Position numbers and translations under genes: made by a program
IMG/VR virus record: IMGVR_UViG_2936514734_000001
Span: 32,001 to 96,000 of that record
DNA length: 64,000 nucleotides
From: a virus
Taxonomy: Duplodnaviria; Caudoviricetes
Direction: 5' to 3' (one strand)
Shown: positions 1 through 64,000 of the stretch, in pieces
How the letters are laid out: every line of letters begins with the position of its first letter
Position numbering within the stretch: position 1 is the stretch's first letter
The notes under the pieces: model-generated
Seen by the model: the letters and a program-made list of their open reading frames with translations, nothing else
Database searches by the model: none
What the model was told of the DNA's origin: nothing

Positions 1-56
1 TAACCCACACGTAATGTCTGCCTGGGCATATCTAAAAGCATAAAGGAGGAAATCAC

Positions 57-317
57 ATGGCTTTCAATTCGACTGACTATCTAAAACCCCCATTTACTAG
101 CGGTCTAATGGATTTAACAGAAGAAGAGATTCTGTATGTTCAATCAGAACTAAAGAAAATAGCAGCAGATTTAGGAGTAGAGTTTTTTACATATGACATG
201 TTATTAGCCTATTGCACCCCAAAACGTTGGCAAGAAGGAAAATGGGTTAATGAAGAAACCGCTAATTATTGCTTCTATTACTCTAATGAAGAAGAAGTTC
301 CACTAGAGGAGGTGTAA
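57..317 (+). CDS. hypothetical protein (86 aa)
   Basis: ORF with AAGGAGG SD, followed by a hairpin at ~305-330. Confidence 0.7.
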   Translation: MAFNSTDYLKPPFTSGLMDLTEEEILYVQSELKKIAADLGVEFFTYDMLLAYCTPKRWQEGKWVNEETANYCFYYSNEEEVPLEEV

Positions 318-356
318 TTTCACCTCTTCTTTATTAATTTAAAAGGAGGTAAAGCA

Positions 357-3119
357 ATGATATTAGAAAACAAAATCACCCATAAAGTTCCTAAAAAGAA
401 TCTGGTTCCACCCTTAACAAGCTCAGAATGGAAGTTTCATTCATTAGCAAAGGTTGAGGATGATTATACATTAATAATGGATGCTACGACTTCAGGACAA
501 TGGAACTCTATTGATATTCCTGTTGAAGTGGGTAAAACATACATCTTTTCTCATGAAGCTAATATGTCAATGTATATTGACGTTCGAAAAAACGATACTT
601 ATAGAACAATGGTACAAAGTGGAGTAAAACCAAATACACCTTTAAAGGTAACACACCCTGAAGCGAAGTTTATACGAGTTGCTTATGGTTCTCCAAGTGC
701 TGGTCATTTTGTTATGAAGAATATGCAATTAGAAGAAGGTTCTATAGTAACTCCATTTGAGCCTTATACTGAAGTCAATAAAGGGTTTGTAGGGAAACCT
801 AAGAAGAACTTAATTCCTGATTGGAATAGTCCAAGGTGGTTCCAAGATTCAACAGTAGCTGGTGGAGTGGTAACAGTAGATCAAGATGACCCATACAAAA
901 TGTCATTAAGTCTAAACCAGTCTGCTCAAGCTAGACTTATCCATATTCCTGTTGAGTTAGGAAAAGCTTATACATTCTCATTTGGTAAAATGACCGGTCT
1001 TTACCGTCTTTATAAGAGACGACAAACAGCACATGGAGGAACAGTGCTTGTCCAAGATTCCGACCCTAAACCTTTCACATTTGTTGTAGATGCCGAATAT
1101 GGTGGATGGGTTACTTTACGCGTAACACAAGGAATCACTGGAACATTTGCCTTTGAAAATCTTCAATTAGAAGAAGGGTGGTCTGGTACTTCTTTTGAAC
1201 CTTACAAAGAATTGAATAGTCTAGCTGCACTAGTTCCTAAGAGGAATATGCTTAATCCTAAAGCTTGGGTATCTGGTCGTATTTTTGACACAGCATTTAA
1301 ATCACAGAACGGGTATAGACTAAATGGAGACAACCTAATCATCATGTCTAACATAAATGGAATGGTGTCTCAAGTAGTAGATGTGAAACCTAATACTCTC
1401 TATACAGTTTTTCATGATAGTGATAATGATGGAAGTAGAGGTATTTACGTTTACTCTACATCTGGTGTAGACTTAACACCTTCTGTAAAGATAAGTCCAA
1501 ATGTTTTTAACAGCGCATACAATACTAAGGTAATTATAGGAATGTACAAGAGTACAAGTGCTAATGATCTTTCTGAAATTGAGTTTGTGAAACCTATGAT
1601 GGTAGAAGCTTCTGTTAAAGTTCCATTTGAACCTTTCCAACTTGTTAATAAAGCTGATACATTGGTTCCTAAAACTAATATAGCTCCTCCTTTAAGGTAC
1701 TGGTCAAGAACAGATGGTAACGCAGTTATCCTATCCGACTACGAAGGGGAGATAAATCCAGTAAGTAACTATACAGGATTTAAGTATTCGAATTCTTTAG
1801 GATTGAAACGAGACACTATATACACTCTTAGTATTGATGAAATCACTCCTGGAGCAACGTGCTTCTTAGCTTACTTAGACAGCGGTGGCACTAATAGATA
1901 TACGACCGTCAATTCAGATTCCCTCGTAAAGACCTTCTCTATTCCTTCTTCAGCTCAATACTATTGGATGGAAATGCACTTCCAAACTAATAGAGGGAAA
2001 GCTCGATTTAAGAATTTTATGCTTCAAGAAGGAACGATTAAACAACCATTCGAACCATTAATAATGGTTAAAGAAGAAAAAGAAGTTCTTCGAAAAGCTG
2101 CATATAGAAATTACCCATTTAGCTATAAACGAGAAAGCGTAGAATTTTTAGATGGTATTCAGTATAGTATCAATAATCCACGAATAAAAGATAACGGTCT
2201 TTTAATAGAAGAAGGAATTACTAATACTGTTTCCAATTCTGATCAAGTCTCCCGATTACGTGTAGTGAATAACGCTTATGGACAAGTAACTTACAATCAC
2301 TCTTTACCAAAGAAACTTGTTGCTCAAAGTAGCTCCGATACGTATTCTTTGCAATTTGAGGTGAAAATGTTAGGAGCTGCTTCTATTCCATTTAGAAGTA
2401 TCGTAGTAGGTGCTCAACCCCCAAAAGATAGTTGGAGTTGGAGGATATATTCCTCTGATTTTTCTTCAGATGAAATTGAGGATTTAGGAAGTGGCTGGTT
2501 TAGGTACAAGAAAACATTCACAATCAACGGGAGTAAAGGTGAGTATCTTCAATCCTTTATCAAATTTATTTGTGAAGTATATGACACCGATATAGATACT
2601 CTTATTCGAAATGTTCAGATTGAGGAAAGAATTTCACCTTCTTCTTATACAACTGGATACAGAAAGAATGAAATAGTAACTGTTCCAAATACCACTGGAT
2701 TTATTGATTCAACAAAAGGTTCGATCTACTCTAAATTCTCTTATTTGGATTTAAAGTATACGATGGCTGTTAGTGCTTTTCTTTTCGATACAACTTCTAA
2801 TACTAGATGGTTCTGTAACTACGATTCTGTATTAGGGAAATTCCAAGTGGTTGTTAACGGTTTAAGTCTCATTCAATTTCCTAAAGAAACTCTAAGGGAG
2901 AAAGATAACGAATTACTTGTAGAATGGAATGGTTCAAGCATGGCAGTTACTTTGAATGGTGTTGTTCAAAATTCTTCCGCTGGTACTTCCTCTGCAAGAC
3001 CTGACCTTGGTATGTTAACTTTAGGTTGTCGATTTACTAGAGATATTGCATGGCTAAATGGCATAATTAAAGAGTTTGTAATTAAAGATAGAAACGGAAA
3101 CACAACATATAAAATCTAA
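357..3119 (+). CDS. virion fibre/spike protein with four tandem CBM-like repeats and a C-terminal LamG-like domain
   Basis: Four ~140-aa repeats from K(K/R/T)N(L/M/I) to (Q/V)(L)EEG...FEP(Y/F/L); PRI..GLLIEEG.TN motif of phage spike/fibre proteins; AAGGAGG SD. Confidence 0.7.
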   Translation: MILENKITHKVPKKNLVPPLTSSEWKFHSLAKVEDDYTLIMDATTSGQWNSIDIPVEVGKTYIFSHEANMSMYIDVRKNDTYRTMVQSGVKPNTPLKVTHPEAKFIRVAYGSPSAGHFVMKNMQLEEGSIVTPFEPYTEVNKGFVGKPKKNLIPDWNSPRWFQDSTVAGGVVTVDQDDPYKMSLSLNQSAQARLIHIPVELGKAYTFSFGKMTGLYRLYKRRQTAHGGTVLVQDSDPKPFTFVVDAEYGGWVTLRVTQGITGTFAFENLQLEEGWSGTSFEPYKELNSLAALVPKRNMLNPKAWVSGRIFDTAFKSQNGYRLNGDNLIIMSNINGMVSQVVDVKPNTLYTVFHDSDNDGSRGIYVYSTSGVDLTPSVKISPNVFNSAYNTKVIIGMYKSTSANDLSEIEFVKPMMVEASVKVPFEPFQLVNKADTLVPKTNIAPPLRYWSRTDGNAVILSDYEGEINPVSNYTGFKYSNSLGLKRDTIYTLSIDEITPGATCFLAYLDSGGTNRYTTVNSDSLVKTFSIPSSAQYYWMEMHFQTNRGKARFKNFMLQEGTIKQPFEPLIMVKEEKEVLRKAAYRNYPFSYKRESVEFLDGIQYSINNPRIKDNGLLIEEGITNTVSNSDQVSRLRVVNNAYGQVTYNHSLPKKLVAQSSSDTYSLQFEVKMLGAASIPFRSIVVGAQPPKDSWSWRIYSSDFSSDEIEDLGSGWFRYKKTFTINGSKGEYLQSFIKFICEVYDTDIDTLIRNVQIEERISPSSYTTGYRKNEIVTVPNTTGFIDSTKGSIYSKFSYLDLKYTMAVSAFLFDTTSNTRWFCNYDSVLGKFQVVVNGLSLIQFPKETLREKDNELLVEWNGSSMAVTLNGVVQNSSAGTSSARPDLGMLTLGCRFTRDIAWLNGIIKEFVIKDRNGNTTYKI

Positions 3120-3148
3120 AGCTACAGCTTATTGCTGTAGTTTTTTTC
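3118..3148 (+). terminator. intrinsic terminator
   Basis: GCTACAGC-TTATT-GCTGTAGT hairpin plus T-tract. Confidence 0.8.
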
Positions 3149-3223
3149 TGTTTCTCTTCATTTACAAAAATAAAAGGTAAAGGTTAGATTATCAAAAGAA
3201 ATTAGATAAAAGGTGGTGCGACA

Positions 3224-5719
3224 ATGTTTACACAGCCAGGAATAGTTAAAAGACATGATACTATAGCAGAAGCTATCGTATTTCAAAATGCAGGGTATGT
3301 TTCTGTCTCACAGGAATTGTACGAAGATAGTAGGATAACATTTTCTTTTGCTACACCTACTAATAAGTTAGTGTTAATTCCAAAATACCTTAGTGACGGC
3401 AACTTTTTATTTGTTTCACTAGATAAAGATAAAACATTGCATATTGGTGGCTTTGTTAAAGATTCGGAAAAGGTTTATGGAGACATAGTAGTCTCTGATC
3501 TAATTGCTTCTACAAATGAACTTGTAGTTACTTCAAATGGCACTCATTTTACTGTGAAGTTTAATAATAAAGAAGTGTTTAAGTTTGAATCCGCTCTATT
3601 TGCAAAGGGGCAAGTAAGGTTGTATGGAGAGGTTGGTGAAATCTTTTATTCTTGCTCAATAGAAGAACCTCAATCAACAAGTTGGTCAAACAATGGGGGG
3701 GAGAATGGCGTAGAAATCAAAACAGTTAAGATAGAAGACCAGAACTTTATTAAGCTAATTGGATCTTCTGCTAAAAAAGCCTATATCTCTCAAAGTATTT
3801 CATTAACATCAGGGACAAAAACTGTATCATTTTCAGCAAAAGGAAATGGTTCATGTGTCGTAAAGAAATCAGATAACACGGTTCTTCAGACATTTTCTAT
3901 TTCAAAATCTGAAGTCACAGAGCTAAGTTTCTCATTTCCTGTTTCAACTGCCCAAACTATTAATCTTGTGTTTGAAACAAATAATACATTGACCGTAGGT
4001 AAATCTCAAATCGAGAACATGGTAAACGCAACAGGGTATATACCGAATGAGAGCACAACGTCCGCTGCTATACGAAATACCTCTCAATTAATCTATCCAC
4101 TTAAAGATAGTTTCCCCAATCAGTCAGGAAGTATCTATGTAAAGGTTACAGCTCCTGAAGGATTCGAAGAAGCTGCTACGACTACAAATAAGCAAATGAT
4201 TCTACGAACAGATAATGGTGCACTCCGACTAGATTATAAAAATGGAAGTTTCCTTTTCTTTATAGGAGCCAAGTCATTGAGTGTTCCTACAAGTCTATCC
4301 CAGGTAGGCACTGCTGAAGTGATTATTAGTTGGAATGAAGTAGAAATGGAACTCACTGTAAATGGAAATACAGTTTCATTAGGAGATGCTCCATTACTTA
4401 CATCAAATGTATCTAGTTTAATTTTTGCAGAAGAAGGTTCTATAAAAGATCCAGTTATCTTAGAAGAATGGGCATTGTTCCACAATAAGGTAAAACCGGA
4501 TTCGGATATTCAAGCCATTTTACCACAAGCCATTATGCAATCTTTATTTGACGGTGGTATTAGCGGTCAAAATGTAACTTGGTCAGAAATCCCTGTTGCT
4601 CCAATAGATCACTCGCCAATTCTTGTACAAAAAGAAGATGGTAAAACACTTCAAAAAGTTTCGTTCTTTGATTATGAAACTGGTGAATACAAAACATGGA
4701 ATCAAGAGCCGTTTGTGTATGATGGCAGAAGTGATTTCGTGGAAGTTACCTATAATAATCTTGATGAACAGTTTAGAGACATTGCTATTCGTACTGAAGA
4801 TGGTGAAAAGATAGGTGAGCCGTACCGTATCGATGGAAAGCGATTCTATTTTTCTCTCTATTCAAGTTTGAAGCCAACTCTAAAAAACAAAACACTTTAT
4901 GCTACATATCAGGTCAATGACACATACACCGTAGATTACAATATCAAAGCAGTGGATGGTTATCGCATTAATTTCGCTAAACATGATGGTGGAAAAAGGA
5001 TTGTTTATCAAGAAGGAAACCGTTATGGTGAACCAAAGAAATTAGCGACTATGATTGATTTGAACCCGATTCAAAATCAAAATCATGAAGGATTTTTGTA
5101 TGTAACAAATACAATCAATAAAACCGATAGCTTCCGTATAACAGTTACCCCCGATAGATTACCTGCTGATGGTGCGAGTTTTTCTACGCTAATTATCGAA
5201 CCGCTTGATTATCAAGGAAACTTTCTTTCTCACTCTAATTTAGAAATTGTGTCCGAAAGGGGTTTCATTACTCGACACATTTCAAAAGACGCGGTGGAGG
5301 CCCAAAAGCGTTCAGGACAATACTTGTATCAGTACTATGCTCCTTATATCTATTCGAGCAAACAAGGGGAGGTCATCGAAGACCATATCTGGATTACAGA
5401 TTTAGATAATCAGATTGGTATCTGTTACAAAATTCTATTGAGTCCAGTACAAAAGGCAAGTAACGTTCAAATTACGAGAAGCCAAAAAAACACCTTAACC
5501 GCTAAGACGAAAATCATTGATTATATCTTAATGTATGAAGGAGTAGAGAAGTATGAGGATGAAACCTTATTCTCTATTTTAGATTTAAACCAAGATGGAC
5601 GTGTTACAACTGATGAAGTGCTTGTATTAGAAACTAATCAAAAAGATTCAGACTTAACCGTTATCTTGAATCAGTTACAAAAATGGGAGGCTACAAACAA
5701 TGGCACTGCAACCACATAA
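3224..5719 (+). CDS. putative virion structural protein with beta-sandwich domains and a C-terminal EF-hand loop
   Basis: 831-aa ORF in structural operon; DLNQDGRVTTDE calcium-loop pattern near the C-terminus. Confidence 0.6.
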   Translation: MFTQPGIVKRHDTIAEAIVFQNAGYVSVSQELYEDSRITFSFATPTNKLVLIPKYLSDGNFLFVSLDKDKTLHIGGFVKDSEKVYGDIVVSDLIASTNELVVTSNGTHFTVKFNNKEVFKFESALFAKGQVRLYGEVGEIFYSCSIEEPQSTSWSNNGGENGVEIKTVKIEDQNFIKLIGSSAKKAYISQSISLTSGTKTVSFSAKGNGSCVVKKSDNTVLQTFSISKSEVTELSFSFPVSTAQTINLVFETNNTLTVGKSQIENMVNATGYIPNESTTSAAIRNTSQLIYPLKDSFPNQSGSIYVKVTAPEGFEEAATTTNKQMILRTDNGALRLDYKNGSFLFFIGAKSLSVPTSLSQVGTAEVIISWNEVEMELTVNGNTVSLGDAPLLTSNVSSLIFAEEGSIKDPVILEEWALFHNKVKPDSDIQAILPQAIMQSLFDGGISGQNVTWSEIPVAPIDHSPILVQKEDGKTLQKVSFFDYETGEYKTWNQEPFVYDGRSDFVEVTYNNLDEQFRDIAIRTEDGEKIGEPYRIDGKRFYFSLYSSLKPTLKNKTLYATYQVNDTYTVDYNIKAVDGYRINFAKHDGGKRIVYQEGNRYGEPKKLATMIDLNPIQNQNHEGFLYVTNTINKTDSFRITVTPDRLPADGASFSTLIIEPLDYQGNFLSHSNLEIVSERGFITRHISKDAVEAQKRSGQYLYQYYAPYIYSSKQGEVIEDHIWITDLDNQIGICYKILLSPVQKASNVQITRSQKNTLTAKTKIIDYILMYEGVEKYEDETLFSILDLNQDGRVTTDEVLVLETNQKDSDLTVILNQLQKWEATNNGTATT

Positions 5720-8700
5720 AGACCTTGTTCGTGACGGTCAGCGTAACCGCGGATACGCTATTCGTATAGGTAAAAAAGTTCCTAAAAATAGTGCGAACTT
5801 AGCTTATGTACAGTCCAAACCAGTATCACCGGAGGAGAACATCTTATTAGAAGATGTCTCTTCTCAAATCAAGGAAAATGGATTGTCTAGTTTTATAGAT
5901 AGAGATTACATCGTTTATCCGGATAATGATTATCTGCTAGAGACAGAAACAGGACAAGCGGTATTTCCCACAGATGCAATTAGTGTGACAGACGAGTTTA
6001 CTGTACGAAAAAATAGACAAGATAAACCAAGTCCTGTTTTTTATAAGATGGAACTACGAGGAAGATTTGATGCTCGATCTGCACAGGTCCTTCCATACAT
6101 CGGGGGTTATTCATCTGAATCAGAACAAGAAGCTGTTTCATTAGAAGATATCGTGATTGATAAACGTAATGAGCTTGTCTATGTAGGAAATAGCATACGT
6201 ATAGAAGCCAATGGTGCTCCACTGCAAGACGGTAATGTTTTTAAGGTTCAATTAGTCAGAGAATCGAACTTCATTTACAGAGTCATTGTATTTACGAATT
6301 TCCGCAATGAAGACGATGTGACATATAAAGTTATTTATCCAAATTACAATAGCGATACAAAGCAATCTGAGCTGTCTGAAGAAGTATTGAACGCATATCC
6401 ATTCTTCGAGCAAGTTACAAAGGATGAATTTGATACGATTGTTGCAGATATGGAGAGCAACCCTGATAACTACAAACACCTTAAAGTGTATTCAGTAGAG
6501 CAGAAGGGGAATGACTTTGCTTTCTATGCAACCTCAGATGTTATGATTGCTAATTATCAAACACGCACCCCTCAACTATTTAAGCATCGTGTTGAAGCAA
6601 AACTAAAAACAAAATTGAGTGAAACAAATCCAGGGAAGTTAAATATCGGTTTTTATTTTGCTCAAGATGTAGTCGGAGTTGAAAACTTATCTTCTACAGG
6701 AAAAGCGATCAACGAACATTCTTTACTTCCTAAATACCTCGAACTAATTAATCCCCATCCGACAGAACTTGACCTTTTAAAACGTGATATTCGTTACTGG
6801 ACAATTGATTTAGAAATGGCAGAACACCAATATGAAGACTATGATCTAATTATTATTACTGGCTATGGCAAAACTGACTTATCAATGTACAAAGATAAGC
6901 TGCAGCATTTCTTAAAAAATGGAGGAACGATATGGGTAGACAATGCTGGTAGTCAGACAAAAGTTCTTGATTTCTCTACTAGTAAAGGTACTTCTTTTGT
7001 TTCTGATATTGGCTTTTCAACTAGTAGTAATGAGTTTGGTATTAAACAAATTAAAATAGATTCTCCATACACGAGTCGATTATTCCCTATTACAAACATG
7101 GAAGGGTTAGGGTACTCTAATGTTTCGCCTACTATCGTATTTGGACAAGACGAAGAAAAAGCTCAATGGACAATTCTTGTGTCACACCTAAATGGCGGAC
7201 CTTCAATTATGAAGAAAACCCTCTTTAATAAAGGAACAGTTATTGTTTCTAACAGCGGGATTTTTAGAGGTTTTTATCATAATCAAACTGAAAACGTAAA
7301 CCTTGTTCTAAATACAATCTTGTATCATGCAGAGGAACAATGGGTGTTTACGCCTTGGAGAAATGAATTTGTTTACCATAGAGACAATCTTTTCGCTCAA
7401 GAGTATAAAGTAAACAATAAAGATGTCTACATTAACGACCGTAATGACTACAACATCAATCAAATTGTAGCCAAAAAGATTCTTGCTCCTAATATGAAAG
7501 AGTACGTAAAAGCATATTGTAAGCCTTGGTTTTACAACGCTACAGGAAGTTATGAACATGCAATTGATGGAGATAAAAATATCCCTGTTAATAATAGCGG
7601 TTTTGAAAGTGGAAATGTAGATGCTCAAGGTCAGCCTGTTACTCAATGGACAGCCTCTACAGTAAATGCTATTCCATCATGGAACACAAAGAAGTTAGCG
7701 GGACAAACTGTTACATTCACCCACGACTCAACCACTAGTTTGTTTGGAGTACGTCAGATTTCTATTAATTCCACAAATGCTAGTACAGGAGCACAGGCTT
7801 TTTGGGAAAGTGAAGATATTTATCTTCCTGTTGATGATTATAAGCTGACGGTATGGGCTACGACAGATCAAGTTAATGGCATTACGACTGACGGTATTAA
7901 AATAGGGGTTTATAAATTAAGTGGAGAGCAAATTTCATCATCTATTGCTTTATCAGGTAAGAAGAATGCTGTGAAACTTGAAACCTCATTCCATATTGAT
8001 CAACCTCAAAGTGTCGAAATACGATTAGGTTTTATTGATGGAAATGGCTTCGGAAAGGCCAGCTTCGACAATCTTACTTTAGATACAGTAGGTGCAGTTA
8101 GAGGGGTTCCTCAAAATGAAGGAGAAAAATCTCTTTATGTATTTAGCACAAAACCAAATGCTACAACTATCGATATTGAAGCAGAAGGATTCGGTACGGC
8201 AAATATAACAAGAGCAACACCTGAAATCTCATATACTTACACAATCATGCCTTTTATATATGAGTGGATTTCATTCGGGGTTGATAGTACAACAGGCATT
8301 GAGTATGGACGTTATGAGCGTAAATATGGTGCTCCTGTATCTTATCAGGACAAAGTTCGAAAATCAGATGGATTAAAGAGTCTAGGCTATCTCCACACTT
8401 TACTACCTCCAATCCCAAGCGGTAAAGAATGGTATGACAAAAATAAAATCTTTTATTTAATTGCTTTAGGTTCTCAAGATTTAGCTGAAAACAACTTAAT
8501 TAATCTTAAATTGTTTGACAGAAAAACTGGTGCTGAATGGTTCTATGGAGATGAACTAGTTATCGGACATAAAGATATTTTCTGGGCTACAGATAAACCA
8601 AGTTTTGCTCTTCATTCAGAAACAACATTTGAGACTATTCGCGCTTCTAAACGTGACTTTGGTTTAAAATTAGTCGATGATCGTCGAGTGTTTGCAGAAC

Positions 8701-10214
8701 TTCCACAAACTAAAGATGCTAAAGAAAACTGGTATTTACGTATTCATAACGGACAGTTTTTAAAAGATAGCCTTAGCTACAATGAGTGGTCTGGACTTTA
8801 TAAAGCTAATGATCCTGCATTAGTAAATCAATACAAAGAACGTGTCATGAAAAAAGAAAGGTACGAGATTAAAGAGTACGATTCTCAAATATTTAATCCT
8901 TCAGTTGGCATTATGACAGTTGAAAATGAGATTGAATATGTTAGCCCTTCAGTTGTAAAGGTACCGCACAATAATCTTTACGTACTTAAAGGCTCTGTGA
9001 AGAAGGAGCAGTTGGTTTCTGAAGGATACTCACAAACTGCTGGTACAGTTTTTCAATCTGTACAAAAAAATTGGTTGAGAAACAGTAATCTTCATATCTA
9101 CATTGACCGCTCGAATAATGGGAATGTAGTAGAAATATTTGAAGAGTACCCTTATGAAATTGATTTTGATAAAGGTTCAGTATTTTTCCCTAATCAAAAT
9201 ATTACAGGCAAGGTGTATGCAACTTACGATTATTGCAACTTCCGTTTAAATAAGCGGATTTATAAAAATGCAAAGGTCACAAATGATTTGCTTGAAAATA
9301 AATATCATGATCCTGTTACTAAAGAGGCTGTGATGTATAGTTCAAAAGAGAATTGGCTAACACATCCTGTGCCAATCTTAAAAACAACAAAGGGTAAACC
9401 AACTTCTGAAAATACAATTCCAGCTACTAATTATCGTATTGATTATGAAAAAGGAAAAGTTATGTTCAAGTATGAACCTGTGGGTGCGGTTTATGCTGAC
9501 TTTGGTTACTATGAAAACCAAGAACTATCCGTAAATGATTACGACATTCAAAACGGAATCTTTTTCTTAAATGAGAATGTGACATTTAAAGATGATTTAT
9601 ATGCTCAATATTCTTATTATGAAGATTTTTATGAGTACAAAGGCTACTATAATGAACAGCAAAAGACCTTTTTCCACCTCGATCTCAATCCTTCTGTAGG
9701 ACATTATTCTACTTTGCCGACTACAACATATGTTAATGGCATTCAAAAAGTAGAGTATAGAAATGCTCCGTCCGCTAAGCTTCTCAATAAATTGATTCAT
9801 GTATATATTGTTCCTAGCTCAGAAAGCGGGAATTCTATTCGCCACTGTTTTAGTGCTGAAGAATGGAGAAACATTCAACGTTCTAATCCTATGTACTTGC
9901 TAATAGCTAAGGTACAGGTAAGAGAGCACACTAATGTTAACGAAGTAGTTGTTATGGATGCCCGTGTACGCGGCGGTGGAGTATCAGAATCATTATCTGT
10001 AAAAGCAATTGATGAAAGAGTAAAAGGTAAACAACGTTACTGGGATATTGGTAACTGGGACGGTAAGGCATTTTATCGAAACGGTGTCCTAATTGTTACT
10101 CTGCCAAAATCTATCCTCAGTGAATATGGGGGAACTTTATCAGAAGATTATGTTCGAGAATCCATTGATAAGTACGTAGCATACGGAACGTACTACATTA
10201 TTGAATGGGAGTGA
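5700..10214 (+). CDS. large baseplate/tail structural protein
   Basis: 1504 aa; CBM-like NNSGFE domain; repeated Y.ID(Y/F)(E/D)KG.V.F motifs; C-terminal DARVRGGG...YWDIG..DG motif that I associate with large phage tail proteins. Confidence 0.6.
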   Translation: MALQPHKDLVRDGQRNRGYAIRIGKKVPKNSANLAYVQSKPVSPEENILLEDVSSQIKENGLSSFIDRDYIVYPDNDYLLETETGQAVFPTDAISVTDEFTVRKNRQDKPSPVFYKMELRGRFDARSAQVLPYIGGYSSESEQEAVSLEDIVIDKRNELVYVGNSIRIEANGAPLQDGNVFKVQLVRESNFIYRVIVFTNFRNEDDVTYKVIYPNYNSDTKQSELSEEVLNAYPFFEQVTKDEFDTIVADMESNPDNYKHLKVYSVEQKGNDFAFYATSDVMIANYQTRTPQLFKHRVEAKLKTKLSETNPGKLNIGFYFAQDVVGVENLSSTGKAINEHSLLPKYLELINPHPTELDLLKRDIRYWTIDLEMAEHQYEDYDLIIITGYGKTDLSMYKDKLQHFLKNGGTIWVDNAGSQTKVLDFSTSKGTSFVSDIGFSTSSNEFGIKQIKIDSPYTSRLFPITNMEGLGYSNVSPTIVFGQDEEKAQWTILVSHLNGGPSIMKKTLFNKGTVIVSNSGIFRGFYHNQTENVNLVLNTILYHAEEQWVFTPWRNEFVYHRDNLFAQEYKVNNKDVYINDRNDYNINQIVAKKILAPNMKEYVKAYCKPWFYNATGSYEHAIDGDKNIPVNNSGFESGNVDAQGQPVTQWTASTVNAIPSWNTKKLAGQTVTFTHDSTTSLFGVRQISINSTNASTGAQAFWESEDIYLPVDDYKLTVWATTDQVNGITTDGIKIGVYKLSGEQISSSIALSGKKNAVKLETSFHIDQPQSVEIRLGFIDGNGFGKASFDNLTLDTVGAVRGVPQNEGEKSLYVFSTKPNATTIDIEAEGFGTANITRATPEISYTYTIMPFIYEWISFGVDSTTGIEYGRYERKYGAPVSYQDKVRKSDGLKSLGYLHTLLPPIPSGKEWYDKNKIFYLIALGSQDLAENNLINLKLFDRKTGAEWFYGDELVIGHKDIFWATDKPSFALHSETTFETIRASKRDFGLKLVDDRRVFAELPQTKDAKENWYLRIHNGQFLKDSLSYNEWSGLYKANDPALVNQYKERVMKKERYEIKEYDSQIFNPSVGIMTVENEIEYVSPSVVKVPHNNLYVLKGSVKKEQLVSEGYSQTAGTVFQSVQKNWLRNSNLHIYIDRSNNGNVVEIFEEYPYEIDFDKGSVFFPNQNITGKVYATYDYCNFRLNKRIYKNAKVTNDLLENKYHDPVTKEAVMYSSKENWLTHPVPILKTTKGKPTSENTIPATNYRIDYEKGKVMFKYEPVGAVYADFGYYENQELSVNDYDIQNGIFFLNENVTFKDDLYAQYSYYEDFYEYKGYYNEQQKTFFHLDLNPSVGHYSTLPTTTYVNGIQKVEYRNAPSAKLLNKLIHVYIVPSSESGNSIRHCFSAEEWRNIQRSNPMYLLIAKVQVREHTNVNEVVVMDARVRGGGVSESLSVKAIDERVKGKQRYWDIGNWDGKAFYRNGVLIVTLPKSILSEYGGTLSEDYVRESIDKYVAYGTYYIIEWE

Positions 10215-10417
10215 TGTCTATGAATTATCCTTTAGGAGCTTTTCAGTACTATGACAAAGAAAATGATAAAACTCATATTCAGTGGAGTTATGTAGATGAC
10301 CCTAATTTAACTCATTTTGAAATTGAAGTTTACGATGAAAATTTAAGAAAATGGGTTAAGGCTGATGGACGTAATGGAGTTTATCCAAAACAATCGAAAA
10401 GAGGTAGTAATTATTAG
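10205..10417 (+). CDS. small FN3-like hypothetical protein (start probably 10214 or 10220)
   Basis: IQWSY..DPNLTHFEIEVYD pattern; coupled to upstream gene; terminator follows. Confidence 0.55.
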   Translation: MGVMSMNYPLGAFQYYDKENDKTHIQWSYVDDPNLTHFEIEVYDENLRKWVKADGRNGVYPKQSKRGSNY

Positions 10418-10506
10418 GGGGGCGGTTAATTCCGTCCTCTTTTTTATAGAAAAGAAAACTTTAAATGGTTATATATGATTCATATCTAAGAAAAGTAGGT
10501 GAGTAC

Positions 10507-13500
10507 ATGGAACAGGAATTAGAGTTTCCTCTAGCTTATTCCTCATTTATACGTAAAAAAGATGCTGCCTATGACGGAGACCCTAATGGGGATTATGTTA
10601 TGGCGGAAGATGTCAATGAACTGCAAGAGTCTCTTGAAAGACTAGAACAGGTTGTTGGTGTCGAAGAATTAGATAATCCAGTTTCAACTGAACTGAAGAA
10701 GAAAGTAGATAAGGATGCAATTAGTGATTTTGGTAGTCCCTTATTTATAAACTACAACGGTTCTTCTATTAACACATACGATACGATAGAAAAACGTATC
10801 AGTGCCTTCAGTTACATTCCTCATGTAATGATAAAGAAAGAAACATCCTCTACTTTTGATTATTTCATTCAAGAAGTAAAAAGAAGCGGGACATTGCTAT
10901 ACGGTATTATTAATTGTAGCGGAGCCACTGCTAATGCTATCGAAGCAGATATTGATTGGTTTAAATCAAAAGGCTTTTATGGAATTGTCTTTTCTAACTT
11001 CGGTTTTGAAAATGGATTAACAAGAAGTCTGCAAAATACTGTTTTACAATATGCCCACACTAAAGGTCTAGTGGCGATCATAACAGGCGAAATTGAAACA
11101 ACACTCTTCAATAAACCTCATGCAAAAAATCCTCTACAAGAAGACCTCCACACTGCAAAAGGCGATATTTATTTAGCCCAAGACATTTTTATTATAAACG
11201 GAGCTAAGAATGATCCTTCTGTTATTACAAACCAACTCATTAACCTAAATAAAGCTCAACAGGAAAAAGGTGTACAAGTATTTGTAGAAGATGTAGCGGA
11301 TATAAGTACAGATAATGGTCCAAATTATTTATATGGGAAACTCTTGTCTACCCTCTACAATTTAGACGGTTATAGCCTTGCACCTAAGAGTCGATATGCT
11401 TTAAACGAGAAAGTTGAAAAGTATATTCATGGTTTTGAATTAGGTCAATGGAAAACGGAAAGTCCAATATATGTAGAAGATACCACGTCTGTCTCTCGTA
11501 CATTCTCTAAAGGTAATATCGTATTCGATAAGGTCAAGAATGAATGCTTTGTAGAAGGAGTAGGTCTTGCACCGACTTTATATACTTGGCAAGATAAGCA
11601 GATTCCTGGAGCTGCAGTTGACTTAAAGACATCTGATTACGATGATGGTGTAGTAAATGCCATTGTAAAAGCCATTAACGAACACGATGAATTAATTCAC
11701 TACACAAAGATTGACGGACTGAACTCTGACGGTTCAACTCCTGATGTTATTAAAGACATTGTAATTAGAGCGATCAATAACTCTCCTGCAGCTGTCCTAA
11801 AAAATCCTCCTAATGGTTATGACGAAATAGCGGGCAATAATTTTATTCATGGTGGAGTTATTGACTGGATTGATGCAGGCTCAATTAAGACAGGTACACT
11901 AAATATCGATCATATCAAAGCAAACATTATCGAAGCTATTAATGCCTATATTGGTACTGCTCGTATTGATTCTGCTCGTATTGGTGAACTATCAGCAGAC
12001 CACATTGCTGCTAATGTAGTGGATGCAATTAATATCTATGCAACGAATGCAAGCATTGAACATGCAAAAATCAACAATGCTGTTATTGGTGAATTATCAG
12101 CAGAACATATACAAGCCTCTGTTGTAGAAGCTATTAATCTATATGCCGGAAACGCTACAATTGATTCTGCAAAAATAGGAATATTAGAAGCAGATAAAAT
12201 CACTACAAATGTTATTAAGGCGATTAACGCTTACGTTGGAAATGCAGTTATAGATTCTGCGAAGATTGGAACACTTGAAGCTAGTCATATCAAAGGCATG
12301 GTTATTGATGCGATTAACCTATATGCTGGTTCAGCTAAAATTGAATCCGCTCAAATTGGTGCATTAAAAGCTGAGAATATTGAAGCAGGACTTATTGAAG
12401 CTTTTAAAGTTTCTGCAACTAGTGGACAGTTTGATAATTTACAAGCGGCAGTTATAGATGCGATTAATGCGAGTGTACAGAACGCATTTATCAATGGAGC
12501 CCTTATTGAAAAAGGCTCGATAGGTAATGTTCAAATTGCTGAAGGTAGTATTACTGATGCTCAGATCGTAGACTTAACTGCTAACAAGATTAAGTCAGGT
12601 ACTATCGATACTGGACAAGTTACTCTTCAAGGTAAGAATGGGCATCTAAGAATTACAGGAAATAGATTGCAAGTTTTTGATGATCAAGAAGTTCCTGTAG
12701 AACGTGTAAGTATTGGTGACGTAGATGTAGATGGAAGTCTTTATGGACTTCGTGTACGTGGTGCTGATGGTAAAACTGTTCTCTATGATGAAAATGGAGT
12801 TTATTCAGAAGGTATCACAGATGGAGCAATTACTAATCCAAAGATTAAAGAAGGCGCAATCGATGGAGATAAACACATTGCTGCAAATACAATTTCTGCT
12901 GATAAGCTAGTAGCCGAAACAATAACTGCTAGAGAAATTAAAGCAAAAAGCATAACGGCTAATGAGATCATGGCAAATGCGATAACTGCATCTAGCGGTA
13001 TTATCGCAAAAGGTGCGATTGGAACAGCTGAGATTGCTGAAGCTTCAATTGTTGATGCCCACATTAAAGAATTAAATGCTACTAAAATTACTGCTGGTTC
13101 AATGCAGATGACTAGTCGAAACATGCTATCCAATGCTAGTTTCAAGAAAGGTTTTCTTGATTGGACGGTAGATCCTCGTTTTAATATTGCGGAAGTAAAT
13201 GAAATTAACAAATTAAACGGAAGCAATAGCATTCATATTGTAACCCTCAATTTAACTACTCAACCATACTACAGTGTTTACTCAAATTATTTTCCTGCTA
13301 GTGAAGAAGAGAGCTATTCTGCTTCTGTTTACGTAATGACAAAAGACCTCAGTTCTTATCAAGGAAAACAACCATCTGTACGTCTTGAATATTACAATGA
13401 TACAGATCGTTTGTCTTATAAGTACACGACAGCTGAACTTACTGGAACAGATACTTGGGTTCGAATCAGCGTAACAGACAAGGCTCCCGCTGGAACAACG

Positions 13501-14028
13501 AGAGTTCGATTCCGCCTATGTACGCCTCAAAATGGTGACACATATTATGCGAGACCAATGTTACAGAAAGGTACTATTGTGACAGAGTGGACTGGTGACG
13601 GTTCATTTATGTCTGAAGACGGTATCTATACTGGTGAATTAAACGCGGAGCAAATCGTTGCCGGAAAAATTAAAGCAGAATTAATTGAAGTTGGGGCTGA
13701 CACTAACTTCCAAGATGGATATAGTCCTGACGATCTTCGTGAGGAGATGGAAAATCGCATTCCATATCGAGTAGAAATTATCAGCACCAACGGATTGATG
13801 TTTAGACGTAACACTGTCAATACGACTTTAAAAGCAACAGTCTATAGAGGCCCTGACAATGTTACTGATCAAATCGATGCTAGCAACTTTGTCTGGAAAC
13901 GAGTTGGTGCAGATGGTGAAGATGATGCACTTTGGAATGAAGCACATAAAGGGATGAAATCGGTCACAATCACGAAAGATGATGTGTACCAAAGAGCTAC
14001 CTTTTTATGTGAAATATTGGATAGTTAA
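10507..14028 (+). CDS. tail fibre protein: GH-like N-terminal domain, ~30-aa repeats, CBM-like domain, C-terminal Ig-like domain
   Basis: AGGTGAG SD before ATG 10507; repeats AIN.Y.G.A.IDSA.IG.L.A.HI; RNMLSNASF...PMLQKG CBM-like module. Confidence 0.75.
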   Translation: MEQELEFPLAYSSFIRKKDAAYDGDPNGDYVMAEDVNELQESLERLEQVVGVEELDNPVSTELKKKVDKDAISDFGSPLFINYNGSSINTYDTIEKRISAFSYIPHVMIKKETSSTFDYFIQEVKRSGTLLYGIINCSGATANAIEADIDWFKSKGFYGIVFSNFGFENGLTRSLQNTVLQYAHTKGLVAIITGEIETTLFNKPHAKNPLQEDLHTAKGDIYLAQDIFIINGAKNDPSVITNQLINLNKAQQEKGVQVFVEDVADISTDNGPNYLYGKLLSTLYNLDGYSLAPKSRYALNEKVEKYIHGFELGQWKTESPIYVEDTTSVSRTFSKGNIVFDKVKNECFVEGVGLAPTLYTWQDKQIPGAAVDLKTSDYDDGVVNAIVKAINEHDELIHYTKIDGLNSDGSTPDVIKDIVIRAINNSPAAVLKNPPNGYDEIAGNNFIHGGVIDWIDAGSIKTGTLNIDHIKANIIEAINAYIGTARIDSARIGELSADHIAANVVDAINIYATNASIEHAKINNAVIGELSAEHIQASVVEAINLYAGNATIDSAKIGILEADKITTNVIKAINAYVGNAVIDSAKIGTLEASHIKGMVIDAINLYAGSAKIESAQIGALKAENIEAGLIEAFKVSATSGQFDNLQAAVIDAINASVQNAFINGALIEKGSIGNVQIAEGSITDAQIVDLTANKIKSGTIDTGQVTLQGKNGHLRITGNRLQVFDDQEVPVERVSIGDVDVDGSLYGLRVRGADGKTVLYDENGVYSEGITDGAITNPKIKEGAIDGDKHIAANTISADKLVAETITAREIKAKSITANEIMANAITASSGIIAKGAIGTAEIAEASIVDAHIKELNATKITAGSMQMTSRNMLSNASFKKGFLDWTVDPRFNIAEVNEINKLNGSNSIHIVTLNLTTQPYYSVYSNYFPASEEESYSASVYVMTKDLSSYQGKQPSVRLEYYNDTDRLSYKYTTAELTGTDTWVRISVTDKAPAGTTRVRFRLCTPQNGDTYYARPMLQKGTIVTEWTGDGSFMSEDGIYTGELNAEQIVAGKIKAELIEVGADTNFQDGYSPDDLREEMENRIPYRVEIISTNGLMFRRNTVNTTLKATVYRGPDNVTDQIDASNFVWKRVGADGEDDALWNEAHKGMKSVTITKDDVYQRATFLCEILDS

Positions 14029-14156
14029 ATATTGCACAGTTCAGTAGCAATTGCTTACTTTCTATGAGCCACCAAAAAAATAAGACAGAAGGGTGGAGGA
14101 CTATGAGAATCGGAGACTCATTACCTAGCATACTCAGTACAGACGGAGGTAATCAA

Positions 14157-15896
14157 ATGACAATTGCTACTGGACAAATTAGTATCGTAGACTTTAACGA
14201 TGCTCCCTCGTTAACCGCATTTGTTTCAACAACTTCCCCAAAAACACAAATTTGGGACCCAGCAACACAAAAATTCACACCAGACTGGACATCTTCTAGT
14301 CCTACTCTACAACCCTCACTTTTTGTATCCTCAGAAGGTACAACAGACCAAATTGCAACTGCAAAATCAGTTAAGTGGTTTGACTCAGCTGACCTCACTA
14401 CAGCTCTTGTGACTGGTGGAGCTTATACAGTCACTGGCTCTACATTAAAGGTTTCTCAAAACATTATGACTGGATCTATTTACGCTAAGACATTTATTTG
14501 TGAAATTATTTGGACAGACCCAGCTACACTTGTTGATTTAACAGTTCGTGCTGAATTCACATTTAACCGAGCGGACAATGGTAAAACTGGTCCAAGTGCT
14601 ATTTCAGCCGTATTAAGTAACGACTCTGACGTTATTCCAACGGATAGTGCTGGTAACAACGGAAACTTCACAGGTGCACTTTCTACAATGTATATCTATG
14701 AAGGTGCAACAGATGTAAGTTCTAGCTGGACAGTTACAGCGAATGCTGTTGATGTTACTGGTACACTATCAGGTAGAACATATACAGTAACTGGATTTGC
14801 ATCAGGTAAAGATACAGGCTATGTAGACCTTACAGCTTCAAGATCAGGCTACGCTTCTATTACAAGACGTTTTGCTTTAAGTAAAAGTAAACAAGGTACA
14901 GCGGGTACAACACCAACTCTTTACCGCTTAATTCCTAGCGTAAATGCAATTGCTAAAAACATCTCAGGGGTTTACAATCCAACAACTCTTACTTTGACAG
15001 CTAAATCGCAAACAGGTAACGGTGCTTATGGTGATTACTCAGGTAGATACCAAATCTGGGAAACTACTGATGGAACAAACTGGGGCACTGCTAAATATAC
15101 AAGTACTGCAAACGAGGCCTCAAAAACTTGGACGCCAACAGCAGGCATTAAAGCAATTAAAGCACAGCTTTATATTGCAGGTTCTACACCAAATGGAACA
15201 GGGTTCTTAGATGAACAAATTATCCCTGTAGTTTCTGACGGTGCCACTGGTGCGGCCGGTGCCGATGCAGTATTAGTATCCGCTTGGGCTCCATCAGGTA
15301 ACCTATTCAAGAATGACTTAAGTACATCCCTAACAGCTCAAGCTGATCTATACAAAGGTGCTACTGTTCAAACATCTGGTGTAACATACGAATGGTTTGT
15401 TCAAAAATCAGGAAATGCAGATGAAGGAGCAGGTGCAGGTTGGGATAAGCTAGATTCTACTAACCAAGCTTCATATGGTGTAACAGGTGCTGTTAATACT
15501 TCTACTATTACAGTTACAGCTGCAGGTATCGTTAACTTAGCTGCTTTTAAAGTTAAAGCAACGTATGGCGGTAAAGCATACTATGACACTATTATTTTCT
15601 ATGACCAAACTGATCCAATCATGGTTGTAGTTGAAAGTAGTAACGGAAATATCTTTAAAAATGGACAAATTTCTTCTCAATTACTTTGCCGCTTATATCA
15701 AAATGGTGAAGAAATTGATCCGAAACAATCAACTGCTACGACAGGCTATAAGTATACATATACTTGGACAAAGCTTGGGCGTGACGGAAACCAAGATATG
15801 ACGTTCGGTGGTTCTGGTACTAAAAAAGGAAAATGGATTGATATTACTGATGCAGATATCTATCAAAAAGCCGTATTTAAAGTTGAAATTACTTAA
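14157..15896 (+). CDS. tail fibre-associated Ig-like repeat protein
   Basis: GGAGGT SD before ATG 14157 (MTIATGQISIVDFND); Thr/Gly-rich Ig-like repeats with short GxxG linkers. Confidence 0.7.
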   Translation: MTIATGQISIVDFNDAPSLTAFVSTTSPKTQIWDPATQKFTPDWTSSSPTLQPSLFVSSEGTTDQIATAKSVKWFDSADLTTALVTGGAYTVTGSTLKVSQNIMTGSIYAKTFICEIIWTDPATLVDLTVRAEFTFNRADNGKTGPSAISAVLSNDSDVIPTDSAGNNGNFTGALSTMYIYEGATDVSSSWTVTANAVDVTGTLSGRTYTVTGFASGKDTGYVDLTASRSGYASITRRFALSKSKQGTAGTTPTLYRLIPSVNAIAKNISGVYNPTTLTLTAKSQTGNGAYGDYSGRYQIWETTDGTNWGTAKYTSTANEASKTWTPTAGIKAIKAQLYIAGSTPNGTGFLDEQIIPVVSDGATGAAGADAVLVSAWAPSGNLFKNDLSTSLTAQADLYKGATVQTSGVTYEWFVQKSGNADEGAGAGWDKLDSTNQASYGVTGAVNTSTITVTAAGIVNLAAFKVKATYGGKAYYDTIIFYDQTDPIMVVVESSNGNIFKNGQISSQLLCRLYQNGEEIDPKQSTATTGYKYTYTWTKLGRDGNQDMTFGGSGTKKGKWIDITDADIYQKAVFKVEIT

Positions 15897-15978
15897 TTAA
15901 AGGGTTTCTATATAAGCAAAGCATAACTCCACTATCAATTTAGTGGAGTTTGTTTATTATTGAAAAGGGTGTGAAACT

Positions 15979-18900
15979 ATGCCTCTAGCAAATGGACAAA
16001 TAACCATTGTCGATTTAAATGATGCAATATTGTCAGGTACTGCACCTGCTAACCCCGTAGAAGGAACTCTATGGATAGACACAAGTGTTGATCCAAATAA
16101 ATTATATAGCTGGAACGGCTCTAACTGGATTGAACAGACACTTTCAGTCTCAGCTCTTGATCCGGATTTCGATCAACAGGTACAAGACTTAAAAGACTTT
16201 GCAAAGAATGCAGCAGACGATGGGATGCTTTCTTCTGGTGAAAAACTAAATATCAAACTTTTATTAGTAGAGATCACAGGTGAAACTATTTTTGATTCTA
16301 CTTTACCAACCTTAACCGAAATAGATGCTTCTAAGGCAGGGCAGGTATACATGATTAGAGCTGAAGCAAAGGCAGCGGGTATTCCTACTAATCAATCAGA
16401 CTATACTGCTTTTGAGACTGCTTATGCCGATTTAAAGGTATATTTAGAATCTTTAACACCTAGACCGTGGGATAAAGGAAACACTGTTATTGACCCTGTA
16501 GATTGGGCAAATGCTTGGGACTCGTATTATGACAAGCTAACAAAGCTCCAAGTTACTACCTCTACCTACCTTGCAAACAGTGTAAAACCTGGAGAAGATT
16601 ATAACGGTGTAAAAATGACTAAAGAACAAGGGGTTGTAGTTTTAAGAGGTGACAATTTATTTAGAACTACTCTTAATGCAACTCAAGGTTTAGCTATTGA
16701 AAAAAACAATTCAGGTACATGGGTTAAAGTTTTCTATACAAACACAGACGGTAAGATGTATGCAACTAGTTTAGTAATTGACTCAACCTCAACTATTGCT
16801 GGTACAACTGCAAGTACAGTTAGAGATAATGCGGCTAATGGTTTAGCAAATGCTAATACAGCGAATGATAAAATATCTTTAAATACAGATACAAATAACT
16901 ACAACCCAAATCCTTCATTTGAGGGTAAGAAGAACACGTATTACACAGCATGTACTGCTTTTGCAGCCAGCGATTCAGGTGTTCCAGCAGGCGCACCTAA
17001 GCCGTATGTAGGTCGTCAAACTGGACGTGATAATTACATTAGTGACTTCTTCTCTGTTAAAGCAGGTGAGAAGTTTATTGTAGAAGGTTGGATTGCAAGT
17101 ACTGATAGTGCGTACAATTTTGGTTTAGGTTTAAATGCACAAGATAATGTAGGAACTAATACATGGCTTGTAAGTAACCATAAACCCAAAGGAGATGGAA
17201 CGTGGCAATATTTCAGTAACACGTATACAATCCCTTCAACCGCTACTAAAGCACGATTCTTTTCTCAAATTAATGCAACTTCTAGTTTTGGTAACTGGTT
17301 CTTTACTGATGTAAGAATTACAAAAGTAATTGTAGATGATGTAATTTCAAGTGCTTCAACATGGAATACAGCAAAAGATAACGTCAATGACATGCTGAGC
17401 GATCTAAAAGTGACACCTCTCGAAAAGAGTCAATTGAGTCGAGATTGGGAAGCAATAAAAGCTGAGTATACTTCATTGATAGGATTAGCTAATTCCGTGT
17501 CATCCACTTTATCAACCCCTATTTCTTCTTCTGCTTACACTAATGCCTATAACAATCTTAATGGGTCATCTCCAAAGATTCAGTCTGAAATCCTAGCAAA
17601 TATGAATACCACTTATACGTTTGCTTCTACAAGTGCTAGAGATACTTTCAAAACTCAAATGAATACGTATTTCTCTGAATCCGAAAAGCTAAAAACAACG
17701 ATAAACGACAAGATTAACGGTACAGCTAAAGGTGCAAGTGATAAGATTGATAACCTTAAAGTTGGTGGTAGTAATATTATGCCTAACTCTTCTGGTGAGA
17801 TTGATAGCGATGGAGATGGTATACCTGATAACTGGTCCATCTTTCAACAAGCAAGCAATTTAACTAGGGACGTTGGAAGGCTAAGCGGTTACTCTCTTAA
17901 GGCAACAGCTAATGCTAACCCGGGATCTGCAATTAGAAGTCCTTCAACCAGTATCAGAGGTGGAGAAACATATACTGTTTCTTTATGGATGAAGCGAAGC
18001 AATGATGGTGATTTATCTAATTTAATTAAATTTCGAAATGCTTCTGGCACTGAGTCTAATCCATTCCCAGCACCTACTGTTCAAGCAACAGCAGGAACAT
18101 GGACATTTATATCTCAAACAGTAACTGCTCCAAGTGATGCCGTGCTTATGTATCAAACACCACGAATGAACACATCACCAGATGGTACTAACTTTTGGGT
18201 AGATGATGTTCAAGTTGAAGTAGGTAATGTCGCTACAGATTGGAGTGCGGCTCAAGCTGACATAGATTACTTTATTAGTAGTGTACAATCAGCTGCAGAT
18301 AGCGCACAGAATACTGCGAACACTGCGATTAAACAAGGATATGTTGTAACGAACCCTATCTTTTCAGATTGGAAAGGAACATTCCCAAATTATTTTTCCG
18401 CTTGGTCCAATTCTACTGTTGCTAAAGAAACATCTCTAACACGAACGGGATCAGCAATGCGTTTCAATGTAGCGGCAGATACGAGCCAAGTTGGGGCACA
18501 AATTACAAGTGGGTTCTTCATTCCGAAGCTACCAAATAATAAATATTACGCCATGGAACTAGACTTTATGTTAGTTAGCGGATCTATTACAGGGGCCGCT
18601 GTTCTACTTGATTGGAATGGAATGAATCCATATCGAGCTACAGTGAATTTATCCGAGTATATCTCAAACCCTTCATTAAACACATGGTATACAGTAAGGG
18701 CTATAGTAAAAAGACCTACTGATACTCTCACTGGATATACAGCTATGTCTGGTTATTTAATGGCTAACTACTCCGGATCAACAACCAATAAAGCAAAGAA
18801 CATAATTTATGACCGATTAGTTTTCAGAGAACCTACTTCTGAAGAAATAGCTGCATACGAAGTAACTCAGATTGTGAACGGTCGAGTGGAAGTAGATGGT

Positions 18901-20736
18901 GGTAGACTAACAGCCAATTCTGTTAAAGCTGAATCTATTGATGCAAAAAGGTTAAGTGTGAAAGATAACAATGGAACACAAACCTTTTTAATCGATAATA
19001 ATGGACAAGTAACAGTTAACGGCAAAGTGTATATTAACAGTAATTCAATCTTTGCTGAGGGCTACGATCCTTCAATTACTCCGGGTGGGCGTAACGTTCT
19101 ATTAAATTCTCGATTCTCTACAGCAGACTTTACAGGATGGACACCATGGAACAGCCCTGCCACAAAAGAAGTAATTGATATTACAGACTTGCCAGGTTTT
19201 GATAAAGCAGTTAAGTTTGTGCTAACTGATAAAAACCAAGGTTTACTTCAAAACGTATCCGTTATAAAAGGTAATAAATATACTATCTCAGCTTATGTAA
19301 AGGCAGATAGTGGACAGCCTGTTCTACAGGTTTTTGATGGTTCTGCTTGGCCTAATGTTGCTATGTCTACGTCTGATGTCGGAACAGGGAATTGGGTGAG
19401 ACTATCCAAAGTCTTCGTTGCAAACGCAACAACTGTTCAGGCACAAATCGGTCGAGGCGGTGGCGGAGCCAACGGAACATGCTACTTCACCGGGGTTAAG
19501 ATTGAAGAAGGGGATAAAACAACTGGTTGGTCTGCATCTCCTGAAGATATTGATAAATTATTTGATGCAGTGGTTTCACCTGATGGGACAATTAAAGCTC
19601 GTGATATTGCTTCTTCATTAGCCGTTACACCTGAAGCAATTCAATTTATCAGTCAAGCAATTGACTTAAAGGGTAAAGTAACATTTAGTGATTTAGCTCA
19701 AGGATGGGCTTATGACGAAAATGGTAATAAGATTAATAACTCTGACCAGCCTGACTATGATCCCGCTAATCCTCTTTACCTCACAACAGATGGATATTAT
19801 CGCCCGCTTTCAGATGAAAACCTATTCCTTTCTAGTGTATTCACAACTGACGATGCAGGTAAAACTGTTATCGATGGTAACTTCATTAAGACAGGTACAA
19901 TCCAAGCAAAATATGCAGACTTCATGGATTTACAAGTGTTTAATGCTAATGGAGAGTTATCGTTATGGATTGATACTAATGGAAACCTTTCAACGGTTGG
20001 TACTTCTAAATCAGCAGGATATGAAGCAGGAAAGAAAGGATGGAAGATCGATGCTAACGGAGAAGCAGAATTTAACTCTGCATTATTCCGTGGAGATATT
20101 GAGTTAGGCTATTATGATGCAGCTACAGATACTTTTAAAGTGTCTGGTGGAGTACAAAGTGGTCAAGATGCATCTGGAAGAGCTCTTCGCTTCTGGGCAG
20201 GAGATAGTATAGACAATGCACCTTTCAAAGTGTTTTCTGATGGTAGCCTCTATGCAACAGAAGGTACTTTTACAGGAACCTTCTCAGGGGTTGTTCAAGT
20301 TGGTAACGTTACAATCCAAGATAACCCTAATGTAGCAGGCGATGCTTCAATCACTATCACAGACAATGCTCTTATTGAAAAGGTTGTACTATCTGAATCA
20401 CAAGTTTCAATTAATACAAACACTACGTTTGGTAATTTCATGAACATAGACATCGATAAACAAAAGTTGTTATTTGGTGATTCAAGTTTTCAACTAGATT
20501 ATCAAAATAATTTAATTCAAATGAATCAATACACAATTCAAGGTACTTCAAGTTTGAACTTTATCTCAGATGGTTCGACTGGTAATGACTTCGTATTTAA
20601 AAGTACACAAGGAGATACAACAGTTTACGCTGAAGGTTCATTTAGTGTACGTGATGATATTTCATTTCTAAATACGATGGTTATGAGAAAAGCATCTGAT
20701 TCAGGTAACAAAGGAATTGACTTTGTGTTGATTTAA
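15979..20736 (+). CDS. large tail fibre/receptor-binding protein with four CBM-like domains
   Basis: GTAPANPVEGTLWIDTS motif; two helical D..(L/V)(S/T)..EK repeats; four CBM-type starts (NPNPSFE, NIMPNSSGE, TNPIFSDW, NVLLNSRF); GWKIDANGEAEFN tail-tip motif. Confidence 0.8.
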   Translation: MPLANGQITIVDLNDAILSGTAPANPVEGTLWIDTSVDPNKLYSWNGSNWIEQTLSVSALDPDFDQQVQDLKDFAKNAADDGMLSSGEKLNIKLLLVEITGETIFDSTLPTLTEIDASKAGQVYMIRAEAKAAGIPTNQSDYTAFETAYADLKVYLESLTPRPWDKGNTVIDPVDWANAWDSYYDKLTKLQVTTSTYLANSVKPGEDYNGVKMTKEQGVVVLRGDNLFRTTLNATQGLAIEKNNSGTWVKVFYTNTDGKMYATSLVIDSTSTIAGTTASTVRDNAANGLANANTANDKISLNTDTNNYNPNPSFEGKKNTYYTACTAFAASDSGVPAGAPKPYVGRQTGRDNYISDFFSVKAGEKFIVEGWIASTDSAYNFGLGLNAQDNVGTNTWLVSNHKPKGDGTWQYFSNTYTIPSTATKARFFSQINATSSFGNWFFTDVRITKVIVDDVISSASTWNTAKDNVNDMLSDLKVTPLEKSQLSRDWEAIKAEYTSLIGLANSVSSTLSTPISSSAYTNAYNNLNGSSPKIQSEILANMNTTYTFASTSARDTFKTQMNTYFSESEKLKTTINDKINGTAKGASDKIDNLKVGGSNIMPNSSGEIDSDGDGIPDNWSIFQQASNLTRDVGRLSGYSLKATANANPGSAIRSPSTSIRGGETYTVSLWMKRSNDGDLSNLIKFRNASGTESNPFPAPTVQATAGTWTFISQTVTAPSDAVLMYQTPRMNTSPDGTNFWVDDVQVEVGNVATDWSAAQADIDYFISSVQSAADSAQNTANTAIKQGYVVTNPIFSDWKGTFPNYFSAWSNSTVAKETSLTRTGSAMRFNVAADTSQVGAQITSGFFIPKLPNNKYYAMELDFMLVSGSITGAAVLLDWNGMNPYRATVNLSEYISNPSLNTWYTVRAIVKRPTDTLTGYTAMSGYLMANYSGSTTNKAKNIIYDRLVFREPTSEEIAAYEVTQIVNGRVEVDGGRLTANSVKAESIDAKRLSVKDNNGTQTFLIDNNGQVTVNGKVYINSNSIFAEGYDPSITPGGRNVLLNSRFSTADFTGWTPWNSPATKEVIDITDLPGFDKAVKFVLTDKNQGLLQNVSVIKGNKYTISAYVKADSGQPVLQVFDGSAWPNVAMSTSDVGTGNWVRLSKVFVANATTVQAQIGRGGGGANGTCYFTGVKIEEGDKTTGWSASPEDIDKLFDAVVSPDGTIKARDIASSLAVTPEAIQFISQAIDLKGKVTFSDLAQGWAYDENGNKINNSDQPDYDPANPLYLTTDGYYRPLSDENLFLSSVFTTDDAGKTVIDGNFIKTGTIQAKYADFMDLQVFNANGELSLWIDTNGNLSTVGTSKSAGYEAGKKGWKIDANGEAEFNSALFRGDIELGYYDAATDTFKVSGGVQSGQDASGRALRFWAGDSIDNAPFKVFSDGSLYATEGTFTGTFSGVVQVGNVTIQDNPNVAGDASITITDNALIEKVVLSESQVSINTNTTFGNFMNIDIDKQKLLFGDSSFQLDYQNNLIQMNQYTIQGTSSLNFISDGSTGNDFVFKSTQGDTTVYAEGSFSVRDDISFLNTMVMRKASDSGNKGIDFVLI

Positions 20737-20761
20737 GAAGTAATAAGGAAAGGGGAATAAT

Positions 20762-23452
20762 ATGGCTACTTTGTTTAGCAACTTGTCGTCGGGGTCAAAC
20801 CCGACGATGCTTTATACTGTTACAGCAAACGAGACATCTCGTGCCGCTACATCCGTAACATTTAGTGTCACAGTACAAGCTAGATTAGAAGATCAAACTT
20901 ATGGTTATTTTAGTGCTCATGTATATCCTAAAATCAAAATGGGTGGAACAACTGTATCATTTGATTCTCTTGGTACATTTCCAAGAGGAGCGGGTACAAA
21001 ATCAAGTACGAAAACCGTAACAGTTACAGGTCTATCTTCATCAACGAAATCTGTATCATATACGTTTTCAGCAACTAGTGAACTAGGAGGAACATCAAGT
21101 TCCACTACTGGTTATGTAGGTGGTAAATCAGGGACAGTATCCATTTCAGCTTATGCAACCGCTCCTTCTCTTAGTGGAAGTGTAACAATTAAAGATGGAA
21201 GCACAGTCGTTTCTTCTTACTTTAGAGAAAACATAGGAAGCGGATCTTTCTCTTTAAGTTGGCCTAGCCAAAGTGGAGGTAATGGTACTATAAGATATGA
21301 ACTAGAGCGATCAGTTAATGGCGGTTCATATGTAGATGTAAACAACTCCCTAACTTCAACCTCTACGACACATGCTCCTGGAAGTGTAGATGTGATTCGT
21401 TATCGTGTTCGTGCTAAAAATACGGTAGGTACAGATGTTTTATATTCGGGGTGGATTTACTCTCCTTCAGTTAAAAAGAATGAATTAACGCCTCCGTCAC
21501 TAAGTTCAGGTGCTACAGTTACTTACAATACGAACACGCTCACTCTCTCATTAGGGGCTTCTACTGACAACCTTGGAAGATCAATTAGCTATACGCTAAC
21601 TCATAAAAGCGGTTCTAAAACAACACTAAATGGCTCTGGCGGTTCCGTTAGTCCAGGCTCTATCACAGTCAATACAAACAACGGAACATCTGGATTTTAT
21701 ATAACCCTTGCTAACCTAAAAACAGCAGCTCTAGGATCAACTACGCATTCAGATACTAATCCATATAAGGGTGTACTAGAATTTACGGTAACAGCAAACA
21801 ATGGATACAGTACTAAATCGACTAACGTTTCTGTCCCATTAGATTTAGGCAAGGATGCTCCTGTAAGCGGAACCCCGAGTGTTTCTATTGCTTCTAGCTC
21901 TTACTTTGTTATTAACTCAACAAATGTCGCTTTCCCAGAATACAAGCCTATTACACTAACTATACCTGCAAATGTTCAAGATGTTTTGGGAAGAAACTGT
22001 AGTTTTGATATTGTCATCAAAGAAGGGACTACTGAAAAAGCTATTAAAAACACAGGTATTATTACTTCTACTTCAGGAACAACAGCTACTGTTAATAACG
22101 TAGAGGCAGGCTTGTTAACGGCTAAGAAAACTGTATCTTTTTATGTGAAAGCAAAGACATACAATGGTGTAACTAAATCCTCTACAGCTACCCCTAACCA
22201 AGATCTTCATTATTATAAGAAACCTACAGTAACTTCAAGTAGTCTTTCTCGTGTTTCAGGTTCCGCTTCTTTTGTTACTAAGATTACAGCAAACACTTCT
22301 CTTGGCGGCTCTACAAATACGTCAACTATGCCAAGTGGATGGACAAAAGGAACTTCAACTACTTCTGGTTCAACTGAAACATACACAGTTAGTAGAAGCG
22401 GTTTAGCAGATTCATATTCTGCAAAAATATCACTTGTAATTCGTGACTCAATTGGTTTTATTTTAAAAGGGGATGGAAGTAACGACGTAACAATGCCCGT
22501 TACGATTCCATCATTTAGCCCAATGCTTTCTATTCGTGAAAAGGGTGTAGGTATTAATGCCTTTGCAACGGATGCAGAAATGCTTAAAGTAGGCGGAAAT
22601 ATAACGCTTGCTAATAATGGAACAATCAAAACAAGAGGTGTCTATGGAAATAGCATGGATGCTTCAATGCTTTATGATCATCTAAATGGAAATGTGACGC
22701 TTAGTGCGTTAGGTGCGGATCTATATATTGGATACACAAATACATCACGAGTAAGATTATGGTCAGGATTGTGGGATAAGAACGTTACCCAAGAAATCAT
22801 TTCAAACACAGGTGACTTTAGAGCAAAAAATAAAGTTACAGCTAATGAGTATTGGTTAAAAGATGACACAAACTCTGATAGAAAATTCATGTCTAGCTAC
22901 AAAAATGATGCTAATGGATACGGTCTATCAATAGGTGCCGGATGGGAAACGGTTATTGGTGGAGGCGAAGGAGACACTACGTACCAGGCTAATGCTACTG
23001 GTCAGATGGAGCAAATTGTTCTTGCGTCAGATAACAGTATAAAACTCTTCACAAACATCCAACAAGGATGGGCTAGTAATAAAGAATGGAAATTTGGGAC
23101 CGACGGAATCATTACTATGCCTCGATACAAATATCCTCATGGTTATAATATGGCTGCGGTCAGGGATCCGTCTGGTGCCCATGACGATACGATGCTCATT
23201 CAAAACGTTCAGGAAACTGCAACATTCACTGGTGGAGAAGGTTATGCGGATATTACTTTTGGAGTCCAGTTTGCAGCGGCCCCGGTTTGGATTCTAGCAA
23301 CACCAATAAATGCTAAGTCGTTAGACTACACTGCCGCTGTTTATAATGCAACCACCACAGGATGCAGAGTTTATATGAAAAACATAAACGGTGTAGGTGG
23401 AACGACTAGTGTTAGTATTGGCGTACAAGTAGTAGCTTGTGGTAGAAAGTAA
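20762..23452 (+). CDS. tail fibre protein (FN3-like domains, C-terminal lectin-like tip)
   Basis: Ser/Thr-rich; YRVRAKN FN3 motif; C-terminal ITFGVQFAAAP...ATTTG motif. Confidence 0.7.
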   Translation: MATLFSNLSSGSNPTMLYTVTANETSRAATSVTFSVTVQARLEDQTYGYFSAHVYPKIKMGGTTVSFDSLGTFPRGAGTKSSTKTVTVTGLSSSTKSVSYTFSATSELGGTSSSTTGYVGGKSGTVSISAYATAPSLSGSVTIKDGSTVVSSYFRENIGSGSFSLSWPSQSGGNGTIRYELERSVNGGSYVDVNNSLTSTSTTHAPGSVDVIRYRVRAKNTVGTDVLYSGWIYSPSVKKNELTPPSLSSGATVTYNTNTLTLSLGASTDNLGRSISYTLTHKSGSKTTLNGSGGSVSPGSITVNTNNGTSGFYITLANLKTAALGSTTHSDTNPYKGVLEFTVTANNGYSTKSTNVSVPLDLGKDAPVSGTPSVSIASSSYFVINSTNVAFPEYKPITLTIPANVQDVLGRNCSFDIVIKEGTTEKAIKNTGIITSTSGTTATVNNVEAGLLTAKKTVSFYVKAKTYNGVTKSSTATPNQDLHYYKKPTVTSSSLSRVSGSASFVTKITANTSLGGSTNTSTMPSGWTKGTSTTSGSTETYTVSRSGLADSYSAKISLVIRDSIGFILKGDGSNDVTMPVTIPSFSPMLSIREKGVGINAFATDAEMLKVGGNITLANNGTIKTRGVYGNSMDASMLYDHLNGNVTLSALGADLYIGYTNTSRVRLWSGLWDKNVTQEIISNTGDFRAKNKVTANEYWLKDDTNSDRKFMSSYKNDANGYGLSIGAGWETVIGGGEGDTTYQANATGQMEQIVLASDNSIKLFTNIQQGWASNKEWKFGTDGIITMPRYKYPHGYNMAAVRDPSGAHDDTMLIQNVQETATFTGGEGYADITFGVQFAAAPVWILATPINAKSLDYTAAVYNATTTGCRVYMKNINGVGGTTSVSIGVQVVACGRK

Positions 23453-23475
23453 TAATACAAAAGAGGTAATTCGAA

Positions 23476-23964
23476 ATGATTAATACACAAATTACTTATG
23501 GGGAAAATTATTTTATGGAAGGTTTTGAGGTTTCAATACCCCAAGACCTCCTTATAGAAGTATCATCAGGTAAATTTTTCACTATACAAAAAACTACGAA
23601 AGAACAAACTGTAGAAAAAGAACTAGAAGATGGTTCAATTACTCAAGTAACAGAGATGATTGAAGTCGAAGAAATATCTAGTGATGAATACTCCCCATTT
23701 TCCTTTAAAATTGAATCCGACGATTTCTTTAATGTTACTTATGATGTTTACTTATTAGAACTTCCTACAAACAATGAATACCAAATCCATATAGATCGAA
23801 CAGAAATGGATGGCGATACCGTTCCTTTTTATAGCGGAAAAGAAACTATTAGGTTTCTATTAATGTCATTCATCGTTCCACCAAATACACAATCCTTAGA
23901 TGATGTACAAATTAACGTAAAAAGGGTTGTGAGAAACGGTGATTATGATCCAGCCGAACAATAA
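23476..23964 (+). CDS. hypothetical acidic protein
   Basis: ORF with GAGGT SD in tail operon. Confidence 0.65.
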   Translation: MINTQITYGENYFMEGFEVSIPQDLLIEVSSGKFFTIQKTTKEQTVEKELEDGSITQVTEMIEVEEISSDEYSPFSFKIESDDFFNVTYDVYLLELPTNNEYQIHIDRTEMDGDTVPFYSGKETIRFLLMSFIVPPNTQSLDDVQINVKRVVRNGDYDPAEQ

Positions 23965-24526
23965 AACTATAAGTGAACGAAGAAAAGCGGAGCTTAGAGG
24001 GGAATTAGAACTAGACTTTATCAATCAAATTATTATCGAACAAGGATATAACGCACTGTCTGTATATCAAAAGGAAGTTGTTAGTGACAAAGTTTCAGAT
24101 GGTGCAATACGTATTCTTGAAGTAGAAGATGATGAAATATTAGAATATGTAAAATCCATCAAGATTGAATTCTTTAAAAAGACATGTGAAGAACAAATAG
24201 AGCTTGGATTTACTTCTAGTAATGGACACTTCTATAGAACAAATCGTGATGACCAAGTTAATATGATTGGACAAAAAGATTCGTTAGTTGATGATCCATC
24301 AATTACTTATGTGGATTGGAAGACGGAAGATGTAGGATACATTCGTCATACAAAAGAGCAGTGGATGCAAGTTTACAACGAAGCTTTTGCTCATAAAAAA
24401 GATCAATTATTTAAATATGAAGCGTTAAAGCAACAAGTATTAGCAGCTACAAATCAAGATGAAGTCGCTTTAATACAATGGACAGAAGCTAAAATGGAAG
24501 TAAAAGTTCAAATGCTTGCTTCTTGA
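23939..24526 (+). CDS. DUF4376-like tail fibre assembly protein
   Basis: CEEQIELGF...HFY...DDQVNM...W.T...HT.EQ motif; located after fibre gene. Confidence 0.6.
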   Translation: MIMIQPNNKTISERRKAELRGELELDFINQIIIEQGYNALSVYQKEVVSDKVSDGAIRILEVEDDEILEYVKSIKIEFFKKTCEEQIELGFTSSNGHFYRTNRDDQVNMIGQKDSLVDDPSITYVDWKTEDVGYIRHTKEQWMQVYNEAFAHKKDQLFKYEALKQQVLAATNQDEVALIQWTEAKMEVKVQMLAS

Positions 24527-24552
24527 GAAACTATGTTCCAAATATTCAATAG
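24520..24552 (+). other. Ter-like replication terminator (RTP binding site)
   Basis: GAGAAACTATGTTCCAAATATTCAAT resembles B. subtilis TerI core CTATGTACCAAATGTTCAGT (17/20); 20-nt exact match to the site upstream of rtp. Confidence 0.75.
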
Positions 24553-24561
24553 GAGGAAAAA

Positions 24562-24783
24562 ATGATGGCTACACAAGTGGATTACTTAAACGAACCAATT
24601 AATGCGAACTTATATATTAAGGAGTTAGAAGAAGAGGTAACTCGATTAACGACTCAGAATTTAAAATTGAGAAGTTTAGTACAGCAATATGGAATAAAAG
24701 CAAATCAACATCCAGCACCACCTGCTCCAGAAGCAATACCGGAACAGCCAGTTCCAGCAGAGCCAAGAGTGGTTAAACAATAG
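24562..24783 (+). CDS. small coiled-coil protein with Pro-rich tail
   Basis: AGGAGG SD; ORF track. Confidence 0.65.
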   Translation: MMATQVDYLNEPINANLYIKELEEEVTRLTTQNLKLRSLVQQYGIKANQHPAPPAPEAIPEQPVPAEPRVVKQ

Positions 24784-24861
24784 TTGACTGGTATATAGCG
24801 AATGGTTACGTTCATGAGGGAGCAGATTAGCTCCCTCTTATTTTATTTTGGAGGTGTTTTC

Positions 24862-25236
24862 GTGACACAGATTCGTATTCGTTCCATTGTAAATGGCGAA
24901 GCTTCTCCTTGGTTATATACTCAAGACGAAATTAAGCAGGAGACTCCAAAAGCTAAAGTTTTTAAAATTGAAGCAACTCCTGTTACAGTACAACGTTCAC
25001 GAGTAAATCAATACGGACGTTTTCGTTATAGTGAAATGCAATATGGAGAAATTGAGAGACTATTAAATTCTTCAATAGAAGTAAGCACAACACCTATACG
25101 TATTAAAGCTCCTAATGGTAGCTGGATCTATTCACAGCAAGCAGTAGTTGACGGAGCTTGTCCGGCTATTCGTATTAGAAGTAAATATGGTAACAGTTTA
25201 AGTCCATGGGTTTATATCCAACAAGAGGAGGTGTAA
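24862..25236 (+). CDS. hypothetical structural protein with three IRI..W.Y.Q repeats
   Basis: GGAGGTG SD before GTG 24862; internal repeats. Confidence 0.6.
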   Translation: MTQIRIRSIVNGEASPWLYTQDEIKQETPKAKVFKIEATPVTVQRSRVNQYGRFRYSEMQYGEIERLLNSSIEVSTTPIRIKAPNGSWIYSQQAVVDGACPAIRIRSKYGNSLSPWVYIQQEEV

Positions 25237-25238
25237 GT

Positions 25239-26009
25239 ATGGAGTACTTGCAAAATTACCTATCTGTTTTACCTGACTACGATAGAAAAGAAGTAGAGCA
25301 GCTTATTCAGGACAATATGGATTTATTCGATGTAAAAGCAATCACAAAAGAAGAATTCGAAGCCCTTTTAAATCAATTAGCTAATCGAAGTGAAAAGGTT
25401 ACAACCTTAGAACCTACAGGTGACAAAGTAGATGCAGAACATTTTAACACAATGCACTCTAACGTCGCGCTTGATTTAAAACGCTTATATAATTCTCACT
25501 CTATTTTAGAGAAAGTAATTGCAAACTACGACAGGATTTTAAGAGGTACACTCGATGATGTAAAAAGAGAAGTGGATTCTCTTGCCACTCGTGTAGAGGA
25601 ACTAAACCTTAAAGCAAAAGGTGAGGATGGGTTAGTTATTAAAACATATGGTTTTGATGAAAAAGAAAAGAATCTTTACATGGAAACAGACCGAAATAAA
25701 TATGCTCATTTGTTTTTAGATAGAGACGACAAACCCCTACCTAATGCAGAATTAAACCGTAGTTTTCAACAGCATTATTTATCTTTACCTATACGTGAAG
25801 TAGAAAATGCATTACAAGATAGTAGTGGAAAAGTAACCGCTAAAATTGAAGTTCAAACAGTTAGTCCTAATGTTATTACAGATGAAAATCATCCGCTTAA
25901 ATATGCAATCGATGAATCCAAAGATACGTATTGGGCACAAGCAGTTAAACTGAGTGAACCAGCCTATACTGAAACAACGAAAATATTTAAAGACATACAA
26001 AAGATGTAG
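25239..26009 (+). CDS. structural protein, N-terminal part of a split coiled-coil/discoidin-like paralog
   Basis: GGAGGTG SD; coiled coil followed by AIDESKDTYW motif. Confidence 0.65.
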   Translation: MEYLQNYLSVLPDYDRKEVEQLIQDNMDLFDVKAITKEEFEALLNQLANRSEKVTTLEPTGDKVDAEHFNTMHSNVALDLKRLYNSHSILEKVIANYDRILRGTLDDVKREVDSLATRVEELNLKAKGEDGLVIKTYGFDEKEKNLYMETDRNKYAHLFLDRDDKPLPNAELNRSFQQHYLSLPIREVENALQDSSGKVTAKIEVQTVSPNVITDENHPLKYAIDESKDTYWAQAVKLSEPAYTETTKIFKDIQKM

Positions 26010-26024
26010 AAAGGAGGATTTTAA

Positions 26025-26975
26025 GTGAATAGTGTTACGTATATTGAGCAGCAGTTTTCATTTTCTGTATCTGAATTTGAAGGTTTGTGGTCAATGACAT
26101 TTATGCATCCTTACAATAGGGAAGAACATCTGAGTATTTATTTGGTTGCTCCTAATAGTGATTATGACGAAAGTAAGATAACCGACGACAAACCTATTGT
26201 AGAAGCAGGGCCAAGGTTAACTGACTTTTTAAATCATCTATTATATAAGATTGAATACTATCCATATACTTGGGATTTAGCCGGTAAGAAAATTGTATCG
26301 TTTGGATATGACTTTGAATGTGACTATAATGGTACGTCTCTAACTGAGATTGATTTTACAGAAATCGCATTTAAAGAAGTAAACGAATACTACAACTTCT
26401 TCTCACCGCTTGAAGCAGATATAGTGACCCCTGACGAAACAGTAAGTGGAAAAGGTGTTATGGCAAAATTAAAGATTACATTGGATAAACCAAAGTATGT
26501 CAATCACTTAAACATTGATTATTTTACAGAATATCCAATCGAATTATTAACCCTTATGTATAGAGCAGATGAAAGTTCAGATGCTACTATCTATGAAATT
26601 CCGCTATCTAAAGCTGTTCAAACAAACAGTTCTATTCATCTTCATTTCTCCCCGGTTTTCGCTAAGACTTTTTATCTAATCATCAAGCAAGAATCTTATA
26701 CCCTATTAGATGGTTCTAAATCTGAGGCAGATATCAGTAAAGAAGAAATATGGAAGCAAGCTTCTACAGTAAGCAAATCTATGTATGAAGCCGCTGTTGG
26801 TGATTACATTAGTCAATTATTCGCAACAAAATCTGCTGTTGATCTACATCAAACGATTATGGATAGTTACCAAAACATAAACAAAAATCTCACTGATCCT
26901 TCAATGGAACCTATGAATGAATATAGAAATGATTTTAATAAAATCAAGACAGTTCTTGATAGTCAACAAAGATAG
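26025..26975 (+). CDS. structural protein, middle part of the split paralog
   Basis: AAGGAGG SD with GTG start; LKITLDKPKYVNHL...HFSPVFAK..LIIKQ motif. Confidence 0.65.
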   Translation: MNSVTYIEQQFSFSVSEFEGLWSMTFMHPYNREEHLSIYLVAPNSDYDESKITDDKPIVEAGPRLTDFLNHLLYKIEYYPYTWDLAGKKIVSFGYDFECDYNGTSLTEIDFTEIAFKEVNEYYNFFSPLEADIVTPDETVSGKGVMAKLKITLDKPKYVNHLNIDYFTEYPIELLTLMYRADESSDATIYEIPLSKAVQTNSSIHLHFSPVFAKTFYLIIKQESYTLLDGSKSEADISKEEIWKQASTVSKSMYEAAVGDYISQLFATKSAVDLHQTIMDSYQNINKNLTDPSMEPMNEYRNDFNKIKTVLDSQQR

Positions 26976-26989
26976 AGAGGAGGATACCT

Positions 26990-28210
26990 TTGGGTACAAA
27001 TAATTTTGAATATGCAAGCAAACCAAAAACAGTATCTGTTCAGAACCAAACAACTCAAGCGAGTAGCAAAACTCCTGGTCCGCTGCCTTCCTTACTAAAT
27101 GGAGAGACAGCTAGTAAAAAGATAAATAGTTCAACAGGCTATGTATACCAATATGGCATTAAGAATATCGGATTAAGTCATTCTCTATACAGCCAAGCAG
27201 GAATCTTTGTAACTAAGCCAATTGATGTAGAAGGTAACATTGTAGAGGTTTCATTGTCTACATCTGAAGACCATCCTTTATTTAATGAATTAGATGGAAT
27301 GGCTACAGATCGTGTCACCTCAATCGAATACTATATTTCTTTAGAAGAAAATCCTTCACCAAATGATTGGGTTCCTATTCTTCCAGAAGAAACTAAAACA
27401 GTTAAATGCGAGAAGCTTTTCTTTCAGGGTTCTAGTGCAAGGCTTAGATTTACAGCTGATATAAGCGATGAAGAAAATACAGATGTATATAAAAACAACA
27501 TCTTAATTAGTAAGGATGACTGGTACTTTACAGATCGTGGAGCATCTATTCAACTCTCTGCTCCCCGTGATCAAAGTGCAATATACACAATCGATTATGT
27601 ACCTGACTCTGATTTATTAGATCCTTGGACAGTTAAAGTAGGAGATAGGTTCTCTAAAAGAGTTAGACAAACTGAACACTTCCCGAACGGAACGGATTCT
27701 AACAACACTATTAAGCTTTCTAAGTATCCTTTCATTGATTACGACCTAGTGAATCAATCTTCAAATTATGACCCAAATAAGAGTGATTACAGGCCCATAG
27801 ATGTATTCCTAACTGACGCAACAATTACTTCTGGTAACGGTCAAATCCAGAAAGAGTTTTATCCAATGGCGTACTCTAATAAGGAAGAGTTTATTACTAA
27901 GAACTGTACCGACTATAAAAACAGCAAAGATGCTTCATTGAATAAATACAGTATTAATCCTGATTCAACTTATAAAGTAATGGAGTATAAACAGGAAAAG
28001 AATAAGCTTATCTTTACAGAGAGCTTTAACCGTTCAAATCTATACTACAACGAAGCTACAAATCACGGGAATGCTACTATTGTCGTTCAATATGATTACC
28101 TTGTAACAAGTTTCCGCTTGAAAATTATCCTTAGAAAGAATACAGGTGATGAACTGGTAGTGACACCTTTAACAAACAGCTACCAGTTAAAATTCAAAGT
28201 TATGAAGTAA
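26990..28210 (+). CDS. structural protein, C-terminal part of the split paralog
   Basis: GAGGAGG SD with TTG start; YQYGIKNI...G.FVTKP...IEYYIS...WVPI motif. Confidence 0.65.
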   Translation: MGTNNFEYASKPKTVSVQNQTTQASSKTPGPLPSLLNGETASKKINSSTGYVYQYGIKNIGLSHSLYSQAGIFVTKPIDVEGNIVEVSLSTSEDHPLFNELDGMATDRVTSIEYYISLEENPSPNDWVPILPEETKTVKCEKLFFQGSSARLRFTADISDEENTDVYKNNILISKDDWYFTDRGASIQLSAPRDQSAIYTIDYVPDSDLLDPWTVKVGDRFSKRVRQTEHFPNGTDSNNTIKLSKYPFIDYDLVNQSSNYDPNKSDYRPIDVFLTDATITSGNGQIQKEFYPMAYSNKEEFITKNCTDYKNSKDASLNKYSINPDSTYKVMEYKQEKNKLIFTESFNRSNLYYNEATNHGNATIVVQYDYLVTSFRLKIILRKNTGDELVVTPLTNSYQLKFKVMK

Positions 28211-28223
28211 AGGAGGTGCTAGC

Positions 28224-30005
28224 ATGGAAGCTCCTGTTATTGAATCAAAGATTCTAGAACAACAAAAAGAATATTTACTAGAGCAAGCTAAAGTAAGACT
28301 AGGTAGTGCCGCTACTCAAGAAGAAGTATCTCAATTAGCCGATGAAATTTTTTATCGTTATCAGTCTTGTATCGGTAGACCTTTATTTCAAGCCAGACAG
28401 GTAGTGTATGGAGAATTACCTTTCTTGGAAGATTACTATGAGAACAATAAAGAAATGGAGAAAGATTTAGCCATTCTTTTTTCAGAGTTAAACACGATTG
28501 CTACTTATCTAGTTGACTACTTTAATTATTCTCAATCTGAAAAAGAACGCATTATGACGATTGTGAGAGGGATTAATGGTGTAGTGACAGATCTTCAAAT
28601 GTTAACAGAAGAAACTACACCTAACACAGTATATCTAAAGGAGTCATTTACGAACTACGATAATGTAGATGTTGACCTTACGGATATTGAAAACCGCTGT
28701 ATGATCCACACCGAAGAAGGGGTTTTAACTTTACGCCGTACAGGTGCAACAAATCGAAGCATCGGAAGTAAAGTCCGAACCATTCAAGGAAATGGAATGA
28801 AGGGTACATATTATTTAGCTCGTAAAATATCTGCAGAAACCGATTACGATAATTATGAATATGTTTCTACTCAGATAACAAATGATTCCGAAGATGCATT
28901 GATTGATGGTAACGTTGATACTGTTTATGAATATCAACTAGTAAACATTCCTGAAAGCTATAAAAAACAAGCATCTTATTATGATGTAGAGTGGGCAAAA
29001 GGGGATGAACATAATGATTTGTTAAGATTGAAAATTGTTGTTCAACTACCAGAAGTTCAAACAATTAACTGGATTGACTTAAAACCCTATCATGCCGCGG
29101 GAAGTCCTGGTACTGTCAATGTCTATTCTGTTCGTACATCCGCTGATGGAATTAACTACAAAGGCTTATTCCAAGATGATGAATTTGTTTTGAGTCAGCA
29201 GGTTAACGGAACTCCACAAAGCTACCGAGCTGAAGACTTATTTGACGGTAGTGAAGATTTTGCTAATACGAAATTCACAGGGCAGGGCGTATGGAGTTTT
29301 CCTTCAAGAGAAGCTAAATACATTGAATTTGTATTAGAGCAACCTAACTCATACAAAGAACTATTAGGACAGGAAGCATACTATAGAAGAAAAGCGGATT
29401 CTGGTTCGTGGACACGTATTCCCAAACAAGAAGTTCCTAGTAATATCGTAGATGAAAAATACGGTATTCATACAGTTAACGGAGATTATGAAATTAAAAA
29501 AGTTTTAGAGACTGTTGAAGGTTGGCGTTATGCTATTGGTGTTCGTGACATCCAAATCATGAGCTTTGAATTTGATGAAGCAAGTGAATATATTAGTAAG
29601 CCTTTTAGAGTGGAAGATGGCATTAAAAAGTTATTACTTTATGCCAATGAAAAAGTTCCTTCTATTTATAAAGATACAGTAAGTGAGTCGAACGATTGGA
29701 TTCAATACGCTGTATCTTTTGATGATATTGATTGGTACCGTATCTCTCCACAACATCATCAACCTGTAAATGATTCTTTCCCCGCTAAGATTCTTTCTAT
29801 AAATGACAATGAATCCGACATAGCAAGCGCATTTGAGCTTCATAAACAAAATATAAAGTTAGGTGAATTACCTACTCAAGTACGCCTTAAGATTACAATG
29901 AAGCGCCCTGAGAAGAGTAAAGAAGATGAAATTCCGCTTCTTAACACAACGCCTATGGTTGAAGACTTTGCTTTAAAAATTCTCACAGAACAGAAAGAGG
30001 TGTAG
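28224..30005 (+). CDS. structural protein, coiled-coil plus discoidin-like family
   Basis: ALIDGNVDT, FPSREAKYIEF and YAIGVRDI motifs. Confidence 0.65.
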   Translation: MEAPVIESKILEQQKEYLLEQAKVRLGSAATQEEVSQLADEIFYRYQSCIGRPLFQARQVVYGELPFLEDYYENNKEMEKDLAILFSELNTIATYLVDYFNYSQSEKERIMTIVRGINGVVTDLQMLTEETTPNTVYLKESFTNYDNVDVDLTDIENRCMIHTEEGVLTLRRTGATNRSIGSKVRTIQGNGMKGTYYLARKISAETDYDNYEYVSTQITNDSEDALIDGNVDTVYEYQLVNIPESYKKQASYYDVEWAKGDEHNDLLRLKIVVQLPEVQTINWIDLKPYHAAGSPGTVNVYSVRTSADGINYKGLFQDDEFVLSQQVNGTPQSYRAEDLFDGSEDFANTKFTGQGVWSFPSREAKYIEFVLEQPNSYKELLGQEAYYRRKADSGSWTRIPKQEVPSNIVDEKYGIHTVNGDYEIKKVLETVEGWRYAIGVRDIQIMSFEFDEASEYISKPFRVEDGIKKLLLYANEKVPSIYKDTVSESNDWIQYAVSFDDIDWYRISPQHHQPVNDSFPAKILSINDNESDIASAFELHKQNIKLGELPTQVRLKITMKRPEKSKEDEIPLLNTTPMVEDFALKILTEQKEV

Positions 30006-30008
30006 GAA

Positions 30009-32060
30009 ATGTCCATTAACATTAGACAAAAACGATTTACTGTAGCAGTTAATCAAATACTTCAAGAAGAATTACAAAAAGGAAATCTTCCTACATCAAA
30101 AGAATTCGCTACACGTTTAAATAAGTTACTCAGAGAGCAGGATCTAGCTGCTCCTGAGTATGACTTTAGACGCGTGCGTAATAGTGAATTAGCTGAATCT
30201 GCATTCTACAATGAAGTAGTTACAAAGATTCAAAAAGACCTCATGATTCTTTATGAAAATACGATTGCTGTTCATAATGAATTACAAGGTAAGTTTAATT
30301 GGTTTGAAGTAGAGAAAAATCGCTTGGAGTATACAGCTAGAAAATTAGAGGCCGAGCTTAAAGAGAAGATTCTTCTGTACGGGAAAACAGGTTATTTAGC
30401 TAGTGTATTTGACACTTTCGATGATGTATCAAAGATAGATACAGAAGATAATGTTTCTATAGATATTAAAAACCATCAAGTAACACTTAAGCAGCAGGAA
30501 AATACATCGTTCCTTATTACACCTACAAGTAAGATTAGCTTTTCTATGCCGAGTACCGCTACATCCACTTTTAAAAAGATTCCTATTTCCGGCAAGATCG
30601 AACACGCTCTCAATACAAATAACAACGAAACATTTCAAGAGGTCTGGTTGGCTAAGTCAGAAGGGCCGGCAGATGGATTTATCAATATCGATTTTCAAGA
30701 GAAGCAGGTCTTAAACCGAATAGATGTAAGTGTTCATACTTTAAAAGATGTAACAATATACGTGGAATTTACATCTGATGGAACTAACTATTATCACCTT
30801 CCTTACTATCCTGAAGGTAAAATCACAAACAACAGTCTTTCATTCTTTTTCCCTACAACGGAAATGAAGAGTATGCGTATATGGATTAGAAAACAAGAAA
30901 GCGATAAAGAAGTCGTTCACCCTCAAGGGTATTCGTATCAATATTTATTCGGCGTTAAAAAGATTCAATTCTTTCAACTAAGCTTTCCCGCTAGTGGAAA
31001 GATTGTCACTAAGATGCTCACACCTAACACTGACGAGAACTTCTCAATAGGCAAAGTATCCTTGGTAACAGAAGAAGAAATCCCCGATGGTACAGATATT
31101 GAATACTTTGTACGTGTAGATGAAAACGAAAACTGGAAACCTATTTCACCTGTTAATCGTGAAAGCGCAAAGGCTCCAAGTATTATTGATTTCAAATATG
31201 TAGTAAAGGGAAGTCCTACTAGTCTAGGCATTACTAGTAATACCAGCGGTCAAGAAGCTGAAATTATTGAGTTACAAGCTAATGGCATTTCGTTTTATTC
31301 TTTAGGTTCAATTGAGAAGCGCAAAATCATTCCTCGTACAGAGCGTTTATATATAGGAAAAGATGCTTGGAGTATTCAAAAAACAGAGCAAGATTTTGGT
31401 GCTACTCATATTCCTACTATGAATGATTGGAAGCAGCCCCCTAATGAAATTACTAAGTCTGTGATGCCCATTAAAGAGGGTAATCGCGGTGTTATCTTAC
31501 AGGAAGAAACTTTCACAAAACATACTCAACTTTATTATGGAATGGGTATTTATTATGAAGGGCAAGAGCAAGTTCTTTCTACAATTCCATCCTCAACAGA
31601 ACCTATTGCTATTTTCTTAAATGGTGAAAAACTATTTGAAGGCATTCCTTCTGCACAAACAAATGTTAACTACAAGTTCAAGCAGGGGTGGAATGACGTA
31701 ACAGTTTTAGTTTACGTACAAAGCTTAAGTAGATCCTGTACGATTGACCTAGGATTTGACCCAATTACAGTTAGTACACACTGCTATGCATCTAGTCAGC
31801 CACTAGAAAATGTCTCTGTATTTGACCTTCGTTATAATACAAAGAATAACGATTGGTCTAAGTACGCGCTTTACGAGAAAGATGGAAAAGTCTATATTGT
31901 GGTTAATCATTCGTTACCAGGTGTAACTTATGATTTTTATTATGACTATGTAGATGAAGTAGAACATCGAGAAGTTCAATTAAAAATCTCTTTAAAACAA
32001 TTTTCAGTAGGGCAGTATACAACTCCTGTATTACGCCGCTACACATTGCAATTTAGTTAG
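30009..32060 (+). CDS. structural protein, coiled-coil plus discoidin-like family
   Basis: Paralogous motifs FPTTEMKSMRI, YLFGVKKI, TDIEYFV..WKPISP. Confidence 0.65.
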   Translation: MSINIRQKRFTVAVNQILQEELQKGNLPTSKEFATRLNKLLREQDLAAPEYDFRRVRNSELAESAFYNEVVTKIQKDLMILYENTIAVHNELQGKFNWFEVEKNRLEYTARKLEAELKEKILLYGKTGYLASVFDTFDDVSKIDTEDNVSIDIKNHQVTLKQQENTSFLITPTSKISFSMPSTATSTFKKIPISGKIEHALNTNNNETFQEVWLAKSEGPADGFINIDFQEKQVLNRIDVSVHTLKDVTIYVEFTSDGTNYYHLPYYPEGKITNNSLSFFFPTTEMKSMRIWIRKQESDKEVVHPQGYSYQYLFGVKKIQFFQLSFPASGKIVTKMLTPNTDENFSIGKVSLVTEEEIPDGTDIEYFVRVDENENWKPISPVNRESAKAPSIIDFKYVVKGSPTSLGITSNTSGQEAEIIELQANGISFYSLGSIEKRKIIPRTERLYIGKDAWSIQKTEQDFGATHIPTMNDWKQPPNEITKSVMPIKEGNRGVILQEETFTKHTQLYYGMGIYYEGQEQVLSTIPSSTEPIAIFLNGEKLFEGIPSAQTNVNYKFKQGWNDVTVLVYVQSLSRSCTIDLGFDPITVSTHCYASSQPLENVSVFDLRYNTKNNDWSKYALYEKDGKVYIVVNHSLPGVTYDFYYDYVDEVEHREVQLKISLKQFSVGQYTTPVLRRYTLQFS

Positions 32061-32073
32061 GGGATGAAAGTCT

Positions 32074-32847
32074 ATGATAATTGAAAAGAAATACAAGCCT
32101 TCTTTTCATAAAGCAAATGCTCGGTATCGTGGGGTTACTGAGCTTTCCCAATATACAAACTTTGTTCTTGAATCCGCTCACGACTTGCTATTATTAAGCC
32201 AAATAACAACAGGTAGTGAAGCTGTAAATAAAAAGGGCCACGAGAAAGAACTTTATGATAACTTTGTATCGGTTATGACAGGTGATCAAGAGGTAGCTAA
32301 ATCTAATCTCTTTACCGCTTCAACTCTTCAAAAAATAGACCATTCTAGAACCGTACCTGTTCCTGCATTATCTAGTTGGAGTGCATTAAACGGATGTACA
32401 CTGTCTCAGGCAAACGGGATTTACAAATTAACTTCAAACGGATTGAAAGATCCTGTGGGAATGTATACAACATTGTATGTAGAACCCGGAGATAAAATCT
32501 ATATTCGACTATCAGTTAGAAGTAGTGGCGGTGCACCTGATTTTACTTTTGGTTCAAACAACATGAGACTTGGACCAGGAGAGAACGGTGACACCAAAAA
32601 GGTAGCTGTTCCTAATAACAATCAATTTATTATGGTGGATCATGTATTGAGATTTCAATATGCTGAATCCATTTCACTTAATTTAAATGTTCATCAAAAC
32701 CCCAATGTATTAGCAGCTTCTTCAGTAGAAGTAAAGGATTTAGAAATATTCTATTTTAAAGAAACACCTGTGCAGGTATCCTCATTCGATACAATTATTA
32801 AGCCATCTATAGATGAACTAGAAGAAAAAATAAATTCAATACGATAA
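32074..32847 (+). CDS. hypothetical structural protein
   Basis: ORF in structural operon. Confidence 0.55.
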   Translation: MIIEKKYKPSFHKANARYRGVTELSQYTNFVLESAHDLLLLSQITTGSEAVNKKGHEKELYDNFVSVMTGDQEVAKSNLFTASTLQKIDHSRTVPVPALSSWSALNGCTLSQANGIYKLTSNGLKDPVGMYTTLYVEPGDKIYIRLSVRSSGGAPDFTFGSNNMRLGPGENGDTKKVAVPNNNQFIMVDHVLRFQYAESISLNLNVHQNPNVLAASSVEVKDLEIFYFKETPVQVSSFDTIIKPSIDELEEKINSIR

Positions 32848-32858
32848 GGAGTGAGTAT

Positions 32859-34106
32859 ATGCGCCCAATTACTTTAAAGAATCCAAGTCTGCAAAAGGGG
32901 CCAAGCTCTTCTGAGGATTTTAATAAGTTACGTAATGACATTCAAACAGATATTACTACCTTATTTAATGTGGTGAATGATCATGAAGATGCAATTGCAA
33001 CTAACATGGACCATGTGATTCGTGAAAATTACTTTTTACAAAACCGCTTGTTAAAACTTCAGGAAAGAGTGAAGGAATTAGAAAACGATTATCAAGCTAA
33101 CAGCATAACAGGAGAAAGTATTCTTAATCGCTCTTTTTACCACGCAAGTAGTATTGCCTCTATTAATGCAAATAACCCCGTAAACGTAGATACTCTTCAC
33201 GGAATTGTTACACCGGTTGTCGTAAATTCTCATGATAAAATTGCATACAAAAATGATCTTGGTCAATATATTTTACCAAGTACATTAGAAGTATCTGTTT
33301 ATGAATCAACTGACGTAGAGCCTGTAGACGAAACAACAAAACAGCTTCAGTATTATGCAATTGATTCAACAGGTATCAATAAAGCTTTTGATGGTGATAA
33401 GAATTCATTTTGGGTTCGTCAATCTGAAACAAATGAGAATAAGTGTGTAACAGAGGTGTATGGCTTAATCCACGTAAAAATACCACAAGAAATTTCTAAT
33501 AACGTGTATACGAACACTCTCTTGCTTCATCCATCTCCCGAGTACTCTATGAGTATCATGGATATTCAATACAAAAACCAGAACGGGGAATGGCGTAGAC
33601 TAGAAACGTACCCTACAAAAATCGTAAGTAATGTTGAGACACCTGTAGAGATTGAAGAAACAGGTAAACTTGTATTCTCATTTCCCAAAAGACAGGTAAC
33701 TGAATTACAAATTTTTATTAAGCAGCCATACTGGTTTAAGCATGACAACAAACGCATTTTTATGTATGGATTTCAAGACATTGTAGTGGAGTACCGTGAG
33801 TATTCGCAAGACACTGCGGAATTTGTAACGAAGTTTTCATTAGAGGGTACGGATCGTCGCTTTGCTAATGTGGAAGCACCGCTGATTACAACACCTATAG
33901 GCTGTCCACCTTTTAATGACTACACAGTTAAACATGAGTTGTATTTCGATGAAGGATTAACTGAGCAGTTTGATTTCTCAACAGATATCTTTCAAACAGT
34001 ACAAGCTGTATATGTAAAGACTATTTTAAAAGTAGCAGGGGATCAGGTACCAATCCTAAGAGAAATTGAGTTACCTTATCGCTATGAAGAAATAGAACCC
34101 ATATAA
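32859..34106 (+). CDS. structural protein, coiled-coil plus discoidin-like family
   Basis: AFDGDKNSFW, FPKRQVTELQI and MYGFQDI motifs. Confidence 0.65.
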   Translation: MRPITLKNPSLQKGPSSSEDFNKLRNDIQTDITTLFNVVNDHEDAIATNMDHVIRENYFLQNRLLKLQERVKELENDYQANSITGESILNRSFYHASSIASINANNPVNVDTLHGIVTPVVVNSHDKIAYKNDLGQYILPSTLEVSVYESTDVEPVDETTKQLQYYAIDSTGINKAFDGDKNSFWVRQSETNENKCVTEVYGLIHVKIPQEISNNVYTNTLLLHPSPEYSMSIMDIQYKNQNGEWRRLETYPTKIVSNVETPVEIEETGKLVFSFPKRQVTELQIFIKQPYWFKHDNKRIFMYGFQDIVVEYREYSQDTAEFVTKFSLEGTDRRFANVEAPLITTPIGCPPFNDYTVKHELYFDEGLTEQFDFSTDIFQTVQAVYVKTILKVAGDQVPILREIELPYRYEEIEPI

Positions 34107-34146
34107 AAAAGGGGAGCATACCATAACGGCTATGCTCCTTTTTTAT
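34105..34146. terminator. bidirectional terminator ending the structural block
   Basis: A-tract GGGGAGCATA...TATGCTCCTT T-tract. Confidence 0.8.
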
Positions 34147-34346
34147 TATGAAATCAGAACAATCATACCAATTAATACTGCTGCAAATAACAAACCTAGA
34201 AAAGCACCTATTATCATTTTACCAAGAGTACCTGTTACAATTTCATGTTGCATTTCCTTGGCTTTTTGTTGGGAGTTTCCCGTTAAAATAAATGCCAAAA
34301 TAGAAACAATGATTAATAATAGTATAGCAATAATTACATAACTCAT
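34146..34346 (-). CDS. small protein with two transmembrane helices
   Basis: Two hydrophobic segments; AAGGAG SD. Confidence 0.65.
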   Translation of the reverse strand: MSYVIIAILLLIIVSILAFILTGNSQQKAKEMQHEIVTGTLGKMIIGAFLGLLFAAVLIGMIVLIS

Positions 34347-34651
34347 AGTACATTTATCTCCTTATACACTGTTATTTCATGAATATTATACCAATTAAAG
34401 TTCTTTTTGGGTGGCTATTTTTATGTTATAATATTATTGTTTCGCGTTATTAGCTCTATGCTAGTAATAAAAAAGAGTAGCTTTCCGAGGGCTACTCTTT
34501 TTGTATATATTCTTCTATAAATTCATTATTAAGTCTCCATAAAAAAAACAAATTCCTACATAAATATGGTATAATTGTTATATAACTATGTTTTCGGGTG
34601 GGCGGTTGCTCTTTTCCTTGCTCTATTTTATAGAGGAAGGAGGTGACCGCT

Positions 34652-34816
34652 ATGGATGTTTTAAAAACTATTTTAGTAGAAATAGCAAAAGTAGTAACTC
34701 ATACTCTAATTAACTACCTAATAAGTCTCATTCCTACTAAAAAACACAAAAAGAAAACCTCCCGCAAAAAGTCATGGGCGACTAAAGGGAGGTCTTCTAA
34801 AAGATATAGAGCTTAA
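34652..34816 (+). CDS. type I toxin-like peptide (54 aa, not in ORF track)
   Basis: MDVLKTILVEIAKVVTHTLINYLISLIPTKKHKKKTSRKKSWATKGRSSKRYRA; amphipathic N-terminus and basic tail; AAGGAGGTGA SD sequestered in a 5' hairpin; own extended -10 and terminator. Confidence 0.8.
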   Translation: MDVLKTILVEIAKVVTHTLINYLISLIPTKKHKKKTSRKKSWATKGRSSKRYRA

Positions 34817-34890
34817 ATTGCAATCTTCCACCTGAATGTAGTAGTTGCTAAAGGCGAGATGTTACCAGCATCTCGTCTTTTTTATGTATA
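34740..34890 (-). ncRNA. antisense antitoxin RNA of the type I TA locus (approximate ends)
   Basis: Minus-strand TGGTATAAT at ~34895-34903; terminator ACCTCCC...GGGAGGT plus T-tract inside the toxin ORF. Confidence 0.65.
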
Positions 34891-35084
34891 AACAATTATA
34901 CCAAATTTCCAAAAAAAAATATATAGGTAAAAACATAAAGGAGGAATTTAAACCCTTGATACTAAAGGGTTTATTTGCTTTTGAAATTCTTAAATTTAAA
35001 GATAAATACCCATAAATGAACAATATTATACATAAATATGGTACATTTGTTTAGTAGTTACATTTGAAAATAGGAGAGATGGGA

Positions 35085-35573
35085 ATGAGTTTTCAGTACA
35101 AAATAACAGATCAGAGTTATGATAAGGAATACAAAGTTTGGGAATATGATAAGATGAGAAAGGAATGTGCTCAACCGGGCGTATATATAATTACTGATAT
35201 TGCTCAAGAAATTCTTTATGTCGGTGAAAGTGAAAATGTTGGACAACGTGTTCGTGATCATATAACTGGAACTGAACAATCAAAACGTGGATTTATAAAA
35301 AGAATTTGCAATATAAGGATTTACCTTTTCGGTACATTAAATCGTGATATAACTGACATGAAAATGTGCGAACATTGGGCTAAAAGAGAATATCCACCAC
35401 TCTTTTCAAAAGATAGCATTGAGTACGATGGAGGAGATACTATTGAGTATTTATCTGACAGCTATACAGTCTGGGAGAATTGGCACAAATATTATGCTAC
35501 AGTAGATGACGAAGTAGTAGATGGAAAAGAATATCAAGAAAAACTTAAAGCAGCTAATTTGAAGCTAAAATAA
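35085..35573 (+). CDS. GIY-YIG nuclease family protein
   Basis: PGVYII...LYVGES.NV..R..DH motif. Confidence 0.8.
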   Translation: MSFQYKITDQSYDKEYKVWEYDKMRKECAQPGVYIITDIAQEILYVGESENVGQRVRDHITGTEQSKRGFIKRICNIRIYLFGTLNRDITDMKMCEHWAKREYPPLFSKDSIEYDGGDTIEYLSDSYTVWENWHKYYATVDDEVVDGKEYQEKLKAANLKLK

Positions 35574-35687
35574 AGGATTTTGTTTGACATCTTCTTTTAT
35601 AAGTGCAAAACTGTAGTATATATTGGCTACTACTCATAGATTTTTTCTAGAGTAGGAAAAAGAGCAGACCTTTTGGCTTGCTCTTTT

Positions 35688-35867
35688 TTATATATTCTTC
35701 TTCATACCACAATTGATACATTCACGCAGGAATTTACCGTTACCTACGCTACTTTTAAACTTTACTCCGTTACAATTATCGCAACGGCCGCTGACTTTAT
35801 CAGGCATCTCACTGTATTCATAAATCTTTGTTAGATCAATATTTGCGTATTTATCTTCTTGTTCCAT
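35688..35867 (-). CDS. small zinc-ribbon protein (59 aa, not in ORF track)
   Basis: MEQEDKYANIDLTKIYEYSEMPDKVSGRCDNC...LRECINCGMKKNI; GAGGGA SD; bidirectional terminator at stop. Confidence 0.75.
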   Translation of the reverse strand: MEQEDKYANIDLTKIYEYSEMPDKVSGRCDNCNGVKFKSSVGNGKFLRECINCGMKKNI

Positions 35868-36095
35868 CTTAATCCCTCACATTCTTTGCTTATCATAGCA
35901 ATATACATAATAAAAAGAAAGGTACTCGAATATATATGACGTAAAACTTTTTAATACAAGAAAAACCCCCGACAATACTTTCATTGCCGAGGGCTTTTCG
36001 CTGTTGAGTAATTTGAATTTAATAAAGTAGTGGTAACGAGTTAGTGAGGCTCGTTAAAATTATTATAGACATTTTTCTACATTATATTCTAACAG

Positions 36096-36410
36096 TTACC
36101 ATTTAGGTCCTTTAGGTAAATCCTCAAGCATCATCATGTGTTTTACTTTAGTCTTAGCATGTTTAACTTCTTTTTCAGCCTTTTCCAGATTGTCAATCTT
36201 TTTAGTAAATGTATCAAAATAGGACCCCATCTCCTGTTGGAAAGCATCCTTCGCGTTACCTGATTTCCACGTAGTTAATTCTTCAACTTTGTTTTTAACA
36301 AGTAACTGTTCGGCTCGCAAATCGGAAATGAGGGAGTCTAACTTGCTACTCAAACGGTCAAGATCATCTAATTCTCTTTTATATTTCTCTAAGTTTTTTT
36401 CATCCATCAT
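36096..36410 (-). CDS. WXG100-like helical partner protein
   Basis: ~100-aa helical hairpin with central WKSG; overlaps lipase gene by 4 nt. Confidence 0.65.
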   Translation of the reverse strand: MMDEKNLEKYKRELDDLDRLSSKLDSLISDLRAEQLLVKNKVEELTTWKSGNAKDAFQQEMGSYFDTFTKKIDNLEKAEKEVKHAKTKVKHMMMLEDLPKGPKW

Positions 36411-37546
36411 TTTAAAACATCAGCCTCCACAAACGATGCCGCTGCAGCATTCAAGTTATTTGCCATTCGAGAGGTATCCTCGGCAAACCAACTACTAAGA
36501 TTATGCGCTTGTCCAATTACATCGTTTACGACACCTTCAGATATTTGAATACCATCCAACATTGTTGCATCTCGTTTAAAGGAAGAACAAAGCTCTTCCA
36601 CCCGTGACACATAGCCTTCCAGTTCACTCGCTAAATTAATTAGATGTTCTGGCATAACATTGATTGTTGCCATTTCTCCAGAAGCATATCTAGGGGACTG
36701 TGCTAAAGACTGACCAGTTAGAATGTTTGTTAGAATAGGGTTGTTTAAATTACCTACACCATCAAATTTGAAGTGTTTCATATTATGATAACTTTCTCCA
36801 GCTAGTGAACCCCAAGCTCTTGAAACAGGGTTGTATCTATTCTTTGAGTTCTCAAGATCAAAGGAAGAACCGATGTAGTATGCGGAACCAATATATCTTT
36901 TATAAGGATTAACAGCTCCAGAACTTATAGAATCTTTAGGGTGAATGTAATTTACGATTTGTTTATCAAACTCACCCTTAACTGCTTTCTCTTTTAGATC
37001 TTTAGGAAGCAAGTTGATAACACTTGGTCCGTTAAACGTAACAGCTTCTACATTATTTTTAGCAGCTGCATAAGATGCAATGGACCCAGCCAAAGAGTGT
37101 CCTGTTAATTTAATATTGTAATCAGGATATTCTTTCTTTACATCTTGAACAAGTTTATCTCCCTGACGAAATTGATTCTTCTGATGGAAATCAACGGACA
37201 ACTTCCCGCTATCATATTCAATGTTTAAACCAAGACGATCAACCTTCTTGCCGCGTACAATATAAGTAGCATCGGTTTTTACGTCCGGCCATGCGCGTCC
37301 TTGTGTAACATTCTCTACTGAGTTGGCTTCAGTACCACGATAAGCAATAACTATATTCTTTTTGTTCTTTAAAACCAAGGCATCAAAACCAGTCTCTGCA
37401 TCATGAACTTTAAACTTTTTACTTTTTATAGTTGTCCATTTTTCATTACCATCTTCATAATGGATAGTATAAGATTTTCTAGGTTTGATATCGTAGGCAA
37501 AGCCACTTAGCTCACGAAACGTTCTATCCCTTACATCTGTAATCAT
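36407..37546 (-). CDS. lipase-family putative T7SS effector with C-terminal WXG-like domain
   Basis: IAYRGT, GHSLAG nucleophile elbow, TFNGP; helical C-terminus ending in FVEAD (FxxxD). Confidence 0.8.
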   Translation of the reverse strand: MITDVRDRTFRELSGFAYDIKPRKSYTIHYEDGNEKWTTIKSKKFKVHDAETGFDALVLKNKKNIVIAYRGTEANSVENVTQGRAWPDVKTDATYIVRGKKVDRLGLNIEYDSGKLSVDFHQKNQFRQGDKLVQDVKKEYPDYNIKLTGHSLAGSIASYAAAKNNVEAVTFNGPSVINLLPKDLKEKAVKGEFDKQIVNYIHPKDSISSGAVNPYKRYIGSAYYIGSSFDLENSKNRYNPVSRAWGSLAGESYHNMKHFKFDGVGNLNNPILTNILTGQSLAQSPRYASGEMATINVMPEHLINLASELEGYVSRVEELCSSFKRDATMLDGIQISEGVVNDVIGQAHNLSSWFAEDTSRMANNLNAAAASFVEADVLK

Positions 37547-37618
37547 AATTGAAGCCTCTCTCCTTATTAGTGTATAATTCTATTATATAAGAATTTCCAA
37601 GAATTTGGAGAGATATGG

Positions 37619-37918
37619 ATGATTAATAAGAAATTGTTTGGCTTTATTTTTATTATTGGAATACTACTTTTAACAGGGTGCGGCAAGGAGGACGACATGG
37701 ATAAGAAAGAGATAGAGAAAACCGCTTCACATGTAGCATCGGAATATATGAAAGTGGAAGAGGATATGGATTTTGTTGTTACTGGTGTAGACTTTTTCGA
37801 TGGTCAAGGAGTAACAACTGTAGCTGTTAATGGACATGAAAAAGGAAAGAAAAAAGAACTAGCAGTTATCATCGATTATGGTGATGATTATAGAGTGCAA
37901 GGGACAGCGGAAAATTAA
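37619..37918 (+). CDS. lipoprotein, probable immunity protein
   Basis: Lipobox LTGC after hydrophobic signal; divergent from lipase. Confidence 0.7.
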   Translation: MINKKLFGFIFIIGILLLTGCGKEDDMDKKEIEKTASHVASEYMKVEEDMDFVVTGVDFFDGQGVTTVAVNGHEKGKKKELAVIIDYGDDYRVQGTAEN

Positions 37919-38092
37919 TAAGAATAAACGAAAAAAGAACCTTTAGATATTGTATCTTTAGGTTCTTTTTTACTAATAAGAGAGCTGAGTTTATACGAGT
38001 TGGATATTGGAGTTTGCCATGTGTTGTAGTACCTTATCAAATATCCATCCATAATTGTATCCAGTTTTTTAAATAATATACATGGTTATGAA

Positions 38093-38254
38093 TCATTGTT
38101 TTTTACAATTATCGCAAGTTACAGGTATGATCTTTCCCGTACTTGTCATCATCGTACCGCTATTATTGTCTAATATAGATAAAGAGGTAATCACTCCGCT
38201 GATATTATTATATCTAACTGAGTCTCCAATATTTAAACCATACCAATCATTCAT
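38093..38254 (-). CDS. small hypothetical protein (53 aa)
   Basis: MNDWYGLNIGDSVRY...VTCDNCKKQ; GAGGTG SD; TGATG coupling to upstream ORF. Confidence 0.6.
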   Translation of the reverse strand: MNDWYGLNIGDSVRYNNISGVITSLSILDNNSGTMMTSTGKIIPVTCDNCKKQ

Positions 38255-38400
38255 CAATACAGTTCACCTCTTTTAAATTTTTTACGACTATAGGAGCCTT
38301 TTCCTTTTTTATTCTTTACTACACGAGTTGAAGCATTAAAAGCCCATGTACCTCGAGTATTAGTCATCTCACCAATTGTTTTTAATTCTCTTTTACTCAT
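38254..38400 (-). CDS. ArfA-like putative ribosome rescue factor (48 aa, not in ORF track)
   Basis: MSKRELKTIGEMTNTRGTWAFNASTRVVKNKKGKGSYSRKKFKRGELY; matches ArfA core RVEKNKKGKGSY.RK. Confidence 0.65.
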   Translation of the reverse strand: MSKRELKTIGEMTNTRGTWAFNASTRVVKNKKGKGSYSRKKFKRGELY

Positions 38401-38751
38401 ACCCAAACCTTCTTTCTTTACTATTAGTTAAATATCTTATATATAATTTCTGCATATCTATTAATAGAGAGTTTAATTACCTTACTTAATTGCTCACAAA
38501 TAAACCATAATAAGAATAAAGGTAACATTGGTATAATTACTAATATTGTTAGTAAAAGAGTTAACCAAGAAATGCTTGGTACACCCATCAAACTTATCAC
38601 CACCAGTTAAGTAAATAGTAAATTACTTTAGTAAATATGTTTTATCATTTACCTAGTTTGTAGAAAAAGTGCGTATTTGTCGTCACCTAGAGTAATACCT
38701 GTAACTTTAAAATTCGAACAGACTTATAATATTTACTTCATTAAGTTGATA

Positions 38752-38897
38752 CAAAGAAAAAGACAGTCGGGGGATGACTGCCTTCTTCAAGTGAGGGAGG
38801 AATGATAATAATGAAGTAAGTAATATTAAGAAAGGTTAAAACAAGTTCGTATTCACGGGGAGTGTGAAGAGATAAAACTTGTGAGGTAACTTACATT
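38752..38897 (-). ncRNA. candidate sRNA with C-rich anti-SD loops
   Basis: Hairpin UUCAC-ACUCCCC-GUGAA, linker UUCCUCCCUC, terminator GGCAGUC-AUCCCCC-GACUGUC plus U-tract. Confidence 0.55.
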
Positions 38898-38998
38898 CTT
38901 AATAAAACCTTTTCATTTATAAAATGCAAACATTAATTTATACAAAATAAAAACGACTACCAAAGAGGGAGCCGCTTGTATTTATTCCTAATATTAAA

Positions 38999-39301
38999 TT
39001 ATAGCTTCATAAAGAAATCATTAACTGTATAATTAGTTTCGTATTTCTTATTAACCATTTCAATTGCCGCTTTAAACCTAAACATCGCATGCCTATCTTC
39101 ATAGTTATCGCCATATAGAAGGTAATTACAGAATGATATCTTGGTTAAGCTTATAACCATCAAATCTTTAAGATCTGGTTCATCAAAGTTTTCATATATT
39201 AACTTATAAAAGTTATCTAGTCGATTAAGCAGAGATTTTTCTGTAACCAAAATTGAATTCTCAACTTTCGTCCTTCCCATATGTACATCACTCGCTTTCA
39301 T
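38999..39301 (-). CDS. hypothetical protein
   Basis: ORF track; terminator at ~38945-38976. Confidence 0.55.
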   Translation of the reverse strand: MKASDVHMGRTKVENSILVTEKSLLNRLDNFYKLIYENFDEPDLKDLMVISLTKISFCNYLLYGDNYEDRHAMFRFKAAIEMVNKKYETNYTVNDFFMKL

Positions 39302-39833
39302 CTTTGTATATACAATAGAAAATAGAAAAAAGTTAGTTTTACTATCATCCGGTTGCTAACGTTAAGGATTCATCACTACACTAGAAGAAGAATGGTATCG
39401 ATATCCGGATAATAATTTAACTAACTTTTTTCTATCAATCAATAGTCGGCTTTTGCAAAATACAGGTGTGTTGCTTTTTTCACATTTTCATTTTTACCAA
39501 ATAAATGACTTATATACATTTTATAGAATTTTATTTTGAAATATATGAGTATTATGGGGCAAGGGATAGTACCACTATCATTTAGTTGCGTAACAGAAGA
39601 ACAAGCTTACAGCTACAGGGTTAATTGTGCCACTAAATTTAAGATCGACTATCCGTTGCCTTGGACCTTACATAATACCAGAAGTACGGTGAAACACCGT
39701 TGAATTCCACCGCATTTTTATTATTACTAATTAACTGGATATATATTCATCTTTTTCTTACAGAATAGTCCAATACATGGTAAAATCAGGTTAGATACAA
39801 ACAGAAAAATTGAATATAGGAGAGTGGCCGGGG

Positions 39834-40586
39834 ATGAGCTTAAGCATTAATGAGATAATAAAAAACAAAAGAATTTTTGAAATAGACGACGATTGCAATT
39901 ACTTCATCTTAGACGAGGACAAGATCAAAAAATGCATGTATTTTGACTACGTTATTGCTATAAAACATGGCGATTTACCTTACCCTAAAAAGTGGTTAAG
40001 GTTCTTTGATGTCGAACATCCCATAAAGGGACAGGTAATACCTATTGAAGAATACAATAGCGATGACTATGAATATGTTTTTATGCCGTACTTTAAATTT
40101 CCTGATGAACTCAAAAAGCCGCTTGAAGAATTAGGATATACTATAGATAAGGATTATAAAGCTGAAAATTTTTTAATTGAACTAGATAAAATTCCAGAAC
40201 AACTTCTACCTGTTGTTAAGAATATGATCATTGAGAATCAAGAACATAGTAGTGGACCAGAACAAAACGACTTTTATGTTTATGAGAAAGACGGTGAATT
40301 AGTTTATTTTTTAGTGGGCAAAGAGGAGGGTTTTGTTAATACTATTACCGATGAAGTAACAACTAAATTCCAAGATATAAAAACTTTAGAGGCATATGAA
40401 ACTCCATCTAAAGATACTTATTTATTTAAAACTAAAGACCCGCTTAGCAGCTATAGTTCTGAACGTTGGTTCGTATATCTAACTGCAGATCCAAATTTTC
40501 CGCGCCTTAAAGAAGTGGATGAAGTAGCAGACATGTTACCATATACATCTTTTAAAGCAACTGAACCAAAAGTTGAAGTTAAATAA
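39834..40586 (+). CDS. hypothetical acidic protein
   Basis: AGGAG SD; followed by GCAGACAG...CTGTCTGT terminator. Confidence 0.65.
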   Translation: MSLSINEIIKNKRIFEIDDDCNYFILDEDKIKKCMYFDYVIAIKHGDLPYPKKWLRFFDVEHPIKGQVIPIEEYNSDDYEYVFMPYFKFPDELKKPLEELGYTIDKDYKAENFLIELDKIPEQLLPVVKNMIIENQEHSSGPEQNDFYVYEKDGELVYFLVGKEEGFVNTITDEVTTKFQDIKTLEAYETPSKDTYLFKTKDPLSSYSSERWFVYLTADPNFPRLKEVDEVADMLPYTSFKATEPKVEVK

Positions 40587-40980
40587 AATAGGTGAGAATT
40601 ATTTAGCAGACAGGTTAAACTGTCTGTTTTATTTTTCTTTTACATCTCGATATAATAAGTTGTTTTTTAGATATGAAGACATAGCAAAAGACGGCCGAAG
40701 CCGCCTTATACCATAAGTTTTATCTTATCTAAAACAAAACTAATAATGTAGAACCTATTAACAAGAGAAAATCTTTTTTCTATATATATATGGTGTTAAT
40801 TTACCATGAAAGTTCTATTTTGTCAATTTTTTTATTCTGTCTCAATAGGATAAGTATTCTTAAATAAATGAGATATAAAAAAGAGCGACCGAAGTCGCCC
40901 AAACGATTTTATTCTACCTATAAACTTAATGCACTCCTATTTTATTGTAGCATAAGCACCCCTCTTTCTTAAAATAAATT

Positions 40981-41008
40981 GGTTCCTATAATATATCTTA
41001 TGTAAACT
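40981..41008 (+). other. dif site (XerC/XerD = CodV/RipX target)
   Basis: GGTTCCTATAA-TATATC-TTATGTAAACT versus B. subtilis dif ACTTCCTAGAA-TATATA-TTATGTAAACT (24/28, XerD arm identical). Confidence 0.85.
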
Positions 41009-41076
41009 AGAAAAAGAAATAAGAGAAAAGCTTACCCTTTTTTGAGTAAGCCTACATTATATAAATTCTATAAATT

Positions 41077-42240
41077 TTAATGTTTTACAACAGTTACATA
41101 AGTAAGTTTGCTGACATTATTTGAAGCATCCTTAGCAGTTACATTAATGGTAGTCCCTTTTTTTTGCACAGGGATGTTAACAGAAAATGATCCTTTTGAA
41201 TTTGCTTTTGCGTATCCAATTCTGTTTTTACCTACATTAACAGTTACAGTAGAATTAGCCTCAGCTTTACCAGTTACAACCTTATCATTATCATCTACTT
41301 TATTAACTGTTGGTTTATTAGGTGGAGTAACATCTGACTTTACAACAGTTACATACGTAAGTTTACTCACATTACCCGAACTGTCTTTAGCGGTTACATT
41401 TAGTGTAGTTCCTGCTTTTTGAACAGGAATACTAACCGAGAATGAACCATTTGAATTTGCTTTCGCATATCCAATTCGATTCTTCCCTACATTAACAGTG
41501 ACAGTTGAACCTGCTTCTGCTTTACCAGTTACAACTTTATCGTTATTGTCTACTTTGTTAACAGTAGGTTTATTTGGTGCCACTGTGTCTTTAGCAGCAG
41601 CTTCAAATAAAGTCGAGATTCCATATGCCTCACCAGTTTCACTACTATTTAAATCCATAACAGGTATGTAATATGTACCCGCTTTATTAACTTTATACTC
41701 TTGGACTTCTACTCCATCATCATATTCAGAACCTAAGTACTCTATATATCCATGATCTGAGTAATCATATTCAGTTGCCATAAATAATAAATCCATATCG
41801 GTAGGAGTATCTGTTACTCCACCTACTAATAGAGTACCTTTTCCAGATACGTATACCTTATAAAAATCTATATCGAAAGTATCATTAAATTGTCCAAATG
41901 TCATTCTATCATTTAGGAGTGTATCTGCTATTTTGAAATCATCATTAGGCTCACTCTCGTACATTGGCGACCCGCTACTACCACTAATACTAGCTGCATT
42001 AGATTTATTCGCTGAAAACGACTTTGGAGTTTTTAATGAGTTCAAAGTTTTCTCTTTAAAGTCATTCAGTACACTAGGGCTAATAACGTTATGATTGAGC
42101 GGTTTATCATTTTTCAATTGGCTTTCAATTGCTTTCTTTGAAGCCTCGTAATTGTTGCCTTCTGCTTGAGCTGTACCTACTGATAATGAGGAAGCTAGTA
42201 AACCTACGGACAATAATGAGATAATACCCTTTTTCTTCAT
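41077..42240 (-). CDS. secreted protein with PPC-like domain and two Ig-like repeats
   Basis: Signal peptide ending AQA; ESEPND and DIDFYKV motifs; two near-identical D(T/V)..PNKPTVNKVD...TAKD..NVS repeats. Confidence 0.8.
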   Translation of the reverse strand: MKKKGIISLLSVGLLASSLSVGTAQAEGNNYEASKKAIESQLKNDKPLNHNVISPSVLNDFKEKTLNSLKTPKSFSANKSNAASISGSSGSPMYESEPNDDFKIADTLLNDRMTFGQFNDTFDIDFYKVYVSGKGTLLVGGVTDTPTDMDLLFMATEYDYSDHGYIEYLGSEYDDGVEVQEYKVNKAGTYYIPVMDLNSSETGEAYGISTLFEAAAKDTVAPNKPTVNKVDNNDKVVTGKAEAGSTVTVNVGKNRIGYAKANSNGSFSVSIPVQKAGTTLNVTAKDSSGNVSKLTYVTVVKSDVTPPNKPTVNKVDDNDKVVTGKAEANSTVTVNVGKNRIGYAKANSKGSFSVNIPVQKKGTTINVTAKDASNNVSKLTYVTVVKH

Positions 42241-42382
42241 CGAATCTCTCCCCTTAGTTATATGTAACTATCCACTTGCTATGACTATGATACTACTAAA
42301 ATTCCAGCAGAACCACATATTCTCATATTCAAATTTCGACAAAAAAAAGAGCAGCTTAACGCTACTCTTCTTGTGTACACGA

Positions 42383-43213
42383 TTAAGGCATCGGTATAGC
42401 CTGAACCGCCTCTATAAATTGTGGTATAGTAGTTGCTAATGCTGTACCAGCACCAGCTAATCCTGTCACATTAGTTAATGCAGTTGTTGCTCTTCTAATT
42501 AATGAAGGCTTTACTTCCTCACCATTTTCAACTTTTTTAGCTATTTCCTCTACATGATCAATAGCATCTTCTTTCAGCTCTGCATTATCAATATTAGAAT
42601 CTTTTAAAAGCTGAATAAGTTCTTTTGCAATTGATTGTATACCTTCACCTTCATGATTATTATTAGTTTGATTTAATGTAGTATCCCCATATACATCTCC
42701 TTCGTTAGACAGAAAGTTTCCTACAGAAGAATTATTGAATACGTATTTTGCATTTTGTTTTCCTTCAATACCCATTTTTATCGCTTTCTCCTCTAAATAA
42801 GACGTAATATGATCAACTAGTAGATTAACTACTTCTCTATTGAAATTTTTAATCATGTTAACTATCTTTCTGCCCTCACGATATGGAAAAGCAAAATCAT
42901 AATACGACAGATTATTCTCTGTAATATGCTTAAGAAGTTGATAGATATAACTAACTTCTTCATTTTCATCAAATGGAAGATCAAATTTATCTTCGCCATT
43001 TTTTTCTTCAATAATTTTATTAAAGTCATATACTCGCGTGTGGTTCTTTTCAATAAAATCTTTAATGATTGGTTCTTTATCTATTGTGCTAATAAATCTT
43101 TTGGTTAGTCGCAGCGCCTCGTCCATATCAGTTGCTCTGAGCATTTGACCAAAAGCTTTTCTAAAGTTTTTAGATAAAATTTTAAAATCTTCATATGACA
43201 TAACTATTTCCAT
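42383..43213 (-). CDS. hypothetical protein, candidate defence gene
   Basis: 276 aa; Asn-rich linker and C-terminal helical bundle; abuts the upstream Zn-finger gene. Confidence 0.6.
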   Translation of the reverse strand: MEIVMSYEDFKILSKNFRKAFGQMLRATDMDEALRLTKRFISTIDKEPIIKDFIEKNHTRVYDFNKIIEEKNGEDKFDLPFDENEEVSYIYQLLKHITENNLSYYDFAFPYREGRKIVNMIKNFNREVVNLLVDHITSYLEEKAIKMGIEGKQNAKYVFNNSSVGNFLSNEGDVYGDTTLNQTNNNHEGEGIQSIAKELIQLLKDSNIDNAELKEDAIDHVEEIAKKVENGEEVKPSLIRRATTALTNVTGLAGAGTALATTIPQFIEAVQAIPMP

Positions 43214-43672
43214 TTAATTCACCCCACAATACGGACAGTATGGGCCCGCACTCGCCTTTATTAGAGTAGAAACCTTTGCTTTCTTTAAGCAGCATTGAAA
43301 CTCTACAATATCGTAGTCATTTTGCTCAAAAAGCGGTTGAGGACTGATGCTGGGCTTTAAAGGCTTTCCTGGTTTGAATGTGACATTTTTATTTCCCTTA
43401 AAGATTTTACCAATATCCTTAACGGCTTCATTAAGTAAGTCTATTGCATATTGTTCTGCTTCTGCGTTTGCATTCTCAATAATATCTTCAGTAAGGAACT
43501 CAGAAGGTTCTTGTGGAATTCCACAAGAAGGGCAGAAAATTTGCAGCACATGGTCTTCCTCCACGTCTCCTGGTACAAGCTTAAAACCCTCACTACACAG
43601 GCTACACTCGAAAGAAGAAAAACCATCGTGGTCAGTTTGCTTAGTTATTTCTATTCTTTTTTCCACTAACAT
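43214..43672 (-). CDS. zinc-ribbon protein
   Basis: CSLC..CPSC and CC..CPYC motifs; GAGGAG SD. Confidence 0.7.
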   Translation of the reverse strand: MLVEKRIEITKQTDHDGFSSFECSLCSEGFKLVPGDVEEDHVLQIFCPSCGIPQEPSEFLTEDIIENANAEAEQYAIDLLNEAVKDIGKIFKGNKNVTFKPGKPLKPSISPQPLFEQNDYDIVEFQCCLKKAKVSTLIKASAGPYCPYCGVN

Positions 43673-43842
43673 TTCTCCTCTCTTATACATCAAATATAGA
43701 TTTGCAAAAAGATGCTATATTTCTACAACCTTGGATATATTTACTTATAATTATAGCAAAAAAAAAGAGAGTAGTCGCGACGAACCACTCAAAAACTACC
43801 GATTAGATTAACTTGAGAAATTAATGTGTAGAATAGTATGAA

Positions 43843-43870
43843 CCACATTATGTCATATCTTATGTAAACT
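43843..43870 (+). other. dif-like site (intact XerD arm, degenerate XerC arm)
   Basis: CCACATTATGT-CATATC-TTATGTAAACT; downstream flank also repeats that of the 40981 site. Confidence 0.65.
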
Positions 43871-43895
43871 AGAAAAGGAAATAAAGGAAACCTAC

Positions 43896-44144
43896 TCATT
43901 TCTGATTTAGGATTTCTAAGTGTTTTTGATAGTCTAGATAATATTCTAATGTTCTTTCATATTCATTTGCTTTATTAGCATACTCTAGGTTAATCTTCTT
44001 TTTAATATCATCATTAATGACTAATTCATCATTGTAAATATTTTTCTTTTTCATGTTATTTAGTCTGCTATGATATTGTTTAGCGGAGTTTTCTCCAATT
44101 TTAGTTTTAGTGTGTACATCTGTTAAGTAAGTTGGAAAATTCAT
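43896..44144 (-). CDS. stand-alone integrase N-terminal (SAM-like core-binding) domain-like protein
   Basis: AGGAGG SD before MNFPTYL; F..YL...ENSAKQY..RL and Y..L.YYLDY pattern. Confidence 0.5.
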   Translation of the reverse strand: MNFPTYLTDVHTKTKIGENSAKQYHSRLNNMKKKNIYNDELVINDDIKKKINLEYANKANEYERTLEYYLDYQKHLEILNQK

Positions 44145-44156
44145 AAGTAACCTCCT

Positions 44157-44184
44157 AGTTAACATAATGTAATTTAAAAAGGAA
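44157..44184 (-). other. inverted dif-like site
   Basis: Minus strand TTCCTTTTTAA-ATTACA-TTATGTTAACT; XerD-type arm intergenic, other arm overlaps a gene end. Confidence 0.5.
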
Positions 44185-44659
44185 ATCTTCCTGGTCCATT
44201 AACTCGCTGAGGTTCAGGTGCGTAAAAGCTACAATAACCGAAGTGGTAACATTTCATTTTATAAAGAATCACTAAAGCTTTTATTGTATTCATTTTGTCT
44301 TGAAGCCCTTTTCCCTCAGCATAAGAAAAAATATGGCTTTCGACTTCCTTGATCTCTGCTTCTAATTTGATTTTTATATTTTCTTGCATTTCCCTATCTT
44401 TTTTTAGGTACTCATACCATTCCTTCTCTGATTCCTCTTTTGGCTCAGGAGGCATTTCTCTTTTGTTCATAATTTCAGGTACACATATATCTTTTGCATT
44501 AGAATAAATCTTTGCTAAGCTTATTTCGATATACCTTTCGCTATCGACACCAAATTCATGAAAATACGAACATATATTGTCTCTATACTCATTAATTTCT
44601 TCTTTTAGTTTCCTTTTAACTGTTTCTACTATCTCTTTATCTGTATCAAAATCAATCAT
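44174..44659 (-). CDS. hypothetical protein
   Basis: GGAGGG SD; ORF track. Confidence 0.65.
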   Translation of the reverse strand: MIDFDTDKEIVETVKRKLKEEINEYRDNICSYFHEFGVDSERYIEISLAKIYSNAKDICVPEIMNKREMPPEPKEESEKEWYEYLKKDREMQENIKIKLEAEIKEVESHIFSYAEGKGLQDKMNTIKALVILYKMKCYHFGYCSFYAPEPQRVNGPGRFPF

Positions 44660-44938
44660 AGCGAATCCCTCCTGTTACACTTATTTGTTTCTCCTAGATT
44701 AAAAAATGCATAACGTAAACATATTCTTCATCTAATTCAATAATCCTTCTTAATTAGAAAAAAATTCTTATTTTGACATAGAAAAAGCGGCTAACATAGT
44801 TAACCGCCTCTTCAAGCTTTTTAAATTGATTTCATTTTACGTTGTAATTGTTGAACATTGCTGTTTAATTTTAACATGGGTATTTTTGTGGAACAACGGT
44901 AATTGTTTCCTTCAAAGGAACATTAATCCTTTTGAGAC

Positions 44939-45124
44939 TCATAAGTCTTTTGGATATTCATAAACCATTTGCATTTGGAAAATATCATGCTCTGTAATGT
45001 TTAATTTCTTCAGTTCTCCTTGAAATGAACGCCATGGTTCGATACGAATTACTCTTTTAGTACCATTTCTAAGTGTGTATATCCTATACATAACTTCTGG
45101 TGGCTTTTCATAACGTTTAGACAT
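44939..45124 (-). CDS. hypothetical protein
   Basis: AGGAG SD; ORF track. Confidence 0.6.
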   Translation of the reverse strand: MSKRYEKPPEVMYRIYTLRNGTKRVIRIEPWRSFQGELKKLNITEHDIFQMQMVYEYPKDL

Positions 45125-45229
45125 TTTTAACTCCTAATGATATAATTAAGTTTCTAGTTGTATTTTTGCTAAAGAGAGTATTACCTTTTGGTAATGCTCT
45201 TTTTTATTATACCAAAGATTTTAACAAAG

Positions 45230-45697
45230 CTAGGCAGCCACACTTACTTTTTCCTCCAATAGTTGATAAACCTTATCTAGTGATAATTTTTTAATTTCTC
45301 CATGATCAATCAAGTAAAAATACTTATTACATCTTACATAGTCTTTATATACAACCATGTCTTCAGCGGAGAAACTTTCTCCCATTTGAATAAAGTGAGT
45401 TCCGCTATCTCGTAATAACCACAGACCTTTCTTATCTCCTTCTAAATATGAATATAGATCATGAAGGTAAAAGTCATTTTGATAATGAGATAAATGCCTA
45501 CTAACAACCTTCTCCATTTCAAGTAGTTCAGGATAATTAGCAGGATCATGTCCTTCTGGAATAGCCCAGTTTTTTGTTTTATACTTCTCATTTAATTCAC
45601 TTACTTTATCGTATAACTCTGACAACAGCGGGTCTGTAAGCGTTTCTCGTTCAATCCATCTACCGTCTGTATATGTGTAAAAAATAATATCTGTCAT
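45230..45697 (-). CDS. hypothetical protein
   Basis: AAGGAG SD; terminator at ~45170-45205. Confidence 0.65.
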   Translation of the reverse strand: MTDIIFYTYTDGRWIERETLTDPLLSELYDKVSELNEKYKTKNWAIPEGHDPANYPELLEMEKVVSRHLSHYQNDFYLHDLYSYLEGDKKGLWLLRDSGTHFIQMGESFSAEDMVVYKDYVRCNKYFYLIDHGEIKKLSLDKVYQLLEEKVSVAA

Positions 45698-45764
45698 TGT
45701 TTTCTCTCCTTTTAGACAAAATAAAAAGAAGCCCTATAACTAAGGCTTCCTTCTGTTTGTATTC

Positions 45765-45950
45765 TTAACTATTTTTCAGTCCGGGTTGTGGGTAAGCAGT
45801 GTTGATTTCTGCTAAAGTTTTTAATACTTCATCACTAGAAAACTGTAGTCTCTTCATATACTCCTCAGTATATCTACGTCTCGCTGATGAAGGCTTAGAG
45901 GAAATAACTACAACTTTACCATTATCATACCGTTTTTTCTGAACAGTCAT
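45765..45950 (-). CDS. small partner protein of the DUF4062 gene
   Basis: ATGA overlap; GGAGGG SD inside upstream gene; terminator follows. Confidence 0.6.
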   Translation of the reverse strand: MTVQKKRYDNGKVVVISSKPSSARRRYTEEYMKRLQFSSDEVLKTLAEINTAYPQPGLKNS

Positions 45951-47134
45951 GATTGAATCCCTCCTATTAAATCAGCTACAAAGTTTATAAGCAGGATGTT
46001 ATTACTCATTATAGCATATTCCACTTCGTCCTTGTAAGAGTTAGCTTGTAGGTCTGTCCATTTTTTCTCAATTAACGGATAATGAAAACATAATACAAAC
46101 TCTTTGGACTTAATTGTATAGTAAAGCAATTCTTTTGCTTCAGAATAACCTATTTCTCCATTATCACTAGTATAACAATTCACTACATATGAAGTATCAT
46201 CAGACAAATCATACTCTTGAGTTGGTGTTGTTTCACCGCAACAGCCACAAAGCTTCATTTTTCCATTATCTTGTTTGTAAACAGTCATAGCATTACAACT
46301 ACCAATTGTATTTACTTTCTTTTGAGTTCTTGTACCTGGACGTATAAAAATTTCTCCGCCACTTAACTGAACTCTAGCTGTGTTTAAAAACTCTCCCCAG
46401 TCAACTACTTTTCCATTATCTATAAACGATAATAATGAAGTTGTATACTCCTGATACTGTCGCAAGACTTTTGCGGCATCTGCATTTACAGCCATGCTTT
46501 CTTTATGTGGAATCAGCTTGATTCCTTGACCTAAATGATCACTAAAGTAACCATTAATTTTCTGATAAAATTCTGGTGAACGGGATATGATAAGATCCTC
46601 TGTCCAAACTCGTGCACGCTGAACATCAAAAATAAACGCCCACAAAAAAGGATGAAATCTTTTCTCTTTCAACATATCTCTTTGTGCATCACCCAAATTG
46701 TTTTGAATTACTTCCTCAACTATATCCATTGTATAATTAGGTTCGCGATGATTTGTTTCCATATATTCTTTATAGCGTTTGTTTAAAGGTGTCTTAATAT
46801 GCTCGTCATAAACGCGTTTTATTTTTTCGTCAAAGAAAGCGATAACATACTTTTTCTCCTCAATTGCTGTAAAGAATTCTTCATATGTAGGTGTAGTTTT
46901 CGCCTCTTCCCAATACGTTCCAACATAGTTGTTTACAAGCAGGATAAAAATATCACATTCTTTAACCTTCTGTATACAAGTCTCCATTGTGTCATCAGCC
47001 CAAGGGTAAAAATTCTCCTCAAACAACAAAGGCTGATGGCCCGAAGATTCTAAATGTGCTTTTAAATCTTGTCTTAACGGTTTTAGATCGTCATCATATG
47101 CTGAGCTAACAAAAATCTTAGCTGGATTTGGCAT
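45947..47134 (-). CDS. DUF4062 (TIR/NDT-like) domain protein with possible C-terminal GAF-like domain
   Basis: KIFVSS...DL...R, C...V..CDIFILLV...G, T..EF..A motifs. Confidence 0.75.
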   Translation of the reverse strand: MPNPAKIFVSSAYDDDLKPLRQDLKAHLESSGHQPLLFEENFYPWADDTMETCIQKVKECDIFILLVNNYVGTYWEEAKTTPTYEEFFTAIEEKKYVIAFFDEKIKRVYDEHIKTPLNKRYKEYMETNHREPNYTMDIVEEVIQNNLGDAQRDMLKEKRFHPFLWAFIFDVQRARVWTEDLIISRSPEFYQKINGYFSDHLGQGIKLIPHKESMAVNADAAKVLRQYQEYTTSLLSFIDNGKVVDWGEFLNTARVQLSGGEIFIRPGTRTQKKVNTIGSCNAMTVYKQDNGKMKLCGCCGETTPTQEYDLSDDTSYVVNCYTSDNGEIGYSEAKELLYYTIKSKEFVLCFHYPLIEKKWTDLQANSYKDEVEYAIMSNNILLINFVADLIGGIQS

Positions 47135-47199
47135 AATATTCCCCCTTTATATATGTATATAATATCATGAAAAAAGACAGCATAGTTGTACTAGCTGCC

Positions 47200-47493
47200 T
47201 CACCAAACATATTTAGGTAATTCATCAATTGAATCTATCTCATGATCAAACATAATCCATTGGCAACCCTTGCCCATAGCATAACCAATAACAAAAAGAA
47301 GAGAATCAGGAATGGTTTTTTCTTCATCAAACATTTCGTTATATAAAGGGATAAACCATCCATAGCTTCCTTTAGGATAAGTAATTAAATCCATTTCATT
47401 ATCCTGCGTTAATATAGCTTGTTTATCTAACCATTCTGATGCATCTTTTGTCACATGTGCAGTAGATAGTGAAAGCATTTGATTTATTTCCAT
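47200..47493 (-). CDS. DUF5983-like protein
   Basis: LSTAHV...YGWFI...IP.SL...A...GC.WI.FD motif. Confidence 0.6.
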   Translation of the reverse strand: MEINQMLSLSTAHVTKDASEWLDKQAILTQDNEMDLITYPKGSYGWFIPLYNEMFDEEKTIPDSLLFVIGYAMGKGCQWIMFDHEIDSIDELPKYVW

Positions 47494-47495
47494 AT

Positions 47496-47831
47496 TTAAT
47501 TATTTCCCTTCTCTTCTATTAGTTTGTTTAACGGAATTTCTTCGAAACATCTAGGACACACATATGTATGCTCTGTTGCTACTGCAAATAGATCTCTTTT
47601 TGTATTTTGAATACGTGGAGCATCTTCTCCATTTGTTAACATGGTTGCAGCATTCCATTCAAATTCAGTACTATGTGCTTTGCAAGAAGGGCAGAAGTCA
47701 CCTAGAACTTCTGATCCCATATCCTCACTGTCACGAAAATTATCAAAATCTAAAATGTAAATACCTACATTTTTAGGCAAACTAACAGCTTCTGCTACTC
47801 CACCAGATACATGAACAACAACGTTACTCAT
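47496..47831 (-). CDS. hypothetical protein with two CxxC motifs
   Basis: CPSC and CPRC; AGGAGG SD. Confidence 0.6.
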   Translation of the reverse strand: MSNVVVHVSGGVAEAVSLPKNVGIYILDFDNFRDSEDMGSEVLGDFCPSCKAHSTEFEWNAATMLTNGEDAPRIQNTKRDLFAVATEHTYVCPRCFEEIPLNKLIEEKGNN

Positions 47832-47847
47832 AATTGGTTCCTCCTGA

Positions 47848-48612
47848 TTAATTTCGTTTTTTTAAATCTTCCATAACAGCTTCTTTTAGAACTGACTCAA
47901 CAAACTCTTTTGTTTTTAATCCTTCTTCTTCATCATAAGTAAAAACAACATCTAATAATTCTTGTTCTTTTTCTTTGACCATAGCTAGTGCATCTTCATA
48001 AGACATTTCTTCATTTCTAAATGCAAGAAGTTTTACTCTTTCTTCATCTGAATAAGTCATAGCGGCTTTGAAGTCTGTAAAGTCATTTTTGTAATAACGC
48101 ATAAAGAAATCTCCAATGCGGTAAGCACCCATCATTTCTTTTCCCCAAGGAGAGGCAATACCTTTAACAGTTAGAGGTTTTCCGCTTGCATCGTAGTGAG
48201 GAAGCCCATTTTCATAATTCCTTTGAGCAAGTCGTAGCTTTGTTCTGATCATTCCTAATGATGATTTGTGAAGATAAGGCAAATTCATTCGAGCAATTTC
48301 TTCTTTTTTCTCTAACAACTTTCTCACATACTTCTCTACTTCCGGAGAAAACACTAGATCGTTTGAAAATAAAACTTCAGTAAAGTTAACATTTGATTTC
48401 CACCATAGATAAGAAAGTTGTCGTGCATCTTTATATTCCACATCATCTCCATTATCAGCGGTAAATGATTTAGCAATGTCTCTATTAGCAAACATATCCT
48501 CAAACAATGGTAAGACAAAAAGCTTATAGTCCTTGTCTGATGAAGGAACTTGTAGGTTATAGTTATGTGAACCAACTAGGGCTTTTAAAAAAGGTGTTCT
48601 TTCATTGCTCAT
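47848..48612 (-). CDS. nucleotidyltransferase (DNA polymerase beta superfamily)
   Basis: GSHNYNL...SDKD motif; start corrected to MSNERT using GGAGG SD. Confidence 0.8.
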   Translation of the reverse strand: MSNERTPFLKALVGSHNYNLQVPSSDKDYKLFVLPLFEDMFANRDIAKSFTADNGDDVEYKDARQLSYLWWKSNVNFTEVLFSNDLVFSPEVEKYVRKLLEKKEEIARMNLPYLHKSSLGMIRTKLRLAQRNYENGLPHYDASGKPLTVKGIASPWGKEMMGAYRIGDFFMRYYKNDFTDFKAAMTYSDEERVKLLAFRNEEMSYEDALAMVKEKEQELLDVVFTYDEEEGLKTKEFVESVLKEAVMEDLKKRN

Positions 48613-48613
48613 A

Positions 48614-48994
48614 TTAAGCAGCCTCCTGTTTTGCTTTTTCTTCTTCTTTGATTTGTTCTGCAATAGCCGAAGCAACAGCGGCCACATGAATCAATTCTTC
48701 ATATAAATTGTCCGCATCCGTATCTTTAACACTCTTTAAACCTAAACGTCCTTGAGCGGCTTGACACACTTCTCCCCACTCTTCACCTAGGATAGCTAAC
48801 CATTTACCAATATCATGACGCTGGTATCCCCATAATCCATTCTGACGATAGCGTTCATTAAGGACTGCTCTATTTACATCGAGAACCAACAAGTGCTTTC
48901 CAAAGTCCTCCATGTCTAATTGTACTTTCTCTGCTAATTGCTCAAACCTAGATAGATTCTCCAATGCTTCTTCTTCTAATTTTTTAAGACTCAT
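48614..48994 (-). CDS. MazG-like nucleotide pyrophosphohydrolase
   Basis: LGEEWGEVCQA...EELIHVAAVA motif. Confidence 0.8.
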   Translation of the reverse strand: MSLKKLEEEALENLSRFEQLAEKVQLDMEDFGKHLLVLDVNRAVLNERYRQNGLWGYQRHDIGKWLAILGEEWGEVCQAAQGRLGLKSVKDTDADNLYEELIHVAAVASAIAEQIKEEEKAKQEAA

Positions 48995-49011
48995 TAAAAT
49001 ACTCCTTTACT

Positions 49012-49488
49012 TTATTGGCTTTCATCTATAAGAAGTTGTTTTATTCGTTCTATATTTTCTGCTATAACTTCATCTGGTTCTTCAAAACAATATGCTTCAA
49101 CTTTGAATTGTAAGTCTTCCAGTAACTCTGATTTAGGTGTAAATAAGTACTCACCCTTCTCCATAATCTCAGCATTTTTTACAACAGACATGATCTGGTA
49201 AGATGAATAAGCCCAATCCAACAATTCAGCTATTTCTTTTGAATAGTCATTTGTCTTAATTGCAAAGACATGATCATAGCTCTTCAAGTAGATTATGTAG
49301 ATATCGGTATCTTTTTTAGTTTCTAAATACATCTTTTTTAATTCCATAACCAAATCATAAATACCTCGAGGACAGGCAATTGCATACTCAATCATACCTT
49401 CAGGGAAGGTTACTCCATCTAAATCCCCTCGTAGCTTAACTAAGTAATGCTCACACTCTTTCATTAATTCTAAATCTGCTCTATTCAT
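49012..49488 (-). CDS. hypothetical protein
   Basis: GGAGGA SD before MNRADL. Confidence 0.6.
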   Translation of the reverse strand: MNRADLELMKECEHYLVKLRGDLDGVTFPEGMIEYAIACPRGIYDLVMELKKMYLETKKDTDIYIIYLKSYDHVFAIKTNDYSKEIAELLDWAYSSYQIMSVVKNAEIMEKGEYLFTPKSELLEDLQFKVEAYCFEEPDEVIAENIERIKQLLIDESQ

Positions 49489-49565
49489 GTTTCTTCCTCC
49501 TCTCCTTTTATGTAACATAAGCCTTTCAGATAAAACGTCAATAAGTAAAATAAAAAAAGAGCCCA

Positions 49566-49703
49566 TTACAGGCTCCTTAATTTATGTATTTCATCTATTA
49601 AATTCAACAACTTATCGATAGCTTCCTTACTATTTACTTCTACTCTGGTAGGCGCAAGAGATTGTAGCTCGATTAGCATTTCAATTAAAATAGCTTCGTA
49701 CAT
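49566..49703 (-). CDS. small helical protein (45 aa, not in ORF track)
   Basis: MYEAILIEML...HKLRSL; GGGGAG SD; TTGACA-16-TATACT promoter upstream; terminator over stop. Confidence 0.6.
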   Translation of the reverse strand: MYEAILIEMLIELQSLAPTRVEVNSKEAIDKLLNLIDEIHKLRSL

Positions 49704-49781
49704 TGAAACACTCCCCTTTTCTAACTAGTATAGAAAGTATTTAGTCGTTGTCAAGAAAGATGAAATAAAAGAAATATTTTA

Positions 49782-50036
49782 CTATGCCGCTTTATAAAGA
49801 TCAACGATCTCTTCAAGCTCAGCTGGATTATATTTAAGAGTACGCTTAATTTCCTTGTCACCATCCATAAGAATAACAACAGGAACACCATATCCAATTT
49901 TTAATTCAGCGGCTTTTTTAGCGCCTTCAGAATCCATTACATTATAAGATGTAACCTCTACACCTTGATCTTCTAAGTAATTACTTACAGGTACACAAGT
50001 AGTGCAACTCGGTTGATAAAATTTAAGAATTTCCAT
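49782..50036 (-). CDS. thioredoxin/NrdH-like redoxin
   Basis: KFYQPSCTTC and VP motifs; downstream of RNR genes. Confidence 0.8.
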   Translation of the reverse strand: MEILKFYQPSCTTCVPVSNYLEDQGVEVTSYNVMDSEGAKKAAELKIGYGVPVVILMDGDKEIKRTLKYNPAELEEIVDLYKAA

Positions 50037-50063
50037 ATTAATACCGTCCTTATTTATTAAATC

Positions 50064-51113
50064 TTATAGATCGTCGAAGCCATTTGCTTCACTAGCTTTT
50101 GTATATTGGCGAGACTTTTGCTCAAAGAAATCTGTTTTACCTAAATCAACTTCTTGATAAGCAACAATCCAGCGTAAAGGATTTGTTGTTGGTGCATCAG
50201 GGAATACCAACATCTTTCCGAATCCCATTTGGTTGCAACGTAAGTTTGCAGTGAACTTAATATAGTTTGAAACATCTCTCATTGTAAGACCTGTGATCTT
50301 ATTGCCAATGATCTCTTCTGCCCATTCAATTTCAAGCTCAGCCGCTTTACGGAATGTTTGAACAGCAAATTCTTTTAATTCTGGTGTATTGTACTCAGGA
50401 TTTTCATTAAGTACTTCTTTGAAAATCTTTTCGAATAAACCAACATGCTGTTGCTCGTCACGGTTGATGTAGTTAATCATCGTAGAAGTACTTACCATCT
50501 TCTGATTACGAGCTAAGTTGTAGAAGAATGCAAAACCGCTGTAGAAGAATAAGCCTTCAAGAATTACGTCGTACACAATAGATTTCAACATATTTTCTAC
50601 ACTTGGGTTTTCAGCAAATTCTTGATAACCATTTGTGATAAATTCATTGCGAGCAATTAACTTAGGTTCTGTTTTCCAATATTCAAATACTTCATCTTGC
50701 TTACCTTTTGGTACAAGGCTAGAAAGTACATATGAATATGAATGGTTATGAACTACTTCTTGTTGAGCTAAGATAACCATAAGAGCATTAACACTAGAAT
50801 CTGTGATGTAGTCTGCCATTTTAGCTGCATAGTCCGTTTGGATGCTATCTAACAATGCTAGTAGACCGATGATTTTTAAGAATGTGTCTTGCTCTGCTTT
50901 TGATAATTGAGGGAACTGCTGAACGTCTTTACCCATGTTAATTTCAAATGGTGTCCAAAAGTTTGCTAACATTCGTTTATAGAGCGGGAATGCCCACTTA
51001 AAGCGGACATCATCCCAGTTTAATACGTTTGAAGACTCCCCGTTAACAATAGCCGTAGAACGGTTTGGTGCTGTTTTATCCATAATTTTTCTTGTTACTA
51101 ATTCTGTACTCAT
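50064..51113 (-). CDS. nrdB: ribonucleotide reductase class I beta subunit
   Basis: FWTPFEI, LDSIQ, EVVHNHSY, EG..FY, RDE..H, DFFE motifs. Confidence 0.93.
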   Translation of the reverse strand: MSTELVTRKIMDKTAPNRSTAIVNGESSNVLNWDDVRFKWAFPLYKRMLANFWTPFEINMGKDVQQFPQLSKAEQDTFLKIIGLLALLDSIQTDYAAKMADYITDSSVNALMVILAQQEVVHNHSYSYVLSSLVPKGKQDEVFEYWKTEPKLIARNEFITNGYQEFAENPSVENMLKSIVYDVILEGLFFYSGFAFFYNLARNQKMVSTSTMINYINRDEQQHVGLFEKIFKEVLNENPEYNTPELKEFAVQTFRKAAELEIEWAEEIIGNKITGLTMRDVSNYIKFTANLRCNQMGFGKMLVFPDAPTTNPLRWIVAYQEVDLGKTDFFEQKSRQYTKASEANGFDDL

Positions 51114-51139
51114 TATTTATTCCTCCAAGGTGTTTTATA

Positions 51140-53452
51140 TTACGAATGACAAGATTCACAATCGTCGATTACTTCTTGAGAAGTCGAACGAACATAGTAA
51201 GTTGTTTTTAATTTTTCTTTCCATGCGTCTAGGTGTAAGCTTAGTAATTCACTAGCTCTTACATCGTTTGGTACATAGAAGTTAAAGCTGATTGCTTGGT
51301 CAATATGACGTTGACGACGAGCATTCTGTTTAATACTTTGATGCTGATCTACTACATATGCAGATGGATAGAACCATGTTGTTTGCTCGTTAAGGTCCGG
51401 CGCCGTTACAGGAATTTTATATGTTTTCTTTTCTTCTGAATAAAATTTACGGAAGATAGGATCAATACTAGCGGAAGATCCTGCAACGATTGATGTACTT
51501 GCATTAGGTGCAACTGCCATCAAGTAACCGTTACGAATACCTTCTTCTTGAACTTCAGCAGATAAAGTGTCCCAATCCAATAATGAAGGGATAGCATTTT
51601 CTCCTGTATAACTACGACGTTCAAAGTACATACCTGTATTAAACTCCGAACCTTCAAAATAAGGATAAGCGCCTTTTTCTTTTGCAAGTTCCTTAGATGC
51701 CTTAATTGTGTAGAAAGCAATGTGCTCATATAATTCATCAGCAAGCTCTACCGCTTCTTCTGAATCCCACATGATACCTTTAAGTGCTAATAAGTGGGCC
51801 CAACCAAATGTGCCAAGACCAATTGCACGGTAGTTTCCGTTTGTGATTTTAGCTTGGTATACTGGTAGGTCATTTAAATCAATAACGTTATCAAGCATAC
51901 GTACCTGAATGTTGATTAACTTTTCTAGAGCTTGATAGAAGTTATCCGGATTAGCTTTATAAATTGCTCCTAAGTTAATAGAAGAAAGGTTACATACAAC
52001 AAAATCACCTGGATTTTTTGTAATAATGATTTTGCCATCTTCTGTTTTTACCTCTTCTACTACTGTTACACTTTGATTTTGTGTAATTTCTGTACATAAG
52101 TTACTGCAGTAAATCATGCCTTTGTGCTTGTTTGCATTTTTGCGGTTTACTTCGTCGCGATAGAACATAAATGGAGAGCCAGTTTCTAGTTGAGAAATCA
52201 TAATTCGCTTAAAGACTTCAATTGCTTCTACTTTGTCCCATAGCAATCCCTTTTCTCCAAATTGTCCGTTTTCAGCCGCTTCAACAGCTATTGCGTAATG
52301 GTTGCGGAACGAACCGCTGCCTTCTTCTTCATCATAGAAATCTTCAAGACTAAATCCTAATTCTTTTCGAATTGTGTGAGGATCAAATGTGTACCAAGAA
52401 TCGCGTGCTTCTACCGCTTCCATGAAGATATCAGGTAATGTTACACCCATGAATAAATCATGTGTACGTTTGCGTTCGTCACCATTGTTTAGCTTCGCAT
52501 CTAAGAATGTGAAAATATCTTGGTGCCAAATATCTAAGTAAACTGCAATAGCACCTTGGCGTTGACCTAATTGATCTACGCTAACCGCTGTATTATTTAA
52601 TTGTTTCATCCATGGTAGAACACCTTGGGATACACCAGGGAAACCTTTAATGTCTGAACCACGACTACGAATATGTCCTAAGTAAACACCAATACCGCCA
52701 CCATTTTTAGATAGGTCAGCTAGATCACTGTTACTGTCATAAATACAACGTAAGTCATCACCAACGGTATCAATAAAGCAAGAAGATAGTTGTCCATAGC
52801 TCTTTCCTGCATTTGAAAAAGTAGGAGTAGCTACTGTCATATATCGTTTTGATAATACTTCATACGCTTCTTTAACTAAGTTAATACGTTTTGATTTATC
52901 TTCTAAACGCATTAAAGCCATTGCAATAATCATGAAACGTTCTTGTGGTAACTCACAAGTAGTTTTCTTATTGAATTTTGCTAAGTAACGTTCCGCCAAT
53001 GTAAGAAGACCAATATAAGTGAAGTCATTATCTCGTTCAGGGACAATAAGGCTCTCAAGTTGGTTCATTTCATCTTCTGTATAATCAGTTAAAATGTTTG
53101 TATGGTAAATGCCTTGCCCCACTAAAAGAGTTACTAATTCATATAAAGAACCGTATTTTTGCTTAGGATCATAACCACGGTTTTGAGCTGCTTCTTCATA
53201 TAGTTGCTCAGAGTATAAAGCGGACGCTACAAATGTCCAATCTGGACGATTATCTTCCATACCAAGCTCTTCTAAAGCTCGAAGAATTGCCTGTTGAGAA
53301 GCTTCTTGTAGAGTGATTTCTTCTCTACTCTCAATATAATTTTTCACGCTATCTAAGAAGTCTGCGCTATCTAAATGATTAAATGATTCTAATACTTTTG
53401 TAATTCTGCCTGTAATAATTTCTTGGACTGATGTAGTTGTTTCAGTTGACAA
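51140..53452 (-). CDS. nrdA: ribonucleotide reductase class I alpha subunit
   Basis: ATP..SN, LSSCF, GGG.G, SNLCTEI, CNLSS, APNAS and C-terminal CESC motifs; TTG start after GGAGG. Confidence 0.95.
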   Translation of the reverse strand: MSTETTTSVQEIITGRITKVLESFNHLDSADFLDSVKNYIESREEITLQEASQQAILRALEELGMEDNRPDWTFVASALYSEQLYEEAAQNRGYDPKQKYGSLYELVTLLVGQGIYHTNILTDYTEDEMNQLESLIVPERDNDFTYIGLLTLAERYLAKFNKKTTCELPQERFMIIAMALMRLEDKSKRINLVKEAYEVLSKRYMTVATPTFSNAGKSYGQLSSCFIDTVGDDLRCIYDSNSDLADLSKNGGGIGVYLGHIRSRGSDIKGFPGVSQGVLPWMKQLNNTAVSVDQLGQRQGAIAVYLDIWHQDIFTFLDAKLNNGDERKRTHDLFMGVTLPDIFMEAVEARDSWYTFDPHTIRKELGFSLEDFYDEEEGSGSFRNHYAIAVEAAENGQFGEKGLLWDKVEAIEVFKRIMISQLETGSPFMFYRDEVNRKNANKHKGMIYCSNLCTEITQNQSVTVVEEVKTEDGKIIITKNPGDFVVCNLSSINLGAIYKANPDNFYQALEKLINIQVRMLDNVIDLNDLPVYQAKITNGNYRAIGLGTFGWAHLLALKGIMWDSEEAVELADELYEHIAFYTIKASKELAKEKGAYPYFEGSEFNTGMYFERRSYTGENAIPSLLDWDTLSAEVQEEGIRNGYLMAVAPNASTSIVAGSSASIDPIFRKFYSEEKKTYKIPVTAPDLNEQTTWFYPSAYVVDQHQSIKQNARRQRHIDQAISFNFYVPNDVRASELLSLHLDAWKEKLKTTYYVRSTSQEVIDDCESCHS

Positions 53453-53492
53453 GTAAATTCCTCCCTTAATGTTTTTTAAATTCCCGAGCGGC

Positions 53493-53508
53493 AAACTACA
53501 TATAGTAG
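53493..53508. promoter_or_regulatory. NrdR box-like operator
   Basis: AAACTACATATAGTAG matches acaCwAtATaTwGtg consensus ~40 bp upstream of nrdA. Confidence 0.6.
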
Positions 53509-53640
53509 CTCGCTTCGTGAAAGGTCAGTTTTTAATACAACCATTAGATATTAAAAAGTCAAACTGATTTATGAACAAACTAATGTTCTAAATTTAGACA
53601 ATAAAAAAGACTCAGGGTTATATCCTCAGCCTTTAAATAC

Positions 53641-54027
53641 TTATCCAGTTTGTGTATTTCTTTCTGGTGTTTCTACAAGAAAAGATACATTCTCATAAAT
53701 TGTAGAGCCACTTCCAACGGTGCTAGTGCCATGGTTTATATGGCTAATAAGCCCTTCAAACTCTTCACCACTGAAAAATATGAGATGCACTTTGTTTTGC
53801 TTGCTCATATCTATTTCATTAGGAATAATAGCTTGATTAAAGTTTAAATTATACCCTAAGAATGGATGATGATCTCCTATCTTCATTGGCGAACCATCTT
53901 CATGAACAGGATTCCCCATTGTATACATAACAACTGTTCCCTCTGGTCCACCTATTGGACTAACATGACTATCTTGAAACTTGATTTGATGATGATTAAT
54001 CCAACAACTTTTTAAAGCTTTGTTCAT
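53641..54027 (-). CDS. hypothetical protein
   Basis: GGGTGA SD; downstream of rtp. Confidence 0.6.
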   Translation of the reverse strand: MNKALKSCWINHHQIKFQDSHVSPIGGPEGTVVMYTMGNPVHEDGSPMKIGDHHPFLGYNLNFNQAIIPNEIDMSKQNKVHLIFFSGEEFEGLISHINHGTSTVGSGSTIYENVSFLVETPERNTQTG

Positions 54028-54038
54028 TCTTTCACCCC

Positions 54039-54425
54039 TTATCTAACAGGGCCGTAATGATCCTCTAAAGCTTTATCCAATAACCCCCTACACCGTTCAA
54101 GCTCAACTTTCATTTGCTTCTTATAAAGGTCATATTCTTTCTTTCCTTCATCCGTAAGTGAGTATAGGATAATCTCTTGAAAATCAACGCCCTTCTCCCC
54201 TTTGATTTGGCGTTCCCTTTTGACTAACCCATCCCTAGTCAATTCGTGTAATACTTTATATGTTTCTGTATGAGTAGGTTCATACCCATACTGTTTAAAT
54301 TCTTTACGTAAATCCCCTAAATATTGAGACGCATACCCTTTATGCTTATCAATTGTCTTGTATATGTATAGCTTCAAAAATGCACGTTGCTTTAATAAGA
54401 AACCTCTATTTTTAAACTCACTCAT
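54039..54425 (-). CDS. rtp: replication terminator protein
   Basis: GFLLKQRAFLKLY...EF...G..P.HTE.Y..LHEL..DG...QE..LY...YKKQ.KVEL.RC..L..KAL.D closely follows B. subtilis RTP. Confidence 0.9.
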   Translation of the reverse strand: MSEFKNRGFLLKQRAFLKLYIYKTIDKHKGYASQYLGDLRKEFKQYGYEPTHTETYKVLHELTRDGLVKRERQIKGEKGVDFQEIILYSLTDEGKKEYDLYKKQMKVELERCRGLLDKALEDHYGPVR

Positions 54426-54449
54426 TATATACACACCTTTCGAAAGTGT

Positions 54450-54471
54450 AAAACCATGTTCTATTGATTCA
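54450..54471 (+). other. weaker Ter-like site just downstream of the rtp promoter
   Basis: AAAACCATGTTC..N5..ATTCA, inverted relative to the 54560 site. Confidence 0.45.
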
Positions 54472-54480
54472 TCTTATATT

Positions 54481-54509
54481 ATTATACATTTATTAGGATT
54501 TACCTTCAA
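54481..54509 (-). promoter_or_regulatory. sigma-A promoter of rtp
   Basis: TTGAAG-17-TATAAT on the minus strand. Confidence 0.7.
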
Positions 54510-54559
54510 AAAATATACAGATTTGAATGAATCCGTCTTATAAGCTAACGTATTAATAA

Positions 54560-54592
54560 CTATTGAATATTTGGAACATGGTTTTTGAGAAA
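54560..54592 (-). other. Ter-like replication terminator upstream of rtp
   Basis: TTTCTCAAAAACCATGTTCCAAATATTCAATAG; 28/33 identical to 24520-24552. Confidence 0.8.
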
Positions 54593-54603
54593 TATAATAG
54601 AGG

Positions 54604-54753
54604 TTATCTTCTAGATTGTCGCATGTAATGACTGCAACTTTCGCATCTGTAATCGCTATATGTACAAGGACATTTAGGACGTTTTTTCTCTACAGAATGC
54701 ACAGCGATCACGATGATAACTCCAATGGATAAACCAATAATTAGAGCTGTCAT
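54604..54753 (-). CDS. small membrane-anchored Cys-rich protein (49 aa, not in ORF track)
   Basis: MTALIIGLSIGVIIVIAV...CPC...CESC. Confidence 0.55.
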   Translation of the reverse strand: MTALIIGLSIGVIIVIAVHSVEKKRPKCPCTYSDYRCESCSHYMRQSRR

Positions 54754-54768
54754 TCTATACCTACTTTC

Positions 54769-55410
54769 TTAAGAAGTTGTTTGAAGCCTTTTGTCTCTTA
54801 GACGTTTTAAACGCTTCTCTATTCCAGTAGAAGTCCTTCCCATTATTTCTGCAATCTTTTTCTGTGGCATATTCTCTTGATAATACAATCTCCACAGTTG
54901 GTCATCTTGCTCAGTTGTCCAAGGCTTTCTTTTATTTGCCCATCTATAAAAATCTTCCTTACGTCTTTCATCTAACCAATCAGGCTCAAAAGGTAGTGAA
55001 TATTGCGGAACATTATGCCAATTGATCAAGTGTTTATGTTCTTCAGCCCATTTCCAGAACTTCTTAGGGTTAATGTAATAAGAAAGTTGTTTTACATTAA
55101 CAGCTCCGTTTCTACCGTTTTTAACTCTTCTAATTCGGAAGTCTCTTTGTTTAGCCGGTAAACCGTGATTAGTAATCATTCGCTTAACCGCTTTATCATC
55201 TATGCATAAACATTTAGCAAGCTGTCGAACAGTTAACATTCCACACGCTATTTTTGTATTAGATATGCCTAATTTTTCAGCTTTGCTTAATACCGCTTCA
55301 GGTGTTCTGCCAAGCTTCTGAGCAATCGCACTCATAGACAGCGATCCAATATATGTTTCAAGATATTCAATTTCTTCTTCAGTCCAATGTTTACCACTAC
55401 GATCAGTCAT
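54769..55410 (-). CDS. multi-HTH DNA-binding protein
   Basis: WT.EE..L...IA..LGRT repeated at both termini; central HTH. Confidence 0.75.
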   Translation of the reverse strand: MTDRSGKHWTEEEIEYLETYIGSLSMSAIAQKLGRTPEAVLSKAEKLGISNTKIACGMLTVRQLAKCLCIDDKAVKRMITNHGLPAKQRDFRIRRVKNGRNGAVNVKQLSYYINPKKFWKWAEEHKHLINWHNVPQYSLPFEPDWLDERRKEDFYRWANKRKPWTTEQDDQLWRLYYQENMPQKKIAEIMGRTSTGIEKRLKRLRDKRLQTTS

Positions 55411-55546
55411 AAAGTTGACCACCTTTCATCTTGTATACACAATGCTAAAACAACATAAGCTTTTCATATCAAAAGTAAATATGTCATTAGTCTCAAATTC
55501 AAGCATTGAAAAATTTTTGTAATAAATCAGGAATATTTTTCTTTAC

Positions 55547-55560
55547 AGAACATCTGTTCT
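55547..55560. promoter_or_regulatory. LexA/DinR (SOS) box
   Basis: AGAAC-ATCT-GTTCT directly downstream of minus-strand TGATATAAT. Confidence 0.7.
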
Positions 55561-55710
55561 TATTATATCATGTTATTATAGTTAAGAAACAGTTATAAAA
55601 CCTAAACCAAAAAACCTAAACCTCACTGAAGAAGCAGCTAACTACCATGGCTGCTTTTTCTCATGTTCTCATATTCTGAAACAAAAAAGCCACCCATAAG
55701 GGTGACTCAG

Positions 55711-56607
55711 TTATTGTTTCTGGATAAGTTTATAAATATTTATAAGACCATTTCCAAAGTTGTCATCGTCGCCTGCTTCTCCGAGATCAACAGAGCGGTC
55801 ATGAATTAATTGCATAATTTGGTCAGGTGATAGTTTTTGTCCTGATTTACGAGCAAGTGATTCAATAAGAGCAATAACTCCTGCAACCATAGGTGTTGCC
55901 ATTGAAGTACCGGATAGTTTTGCATAACTACCATTTTTATACGTACTATAAATGTCTACACCAGGAGCCGCTACATCTAATTCATTACCGAAGTTAGAGA
56001 AGTTTGCTTTTCCAAATGCTTGGTCAATTGCACCAACAGCAATTGTTTCTTCATACACTGCAGGCCAACCTACATGAGTATTTTCATTACCTGAAGCAGC
56101 TACAATAATAATACCTGCATCATGTGCACGTTTGAAAGCTTGATGGAATGCAGGGCCCGGATCAACAGGACAACCTAGACTCATAGAGATGATGTCCACT
56201 TGTTCTTCTATTGCCCAATCAATTCCTTTGATAATAGCATCAATAGAACCTGAACCATCATCACCTAGAACCTTAGCAATATATAATTGTGCTCGTGGTG
56301 CTACACCAACAACTCCTACCATATTGTCACAAGCAGCAATAATACCTGCACAGTGACTGCCATGACCTTGACGATCTACAAAGTCGGTAGGGTTTGAAGT
56401 AGTAAAGTTGATACCTTTTACAATGTTAGGTGCTAAATCTGGATGTTTAGGATCAATGCCTGTATCTAATACCGCTACTTTGATTCCTTCTCCTTTTGTA
56501 AGAGACCAGATTTGAGGAGCTTGAACTAGGCTTACACCCCAGTCAATAACTTGTTTTGGTGAAGTAGATTGAACCTCAAGTACTTCAGATTGGATTTTAA
56601 ATTCCAT
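55711..56607 (-). CDS. subtilisin-family (S8) serine protease without signal peptide
   Basis: VAVLDTG, HGSH, GTSMATP catalytic triad motifs. Confidence 0.92.
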   Translation of the reverse strand: MEFKIQSEVLEVQSTSPKQVIDWGVSLVQAPQIWSLTKGEGIKVAVLDTGIDPKHPDLAPNIVKGINFTTSNPTDFVDRQGHGSHCAGIIAACDNMVGVVGVAPRAQLYIAKVLGDDGSGSIDAIIKGIDWAIEEQVDIISMSLGCPVDPGPAFHQAFKRAHDAGIIIVAASGNENTHVGWPAVYEETIAVGAIDQAFGKANFSNFGNELDVAAPGVDIYSTYKNGSYAKLSGTSMATPMVAGVIALIESLARKSGQKLSPDQIMQLIHDRSVDLGEAGDDDNFGNGLINIYKLIQKQ

Positions 56608-56733
56608 AGGAACTCCTCCTTTAATCGATTACCAAAGAAAAATAACCATTTGATTAAAGGGGCTCAATCTTAAACTCTGTTGTCTCCCAACTTCATAACA
56701 ATAAAAAAAGGTGAGAACAATGTCCCACCCGTT

Positions 56734-56826
56734 TTACTTAGGACTAAATATGATTTCTAAGATTGCGGCTGTTAAATCCGCTAGTGCTTCAAAGAGACCA
56801 TGATGCCTCCTTTTTCTTCTTGCCAT
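56734..56826 (-). CDS. small peptide (30 aa) coupled to the nucleoside transporter gene
   Basis: TAATG overlap; MARRKRRHHGLFEALADLTAAILEIIFSPK; ends at terminator. Confidence 0.4.
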   Translation of the reverse strand: MARRKRRHHGLFEALADLTAAILEIIFSPK

Positions 56827-58007
56827 TATAGGAACAGACCTACAATCGTCGCTGATAATACAGACGCCATTGTTGCTACTAATAGCATTTTCATACCAAA
56901 CTTAGCAACGCCCGCACCTTGTTCTTGAGAAAAACTTTGTACTGTTCCTTGAATGATTCCAATAGAAGAGAAGTTAGCAAAACTAATTAAGAATGTTGAA
57001 ACGATACCCACAGTTTTAGCAGATAATGCTCCCATAATTGGTCCAAAACCAAGCATAGCTACAAACTCATTCGCTACAATCTTTGTAGACATAACACTTC
57101 CTGCTTTAACCGCTTCATCCCAAGGCACACCCATGATCCATGCAACTGGAGATAAGATATAACCTAGGATAGTTTCAATCTTCATACCTACTAAACCTGT
57201 AACTGCCCAGTTAACCATTGCTAGTAATCCAACATAAGCGATAAGCATAGCAGCTACAATAGCGGCTACTTTTAATCCGTCAATTGCACCATTACCAACC
57301 GCTTCAAAGAATGTCTTTTCTTTCACCATATCTTTGATGTTAATATCAGCGTTGTCTTCTTTAACTGGTGCTACGATAGTAGAAAGGATTAATCCACTTA
57401 GAACATTCAATGGTAATGCAATTAAAACATATTCAGGCGGTACCATTTGCATGTAAGAGGCTACAATAGAAGCGCTTACACTAGTCATTGAAGCTGTAGT
57501 TGCTACGAATAGCTGATTACGGTTAAACGAAGGAATGTGGTTTTTAATCGCTAATAAAGCACCTGTATCTCCAAATACAGAAGATGCAATTGTACTAAAT
57601 GAAAGAACTCGTGGTAGTCCTGTAATCTTTGCAATTAATCCACCAAGATATTTAATAAGTAGCGGTAAAATTCTGATATAGTTTAAGATACTTAGAATAG
57701 TTGAAGTAAACACAATCAGTAATAATACGCTAATAACGAAAACAGATTTACCTTCAGGAACTAATCCACCAACTACAAAGTTGATACCTTCTGTCCCGAA
57801 AGTCATTAGCTTAGAGAACCCGTTTGCAATCGCCGTTAGGATTTTACCTCCAATGCTTGTGTGTAGCATAAATGCTGTAATAACCAACTGAAGTACGAAT
57901 AAAATACCTACCGCTCGATAATTGATATTCTTCTTATCATTTGATAGTAAGAACGCAACTCCAAACGTAATAACGATCCCTAAAATGCCTACTAAAATAC
58001 CTGTCAT
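56826..58007 (-). CDS. nupC: CNT-family nucleoside transporter
   Basis: GI.FV.G, K.VANEFVA and FANFSSIGI motifs; polytopic membrane protein. Confidence 0.9.
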   Translation of the reverse strand: MTGILVGILGIVITFGVAFLLSNDKKNINYRAVGILFVLQLVITAFMLHTSIGGKILTAIANGFSKLMTFGTEGINFVVGGLVPEGKSVFVISVLLLIVFTSTILSILNYIRILPLLIKYLGGLIAKITGLPRVLSFSTIASSVFGDTGALLAIKNHIPSFNRNQLFVATTASMTSVSASIVASYMQMVPPEYVLIALPLNVLSGLILSTIVAPVKEDNADINIKDMVKEKTFFEAVGNGAIDGLKVAAIVAAMLIAYVGLLAMVNWAVTGLVGMKIETILGYILSPVAWIMGVPWDEAVKAGSVMSTKIVANEFVAMLGFGPIMGALSAKTVGIVSTFLISFANFSSIGIIQGTVQSFSQEQGAGVAKFGMKMLLVATMASVLSATIVGLFL

Positions 58008-58090
58008 TTTGAATCTCCTTCTTCTTATTTATTTGTCGGAAATTAAAATAAGCAGTTAACTTATCAAAGTCAACTGCCATTCTCAAATAT

Positions 58091-58603
58091 TTAACTGCAG
58101 ATTCTACTAAACTCTGAATCAACAATTTGTAGCTTGTCACATGCAATAAAGTCATGTGGATATATAACTCCATCTTTGTCAGGGAATAGTTCGATACCTA
58201 CTCGTCTGAATACTTCATCCACCAATTCGGTACAAATATAACTGTTCTTCCCATTTAGGTGTTTTAATAATTTTGTGTTTGGAAATTTTGTTTTCAGAAA
58301 CAGATTAATCAGCATAAGCCAATCATATCTATTTCCGGTCTTGTTAAACGCACAAGCATTAGAAGTAATGTTTACTTGTTGATTTGCTGTTAAAGGTTTT
58401 TTACTTCTTAACACAACATGCTCAAACTCACCAAACGTATAAGGATCTTTAACAAGTGTTGCTTTCGTGTTCCAATCAATTTCTAAAACATATCCACCGC
58501 CAACATAAAGGGCGACATGCGTCCATTTAGAGCCGACTGTCTTTTGAATTGCTTTAGAAATGATACTGTTACCACTAACAACAAAGATATCTCCAATTTT
58601 CAT
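58091..58603 (-). CDS. permuted papain-like NlpC/P60 (YiiX/YebB-like) enzyme
   Basis: GDI, WTHVALY, YD and YICTELV motifs. Confidence 0.8.
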   Translation of the reverse strand: MKIGDIFVVSGNSIISKAIQKTVGSKWTHVALYVGGGYVLEIDWNTKATLVKDPYTFGEFEHVVLRSKKPLTANQQVNITSNACAFNKTGNRYDWLMLINLFLKTKFPNTKLLKHLNGKNSYICTELVDEVFRRVGIELFPDKDGVIYPHDFIACDKLQIVDSEFSRICS

Positions 58604-58818
58604 AGAGGCATTACCACCTTTCCAAGTCGAAAAAAAGGGAGGCCTCTAATTAGAGACCCCCAAGAAGAGAGAGAAAGAAGTAAGAAGGAGAAATAACATA
58701 ACAAACACATAGGAGGATACATATCGTATGATGAACGCTACATTATATATATAATCTATTGATGTCGTATTAACAATCTTCTCGTCTACTATCTCTCGAC
58801 TGGATAACCAACCAATAC

Positions 58819-59118
58819 TTAAAGTGGAATGTCTTCGTATCCGGAAACATTTAACCAATCAGGTATTTCAGGTTCTTGCACAAATAATGGCTGTACAGGA
58901 GCTACATTAACCGGCATATGATCTATATCACCATAATCAACTCTGCAATAAAAATGACCATCATCACACGGCTTGTCTAACTTTAGATGAACAGGATAGA
59001 AATACTCACCATTAGCAATAAGATGTATTGTAGCGGTATCCCCTACATTAATTCCTGCTATTCCTATATCCCTAACAATATAAACTCTGTCTCCCTGCTT
59101 AAACTCTTTTTTAAGCAT
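58819..59118 (-). CDS. hypothetical protein (SH3-like)
   Basis: FKQGDRV motif; overlaps upstream gene. Confidence 0.55.
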   Translation of the reverse strand: MLKKEFKQGDRVYIVRDIGIAGINVGDTATIHLIANGEYFYPVHLKLDKPCDDGHFYCRVDYGDIDHMPVNVAPVQPLFVQEPEIPDWLNVSGYEDIPL

Positions 59119-60154
59119 GAGATGATTGAGGCAACAAACCTAATGCATTCTCTGTTAGGAATGTCATTTTTTCAGAGTCAAATTCGAAACCGGCAGCCTT
59201 GGGATGTCCTCCACCGCCTGCAATTGATTTAGCAATATTACCTACATGTACGTCTTCATGAATAGTTCGAAGACTTGCTTTACCAGAGTTCATATCAAGA
59301 ATAGCAACAAAATTCAGGTCAGGATTCAGAGTATTTAATGTATTACCTAATGTTGAATGATATTGATCAGCGAACACTACACCTACGTCATAACGCTTAC
59401 CATCGACATACCATTCATGTTTAGCCATTTTCTTAGAGCGGCCTTCAATGTATTTTTCTTCTCGTTTGTTTTCAATGTTGACCAATAATCGTTCTGTTTC
59501 ATTTAAAGAGAATAGATCAGGCAGTCTAACATTAGTGAAGATTTTAACGAATTTCGCTAACTGCATCTCAATAAACTGAGACGGTGTAAGAATATAAAGA
59601 ACAGAATTTAATTCTTTAGCAAGGTCATTACCTGTACGGTACCAGTCCCATGTGTCATAAGAACGAACCTGCTCTACAAAAGTGTTTACAGCGTATGATT
59701 CATACACATGAGTTAGGAAACAGTCTTTCTCTTTTAGGTATAGATAATATAATTCTGTAGCAGAAGTTAAGCGGTCATTAATTTTACTTGTAATAAAAGC
59801 CCACTCAGGATACTTTTCACTAATCCATTTAGCTGTGTCGTGATGATCTAGTAACACAATAGTAAGACCTGCAGTAAATAAATTGTTCAAGCGCTCTACA
59901 ATTTCTTCAGATGTAGGAGCAATATCTGTAATTAAAATAGCGGAAGTTACATATTTAGGTACGTTTTTGTCTTCTTCAAATGATGACATAACTTCATCAA
60001 GTTCTTCCTCAAACCGATCATAGCCGCAATGAATATGCTTAGCTATTTTTAATGTCGATAATTTAGAAATGACTTGGGGAGAATATCCGTCCAAGTCATT
60101 GTGTGAAAGATGATATACTGTTTTACCTTTTAATGATTGTAAGTTACCAAACAT
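59111..60154 (-). CDS. DHH/DHHA1 phosphoesterase (nanoRNase-like)
   Basis: HNDLDG, TD, DHH, SLR and GGGHPKAAG motifs. Confidence 0.9.
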   Translation of the reverse strand: MFGNLQSLKGKTVYHLSHNDLDGYSPQVISKLSTLKIAKHIHCGYDRFEEELDEVMSSFEEDKNVPKYVTSAILITDIAPTSEEIVERLNNLFTAGLTIVLLDHHDTAKWISEKYPEWAFITSKINDRLTSATELYYLYLKEKDCFLTHVYESYAVNTFVEQVRSYDTWDWYRTGNDLAKELNSVLYILTPSQFIEMQLAKFVKIFTNVRLPDLFSLNETERLLVNIENKREEKYIEGRSKKMAKHEWYVDGKRYDVGVVFADQYHSTLGNTLNTLNPDLNFVAILDMNSGKASLRTIHEDVHVGNIAKSIAGGGGHPKAAGFEFDSEKMTFLTENALGLLPQSSHA

Positions 60155-60175
60155 CTTATTTCCCCCTTGTAGCGA

Positions 60176-60937
60176 TTATGCCGCTACTGTTTTATTTTTA
60201 CGTAATGCATGTACAACAAATGTTGCAGCAAACGTTAAGATTAAGATTCCAAAGAATAACCAGTGAGGAACATGAATTTCATGCATGTGGTATGAACCAT
60301 GAAATAATTTAGAAGCAAGGTTTACCATGCTATGAACAGTTCCTAGTAACATTTTTAAACCAATGATTACGATTAAAACGAAAGCTGTATGCTCCATTTC
60401 TGGTACTCTTTCAATAAGTCTAGTAAATAATTTTGCAACAAAACGCATCATGACAATACCAAGAATACCGCCAAGTGCTAATACCCAAAACTTATCACTA
60501 AGAGCCAATGCAGCAGTAATACTATCTACTGAGAAAGCTAAATCCATTAATTCAATTGAAATAACAACAGACCAGAAATGACTTACTCGAATGTTCATTT
60601 TACCTAGTAATTTATGAAGCCATGTTTTCGTATACTTATCTACTACTCCGCTTTCATCTGAATCTTCTTCTTTCTTAACAAAGTGCTCAATACCCATCTT
60701 TAATAAGTAAACCGCACCAATAACTTTAATAATCCAGAACTTAACGATAACTGTTCCAATCAAGATAAAGAATGCACGAAACGCAATTGCTCCTACCATA
60801 CCGTAATAAAGAACCTTGTCACGCTTAGCAGGATCTTTTACTTTGCTTGCCATCATTGATAGTACAAGGGCGTTATCTGCACTTAGTAAGCCCTCCATTA
60901 CAATCAATACAAAAACGATATATAAATTTTCTAACAC
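60176..60937 (-). CDS. TerC family membrane protein
   Basis: EGLLSADNA and DLAFSVDSI motifs; GTG start. Confidence 0.9.
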   Translation of the reverse strand: MLENLYIVFVLIVMEGLLSADNALVLSMMASKVKDPAKRDKVLYYGMVGAIAFRAFFILIGTVIVKFWIIKVIGAVYLLKMGIEHFVKKEEDSDESGVVDKYTKTWLHKLLGKMNIRVSHFWSVVISIELMDLAFSVDSITAALALSDKFWVLALGGILGIVMMRFVAKLFTRLIERVPEMEHTAFVLIVIIGLKMLLGTVHSMVNLASKLFHGSYHMHEIHVPHWLFFGILILTFAATFVVHALRKNKTVAA

Positions 60938-60971
60938 GTAGTTTCCTCTTCCCTATAGATATTTTATTCTC

Positions 60972-61232
60972 TTAGCGGGGATCATCTGTATGTGCTAAGC
61001 ATCTTTTACATTCGAAAGACTTAGACGGGGTAATGAACGGAATAGAAATCCATCCCCCGCCAATAAACTTCCAATCATGACCTTGCACTGAACAAATTAG
61101 TAACCGCCTCCAAAGACCAATAAACAAAAAGTGACCAAAGATAATTATGCGGATTGCTATTCCAACTAAGTACGTCAGAATGATTATGCCTACCCCTTCC
61201 AGCATATCTATCAAGTAGGTTTTTCTAGACAC
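60972..61232 (-). CDS. membrane protein with C-terminal C...GHDW...C.RC motif
   Basis: ORF track. Confidence 0.55.
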   Translation of the reverse strand: MSRKTYLIDMLEGVGIIILTYLVGIAIRIIIFGHFLFIGLWRRLLICSVQGHDWKFIGGGWISIPFITPSKSFECKRCLAHTDDPR

Positions 61233-61247
61233 TCTTACACCCCATTA

Positions 61248-61349
61248 TTAGCGGTTTTTATTCATGATTGCTTTCTTTACGTCTTCACCAATATAATCCC
61301 AAACTATGCAACCTGCACAGAAACCAAAGATGAATAGAATTAAGCTCAT
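61248..61349 (-). CDS. small membrane peptide (33 aa, not in ORF track)
   Basis: ATGA overlap; GGAGGT SD; MSLILFIFGFCAGCIVWD... Confidence 0.55.
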   Translation of the reverse strand: MSLILFIFGFCAGCIVWDYIGEDVKKAIMNKNR

Positions 61350-61579
61350 TTACGTTTACCTCCATTAGGACAAATTGTTATTGCAATGAAAAATCCGACA
61401 ATAGCAAAAGCAATATGCTGACTAAAAGCCATAGCACCCGCTCCGAATTTTGTATATGGACGAACAACAAGTTCTATCCAAATCACACCTTTACATATAA
61501 AGAACATGATGACCTCTACTACTAGCAGGGTCATCATCAGTTTTACGTTATACCAAAAGTTCTTGATTTTTTGCTTCAT
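61346..61579 (-). CDS. small membrane protein
   Basis: Two hydrophobic segments. Confidence 0.6.
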   Translation of the reverse strand: MKQKIKNFWYNVKLMMTLLVVEVIMFFICKGVIWIELVVRPYTKFGAGAMAFSQHIAFAIVGFFIAITICPNGGKRK

Positions 61580-61583
61580 AGGA

Positions 61584-62186
61584 TTAACCTACTTCTAAGC
61601 CGTACTCAACGATAAATGCTTCCATTCCTTTGTTGTAGCCTTTACCTTCAGCACTGAATCTCCAGTCGTTTTCTTTCAAGTAAAGACGGAATAAAAGAAC
61701 CGCTGTTTCAGTAGAGAAATCTTCTTCTAAGTCATATTGGTACATTGGCTCATTTGTTTCATCATTAACTAGAACAACTTTTGCATTGCGAACGTCTCCG
61801 AATTTCACGCCATCGTTTGTGCTGGCAATGAAGTGCATCTCGGTGATATGTGAAGGGACTTTTGTGAAATCAACTGAAATGATTTCATCAGCGCCACCTT
61901 TACCTCCTGTAGTTTCGTCTCCGCTATGTGCAATTGCTCCACTTGGATGAATAGCTAAGTTGTTACCATGATCGTCATAACCGAATGCTACAACAAAGTC
62001 ACGATCTTCACGGCATTTACCATTTGATTGTAGTGCTACAGCTACGATATCTAAATCGTGCTTACCACCTGTATCGAACTTGTTTTCATCCCAATAAATC
62101 TCTGCACGAAGTTTTGCAAGTCCTGGTTGCTCTTTTCGTAAGTTCACTTTTTTACCACGTTGAACTTTTTGTAATGTCACTGCCAT
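61584..62186 (-). CDS. TerD family protein
   Basis: DLD, HSGD.TG..DE, YDL.EDFS.ETA, WRF.A.G.G motifs. Confidence 0.9.
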   Translation of the reverse strand: MAVTLQKVQRGKKVNLRKEQPGLAKLRAEIYWDENKFDTGGKHDLDIVAVALQSNGKCREDRDFVVAFGYDDHGNNLAIHPSGAIAHSGDETTGGKGGADEIISVDFTKVPSHITEMHFIASTNDGVKFGDVRNAKVVLVNDETNEPMYQYDLEEDFSTETAVLLFRLYLKENDWRFSAEGKGYNKGMEAFIVEYGLEVG

Positions 62187-62244
62187 AATTAATTCCTCCG
62201 ATTGTTTATAAGTTTTGTATTTTAATAAATGATTAAATAATTAA

Positions 62245-62898
62245 TTAACGAAGAATTGCATTTTCAATTGAATCAATAGAACCAGATTTAACACCTTGTC
62301 CTAGAGCTTTAAATTTCCATTCACTGTTATGCTTGTACAACTTACCTAGAACAACTCCACGCATTCCCTTGAATTCATCTAATTCGTAGCGGACTAACTC
62401 CTCGTTGGTATCTGAATTCAATAAGCGTACATAAGAACCACTTAAGCGGCTATCACTAAAGTCATTAGCACCTGTATAAATATTTGCAATTACATAAAGC
62501 TCTTTAACTGCTACATGAAGTTCTTCTAGTTTTACATAGATTTCTTCATTATCTTCTTTACCGAATTGGTTATTACCGCTGCGGTCATCACCTGCATGGT
62601 AAACACCTTGTGCATGTCGTTTAGCAAAATAAACACGATCCAACTTACGACCATCTGCATCTACCATAACAACAGCAGAATCTACATCTACTGGACTAGT
62701 AAGAGTTTGTGAGCTGCTAGAAGAACGTCGTCCTCCACCAAAGATAGCTGAAATAATACTTACTTTTTCAGGCTTTTCTTCTTTCTTTTCTACTAGGCCA
62801 CCCCAACGCAAACCTAAAGTTACATGACGTAAACCTGCATTTTCTTTTGTTAATTCAACTGATTCTCCTGCTTTAATCTTGTGCAAACTAATTGCCAT
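62245..62898 (-). CDS. TerD family protein
   Basis: GL.W, DVD, HAGD..G..DNE, WKF.ALG motifs. Confidence 0.88.
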   Translation of the reverse strand: MAISLHKIKAGESVELTKENAGLRHVTLGLRWGGLVEKKEEKPEKVSIISAIFGGGRRSSSSSQTLTSPVDVDSAVVMVDADGRKLDRVYFAKRHAQGVYHAGDDRSGNNQFGKEDNEEIYVKLEELHVAVKELYVIANIYTGANDFSDSRLSGSYVRLLNSDTNEELVRYELDEFKGMRGVVLGKLYKHNSEWKFKALGQGVKSGSIDSIENAILR

Positions 62899-62911
62899 AT
62901 TAAAATCCTCC

Positions 62912-63130
62912 TCATTTTTCCTTCATTGATGTTTTAAATAAATGCAACACAACAAACCATGTAAAGAAAGCCCACAAGTCAAACCATGTTGTGAACCCAC
63001 CTAGTTCAAAAATACCTTTACTGATTTCTAAAGATGTTGCTAAGACTGCAAGTAATAGCACGCAAGTCCAAATAGCTAGTGTTTTGCCTTCTGTAAAATC
63101 AAAAAGTAAAGAATCTATTTTTTTAATCAT
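62912..63130 (-). CDS. small membrane protein
   Basis: Two hydrophobic segments. Confidence 0.55.
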   Translation of the reverse strand: MIKKIDSLLFDFTEGKTLAIWTCVLLLAVLATSLEISKGIFELGGFTTWFDLWAFFTWFVVLHLFKTSMKEK

Positions 63131-63149
63131 GTTAAACCTTCCTTATGCC

Positions 63150-63458
63150 TTACCTGTTTTTAATAAATGTTTTAATGTATTTTGAAATCCATACACCAGT
63201 TAATAAAACAGAAATAGAAGTCATAACTATCCAAATCCATGGCTGGTAAATCCAATGATCCCTGTATGCTGATAGTGGAGTAGATAATCCTCTAAGAATA
63301 GAGACACTATCTAACGCAATAAGTAGCCACACAGCAATATTTAAAATGTGAAACCCTTTAGTTCCATATATTTTTTTCAATTTTTTATCGAACTTATCAA
63401 GTTTTTTATCAAACCTGTCTAACTTTGATTCACTTACATTATTTTTTAGCTCCATCAA
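63150..63458 (-). CDS. small membrane protein
   Basis: Two hydrophobic segments. Confidence 0.55.
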   Translation of the reverse strand: MMELKNNVSESKLDRFDKKLDKFDKKLKKIYGTKGFHILNIAVWLLIALDSVSILRGLSTPLSAYRDHWIYQPWIWIVMTSISVLLTGVWISKYIKTFIKNR

Positions 63459-63577
63459 TCCAACACGCCCTTTATTTATAAATAAGTAACATCCATTAAA
63501 AAAGACTGAACTCTATTTAAGAATTCAGCCTACTTAATGCAACCTGTTGATATTGATTTGTCAAGGGGTCTAGCGAA

Positions 63578-63906
63578 TTATGCTGCAACTTTTTTACTAG
63601 AAGAAGATAAGATATCGCGAATTTCCGCTAGAGATTGGTCACGAACTAATTCACCATTTACGAATACATCTTCTAGTTGATCAATATCTGCGTAGTGTGC
63701 ATCATATTCCGCTTGGTTTAATCCATCACGGAATTGTAGTTCACCATCTACTTCTACTACAGCAACAAGACCTCTTAAGCTACGTTTAGTACCATCATCT
63801 GTTTTAGGATCTTTGAATAGGAAACGCTCTTCGCCATTCACTACAGCATATGTAGCTTTCATAGCAAATCCAAACGTATCGCGTGTATTGTACTGATAAC
63901 TAAATG
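63578..63906 (-). CDS. 3' exon of a nicotinamide phosphoribosyltransferase-family gene
   Basis: FSYQYNTRDTFGFAMKAT...KDPKTDDGTK.S..G...VF.NG motif; homology extends upstream of the tracked ATG to an in-frame stop. Confidence 0.85.
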
Positions 63907-64000
63907 CTCTTGATTTTTATAAGTCACTAAGAAGTTTGTCCGGTAAGATATCCTTACTAAACAATTCTGTTGACCAATTTGTTCTAACTCGGAATGTTTT
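63907..64000 (-). mobile_element. putative 3' end of a group I intron with terminal ORF (partial)
   Basis: NAMPT homology stops at G63907; unrelated ORF ...DKLLSDL* ends at 63917. Confidence 0.5.

What the first reader, a model, noticed from the sequence alone, without database searches (positions are those of the whole stretch)
24520..54592. Element-encoded RTP/Ter replication fork trap enclosing a dif site
Seen: an rtp gene (54039-54425); two sites sharing the exact 20-mer ATGTTCCAAATATTCAATAG in opposite orientation, 30 kb apart (24520 +, 54560 -); gene orientation converging between them; a dif site at 40981. Known: B. subtilis TerI has the core CTATGTACCAAATGTTCAGT, and RTP-Ter blocks forks arriving at the core (B) side. 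Here both B sides face inward. Inference: an element with a large virion module replicates as a bidirectional theta circle with a chromosome-like terminus (fork trap plus Xer dimer resolution), as expected of a jumbo phage-plasmid. The substitutions in its Ter core may give specificity distinct from the host RTP.
Basis: partly seen in the sequence, partly recalled or inferred. Interest (0 to 1): 0.9.

Follow-up and report, generated by a model that had tools for sequence, protein, structure and literature searches.

The report
Phage-plasmid with its own replication fork trap
A 239-kb jumbo phage-plasmid of Bacillus-type bacteria carries its own replication terminator protein and two inward-facing stop sites around a dimer-resolution site, a small copy of the Bacillus subtilis chromosome terminus; the same layout in relatives explains puzzling published sequencing-coverage steps.

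Summary
The exact 20-mer occurs only twice in the whole 239,374-bp replicon: window 24533 (+) and 54560 (-). rtp (54039-54425, -) is a full-length RTP homolog (Pfam 3.5e-42; PDB 1bm9 4e-28). A dif-like site lies at 40982-41009, and genes converge between the two sites.

- Four relatives each have exactly two strong sites, always pointing at each other and 19-30 kb apart: B. velezensis pAD3, B. thuringiensis pBtic235, Cytobacillus pN497-ZHONG and an IMG/VR contig.
- One site always sits upstream of rtp, in the position and orientation of B. subtilis TerI.
- The two sites of a replicon carry the same core substitutions.
- The distal site sits next to different genes in different members, which argues against a gene-specific operator.
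- Published read coverage of pBtic235 in strain 4Q7 (PMC8116677) steps at 225.5 kb and 15 kb. My predicted sites are at 225.35 and 14.33 kb, and the polarity fits.

Caveats:
- GC skew here mostly follows gene strand, so it is not independent evidence.
- The origin and theta replication are inferred.
- The A site is weak.
- The rtp homolog of pBtic235 was already noted in the literature, but I found no description of Ter sites or a trap.

The parts
24520..24552 (+). Distal Ter-like site. The conserved core is 24528-24552 (AAACTATGTTCCAAATATTCAATAG), and the blocking (3', B-like) end faces right, into the trap. It lies in a 35-bp gap between a tail-fibre gene and a 73-aa ORF inside the virion operon.
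54560..54592 (-). rtp-proximal Ter-like site, core 54560-54584. It reads in the sense of rtp, about 135 bp upstream of the rtp start. The blocking end faces left, towards rtp and into the trap. It is the positional and orientational counterpart of B. subtilis TerI.
54039..54425 (-). rtp: a 128-aa replication terminator protein homolog, located inside the trap.
54450..54461 (+). Weak inverted half-site AAAACCATGTTC in the rtp leader. It is conserved in own, pAD3 and pBtic235 but not in pN497. It may be a TerII-like remnant or an autoregulatory operator.
54481..54509 (-). Promoter-like site for rtp (TTGAAG-17-TATAAT), lying between the Ter site and the half-site. The -10 region is conserved in relatives.
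40982..41009 (+). dif-like Xer site between the two Ter sites.
43843..43878 (+). Partial second dif. The spacer end, XerD-type arm and flank match the first site at 23 of 24 bases, but the left arm is unrelated. With the first dif it bounds a 2.9-kb cassette, which reads as a footprint of Xer-type insertion.
34107..36095 (.). Zone where + strand and - strand gene blocks converge, and where cumulative GC skew peaks.
357..34106 (+). Virion module: tail, tail-fibre and virion structural proteins. Transcription runs towards the trap and passes the distal Ter from its permissive side.

Best explanation
The window lies in a pBtic235-type jumbo phage-plasmid that carries a self-contained RTP/Ter replication fork trap. 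The element's RTP binds two 25-bp Ter sites, at window 24.5 kb and 54.6 kb, whose blocking ends face each other. Forks can enter the 30-kb interval but cannot leave it. Replication in the plasmid state therefore ends in a defined zone that also holds the dimer-resolution site. In this element that site is a dif used by host XerCD-type recombinases; in relatives it is an element-encoded XerS. The proximal site probably also takes part in rtp autoregulation, as TerI/TerII do in B. subtilis. If the origin is the divergent intergenic region at genome ~210.6 kb, the fork crossing the virion arm reaches the rtp-proximal Ter first and waits there, as the clockwise fork does at TerI. Shown here: the protein family, the site pair, their conservation, orientation and co-variation, and the dif. 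Inferred: RTP binding, polar arrest in this element, the origin, and theta replication.
For: (1) RTP family membership is clear.
(2) There are exactly two strong sites per replicon, always arranged -> <- and 19-30 kb apart, with rtp just inside. This holds in the own replicon, pAD3, pBtic235, pN497-ZHONG and IMG/VR contig G001.
(3) The core matches the B. subtilis consensus KMACTAANWNNWCTATGTACYAAATNTTC (PMC3317982) at 16 of 17 positions of the CTATGTACYAAATNTTC part at the distal site, and at 15 of 17 at the rtp-proximal site.
(4) In the B. subtilis group, the TerI-type site lies upstream of rtp in the same sense orientation, with an inverted second site nearer the gene. Reviews state that forks reaching the B side are arrested, and that rtp and dif lie between terI/II and terVIII.
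(5) The two sites co-vary within a replicon. pN497 has the same two substitutions in both sites, and pAD3 has the same A-to-T change in both.
(6) The distal site is next to different genes in different members, and no promoter lies beside it.
(7) The dimer-resolution function sits inside the trap in every member. That is dif here, where no tyrosine recombinase is encoded, and xerS in the relatives.
(8) Published data on pBtic235 in strain 4Q7 show 1.5-fold over-coverage. It runs from 225.5 kb through 0 to 48.6 kb in one lineage, which has a chromosome junction at 48,586, and from 210 kb through 0 to 15 kb in another. Only one junction per element was found. The junction-free borders match my sites at 225,347 and 14,326. 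In each case the fork would pass the first site from its 5' side and stop at the 3' end of the second.
Against: No binding or arrest has been measured for this element. The coverage argument is my reading of rounded figures in a paper about a relative.
The A site is only weakly recognisable: a kTTC at -14 to -11, where B. subtilis has KMAC.
GC skew follows the coding strand. GC3 skew shows a replichore signal only in pAD3, so skew and gene convergence are one piece of evidence, not two.
Both sites read in the sense of local transcription, which a transcriptional role would also predict.
The contig is linear in IMG/VR with no end overlap.
No replication initiator was identified at the presumed origin.
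A fork trap would obstruct rolling-circle replication in the lytic cycle, so it must be switched off or overcome at that stage. This is unexplained.
Confidence: 0.8

Rival explanations
1. The RTP homolog is only a PadR-like transcription factor. The two sites are operators, one for autoregulation and one acting as a roadblock or regulator in the late virion operon, with no role in replication.
For: The protein also hits PadR weakly. The proximal site lies in the rtp promoter region, with a conserved -10 and an inverted half-site. Both sites read in the sense of the local transcription unit. In B. subtilis, RTP does autoregulate through Ter sites.
Against: The distal site sits inside the operon in own and pBtic235, but after the last virion gene in pAD3 and pN497, so no single gene is its target. 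No promoter lies beside it. The protein is a full-length RTP, with a Ter core nearly identical to that of B. subtilis. The pBtic235 coverage steps at both sites are a DNA-level effect, not a transcript-level one.
Confidence: 0.12
2. The inverted 20-25-mers are recombination or packaging signals (an invertible segment, att or pac), or a chance repeat, unrelated to RTP.
For: They are short inverted repeats flanking a 30-kb segment. The terminase and virion genes are on the same arm.
Against: Chance is excluded. No recombinase of any tyrosine type is encoded. The core equals the RTP B-site consensus, and one copy always sits upstream of rtp. Gene order between the sites is collinear with pBtic235, not inverted.
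Confidence: 0.03

Closest known systems
Bacillus subtilis RTP/Ter terminus (terVIII ... dif ... rtp-terII-terI)
   Same: Same protein family, about 48% identity over the full length. The Ter B-type core is nearly identical. A Ter site lies upstream of rtp in the sense orientation with its blocking side towards rtp. rtp and dif lie inside the trap. If the origin is where I place it, the arms are unequal, so one fork reaches the rtp-proximal site first.
   Different: It sits on a mobile 239-kb phage-plasmid, not a chromosome. It has two sites rather than nine. The core has TGTTC instead of TGTAC. The A site is poorly conserved. The partner of the proximal site is 30 kb away, and only a weak half-site remains where TerII would be. 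The RTP belongs to a separate clade.
pBtic235 of B. thuringiensis sv. israelensis (Gillis 2017; Bolotin 2020, PMC8116677)
   Same: A syntenic jumbo phage-plasmid with 78% identical RTP. The virion module is homologous and the divergent region is conserved. The two-site arrangement is the same, and the proximal 20-mer is identical.
   Different: pBtic235 has xerS next to rtp and no B. subtilis-type dif. This element has dif and no recombinase. The literature noted the rtp gene and speculated about termination. I found no description of Ter sites or a trap in the papers I could search.
Tus/Ter on plasmids (R6K, R1) and the proposed plasmid origin of tus (Galli 2019, PMC6549158)
   Same: A polar fork barrier system carried by an extrachromosomal replicon, with the terminator gene next to one of its sites.
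   Different: The protein and the sites are unrelated. Galli et al. reported RTP only in a subgroup of Bacillales and did not analyse mobile copies.
Brevibacillus phage Jenst 'putative replication termination protein'
   Same: A phage-encoded RTP homolog with Ter-like sites upstream of its gene. These include a recognisable A site, AAACTAATTGCAGTATGTACTAATTGTAC.
   Different: Jenst has only an adjacent inverted pair 43 bp apart and no distant partner. Its RTP is 37% identical. It belongs to a different phage type, with a 126-kb linear record.

Membership tests
RTP protein family (PF02334) | Profile match above the curated cut-off over the whole domain | tested here: met
   143.9 bits against a 26.7-bit cut-off, profile positions 1-113 of 113
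RTP protein family (PF02334) | Full-length similarity to the solved B. subtilis RTP, including the recognition helix and the C-terminal dimerisation helix | tested here: met
   1bm9 at E=4e-28, query residues 6-124 against chain residues 8-122. HTE.Y..LHEL is kept, Y33 is kept, and E30 is replaced by H
RTP protein family (PF02334) | Dimer that binds Ter DNA | not testable with these tools
No fold or complex prediction was run, because sequence homology to solved structures was already clear.
RTP/Ter fork trap | Sites matching the Ter B (core) consensus | tested here: met
   16 of 17 (distal) and 15 of 17 (proximal) to CTATGTACYAAATNTTC. Scores are 31-37 bits against a background of 16 bits or less
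RTP/Ter fork trap | Adjacent weaker A site 5' of the core | tested here: inconclusive
   Only a kTTC at -14 to -11 and an A-rich stretch are seen. This flank co-varies within replicons but does not match KMACTAA
RTP/Ter fork trap | Ter site upstream of rtp, blocking side towards the gene | tested here: met
   Same sense orientation as the TerI-type site of B. spizizenii, B. atrophaeus and B. velezensis
RTP/Ter fork trap | Sites of opposite polarity that let forks in but not out, bracketing the terminus | tested here: met
   The -> <- arrangement is found in five replicons, and the gene-convergence and skew maximum lie between the sites in the four replicons analysed. The terminus itself is defined only by skew and gene orientation.
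RTP/Ter fork trap | Polar fork arrest in vivo | not testable with these tools
   Indirect evidence only: published pBtic235 coverage borders at 225.5 and 15 kb, against predicted sites at 225.35 and 14.33 kb
Xer/dif dimer resolution | 28-bp site with two arms and a 6-bp spacer resembling Firmicute dif | tested here: met
   22 of 24 bases match the dif printed in PMC8116677. It is unique in the replicon apart from a half copy
Xer/dif dimer resolution | Cognate recombinases available | not testable with these tools
   None is encoded on the element. The host is unknown, so host XerCD-type enzymes must be assumed.
pBtic235-type jumbo phage-plasmid | Synteny and homology of virion and plasmid-like modules; size of 220-245 kb | tested here: met
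pBtic235-type jumbo phage-plasmid | Circular extrachromosomal maintenance and inducibility | not testable with these tools
   The IMG/VR record is linear with no end repeats. These properties are shown only for pBtic235, in the literature.

The most novel reading that the evidence does not exclude
RTP/Ter fork traps are mobile modules carried by jumbo phage-plasmids, with their own RTP clade and a co-evolved TGTTC core, so they would work independently of any host RTP. The trap would keep the prophage in once-per-cycle theta mode by blocking run-on or rolling-circle forks until induction. When the element joins a chromosome, as in B. thuringiensis 4Q7, its Ter sites stop chromosomal forks. This would give RTP a mobile-element history parallel to that proposed for Tus.
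Probability: 0.3. Interest if true: 0.8.

Novelty: new variant of a known kind. Interest (0 to 1): 0.62.

Why it matters
RTP/Ter is one of only two known bacterial fork-trap systems, and it has been treated as a chromosomal feature of a narrow Bacillus group.

A complete minimal trap (protein, two opposed sites, dimer-resolution site) on a transmissible phage-plasmid gives a small, dispensable replicon on which polar arrest can be dissected genetically.

It suggests that fork traps move horizontally.

It offers a concrete explanation for the unexplained over-coverage borders of pBtic235 in the widely used strain 4Q7. It also explains how a B. cereus-group cell, which has no rtp of its own, can still show RTP-type arrest.

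Finally, it raises the question of how a phage reconciles a fork trap with lytic replication.

Tried and rejected
- GC3-skew test to separate replication from transcription: the result was ambiguous. A replichore signal appeared only in pAD3, while all-position skew follows the gene strand. Skew is therefore not used as independent proof.
- Search for extra or weaker Ter sites: none scored above background.
- The 128-aa ORF 53641-54027 next to rtp is not an RTP paralog and has no Pfam or PHROG hit.
- Pfam and PHROGs on the conserved 1461-aa ORF and its neighbours at the presumed origin identified no initiator.
- B. subtilis-type Ter patterns near rtp were not found in three other plasmid groups: the B. 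velezensis 215-kb, B. licheniformis 205-kb and Paenibacillus 79-kb plasmids. This does not show those plasmids lack Ter sites.
It was repeated with 4 sequences.
- PMC146460, which prints the TerI A and B sites, is not held. The identity of the crystal B-site oligonucleotide therefore rests on my memory. Polarity was instead anchored on reviews, the chromosomal loci and the coverage data.
- Sequencing runs holding the element are kept only as contigs, so no marker-frequency analysis was possible and read laying was not used.
- The rival readings of chance repeat and of invertible-segment or packaging signal were considered and rejected; see the rival explanations.
Full report
**What is there**

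The window is bases 32001-96000 of a single 239,374-bp contig with 36% G+C. It is held as an IMG/VR virus record, with no terminal overlap and an estimated completeness of 100%.

No shuffle of the sequence gave two matches.
- The whole replicon holds only these two copies.
- The ORF at 54039-54425 (-) is a clear RTP. It scores 143.9 bits against Pfam PF02334 over the whole profile. It aligns with residues 8-122 of the solved B. subtilis protein at E=4e-28.
- A dif-like 28-mer lies at 40982-41009. It matches 22 of 24 bases of the B. cereus-group dif printed in PMC8116677.
- Genes run on the + strand up to about 34.1 kb and on the - strand from about 36.1 kb.
- The + block is a virion module of tail, tail-fibre and structural proteins.

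**What kind of element**

The nearest records are large circular plasmids. They are B. velezensis pAD3 (220 kb), the 235-kb pBtic235 of B. thuringiensis sv. israelensis, and Cytobacillus pN497-ZHONG (240 kb).

pBtic235 is a published inducible jumbo phage-plasmid whose virion genes resemble those of phage 0305phi8-36. The virion genes and the divergent region of the present element are syntenic with it. Calling this element a jumbo phage-plasmid is therefore justified by homology. Circular maintenance of this particular contig is not shown.

**The comparative test**

Each relative has exactly two strong sites.

| Replicon | Site 1 | Site 2 |
|---|---|---|
| pAD3 | 154,490 (+) | 173,251 (-) |
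| pBtic235 | 225,347 (+) | 14,326 (-) |
| pN497-ZHONG | 136,841 (+) | 163,154 (-) |
| IMG/VR contig, 244,829 bp | 25,763 (+) | 51,627 (-) |

- A weight matrix scores the pairs at 31-37 bits and everything else at 16 bits or less.
- In every case the motifs point at each other and lie 19-30 kb apart.
- One site lies 120-160 bp upstream of rtp and reads in the sense of rtp, so rtp is inside the interval.
- The two sites of one replicon share their substitutions. Both pN497 sites read ATGTGCCAAATCTTCAATAG, and both pAD3 sites have AATTTTC. This is expected if one protein reads both sites.
- The distal site is not tied to one gene. In this element and in pBtic235 it fills a 35-bp gap inside the virion operon. 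In pAD3 and pN497 it follows the last virion structural gene.
- No promoter-like site adjoins the distal site here.

**Relation to B. subtilis Ter**

The published consensus is KMACTAANWNNWCTATGTACYAAATNTTC (PMC3317982). The element core CTATGTTCCAAATATTC differs from its 3' part at one position at the distal site and at two at the proximal site.

Reviews state that forks reaching the B side are arrested. They also state that rtp and dif lie between terI/terII and terVIII (PMC10331603 and PMC13220808).

In chromosomal loci of B. spizizenii, B. atrophaeus and B. velezensis, the site with core CTATGTACCAAATGTTC lies about 170-200 bp upstream of rtp, reading in the sense of rtp. An inverted second site lies nearer the gene. 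The element's proximal site has that same position and orientation. A weak inverted half-site (54450-54461) stands where TerII would be.

The A site is the weak point. Only a kTTC at -14 to -11 is seen where B. subtilis has KMAC.

**Independent experimental support from a relative**

Bolotin et al. (PMC8116677) aligned reads of three samples of the cured strain 4Q7 to the 235,424-bp pBtic235 of AM65-52. This is the same record and the same coordinates as my W02.

- In two samples coverage was about 1.5-fold higher from 225.5 kb through the record origin to 48.6 kb, with split reads joining 48,586 to the chromosome.
- In the third sample it was higher from 210 kb through the origin to 15 kb.
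- Only one element-chromosome junction was found where integration would need two.
- The authors noted that rtp and a Xer gene lie near the 225-kb border, but could not explain the pattern.

The two junction-free borders coincide with my sites at 225.35 and 14.33 kb.

A fork entering at 48.6 kb and moving down would pass the 14.3-kb site from its 5' side. It would then stop at the 3' end of the 225.35-kb site. A fork entering near 210 kb and moving up would do the mirror image.

This gives the polarity without any assumption about A and B sites. It remains my reading of rounded figures, and re-mapping the reads is the decisive check.

**What is not independent, or not shown**

- Cumulative GC skew peaks between the sites in all four replicons analysed.
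- All-position skew follows the coding strand, however, and third-position skew shows a replichore signal only in pAD3.
- Genes are almost perfectly co-oriented in two blocks. Skew and gene convergence therefore count as one observation.
- The blocks diverge at genome ~210.6 kb, between a conserved 1461-aa ORF and a gp49-like gene. This point is syntenic with the skew minima of all four replicons.
- That intergenic region carries 4-5 direct RGTCAGGA repeats in three of the four replicons, where about 0.1 would be expected; pAD3 has two.
- Bolotin et al. mention a gradual coverage rise near 100 kb in pBtic235, which fits the divergent region at 95 kb.
- No initiator protein was recognised there.

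If that region is the origin, the antipode lies at or just beyond the rtp-proximal site in all four replicons. This follows from my arithmetic on the coordinates. The fork crossing the virion arm would then be the one held at the proximal site, as at TerI.

**Dimer resolution**

- The element encodes no tyrosine recombinase, so dif would depend on host enzymes.
- The relatives lack this dif but carry xerS inside the trap next to rtp.
- A second, partial dif at 43,855 repeats the right arm and flank (23 of 24 bases) 2.9 kb from the first. It suggests the site is a live substrate.

**Distribution and history**

RTP homologs occur on 26 plasmid records of Bacillus, Paenibacillus and Brevibacillus, and in Brevibacillus phages. 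Phage Jenst has an adjacent inverted Ter pair with a good A site.

In a tree of 87 RTPs the four phage-plasmid proteins form a supported group (97/88). They fall in a clade with sequences from B. testis, B. massiliigorillae and Peribacillus. That clade is apart from the large clade of B. subtilis-group, Priestia, Metabacillus and Anoxybacillaceae sequences, which follows host taxonomy. The tree rests on only 119 alignment columns.

Loci of that sister group also show CTATGTTC cores upstream of rtp. The TGTTC variant therefore goes with the protein clade. pAD3 lives in a host whose own RTP belongs to the other clade. Separate specificity is plausible but untested.

**Novelty**

The rtp homolog of pBtic235 (48% identical to B. 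subtilis RTP) and a guess at a termination role are already in print. Galli et al. reported RTP only in a subgroup of Bacillales and gave no account of mobile copies.

In the papers I could search I found no description of Ter sites, their polarity, or a trap on these elements. The library lacks most subscription journals, including the Gillis 2017 paper itself.

**Verdict**

This is a real and conserved feature. It is best read as a minimal, element-borne RTP/Ter fork trap enclosing the dimer-resolution site (confidence about 0.8). The main rival is a purely transcriptional role for the protein (about 0.12).

Noticed in passing
window 41010-43842: A 2.9-kb cassette lies between the full dif and the partial dif. 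It holds three - strand ORFs, including a 387-aa Big_6 (bacterial Ig) protein at 41077-42240, and no recombinase. It looks like a Xer-mediated insertion.
   Followed up: partly
window 53641-54027 (-): A 128-aa ORF lies directly downstream of rtp with no Pfam or PHROG hit and no similarity to RTP. In relatives, xerS (pAD3), a small unannotated ORF followed by xerS (pBtic235) or further HTH genes (pN497) lie downstream of rtp.
   Followed up: partly
L001:9391-9602, and the equivalent regions upstream of xerS in pBtic235 and pN497: Upstream of xerS in relatives there is a LexA (Cheo)-box-like CGAACnnnnGTTCT in pAD3 and pN497 (degenerate in pBtic235). There is also a conserved motif, AATACAACCnTTnGA ... 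GTCAAT, which could be the XerS recombination site.
   Followed up: no
L048:12555-12950 (genome 210,555-210,950, outside the window): The divergent intergenic region between a conserved 1461-aa ORF of unknown family and a gp49-like gene carries 4-5 direct RGTCAGGA repeats where about 0.06 is expected. The same is seen in pBtic235 (about 80-bp spacing) and pN497; pAD3 has two. These are candidate iterons or promoter elements.
   Followed up: partly
L048:16723-19674 (+): The large terminase subunit is interrupted by an intein with a LAGLIDADG domain.
   Followed up: no
L048:13286-13558 (+): A Tad2-like (Thoeris anti-defence) gene lies next to the divergent region.
   Followed up: no
KT151955.1 60,875-60,953 (L051:1351-1430): Brevibacillus phage Jenst has two inverted Ter sites 43 bp apart upstream of its rtp homolog, with an A site matching the B. 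subtilis consensus. There are no other copies in its 126-kb genome.
   Followed up: partly
L061, L062, L065, L060: The closest non-element RTPs (68% identity) lie in large scaffolds of B. testis (at 2.13 of 3.9 Mb) and B. massiliigorillae (at 1.58 of 3.5 Mb), and in Peribacillus. Several have CTATGTTC-type cores upstream. These may be chromosomal traps of the same subfamily or integrated elements.
   Followed up: partly
window 54769-55422 (-), 55711-56607 (-), 56826-58007 (-): Just outside the trap, a block of a sigma-like HTH protein, an S8 peptidase and a nucleoside transporter is conserved with pAD3 and pBtic235. Class I ribonucleotide reductase genes lie just inside the trap.
   Followed up: no

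Follow-up and report, generated by a model that had tools for sequence, protein, structure and literature searches.

Type VII secretion system (T7SS) substrates with reverse orientation were first described in 2023 (Garrett, PMC10730906) and were joined in 2026 by a second family (Higginson, PMC13560087), both of them in staphylococci. In the account of the first, the TslA/TlaA1/TlaA2/TilA system of Staphylococcus aureus (Tsl1) has a reverse domain order, a GxSxG-type lipase with the Lip2 fold, helical partners encoded downstream and a lipoprotein for immunity. TslA is described there as needing two partners, for which that account gives no F/YxxxD/E motif, and TilA as a tandem-type DUF576 lipoprotein that is co-transcribed upstream of the toxin gene (PMC10730906). 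The second family, Tsl2, is described with a single WXG100 partner and a divergent DUF1433 immunity gene, the Til2 proteins being transmembrane; its small, linker-less homologues of ~400 aa are placed in Bacillus, WP_098326801.1 is named as a Bacillus example, TslP is carried by SaPIs, and orphan til2 genes are reported (PMC13560087). In TslM/TlaM/TilM of S. aureus, an N-terminal lipase is followed by a C-terminal helical domain, the ~100-aa WXG100-type partner is encoded directly downstream, and the immunity gene, which lies in or near DUF1433, is divergently transcribed. The structure of Lip2 (3o0d) is the template cited for both TslA and TslM.

Here we analyzed a cassette with this kind of architecture in a window of 64,000 nucleotides (positions 32,001 to 96,000 of the IMG/VR record IMGVR_UViG_2936514734_000001). 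The record is a linear phage sequence of 239,374 bp, and the hosts are soil Priestia. The initial annotation had read the locus as a T7SS lipase toxin with its partner and immunity protein and had cited the TslA type as precedent. We found that the reading as a T7SS cassette is supported and that the cassette is conserved as a unit in Bacillales, but that the TslA/Tsl1 precedent fits it less well than Tsl2 does.

Three intact genes make up the cassette

The list of open reading frames (ORFs) places three intact genes, for a lipase, a WXG100-like partner and a lipoprotein, at positions 36096-37918 of the window (Table 1). The stop codon of the lipase gene and the start codon of the partner gene share the letters ATGA, which confirms the gene overlap noticed earlier and sets it at 4 bp. 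A single small ORF, that of the partner, separates the lipase gene from a terminator-like hairpin. Shine-Dalgarno sequences precede both the lipase and the lipoprotein genes. Compared with the copy in a Priestia chromosome, dN/dS was 0.105 for the lipase, 0.058 for the partner and 0.141 for the lipoprotein; by this measure all three genes are under purifying selection. The lipase also matched Lipase_3 with 31.7 bits, above the Pfam cut-off of 22, and together with the dN/dS values this indicates that the ORFs are real genes and did not arise by chance.

Table 1. Positions of the cassette genes and of the features around them in the window
Feature	Position	Strand	Basis
Reverse-domain lipase toxin gene, Tsl2-like, 379 aa	36407..37546	-	ORF list and Lipase_3
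Part of the lipase gene encoding the predicted C-terminal helical targeting domain, aa 296-379	36407..36661	-	AF2 model
WXG100-like helical partner gene, Tla-like, 104 aa	36096..36410	-	ORF list, PF06013
Divergent immunity-type lipoprotein gene, 99 aa, remote DUF1433/Til2 relative	37619..37918	+	ORF list, hhalign
Divergent intergenic region, 72 bp	37547..37618	.	Sigma-A-like promoter match, Shine-Dalgarno sequences
Terminator-like hairpin with an 18-bp stem, then a T-run	35960..35999	-	~100 nt downstream of the partner gene
Hairpin with 19-nt arms and a 3-nt loop, followed by a T-run	37931..37971	+	Inverted repeat past the lipoprotein stop
Host-derived segment, 1843 bp	36093..37935	.	blastn against the P. 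megaterium BHS1 chromosome
Variable cargo segment	34423..38270	.	blastn/tblastx against NZ_CP013278.1

The arrangement is also found in other assemblies. Apart from two short diverged stretches, a 160,904-nt contig from an independent run spans window positions 33003-39438. Both cassette junctions are bridged by a 2,517-nt contig from other runs, and contigs of ~94% identity from other runs have the same junctions and retain lipase and partner. The position of the cassette is also the same in diverged relatives that come from other studies. An assembly chimera is ruled out, because contigs of other runs cross both junctions.

The lipase ends in a helical hairpin with a conserved FxxxD motif

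The class-3 lipase domain is N-terminal (about aa 1-290), and the protein has no N-terminal signal peptide. The AF2 model (pLDDT 85.3, pTM 0.73) shows an alpha/beta-hydrolase domain and, C-terminal to it, a hairpin (aa 299-377) of two helices, at 299-328 and 334-377, with L330-D-G332 at the turn. The best Foldseek matches of this model were class-3 lipases, namely FaeA (1uza, E 3.8e-7) and the template mentioned above, Lip2 (E 1.8e-6), and the matches also included the T6SS lipase effector 9cys. A PDB sequence search with the lipase gave matches that were confined to the lipase core.

The nucleophile motif GHSLAG pointed out in the initial annotation is present as G149-H-S-L-A-G154. It has Ala at the fifth position, where the canonical GxSxG has Gly, and more distant homologues have GHSLGG. 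In an alignment of 28 homologues the Ser-Asp-His triad S151, D205 and H254 was invariant and D376 nearly so. This last residue belongs to the FVEAD sequence to which the same annotation had drawn attention; it occupies residues 372-376 of the helical C-terminal domain (...SFVEADVLK), three residues from the end, and gives the motif F372xxxD376. All 14 intact homologues have [FY]xxxD near the C-terminus, whereas the Gly of the LDG turn varies among the homologues.

We compared the C-terminal domains of nine homologues with families of T7SS substrates. All matches were sub-threshold: EspC in 5/9 (best E 0.0049), WXG100 in 5/9 (best E 0.0085), EspB_PE in 3/9 and LXG in 1/9. The alignment of the C-terminal domain with the partner family by hhalign was not significant (probability 4.3%), so the two are not detectably paralogous. 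The homologues carry a precomputed PF26363 assignment, and no Staphylococcus sequence appears among the 20 clusters examined by name. Among phages, tblastn with the lipase returned three weak matches to the lipase domain, from phages of Listeria and Streptococcus, which covered 31-44% of the query at 26-35% identity. We saw no similarity of the lipase to virion proteins.

A single WXG100-like partner is encoded downstream

The partner matched PF06013 with an E-value of 9.4e-5 and 23 bits, which is below the cut-off of 27.3. The expected turn holds W48-K-S-G51, and the C-terminus reads GPKW; the gene had been called "WXG-like" earlier, and its motif is WxxG and not WxG. In the alignment of the partner family (n=15), WxxG is typical of the clade of the window gene, and other clades have WxG or FxG. 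WXG100 was matched at E<=0.01 by 4 of the 15 homologues, and a PDB sequence search with the partner gave nothing useful (one match, E 0.96). In 14 of 15 loci the lipase gene is followed downstream by a partner homologue; the fifteenth stops at a contig end. In the whole phage record the partner gene is the only WXG100-like match.

The divergent gene encodes a lipoprotein remotely related to DUF1433

The divergent lipoprotein gene, 72 bp from the lipase gene, is likewise as first noted. Its predicted N-terminus reads MINKK, with KK as n-region, followed by a hydrophobic core and the lipobox L-T-G-C21, and G20 and C21 are invariant in 10/10 members of the lipoprotein group. Direct comparison with Pfam gave no family match at E<=10, DUF1433 included. 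The alignment of the lipoprotein group with the DUF1433-positive group by hhalign, by contrast, had a probability of 99.5% (E 1.3e-22, 98 columns). A small N-terminally anchored protein adjoins the lipase in 15/15 loci, with tandem copies in three of them (L024, L028 and L030), and of the 16 proteins at the immunity position 9 matched DUF1433 at E<=0.06, 2 of the 16 above the cut-off. Judged from these profiles, the lipoprotein is a remote DUF1433/Til2 relative in which a lipobox replaces the transmembrane anchor. The Til2/DUF1433 immunity fold can thus, as predicted from sequence, be lipid-anchored, which blurs one of the stated distinctions between Tsl1 and Tsl2. A six-frame search of the phage genome detected no DUF1433 at E<=1.

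In the AF2 model (pLDDT 80.8) the mature lipoprotein is one helix on a four-stranded sheet. Structure comparison assigned it a cystatin/PepSY-like fold (Z 9.4 to 7.8), and the broader matches, with Z from 9.4 to ~6, were to common cystatin/PepSY/NTF2-like arrangements; these matches, which rest on a model, show fold and not function. Foldseek against the PDB found nothing at E<=0.001, a PDB sequence search found nothing, and a protein homologue search returned only one match.

Between the two divergent genes, a match resembling a sigma-A promoter (TTGAAG-18-TATAAT, 37549-37578, plus strand) points toward the lipoprotein gene; on the lipase strand the 72-bp gap gave no such match. An Rfam scan of positions 34000-41000 gave nothing beyond a SurA match far below threshold.

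The cassette is closer to Tsl2 than to Tsl1

Because it combines one WXG100-like partner with a divergent immunity gene of the DUF1433 type, the cassette is, by its predicted products, best filed as Tsl2-type rather than TslA/Tsl1, and it is placed relative to TslM by architecture and published description. With TslA it shares the reverse domain order, the Lip2-fold lipase and a downstream helical partner. However, it has no second helical partner and no DUF576 protein, and its immunity gene is not co-transcribed upstream; the larger TilA is unrelated to the 99-aa lipoprotein. The one Til1-like trait that it keeps is the lipoprotein anchor.

The cassette also differs from its nearest relatives. 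The targeting domain of TslM is LXG-like and has ~150 aa, whereas the window lipase has a hairpin of ~80 aa with a clear C-terminal FxxxD. Instead of a transmembrane Til2 protein there is a lipoprotein (LTGC) below the Pfam threshold for DUF1433, and instead of a SaPI the carrier is a putative phage-plasmid of 239 kb. With products of 379, 104 and 99 aa, an explicit C-terminal FxxxD and a genetically tractable, non-pathogenic host background, Priestia, the cassette offers a clean, compact example of a predicted reverse T7SS lipase in the Bacillaceae.

Nearly all genomes with a lipase homologue have EssC

By blastn, the cassette is 87.9% identical to the P. megaterium BHS1 chromosome over 1843 bp. 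Beyond the partner stop the homology continues for 3 nt, and beyond the lipoprotein stop for 17 nt; dS since the split from the chromosomal copy is 0.44-1.1. The terminator-like hairpin downstream of the partner gene falls outside the host-derived segment, and the hairpin past the lipoprotein gene differs from the one at the equivalent spot in the Priestia chromosome. BHS1 has two paralogous cassettes; the phage lipoprotein is 88% identical to one copy and ~49-52% identical to that of the paralogous cassette. As part of the explanation that we favor below, and with the same fair degree of probability, a Priestia chromosome appears to be the source from which the cassette was captured in one discrete piece of 1.8 kb. 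We found no convincing direct or inverted repeats at the flanks that would mark transposition or integration. Other Priestia-derived pieces lie near the cassette, and it is adjoined by a gene similar to GIY-YIG homing endonucleases, which is itself present in some relatives and absent from others.

EssC was found in 29 of 31 Bacillales genomes with a lipase homologue and in 110 of 370 without (Fisher p 1.3e-12, in a test that counts genomes as independent and ignores shared ancestry). It was also present in 3/3 named genomes that carry the cassette. The cassette occurs outside prophage contexts as well, for example in the flagellar region of Metabacillus. A search of a phage collection for near-identical DNA gave no match, and a scan of a set of viral contigs with a single protein gave no relative. 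Related cassettes were seen on prophage-sized viral contigs.

The carrier resembles the jumbo phage-plasmid pBtic235

The jumbo prophage pBtic235 of B. thuringiensis israelensis (record NZ_CP013278.1) is described as circular, inducible with mitomycin and able to form plaques (PMC9700832), and 0305phi8-36, a more distant relative, as lytic (PMC3357382). We found that pBtic235-type plasmids align collinearly with 67.5% of the phage genome, at a nucleotide identity of 72.5%, and that this genome encodes homologues of RepA (48% amino acid identity) and Ant (77%). RTP, TerD, a nucleoside transporter and an S8 peptidase are further features common to both. In contrast, pBtic235 has XerS and a host in the B. 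cereus group, whereas the phage of Priestia lacks a tyrosine recombinase; integrase, resolvase, ParA and ParB were not found in its genome either. With the collinearity and the RepA and Ant homologues in view, we dropped a purely lytic phage as the leading view. Lysogenic conversion, for which stable carriage is needed to arm the host, is plausible given the collinearity with the inducible pBtic235 and the RepA homologue.

The cargo segment stands in for ~1.16 kb of the pBtic235-type plasmid, between the last virion module and an arfA-like gene. In this same variable region after the virion module, pBtic235 too carries a T7SS-type toxin-immunity pair. That toxin differs in having the canonical order, with WXG100 at the N-terminus and a Colicin-DNase/WHH nuclease at the C-terminus, and its immunity protein is of the SUKH type. 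Secretion machinery had been noted as missing from the window, which holds for the whole record: EssC, YukC/EssB and LXG proteins are absent from all 239,374 bp. Without EssC and YukC on the phage, export would need the T7SS of the host. The locus shows that cassettes of this type travel on phages.

Proposed role of the cassette and rival explanations

We consider it fairly probable that a Tsl2-type T7SSb lipase cassette (tsl, tla, til) has been captured by a pBtic235-like jumbo phage-plasmid of Priestia and acts as toxin-immunity cargo, which, by analogy with the described systems, probably lets infected cells kill uninfected neighbors. A lysogen with the plasmid prophage would make the lipase and the partner in its cytoplasm, their translation coupled through the ATGA overlap. 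By analogy with TslM and TlaM, the partner may pack on the C-terminal hairpin of the lipase to form a helical bundle, in which the LDG turn and F372xxxD376 would provide a composite signal for the EssC ATPase of the host. The host T7SSb would then export the complex, the phage itself having no T7SS genes. Outside, the Ser151-Asp205-His254 lipase would attack the membrane phospholipids of neighbors. The lipoprotein, which would be anchored to the producer's membrane at its outer face, may bind and block the lipase with its cystatin/PepSY-like domain, so that lysogens would kill non-carriers while resisting the same toxin themselves. An active cassette would let the phage shift which cells win in rhizosphere populations of Priestia, in dependence on the host's secretion machine.

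Other roles for the same three genes are less probable. The lipoprotein might be the part that matters, shielding the carrier, or a cell in the long cycle of a jumbo phage, from the Tsl2-type lipases of neighbors, with toxin and partner as co-transferred baggage or secondary. Priestia chromosomes hold the same toxin type, in BHS1 as two paralogous cassettes, so that phage-infected cells would meet it. Immunity genes are often multiplied, as in the three loci with tandem copies, or orphaned, as reported for til2 (PMC13560087), and the sole promoter-like match in the gap would drive the lipoprotein gene. However, the lipase and partner genes are intact and under constraint at least as strong as that on the lipoprotein gene, and both are retained in the ~94% identical relatives. 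The lipoprotein, moreover, is close to only one of the two BHS1 copies, that of the matching cassette. We regard this protective role, baggage included, as improbable. Somewhat less probable still is a neutral passenger that reached a cargo hot-spot by recent illegitimate capture, with little or no expression and no role for the phage. The segment does differ between relatives, it adjoins the variably present homing-endonuclease-like gene and lies near other DNA from Priestia, and the gap holds no promoter match for the lipase strand. Against this, a toxin gene without use should have decayed by a dS of 0.44-1.1, yet the three ORFs are intact and have low dN/dS. The phage's own terminators on both sides of the cassette, its constant position in diverged relatives from other studies and the independent presence of another T7SS toxin pair in this region of pBtic235 speak in the same direction.

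Lipolytic enzymes aid lysis, entry or release in some phages. The lipase could accordingly be a phage enzyme with such a task, independent of the T7SS and freed by lysis, with the two small proteins as chaperone and self-protection. The cassette does lie just after the virion module, as lysis genes do in the relative KLEB27-3, and release through phage lysis needs no secretion system. We think this very unlikely: the cassette is a bacterial chromosomal unit that also occurs outside prophages, as in Metabacillus, and is tightly associated with EssC, the protein shows neither a signal peptide nor likeness to virion proteins, and the conserved hairpin, the [FY]xxxD motif and the WXG-like partner would be left without a role.

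The toxin-immunity cargo that we favor may be part of a wider pattern, although we hold this to be rather unlikely. The variable region after the virion module could be a swap site for toxin-immunity modules that depend on the host T7SS, with, in B. thuringiensis, a nuclease and a SUKH protein and, in Priestia, a reverse lipase and a lipoprotein, and could serve at the same time as a population-level addiction system. Loss of the plasmid prophage, which has no ParAB, would deprive a cell of its surface immunity, and lysogenic siblings would kill it through the T7SS. If so, the toxin would, besides stabilizing the phage-plasmid, remove non-lysogens, cells that could be hosts or competitors.

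Toxin-immunity pairs that depend on the type VII system of the host are found on other temperate elements. LXG toxin genes of B. subtilis are reportedly located in prophage regions, and prophages of the Mycobacterium abscessus mobilome are said to carry polymorphic-toxin cassettes. These toxins have N-terminal targeting, and they involve neither a reverse lipase nor a jumbo phage-plasmid like the putative one described here.

Architecture and predicted structures of the cassette

The best-supported reading of the three-gene cassette is a functional Tsl2-type toxin module that derives from the host chromosome and would rely on the host T7SSb. The initial annotation had described an N-terminal lipase with a GHSLAG motif and a C-terminal helical domain with FVEAD, an overlapping WXG-like gene and a divergent lipoprotein gene 72 bp away, and each of these elements was recovered. 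The lipase matches Pfam Lipase_3 (31.7 bits against a cut-off of 22), carries the nucleophile motif G149-H-S-L-A-G154 and ends in S-F372-V-E-A-D376-V-L-K, with three residues after FVEAD. The partner matches Pfam WXG100 at E 9.4e-5 and 23 bits, under the cut-off of 27.3, and has the motif W48-K-S-G51. The lipoprotein begins with a KK n-region, a hydrophobic core and the lipobox L-T-G-C21; a Pfam search of this protein found no family.

Features in and around the cassette (window positions)
Feature	Position	Strand	Description
GIY-YIG gene	35064-35573	+	homing-endonuclease-like; Pfam 32.3 bits; ~0.5 kb from cassette
Partner gene	36096-36410	-	intact ORF, 104 aa; ATG overlaps lipase stop (ATGA)
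Lipase gene	36407-37546	-	intact ORF, 379 aa
Lipoprotein gene	37619-37918	+	intact ORF, 99 aa; divergent, 72 bp from lipase start
ArfA-like ORF	38254-38406	-	50 aa; ArfA (alternative ribosome-rescue factor), 26.4 bits against cut-off 25.5
~90-nt element	38607-38739		at least 8 scattered copies in BHS1 chromosome, 75-85% identity
Conserved stretch	38755-38915		non-coding
Big_6 gene	41077-42240	-	387 aa, two Big_6 Ig domains
RTP gene	54039-54434	-	replication terminator protein; Pfam 143.9 bits; unusual for a phage
Host-like cargo block	55711-62898	-	S8 subtilase, concentrative nucleoside transporter, TerC, two TerD

A confident AlphaFold2 model of the lipase based on a 28-sequence alignment (pLDDT 85.3, pTM 0.73) consists of an alpha/beta-hydrolase domain (residues 1 to ~290) and a C-terminal hairpin of two long helices (299-328 and 334-377), with L330-D-G332 in the turn. 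S151, D205 and H254 do not vary across the 28 sequences, and D376 hardly varies. Foldseek matched the model to class-3 lipases/esterases in the PDB, namely feruloyl esterase A (1uza, E 3.8e-7), Yarrowia Lip2 (3o0d, E 1.8e-6), the Thermomyces lipase and the T6SS lipase effector 9cys (E 5.9e-5); 3o0d is also cited as the template for TslA and TslM (PMC10730906, PMC13560087). The lipoprotein model (19-sequence alignment; pLDDT 80.8, mature domain >90) shows a four-stranded sheet and one helix. Foldseek gave no PDB match at E<=0.001, and VIA-wide returned cystatin/PepSY-type arrangements: a designed cystatin fold (Z 9.4), a C. difficile lipoprotein (Z 8.4) and YpmB (Z 7.8). This predicted fold is common and often found in enzyme inhibitors, and describes a fold rather than a function.

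The cassette has the layout of Tsl2

Two families of reverse T7SSb lipases, with Tla partners and Til immunity proteins, are described from Staphylococcus aureus. TslA (Tsl1) requires two partners, TlaA1 and TlaA2, in which the authors found no F/YxxxD/E motif, and the lipoprotein that neutralises it is of the DUF576 type, encoded upstream in the operon of the toxin (PMC10730906, excerpts). TslM (Tsl2) has one WXG100 partner, an LFG motif at the helical turn and divergently encoded, membrane-anchored DUF1433 immunity proteins, and linker-less Tsl2 homologues of ~400 aa occur in Bacillus and Listeria (PMC13560087, excerpts). The phage cassette has the Tsl2 layout, likened to TslM through these published descriptions. 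Membership of Tsl1 was rejected on two grounds: the cassette has one partner instead of two, and its immunity protein does not belong to DUF576.

The immunity gene was the decisive test for this placement. DUF1433 matched 9 of 16 immunity-position proteins at E<=0.06 and exceeded its cut-off of 30.8 in two of the 16 (38.5 and 34.1 bits); the lipoprotein of the window had no Pfam match to it. Aligning the lipoprotein group (10 sequences) with the DUF1433-positive group (8 sequences) by hhalign gave a probability of 99.5% (E 1.3e-22, 98 columns), and the joint alignment was convincing across the mature domain. The lipoprotein is therefore a remote relative of Til2 with a lipobox in place of the uncleaved transmembrane anchor. 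This very difference is listed as a Til1/Til2 distinction (PMC13560087): Til2 of S. aureus has a transmembrane anchor, whereas its relative in the phage has a Til1-like lipobox. A Til2-like immunity protein with a lipid anchor is a modest twist on the known system.

Among nine C-terminal lipase domains, all matches were sub-threshold (EspC 5/9, WXG100 5/9, EspB_PE 3/9, LXG 1/9); they recur, and all are T7SS substrate families. Kinship of the C-terminal domain with the partner family was not detected by hhalign (probability 4.3%).

The cassette is conserved in bacteria as a unit

Close homologues of the lipase are found in Priestia (92% and 65% identity) and Peribacillus (41-44%). An exhaustive search of representatives gave 411 proteins at E<=1e-3, of which 33 reach E<=1e-30; 20 clusters examined by name comprise Bacillaceae, Paenibacillaceae, Sporolactobacillus, metagenomes and one nematode lipase, with no Staphylococcus among them. 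The three genes also stand together in Metabacillus idriensis and in the chromosome of Priestia megaterium BHS1, which holds two complete paralogous cassettes ~9.5 kb apart (L003:9629-20952), 68% identical in nucleotides to each other's counterpart in the phage comparison. In P. megaterium CH447_14T stops interrupt the lipase gene, and all copies are broken.

Lipase homologues (E<=1e-20) were present in 31 of 401 Bacillales genomes, and 15 of their loci (L-numbers) were compared by script. A helical ORF of 95-106 aa lies directly downstream of the lipase in 14, the 15th ending at a contig end, and one or two anchored proteins of 95-125 aa (N-terminal lipobox or transmembrane) adjoin the lipase in all 15, mostly divergent upstream, downstream in L020 and L021. 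In each of the 14 intact lipases, [FY]xxxD lies 4-12 residues from the C-terminus. Eleven of the 15 partners (that of the window, L003, L004 and L016-L029) end in GPK[WFY], a tag for which we found no description in the excerpts of either Tsl paper (PMC10730906, PMC13560087) and which could be part of an export signal.

Chromosomal origin, selection and stability in the phage

Positions 36093-37935 are 87.9% identical in nucleotides to the BHS1 chromosome over 1843 bp. The homology stops 3 nt past the partner stop and 17 nt past the lipoprotein stop, and outside it phage and chromosome each have their own hairpin terminators. Comparing the phage genes with the BHS1 copy (Nei-Gojobori), dN/dS was 0.105 for the lipase (dS 0.44), 0.058 for the partner (dS 1.10) and 0.141 for the lipoprotein (dS 0.45). 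Purifying selection has therefore acted on all three genes ever since they diverged from the chromosomal copy.

Contigs of public runs were compared with 33000-39500. One of 160,904 nt, from a run with a single-organism label and 6.3 Mb of contigs altogether, spans 33003-39438 at ~94% identity except for two short diverged stretches in 35087-35545. A 2,517-nt contig in two further runs, which have identical figures and may be one data set, bridges both cassette junctions (35814-38334). A rhizosphere metagenome held the phage form together with a chromosomal flank (loose end at 37918). Since contigs of other runs carry the phage form across both junctions, an assembly chimera was rejected and the cassette is a stable feature of the phage lineage. 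In both runs with the 2,517-nt contig 34515 is joined to 35689, leaving out the GIY-YIG gene; its presence and absence among relatives fits a mobile endonuclease gene.

Co-occurrence with type VII secretion

No EssC, YukC/EssB or LXG protein was found in the whole 239,374-bp phage record, which extends the absence of secretion machinery originally noted for the window, and the only WXG100-like match in the record is the cassette partner. EssC exceeds the NCBIfam cut-off in all three named bacterial genomes with the cassette. Across the Bacillales sample 139 of 401 genomes have EssC, among them 29 of the 31 lipase-positive genomes (all but G205 and G357) and 110 of the 370 lipase-negative ones (odds ratio 34, Fisher p 1.3e-12, a test that ignores phylogeny). 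EssC can be hidden where an assembly is incomplete.

In the mechanism we propose, the cassette would be expressed in the lysogen from the carried phage-plasmid, the partner would bind the lipase and EssC would recognise the complex. The lipase would act as an extracellular phospholipase and the surface lipoprotein would neutralise it, shielding carriers, which would poison non-carriers.

The carrier is related to a plasmid-prophage

The record is rated complete by CheckV (the window being bases 32001-96000), and in its virion proteins it is similar to the jumbo Bacillus phages KLEB27-3, WH1 and Edson (~39% aa), with a more distant resemblance to 0305phi8-36. At first sight lysogenic conversion appeared disfavoured: no tyrosine or serine recombinase, ParA or ParB was found in the phage, and a published description of 0305phi8-36 calls it lytic (PMC3357382). 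Against a purely lytic view, however, the structural module has 75.7% DNA identity to 235-kb plasmids of B. thuringiensis israelensis. The B. thuringiensis israelensis element pBtic235 is a circular, extrachromosomal jumbo prophage, inducible with mitomycin C and able to form plaques (PMC9700832). By whole-genome blastn 67.5% of the phage is collinear with the pBtic235-type plasmid NZ_CP013278.1 (72.5% identity), and the phage has homologues of its RepA (48% aa), Ant (77%) and RTP-type HTH protein (78%); its XerS was not found in the phage. The carrier is akin to a proven plasmid-prophage, and we infer a plasmid state for this particular phage. The RTP gene fits theta-type plasmid replication.

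Priestia is probably the host, because the cassette, the ~90-nt element and the Big_6 gene match Priestia-type DNA. The Big_6 gene is 82% identical in nucleotides to DNA of the Bacillales genome G264 that lies ~10 kb from its lipase cassette on the same contig, which points to a transfer of several pieces of a single Priestia island into the phage. The pBtic235-type plasmid is annotated with a counterpart of each gene in the host-like cargo block except TerC (not under that name).

Cargo site and other phage-borne relatives

Collinearity with the pBtic235-type plasmid extends to 34422 and returns at the arfA-like gene (~38272), syntenic with the annotated arfA of the plasmid, and at 38755-38915; 3.85 kb lie between these parts in the phage vs 1.16 kb in the plasmid. 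The stretch 38755-38915 is common to the plasmid and partly present in the BHS1 island between the cassettes, and Rfam gave no match across 38607-38915. The wider non-collinear region of the phage is 34422-55729. In this region the plasmid (NZ_CP013278.1 233417-235114, L050:11588-13285) has a gene for a 410-aa toxin, with WXG100 at its N-terminus (77.1 bits) and a Colicin-DNase/WHH nuclease at its C-terminus, which is followed by a SUKH/SMI1-KNR4 immunity gene; excerpts of the pBtic235 paper contain neither WXG nor type VII (PMC9700832). The same cargo region thus holds a different T7SS-type toxin-immunity pair in each of these two related jumbo phage-plasmids, a WXG100-nuclease with SUKH immunity in one and a reverse lipase with a lipoprotein in the other.

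Cassettes of this kind and the principle of prophage-borne T7SS toxins are already known. TslP, a TslM paralogue, sits on SaPIs, and SaPIs and SePIs are the only mobile carriers mentioned for Tsl2 in the excerpts of PMC13560087; a keyword search of open-access titles and abstracts found no description of a phage or phage-plasmid that carries a reverse lipase. Carriage at a jumbo phage-plasmid cargo site where a relative also has a T7SS toxin is a second modest twist.

Of 595 pattern matches in a profile-guided scan of IMG/VR, 90 were confirmed as relatives and 80 of these were kept, mostly as lipase-core matches only. All six inspected loci, those with the longest coverage, encode a lipase of 476-498 aa ending in [FM]xxKDxxLAxWL[RK]L and a divergent TM-anchored protein that resembles the DUF1433-scoring ones of L030 and L031; four have a helical ORF of ~101-110 aa downstream of the lipase, and one other stops at the contig end. 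On prophage-sized IMG/VR contigs of 30-72 kb (L051-L060), such lipase relatives and their small neighbours lie beside phage ligase, lysin and repressor-like genes.

Follow-up and report, generated by a model that had tools for sequence, protein, structure and literature searches.

The locus and its carrier

The window, the whole stretch of 64,000 nucleotides analysed here (positions are given within it), carries on its minus strand an arfA-like open reading frame (ORF) of 147 nt at 38254-38400, 48 codons followed by TGA, which contains TRVVKNKKGKGSYSRK and encodes a basic 48-aa product with 14 K/R and 3 D/E residues. A Shine-Dalgarno-like AGAAGG (38408-38413, minus strand) is spaced 7 nt from the ATG, the sequence AGAAAGAAGG at this site being common to pBtic235-type homologues, and an in-frame TTG at 38406 provides an alternative start that is less likely than the ATG. 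At the 3' end the TGA (38256-38254) overlaps the ATG (38254-38252) of the next ORF in a TGATG stop/start junction (38252-38270, minus strand), and the Shine-Dalgarno sequence GAGGTG (38270-38265) of this second ORF sits within the last codons of the first. The 48-codon ORF with its Shine-Dalgarno sequence and TGATG coupling was found as an earlier sequence-only reading of this DNA had described it, and the accompanying claim of a normal stop codon and no hydrophobic tail held as well: the TGA is present, neither a hydrophobic tail nor an in-ORF terminator was found at 38254-38400, and the gene has no non-stop layout. A hairpin predicted at the TGATG junction was discounted as a terminator, 5 of its 12 pairs being G-U.

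A short, AT-rich ORF might be a chance or dead reading frame, but this one is under purifying selection, has a conserved Shine-Dalgarno sequence, belongs to a family spread over phages and chromosomes, and has a pBtic235 counterpart whose transcript is induced. Over 33 core codons, pS/pN was 0.26/0.01 against the relative L007, 0.43/0.03 against L140, and 0.94/0.14 against a Peribacillus copy; synonymous changes far outnumbered amino-acid changes in comparison with seven relatives, and this strong purifying selection effectively refutes a chance or dead ORF. A six-frame search of the genome found the motif K[KR]GKG[SA]Y a single time, and 20 base-shuffled genomes had none. The ORF at 38254-38400 is a real protein gene.

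The coupled ORF (38093-38254, minus strand) encodes 53 aa with a CxxC near the C-terminus and a weak DUF7101 match (E 0.03). Only close relatives (L007, L008, and L140, which share the TGATG junction) have it behind the arfA-like gene, and it was ruled out as an obligate partner, being absent in L006, pBtic235, and pAD3. On the upstream side, a 59-aa hydrophobic ORF with no Pfam match (38424-38603, minus strand) separates the arfA-like gene from a conserved non-coding unit (38750-38932, minus strand) with a promoter-like 5' end, C-rich hairpin loops, and a CCUCCC stretch. This unit is 150-180 nt long, has a strong terminator (38788-38756), gave no match in an Rfam search, and shows scant covariation (1 of 29 pairs). 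It is common to pBtic235-type elements, large B. cereus-group plasmids, and Peribacillus, Cytobacillus, and Metabacillus chromosomes, sometimes preceding other cargo and usually the arfA-like gene. Many arfA-like genes have it about 20-400 nt on their 5' side: about 20-25 nt separate its end from the Shine-Dalgarno sequence in pBtic235, pAD3, L006, Metabacillus, and Cytobacillus, and the distance to the gene is about 330-400 nt where, as here, a small membrane gene intervenes. All four strong matches to the unit in the Peribacillus family sit upstream of an arfA-like gene or its remnant. A role as an arfA-specific attenuator was not established, since the unit also occurs without the gene (pBWB401, pH3-552, pN497-ZHONG) and many copies of the gene occur without the unit; it may be an sRNA that feeds the gene by read-through, or an attenuator.

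A hairpin flanked by A and T runs (37928-37973) lies between a convergent lipoprotein gene and the arfA-like operon and is, judged by its sequence, likely a bidirectional terminator. Positions 36096-37918 hold a Lipase_3 protein with a C-terminal EspC/WXG-like region, an overlapping WXG100-like gene, and a divergent lipoprotein gene, which together resemble a cargo module that encodes a type VII-secreted interbacterial lipase toxin and immunity to it. A stand-alone GIY-YIG nuclease-domain gene (35064-35573, plus strand) directly follows the structural module.

The carrier, a virus record of 239,374 bp, has 18 tRNA calls, and its major capsid protein shares 85-86% identity with the capsid proteins of 235-240 kb B. 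thuringiensis and Cytobacillus plasmids. The 235-kb plasmids with matching capsid are the jumbo plasmid prophage pBtic235 (PMC9700832), and the carrier is a pBtic235-type jumbo phage-plasmid; its capsid, size, and tRNA cluster bear out the placement of the gene on a phage-borne, Bacillus-type element. The pBtic235-type arfA-like copies lie at the end of the structural module near a 415-aa gene, and the gene is close to this same 415-aa gene in pBtic235, pAD3, a Gottfriedia contig, and L007, with the cargo around it varying. Elsewhere the carrier encodes an RtcB RNA ligase (G000 C1:168646-169854), a CCA/poly(A)-polymerase-family enzyme with an HD domain (G000 C1:193864-195387), and a cluster of 17 tRNA calls (G000 C1:148442-151987), which we describe as a tRNA repair and supply kit. 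The region at G000 C1:97293-99448 resembles, by N-terminal sequences, the PRPP synthetase/nicotinamide phosphoribosyltransferase pair of PJN02.

Extent of the resemblance to ArfA

The 48-aa product comprises a TIGEMTxxRxxW N-half (residues 8-24) and an ArfA-like beta-strand/channel tail (residues 25-46). An ArfA-family HMM search, proposed as a check in the sequence-only reading, matched Pfam ArfA (PF03889) above its curated cut-off (26.6 vs 25.5 bits; E 4e-6) over residues 25-41 only, and the PHROG 2701 profile matched peptide residues 6-45 over its positions 5-40 of 46 (E 1.4e-8); an NCBIfam search with the 48-aa peptide gave no match. HH-align against a profile of 19 gammaproteobacterial ArfA sequences paired residues 25-46 with ArfA 27-48 (probability 97.5%, E 5.5e-12). 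The six PDB matches of the peptide were all ArfA chains, each weak (E 0.06-0.28), 13 of 16 residues being identical, in order, to ArfA 27-42, and no BrfA chain appeared among the PDB matches up to E 10. The HH-aligned region covers the ArfA Q27-E30 strand, which augments the RF2 beta-sheet, and the tail beyond residue 40, which fills the mRNA channel (PMC8012679). No equivalents of A18, the short helix (15-24), or F25, which activate and select RF2 in ArfA (PMC8012679), are identifiable in the peptide because HH-align detected no homology between ArfA residues 1-26 and the peptide N-half (probability 0.1%, E 0.59).

Within a 42-sequence family alignment, of which the pBtic235 copy was not part, W19 is invariant and R16, K31, K32, Y37, and R39 are near-invariant. 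The pBtic235 copy (L058 2977-3126) is without the conserved W, a proline-rich middle replacing W..N..TRVV with KKGKGSY.RK kept, and may be functionally altered. The Lys-His motif that contacts 16S U534 in ArfA and BrfA, and to which the published likeness of those two factors is confined, is missing in the 38254-38400 copy, which has KFK; KHK is present in Twort, Kayvirus, and other family members. The Twort, Kayvirus, PJN02, and WH1 homologues lack GKGS, so the expected conservation of KKGKGSY stood for K..Y.RK, which these homologues keep, and failed for GKGS. An ArfA-like identity likewise stands for the tail, but not for the RF2-activating N-half or the Lys-His motif, and with these two lacking the peptide is not a full ArfA; non-stop control, a further feature of ArfA membership, was not found in this copy either. 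The likeness to ArfA lies in the tail, and the peptide probably acts as ArfA does.

Were the peptide a basic nucleic-acid binder that resembles ArfA through convergent low-complexity lysine content, this would account for a Pfam match that spans 17 residues and lies 1.1 bits above the cut-off, an AlphaFold model that is mostly coil and of low confidence (pLDDT 64, pTM 0.15), and the absence of GKGS from some phage homologues. The ordered identities to ArfA 27-42 argue against such convergence, however, as do the homologues without GKGS, which keep Y.RK and in some cases KHK as in ArfA, and the non-stop layout of the relatives described below would be left unexplained. We therefore consider convergence very unlikely.

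Distribution, gene layout, and expression of the family

Members of the family, PHROG 2701, are found in Twort/Kayvirus and Bacillus phages and here and there in Bacillaceae chromosomes. Relatives were found, at a loose cut-off, in 92 phage records, mostly of Staphylococcus Twortvirinae plus Bacillus phages; 13 plasmids also carry relatives. The gene's occurrence is patchy: 17 of 67 genomes of the Peribacillus family have it, as do 6 of 401 genomes sampled over the whole order, and a search of four related large phages or phage-plasmids gave no copy; WH1 has a diverged one. The Twort and Kayvirus homologues (L060 2447-2626, L062 2486-2626) are set among tail-morphogenesis genes, closely following the tail tube gene with its intron ORF. 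A protein tree of the family (30 rows, 42 columns; row L142 mis-extracted) had one well-supported branch. Distant matches with the tail alone in common (L023, L025-26, L029, L032-52) were left out of the family, and an IMG/VR pattern match (L131) was rejected as chance. A second tail-bearing peptide family from Clostridia-type MAGs and gut viruses (L023, L025, L026, L029, L032-L040, L042, L044-L048) has another N-half, KKxGEELQxxLxFRxRG, and ends mostly in KKGE or RGE plus stop.

The description of the gene as unannotated is right for the open-reading-frame track used, but the exact 48-aa protein is present in NCBI/nr and RefSeq calls relatives 'alternative ribosome rescue factor ArfA', with the name arfA given to the pBtic235 (WP_003310347.1) and pAD3 (WP_207169179.1) proteins; Twort ORF219 and Kayvirus A3R ORF076 also belong to the family. 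Names across the family are automatic (IEA) or 'hypothetical', the ESM Atlas matches are 'hypothetical' clusters only (10-19% PF03889), and a phage ArfA annotation also appears in GenBank records. The literature searched, which covered little of the subscription journals, yielded no functional study of a phage ArfA; nor did the search turn up biochemical data on any family member or a description of Bacillaceae chromosomal copies with the non-stop layout.

A terminator-like hairpin with a U-tract (-13 to -26 kcal/mol) covers the end of the ORF in 18 of the 22 chromosomal copies, compared with 0 of 9 phage copies, 38254-38400 included. In eight of the 18, a stop codon falls within the hairpin loop or at the base of the stem. 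No stop precedes the U-tract in 10 of the 22, three of which are degenerate (L020, L024, L078) and one borderline (L066), and L145 adds one; the layout was read from sequence alone, and since the 22 copies are kin they do not represent 22 independent events. The hairpins are of two types, the first pairing the GSY codons with the ORF end and the second beginning just past the GSY codons, and within the second type the stop and read-through versions differ by one or two loop bases. The terminator is inside the ORF with no earlier stop in L016, L070, L013, L073, L081, L082, and L145; in their sister copies L011, L014, and L071 the hairpin loop contains a stop codon. Peribacillus sp. NPDC096622 and Bacillus sp. 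JJ722 are among the bacteria with non-stop copies. Several of the chromosomal genes have ordinary metabolic neighbours (biotin operon, MFS, nucleoside hydrolase, RodA-like).

In B. subtilis, brfA is kept under trans-translation control by an in-ORF terminator (PMC6881298), and arfA is controlled by a similar stem-loop (PMC8012679). A rescue role for the family gains support from this layout in the chromosomal relatives, and the non-stop chromosomal arfA-like genes are candidate tmRNA-controlled rescue factors. Since the chromosomal relatives have the layout and the phage copies do not, the suggestion that the phage gene escapes tmRNA control gains support as well. With some bacterial copies stop-less like back-up rescue genes and the phage copies provided with a stop, the 38254-38400 gene probably encodes a rescue factor for stalled ribosomes.

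Published transcriptomics for the pBtic235 copy (HIS92_RS25745) gave a log2FC of +4.17 upon mitomycin induction (padj 1.4e-4, about 18-fold) and -3.03 under gp7 repression of induction (PMC9700832 Suppl. Data 1, 5), with the listed neighbours at +0.7 and -1.0 upon induction (PMC9700832). This diverged copy behaves as a lytic-phase gene and not as one served by read-through from its neighbours. To call expression 'constitutive' would be wrong: the tmRNA brake is missing, yet transcription of the pBtic235 copy is controlled, being induced on prophage induction and lowered under gp7.

Proposed role and known systems

We propose that the peptide rescues ribosomes in a release-factor-dependent manner, escapes tmRNA control, and is produced during lytic growth, a reading we hold to be reasonably likely; a Firmicutes-type member of the ArfA-tail peptides is the best explanation of what it appears to be. 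The gene would be transcribed in the lytic programme, for which the diverged pBtic235 copy is the sole basis, and its mRNA retains the stop codon, which should spare the peptide from tmRNA tagging. By analogy with ArfA structures, the basic KKGKGSY.RK tail would enter the mRNA channel left empty when ribosomes stall on broken or non-stop mRNA, and the RVVK segment would contribute an extra beta-strand to a release factor at its domain II/IV; RF2 is the most likely partner. The release factor would have to come from the host because no RF-1-family or SmpB matches were found in the carrier genome. In the weakest step, the family-specific N-half (R16, W19) would stabilise the open release factor so that the nascent chain is freed. 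The benefit would lie in ribosomes being kept free while phage proteins are made.

Were the N-half to activate no release factor, the bound tail would plug the channel without release, leaving the peptide to act as a competitor of tmRNA-SmpB or BrfA or to keep idle ribosomes parked, for instance so as to shield phage proteins from SsrA tagging. The homology to ArfA is indeed confined to the channel-binding half, and a synthetic SmpB-tail peptide inhibits tmRNA; moreover, the N-half decides activity, given that ArfA A18T binds and recruits RF2 without activating it (PMC8012679). BrfA nevertheless activates RF2 by an unrelated N-terminus (PMC6881298), and the chromosomal non-stop layout suits a back-up rescue factor but would be hard to understand in a tmRNA inhibitor. 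A channel plug is accordingly unlikely in our estimate, though not negligible.

A dedicated counter-defence function against mRNA-cleaving toxins or tRNA-targeting abortive infection, as the sequence-only reading had envisaged, would be compatible with the rescue mechanism. RtcB, the CCA-type enzyme, and 18 tRNA calls reside in the same genome, and the PJN02 homologue (L061 2453-5077) lies directly before PRPP synthetase and nicotinamide phosphoribosyltransferase genes, a pair that we take to be an NAD-rebuilding counter-defence module. The 38254-38400 gene, however, has the lipase/WXG100 cargo module and small ORFs as neighbours and lies a long way from the tRNA and RtcB genes, and the Twort and Kayvirus homologues are found among tail genes. 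ArfA, furthermore, acts only where no more than 3 nucleotides (<=3) extend past the P site (PMC8012679), so tRNA-starved ribosomes would not be rescued unless the mRNA is cut. The gene context thus gives the counter-defence proposal no support, tRNA loss alone would not be countered, and we judge a dedicated function of this kind unlikely.

Extending the rescue reading to the family as a whole, we tentatively suggest, as a possible though doubtful scenario, a second Gram-positive release-factor-dependent rescue system besides BrfA, built from the ArfA tail and an activating N-half of its own. Such a system would move between phages and Bacillaceae chromosomes and switch between tmRNA-controlled forms (in-ORF terminator) and unrestrained forms (stop), in some lineages by one or two hairpin bases; Kayviruses would bring the factor into S. 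aureus, and phages might thereby withstand translation-targeting defences. With members in Bacillus phage-plasmids, staphylococcal Twort/Kayviruses, and Bacillaceae chromosomes, the family allows a test of whether ribosome rescue is phage-supplied and bears on how the ArfA tail adapts to a Firmicutes release factor, and B. subtilis ssrA/brfA genetics together with the inducible pBtic235 prophage make it tractable. What is new is the stop-less layout in Bacillaceae chromosomal copies; the arfA names of relatives were known before, and the 38254-38400 copy itself adds no unique feature to relatives already auto-named arfA.

Close known counterparts include pBtic235 and pAD3 arfA, Twort ORF219, and Kayvirus A3R ORF076, which share the PHROG 2701 family and a stop codon; the 38254-38400 copy differs in that a membrane ORF precedes it and a coupled ORF follows. 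Among other phages, ArfA is annotated in Citromicrobium phage RXM (PMC8953757) and in pelagiphage HTVC027P, of which gp30 is highly expressed early and late (PMC12753301). These are likewise phage-encoded PF03889 peptides proposed to support phage translation, but their hosts are proteobacterial and they are known from annotation and expression only.

ArfA has been described as limited to beta- and gammaproteobacteria and BrfA as the sole Gram-positive factor, with none in S. aureus (PMC8012679), and ArfA and BrfA each function solely with the RF2 of their own species (PMC6881298). BrfA (YqkK, B. subtilis; PMC6881298) is, like the peptide, a small basic Bacillaceae peptide; it has an in-ORF terminator, as do the chromosomal relatives of the peptide, and it recruits RF2, which for the peptide is a proposal. 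BrfA differs in its length of 62-71 aa and its helical N-terminus, compared with 48 aa and no BrfA PDB match for the peptide. With ArfA (YhdL; PF03889; PDB 5MGP, 5MDV, 5U4I, 5H5U) the peptide shares the RV.KNKKGKGSY.RK strand and tail at a distance from the start offset by 2, a length that fits the 46-48 modelled residues, and chromosomal relatives that are non-stop, whereas its N-half is unrelated, it has no Lys-His motif and no hydrophobic tail, its stop is normal, and it comes from a Bacillaceae-type phage-plasmid rather than from beta- or gammaproteobacteria.

Follow-up and report, generated by a model that had tools for sequence, protein, structure and literature searches.

At one point in the genome of a Priestia jumbo phage, three genes lie between two directly repeated sites that resemble dif, of which only the first is complete. 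This raises the question of how the genes came to lie there, and whether the Xer recombinases of the host put them in place. The locus was analysed in a stretch of 64,000 nucleotides of viral DNA (the window, positions 32,001 to 96,000 of the IMG/VR record IMGVR_UViG_2936514734_000001). The explanation that fits the sequence evidence best, and that is held to be probable, is Xer-mediated capture of the cargo at the dif of a phage-plasmid, with a crippled second site that would hold the cargo in place. The host Xer recombinases are the most likely agent of the insertion.

The replicon and its terminus

The whole record measures 239 kb and represents a Priestia jumbo phage that also has a plasmid lifestyle. 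It combines virion genes with a gene for a RepA_N initiator, a gene for a replication terminator protein (RTP) and an inverted pair of Ter-like sequences. The replicon is not a bacterial chromosome. A search of the whole 239-kb record for tyrosine recombinases (PF00589) found none. The rtp gene (54039-54434, minus strand) matches Pfam PF02334 at 3.5e-42 and is adjoined by the right-hand Ter-like 20-mer (54560-54579, minus strand), whose left partner lies on the other side of dif (24533-24552, plus strand).

Between the two 20-mers lies site 1 (40981-41008, plus strand), a full dif of the 11-6-11 type. It is composed of the XerC/CodV arm GGTTCCTATAA (40981-40991), the spacer TATATC (40992-40997) and the XerD/RipX arm TTATGTAAACT (40998-41008), and it is identical at 26 of 28 positions to the P. 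megaterium-type chromosomal dif, which reads GGTTCCTAGAA, TATATA and TTATGTAAACT. Site 1 was the top match of a dif HMM in the 239 kb (E 1.5e-5) and is the only full dif in the record. The maximum of the cumulative GC skew falls at this site, where the skew switches. This turn, together with the enclosing rtp gene and inverted Ter 20-mers and the RepA_N initiator, places site 1 at the replication terminus. Judged from these features, it is probably the dimer-resolution site of the phage-plasmid and a putative Xer substrate. Since the element does not encode a recombinase itself, CodV and RipX (XerC and XerD) of the host would be needed at site 1 and would act on it for dimer resolution.

The surroundings of site 1 resemble those of other Priestia replicons. 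Its left, XerC-side flank (40810-40980, plus strand) is 79-81% identical to its counterpart at dif in Priestia plasmids of rep_cluster_385, a conservation that was derived from megablast matches and alignments, including those of a metagenome contig (L109). On the 3' side follows a 14-nt A-rich extension, AGAAAAAGAAATAA (41009-41022, plus strand), which doubles on the minus strand as the U-tract of the terminator of the first cargo gene. Related phages (G001-G003) are without dif and without the cargo, and 1.65 kb stands in them where 6.4 kb is found here; the terminus region is a variable accessory island in phages of this family. Scans of IMG/VR with a 21-mer, the M14B family of the cargo and the right-hand neighbour revealed no close relative of the locus.

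Two unequal sites and an empty-site reference

Site 2 (43843-43870, plus strand) lies 2,862 bp from site 1 as a direct repeat on the same strand. Its left arm, CCACATTATGT (43843-43853), is not of the dif type; the spacer reads CATATC, the XerD arm, TTATGTAAACT (43860-43870), is intact, and the extension AGAAAAGGAAATAA follows. Site 2 thus retains the XerD arm unchanged, five of the six spacer bases and the A-rich extension of 14 nt, and lacks an XerC arm. This confirms an earlier, sequence-only reading of this DNA, which saw two dif or dif-like sites with a degenerate XerC arm in the second. The left arm agrees with the XerC-arm consensus at 2 of 11 positions and scores -22 bits in a matrix that gives genuine arms +10 to +16, and the dif HMM aligns to site 2 over the spacer and XerD arm only. 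Such a site is atypical, because 33 of the 35 XerD-anchored sites in Priestia cassette arrays carry good XerC arms.

The two sites share an exact 22-mer, ATATCTTATGTAAACTAGAAAA, which occurs in the window at positions 40993 and 43855 only, also when up to 3 mismatches are tolerated, and which was recovered in none of 100 shuffles; a 21-mer count over the whole 239-kb record also gave two. By chance, the XerD arm is estimated to recur exactly, in the same orientation and within 3 kb, about 0.003 times. The identity between the sites begins one base inside the spacer, spans 22 bp and then fades into flanks that are related and not identical. The start of this identity lies within one base of the position at which CodV cuts. 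As the 22-bp identity decays into diverged homology, it does not represent a duplication of the transposon type. The flank AGAAAA(A/G)GAAATAA that follows both sites had been taken to mark a related replicon as donor. This does not hold, since the same flank is common 3' of the XerD arm throughout the P. megaterium group, at chromosomal and plasmid dif alike.

The insertion point was revealed by joining the outer halves of the locus. Window positions 40780-40997 and 43860-44000, once joined, align continuously over the join with the one dif locus of each of the plasmids pJ2_pA, pN447 and pY11. These Priestia plasmids therefore represent the empty site, with a left half like the flank of site 1 and a right half like the flank of site 2, and because of this colinearity the 2,862-bp block can be placed exactly in dif. 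The right, XerD-side flank of the ancestral locus (43871-43931, plus strand), which holds the 14-nt extension and a terminator, is 87% identical to pY11. Nothing resembling the plasmid-type left flank was seen upstream of site 2, and the 2.86-kb unit was not found elsewhere with these two ends.

A comparable layout recurs in other DNA. In L109, a 169-aa ORF lies between a full dif and a direct site whose XerD arm is perfect and whose XerC arm is missing. In three plasmids, the main dif is accompanied by a weaker direct site, 463-464 bp further to the right. Priestia genomes and plasmids contain tens of dif-like junction sites (controls 0-2), with 18 in each of two plasmids. Among viral contigs, 48 have one dif-like site, and none of these 48 has two.

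The window holds a further partial site, site 3 (44157-44184, minus strand; HMM E 0.01), which is the second-best match of the dif HMM across the 239 kb, so that the three best matches cluster within 3.2 kb. It has a poor XerC arm and the XerD-arm variant TTATGTTAACT, which is frequent at Priestia cassette junctions. Sites 2 and 3 form an inverted pair of partial sites around a second small module, an 82-aa ORF (43896-44144, minus strand). This ORF belongs to a small cluster of homologues, one of which shares a contig of 5,146 bp with an M14B homologue; no homologues were found in PLSDB plasmids. Equivalence with a 56-aa ORF beside plasmid dif was considered and rejected, as the two are unrelated.

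The cargo and its possible routes

The sequence-only reading had recognised in the block a secreted Ig-repeat gene and a zinc-finger/helical pair, and this description is borne out. The first gene (41077-42240, minus strand) encodes a 387-aa protein with a predicted signal peptide, an N-terminal domain outside assigned families and two Ig domains of the Big_6 family (Pfam Big_6, 1.6e-41); its intrinsic terminator (41028-41053, minus strand) adjoins dif. The second (42383-43213, minus strand) encodes PDC-M14B, an all-helical protein of 276 aa (PADLOC PDLC04449, 4.4e-84), whose AF2 model (pLDDT 72) found no fold match in the PDB. The third (43214-43693, minus strand) encodes PDC-M14A, a double zinc-ribbon protein of 159 aa with CxxC pairs (PADLOC PDLC04447, 2.1e-50). 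A terminator at 43769-43790 (minus strand) shields the cargo operon from transcription arriving from the right. Since adjacent genes match both the M14A and M14B profiles of the PADLOC candidate system PDC-M14, they are regarded as a candidate anti-phage defence pair; a literature search on PDC-M14 returned nothing relevant. No recombinase domain, transposase or inverted terminal repeats were found in the cargo, and its three genes contain no replication or transfer domains.

Relatives of the cargo occur beside dif in the host. Homologues of the Big_6 gene with about 82% nucleotide identity were found near chromosomal dif in two genomes (G020 and G013) and in four metagenome contigs. They lie 1.7-4.3 kb from it on its XerD side, oriented as in the window, and Big_6 remnants are found near dif in further Priestia sequences. 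Copies from the 90%-identity cluster of the window protein sit on contigs of 4.8 and 5.75 Mb. Three contigs carry a remnant of the 3' end of M14B, again beside chromosomal dif and on its XerD side. Chromosomal homology between species stops at dif +35 or +102 and returns about 3.5 kb onward. Big_6 is also present beside plasmid-type dif; the chromosomal and plasmid-type copies have different neighbours and no second site. The M14 pair is also known without dif nearby, in P. endophytica and on megaplasmids of the B. cereus group, on which it is conserved as well. The closest M14B homologues show 99, 92, 85 and 72% identity, and the only M14B match in the genome contigs, P. endophytica L022, has no dif near. 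One split plasmid-type dif in a chromosome (G022) was considered as the mark of a plasmid integrated by Xer; this was rejected, as the break lies inside the XerD arm and the adjoining sequence starts with GTGCG, and it was read as a group II intron event.

In the mechanism proposed here, the incoming DNA would have carried the spacer, XerD arm and A-rich extension of a dif, with the CodV arm missing, possibly as a circular intermediate. An Xer crossover would have inserted the 2,862-bp block, with Big_6 and PDC-M14A/B, into the dif of the phage-plasmid. The crossover would restore a full dif on the left, site 1, and leave on the right a hybrid, site 2, whose left arm would be made of cargo DNA. 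Site 2 is not expected to bind CodV, so the direct repeats should recombine poorly; the cargo would thereby be locked in, and site 1 would still be usable. The cargo would stem from a pool of accessory genes found next to dif sites, on their XerD side, in the chromosomes and plasmids of Priestia. The claim of the earlier reading that accessory genes were gained here through Xer draws support from the plasmid empty site, the dif-adjacent Big_6 homologues and the recurring layout, from which capture by Xer is inferred. Against the mechanism it counts that the proposed integration would be poorly served by a site that lacks the CodV arm, that site 2 is atypical among cassette sites, and that its polarity is the reverse of that of the known one-armed IMEX sites. 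Further points against it are the M14 pairs without dif, the chromosomal Big_6 copies without bracketing dif-like relics, and the fact that the 2.86-kb unit with its two ends was found nowhere else.

A route without any mobile cassette is rather unlikely, and it accounts for several of the same observations. The phage-plasmid would have formed a cointegrate with chromosomal or plasmid dif of Priestia and then excised faultily, as in specialised transduction, through a second crossover that joined the far junction to non-dif sequence past M14A and took along donor DNA adjacent to dif. The order and orientation of Big_6 and the M14B remnant on the XerD side of chromosomal dif match those in the window, the extension at site 1 is of the chromosomal type (AGAAAAAGAAATAA), and the left arm of site 2 resembles arbitrary DNA. 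This route also predicts no second dif-like site at the chromosomal copies, and no dif-like relics were seen bracketing chromosomal Big_6. However, dif and Big_6 are separated by 68 bp in the window and by 0.9-4.3 kb of other DNA in every sampled chromosome, and the small units of full dif, cargo and weak site in L109 and the three plasmids suit cassette insertion better. In addition, a random second crossover would not favour an identity edge within one base of the CodV cut.

It is less probable still that site 2 is the remnant of a second full dif, brought in tandem, for instance, by a plasmid cointegrate or a duplication. Later deletions would have removed the second CodV arm and most of the DNA in between, which would make the boundary at the spacer accidental. 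The sites and their extensions are homologous, yet not identical, and selection would favour loss of a second direct dif beside a working one. Nevertheless, a deletion ending within one base of the border between arm and spacer would be a coincidence, the layout of L109 is similar, and the plasmid-type left flank that should precede site 2 is absent. An insertion independent of Xer (by transposition or by homologous or illegitimate recombination) that fell at dif by chance is very improbable: the terminus is already a variable island in this phage family, but the cargo has neither transposase nor terminal repeats, the 22-bp repeat with its diverged homology is unlike a target-site duplication, and an exact second XerD arm, so rarely expected, is present both here and in L109.

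Capture by Xer thus remains the favoured reading. A broader version of it can be put forward tentatively, in which accessory modules would pile up next to the main dif, on its XerD side, in Priestia chromosomes, plasmids and this jumbo phage-plasmid. An incoming site would then require no more than a spacer, a RipX arm and the 14-nt extension. If this is true, the phage terminus would serve as a landing pad for trade in defence genes with the host chromosome and plasmids.

Comparison with known Xer-exploiting elements

Most known elements that exploit Xer come from Vibrio, Neisseria, Enterobacter and Acinetobacter, in which they move toxin and resistance genes. Literature searches for pdif or IMEX in Bacillus/Priestia and for Priestia cassette junctions returned nothing relevant. 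The present case would extend Xer exploitation to a Gram-positive genus with CodV/RipX and to a virus, a jumbo phage-plasmid with chromosome-like termination and dimer resolution. It would also add candidate anti-phage defence genes that move among chromosome, plasmids and phage.

The parallel with IMEX elements and pdif modules that the sequence-only reading drew applies in part. Examples of IMEX are TLC-phi, the gonococcal genetic island (GGI) and EludIMEX-1, in whose sites the XerC arm is preserved and the XerD arm or the spacer is divergent (PMC5357621). Like these, the block is recombinase-free DNA at dif, with a whole dif on one side and a degenerate direct repeat on the other that would keep the element in place. 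Unlike in TLC, GGI and EludIMEX-1, the degenerate arm here is that of XerC and the XerD arm is kept (PMC5357621). The target also differs: here it is a dif on a jumbo phage-plasmid, whose host belongs to the Bacillaceae and has CodV/RipX. The 2.86-kb cargo provides neither replication nor transfer nor phage functions and is not self-standing.

The pdif modules of Acinetobacter are small accessory modules that lie between inverted XerC/XerD-type sites on plasmids. They are matched by the small modules between 11-6-11-type sites, many per Priestia plasmid and with no linked recombinase. The 2.86-kb block, however, has direct repeats, which makes the analogy a loose one; the only inverted pair is that around the 82-aa module, and the phage-plasmid carries one full and two partial sites.

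ColE1 cer and pSC101 psi are plasmid dimer-resolution sites that use the host Xer through a dif-like core. Site 1 likewise belongs to an extrachromosomal replicon and has a dif-like core, next to which about 170 bp on the XerC side are conserved between the phage-plasmid and Priestia plasmids. In contrast to cer and psi, it is almost a chromosomal dif and lies where the skew switches, inside a fork trap of RTP and Ter.

The Priestia cassette junctions belong to the same site family, with a terminator T-tract, CodV-type arm, 6-bp spacer, TTATGT(A/T)AACT and conserved 3' extension. Those junctions are for the most part full sites and are arranged in arrays on chromosomes and plasmids, whereas here the single full dif of a phage replicon is paired with a half-site. 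The reversed polarity, with the XerD arm kept and the XerC arm lost, raises the question of which recombinase starts the reaction. If the broader version of the reading is correct, capture in Priestia would be the mirror image of the one-armed sites of IMEX.

The paired sites and the insertion point

The window carries a full dif (site 1, 40981-41008, + strand: left or XerC arm GGTTCCTATAA, spacer TATATC, right or XerD arm TTATGTAAACT) and, 2,862 bp further on in the same orientation, a half dif (site 2, 43843-43870, + strand: CCACATTATGT, CATATC, TTATGTAAACT). Compared with the chromosomal dif found in genomes of the P. megaterium type (GGTTCCTAGAA, TATATA, TTATGTAAACT), site 1 has two mismatches. 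An identical 22-mer, running from the second spacer base through the XerD arm to six bases past it, is common to both sites; with up to three mismatches allowed it occurs just twice in the window and in none of 100 shuffles, and a 21-mer is found only twice in the entire 239-kb record. The paired-site feature is real and non-random. The left arm of site 2 agrees with 2 of the 11 XerC consensus positions and scores -22 bits, against +10 to +16 for real arms; judged by its sequence, it is not a XerC arm. The sequence-only reading had proposed both the second dif copy and its degenerate XerC arm, and both stand.

Both sites continue into a 14-nt A-rich extension (AGAAAAAGAAATAA after site 1, AGAAAAGGAAATAA after site 2), the opposite strand of which forms the U-tract of converging terminators. 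After the XerD arm, the form AGAAAAAGAAATAA also occurs at the chromosomal dif of three Priestia genomes (G020, G025, G018) and at the main dif of two of the three plasmids examined (pJ2_pA, pN447), with a one-base variant in a further genome, G023. The site 2 form was found in pY11 and at one metagenomic chromosomal-type locus (L110), and P. endophytica has a related form after its dif and its array sites. The extension is a family-wide dif feature. The shared flank had been taken to suggest a related replicon as donor; this has to be given up, since the extension follows chromosomal and plasmid dif alike and marks no particular donor.

Megablast of the region returned matches to Priestia plasmids of 110-170 kb only, covering site 1 and its left flank and, in pY11, the right flank of site 2 as well. 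Each plasmid has a single main dif of this kind. Its left half aligns with the left flank, XerC arm and spacer in the window, and its right half with the XerD arm of site 2, the extension and the terminator. When 40997 is joined to 43860 in a virtual deletion, the plasmid alignment is unbroken over ~230 nt spanning the junction, and the Priestia plasmids can therefore be used as an empty-site reference. By this comparison, the insertion point of the block is exactly at a dif. Beyond the 22-mer, the flanks of the two sites are related but not identical, which fits recombination of two related sites rather than target-site duplication.

A phage-plasmid with terminus features

The replicon, an IMG/VR virus record of 239,374 bp of which the window is bases 32001-96000, is a jumbo phage-plasmid and not a bacterial chromosome. 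Tail and virion proteins are encoded in window 1-34 kb, the record encodes a RepA_N initiator, and among named phages the closest are Edson, vB_BceM_WH1 and vB_BauM_KLEB27-3, jumbo phages of Bacillus with ~40% protein identity. A gene for a replication terminator protein (RTP; 54039-54434, - strand, 3.5e-42) lies beside the right copy of a Ter-like 20-mer, ATGTTCCAAATATTCAATAG. The two copies (24533-24552, + strand; 54560-54579, - strand) form an exact inverted pair that encloses the dif, and together with RTP they resemble the fork trap of a chromosome, here in a phage genome. Along the record, cumulative GC skew reaches its maximum at 65-72 kb, the location of site 1 (72,981), and its minimum near 210 kb. 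No tyrosine recombinase was found in the 239-kb record; therefore, any recombination at the sites must rely on host enzymes.

Three related jumbo phage records (virion protein 80% identical), G002 and G003 among them, encode RTP and RepA_N. A dif-like site is absent anywhere in these three, which have 1.65 kb in place of window 38,916-45,283 (6.4 kb). The dif of the phage-plasmid is, by this comparison, a lineage-specific acquisition.

An accessory island surrounds the dif at the terminus (window 35064-37918 and 45947-47134), with a GIY-YIG gene, a class-3 lipase with a WXG100-like partner and a DUF4062/TIR-like gene. On the XerC side, ~170 bp (window 40810-40980) are conserved at 79-81% between the phage-plasmid and Priestia plasmids. 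The plasmid sites cer and psi have their accessory sequences on the XerC side, the same side of the core as this stretch. Just upstream there is a promoter-led, ORF-free unit (promoter 40826-40798, - strand). Another RepA_N-bearing 'viral' record, a 122-kb IMG/VR contig (G004), has a single dif-like site (L006:10632-10659) with spacer TATATC and the XerD arm of site 1.

Cargo genes and recurring layouts

All three cargo genes lie on the - strand between the sites, and the terminators at both ends belong to the block itself. A secreted Ig-repeat gene and a zinc-finger/helical pair had been read here, and the analysis agrees: the 387-aa protein has a signal peptide and two Big_6 Ig domains, the 276-aa protein is all-helical and the 159-aa protein has two CxxC...CxxC zinc ribbons. 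The latter two (M14B and M14A) match the two parts of PDC-M14, a candidate defence system in PADLOC (4.4e-84 and 2.1e-50, respectively).

The 90%-identity cluster of the Big_6 protein has 23 members from several Priestia species, on plasmid-sized contigs and on contigs of 4.8 and 5.75 Mb; in P. flexa the gene adjoins an M14B homologue. In genomes G020 and G013 and four metagenome contigs, the XerD side of the chromosomal dif has a Big_6 homologue (~82% DNA identity) at a distance of 1.7-4.3 kb, oriented as in the window. Remnants occupy the same position in G025, G018 and G023, and three contigs have a 117-nt M14B 3'-end remnant, together with its terminator, at 0.9-1.3 kb from the chromosomal dif. 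Between species, chromosomal conservation on the left runs right up to dif, while on the XerD side homology stops at +35, +102 or deeper into ~3.5 kb, depending on the genome pair, and resumes past ~+3.5 kb; this species-variable stretch contains intact or decayed Big_6 genes (L098-L105). No second dif-like site was found at the chromosomal Big_6 copies examined. P. endophytica and B. cereus-group megaplasmids also have the M14 pair, with no dif nearby.

Similar layouts recur. Metagenome contig L109 (Ga0209463_1009634) has a plasmid/phage-plasmid-type left flank, a full dif (701-728), one 169-aa ORF and then a direct half site (1390-1417) with a perfect XerD arm, no XerC arm and the last three spacer bases of the full site; a Big_6 gene lies further right. 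In all three plasmids examined, a weaker site with the arm TTATGTTAATT (L003:4622, L004:4451, L005:4579) directly repeats the main dif 463-464 bp to its right, around a 56-aa ORF. Dif-like junctions abound in Priestia genomes. In P. endophytica (G005; L030-L039, e.g. L037:168-8482), single small genes lie within arrays of as many as ten sites, all in one orientation and 0.3-2 kb apart. The conserved junction order there is T-tract, arm, spacer, TTATGT(A/T)AACT and 3' extension, and each array site is followed by a motif of roughly A-N4-TG(A/T)ATA-N2-GTATACA. The P. endophytica genome has 41 dif-like junctions against 2 with a reversed-pattern control; further genomes in the family reach as many as 48 and two plasmids 18 each, with controls of 0, so that several family members have 41-48 sites per genome. 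Literature searches found no publication on this Priestia junction family. In the G022 chromosome, a plasmid-type dif is divided within the XerD arm (TTATG / TAAACT; L127:1040-1046 and L128:730-751, 61 kb apart). The left half continues into sequence that starts with GTGCG, as a group II intron 5' end does; an intron may have inserted into this dif before a rearrangement.

Probable gene capture by Xer recombination

The arrangement is probably the result of a Xer crossover between the phage-plasmid dif and DNA in which a dif was represented by its spacer and XerD half alone. Such an event would keep site 1 as a functional dif and create site 2 as a defective hybrid, which would lock the cargo in. 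The spacer-precise boundary at site 2 and the recurrence of small units speak for insertion. The main rival needs no mobile cassette: the phage-plasmid would have cointegrated with a chromosomal dif, and a faulty exit, as in specialised transduction, would have taken neighbouring genes. The position of Big_6 beside the chromosomal dif favours this account, but the precision at the spacer and the small recurring units count against it, and we consider it rather unlikely. That site 2 is a decayed second dif is less likely still, and an event unrelated to Xer is very improbable. Xer-mediated gene capture at a jumbo phage-plasmid dif is the best explanation of the feature, with mechanistic steps all of which we infer.

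Of the host enzymes, CodV (XerC) occupies the left dif half and cleaves the top strand; RipX (XerD) is able to bind either half, with a preference for the right one (PMC5357621). The one-armed IMEX sites of TLC, GGI and EludIMEX-1 keep the XerC arm and have lost the XerD arm (PMC5357621); site 2 of the phage-plasmid is the reverse, with the XerD arm kept and the XerC arm lost. A small module lies next to it, where site 2 and an inverted partial site (site 3, 44157-44184, - strand; XerD-arm variant TTATGTTAACT, poor XerC arm) bracket an 82-aa ORF (43896-44144, - strand). Site 3, which overlaps the ribosome-binding region of this ORF, is the second-best dif HMM match in all 239 kb; the inverted arrangement is similar to that of pdif modules. 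Compared with the IMEX and dif-module theme, the host, the replicon type, the site polarity and the cargo are new.
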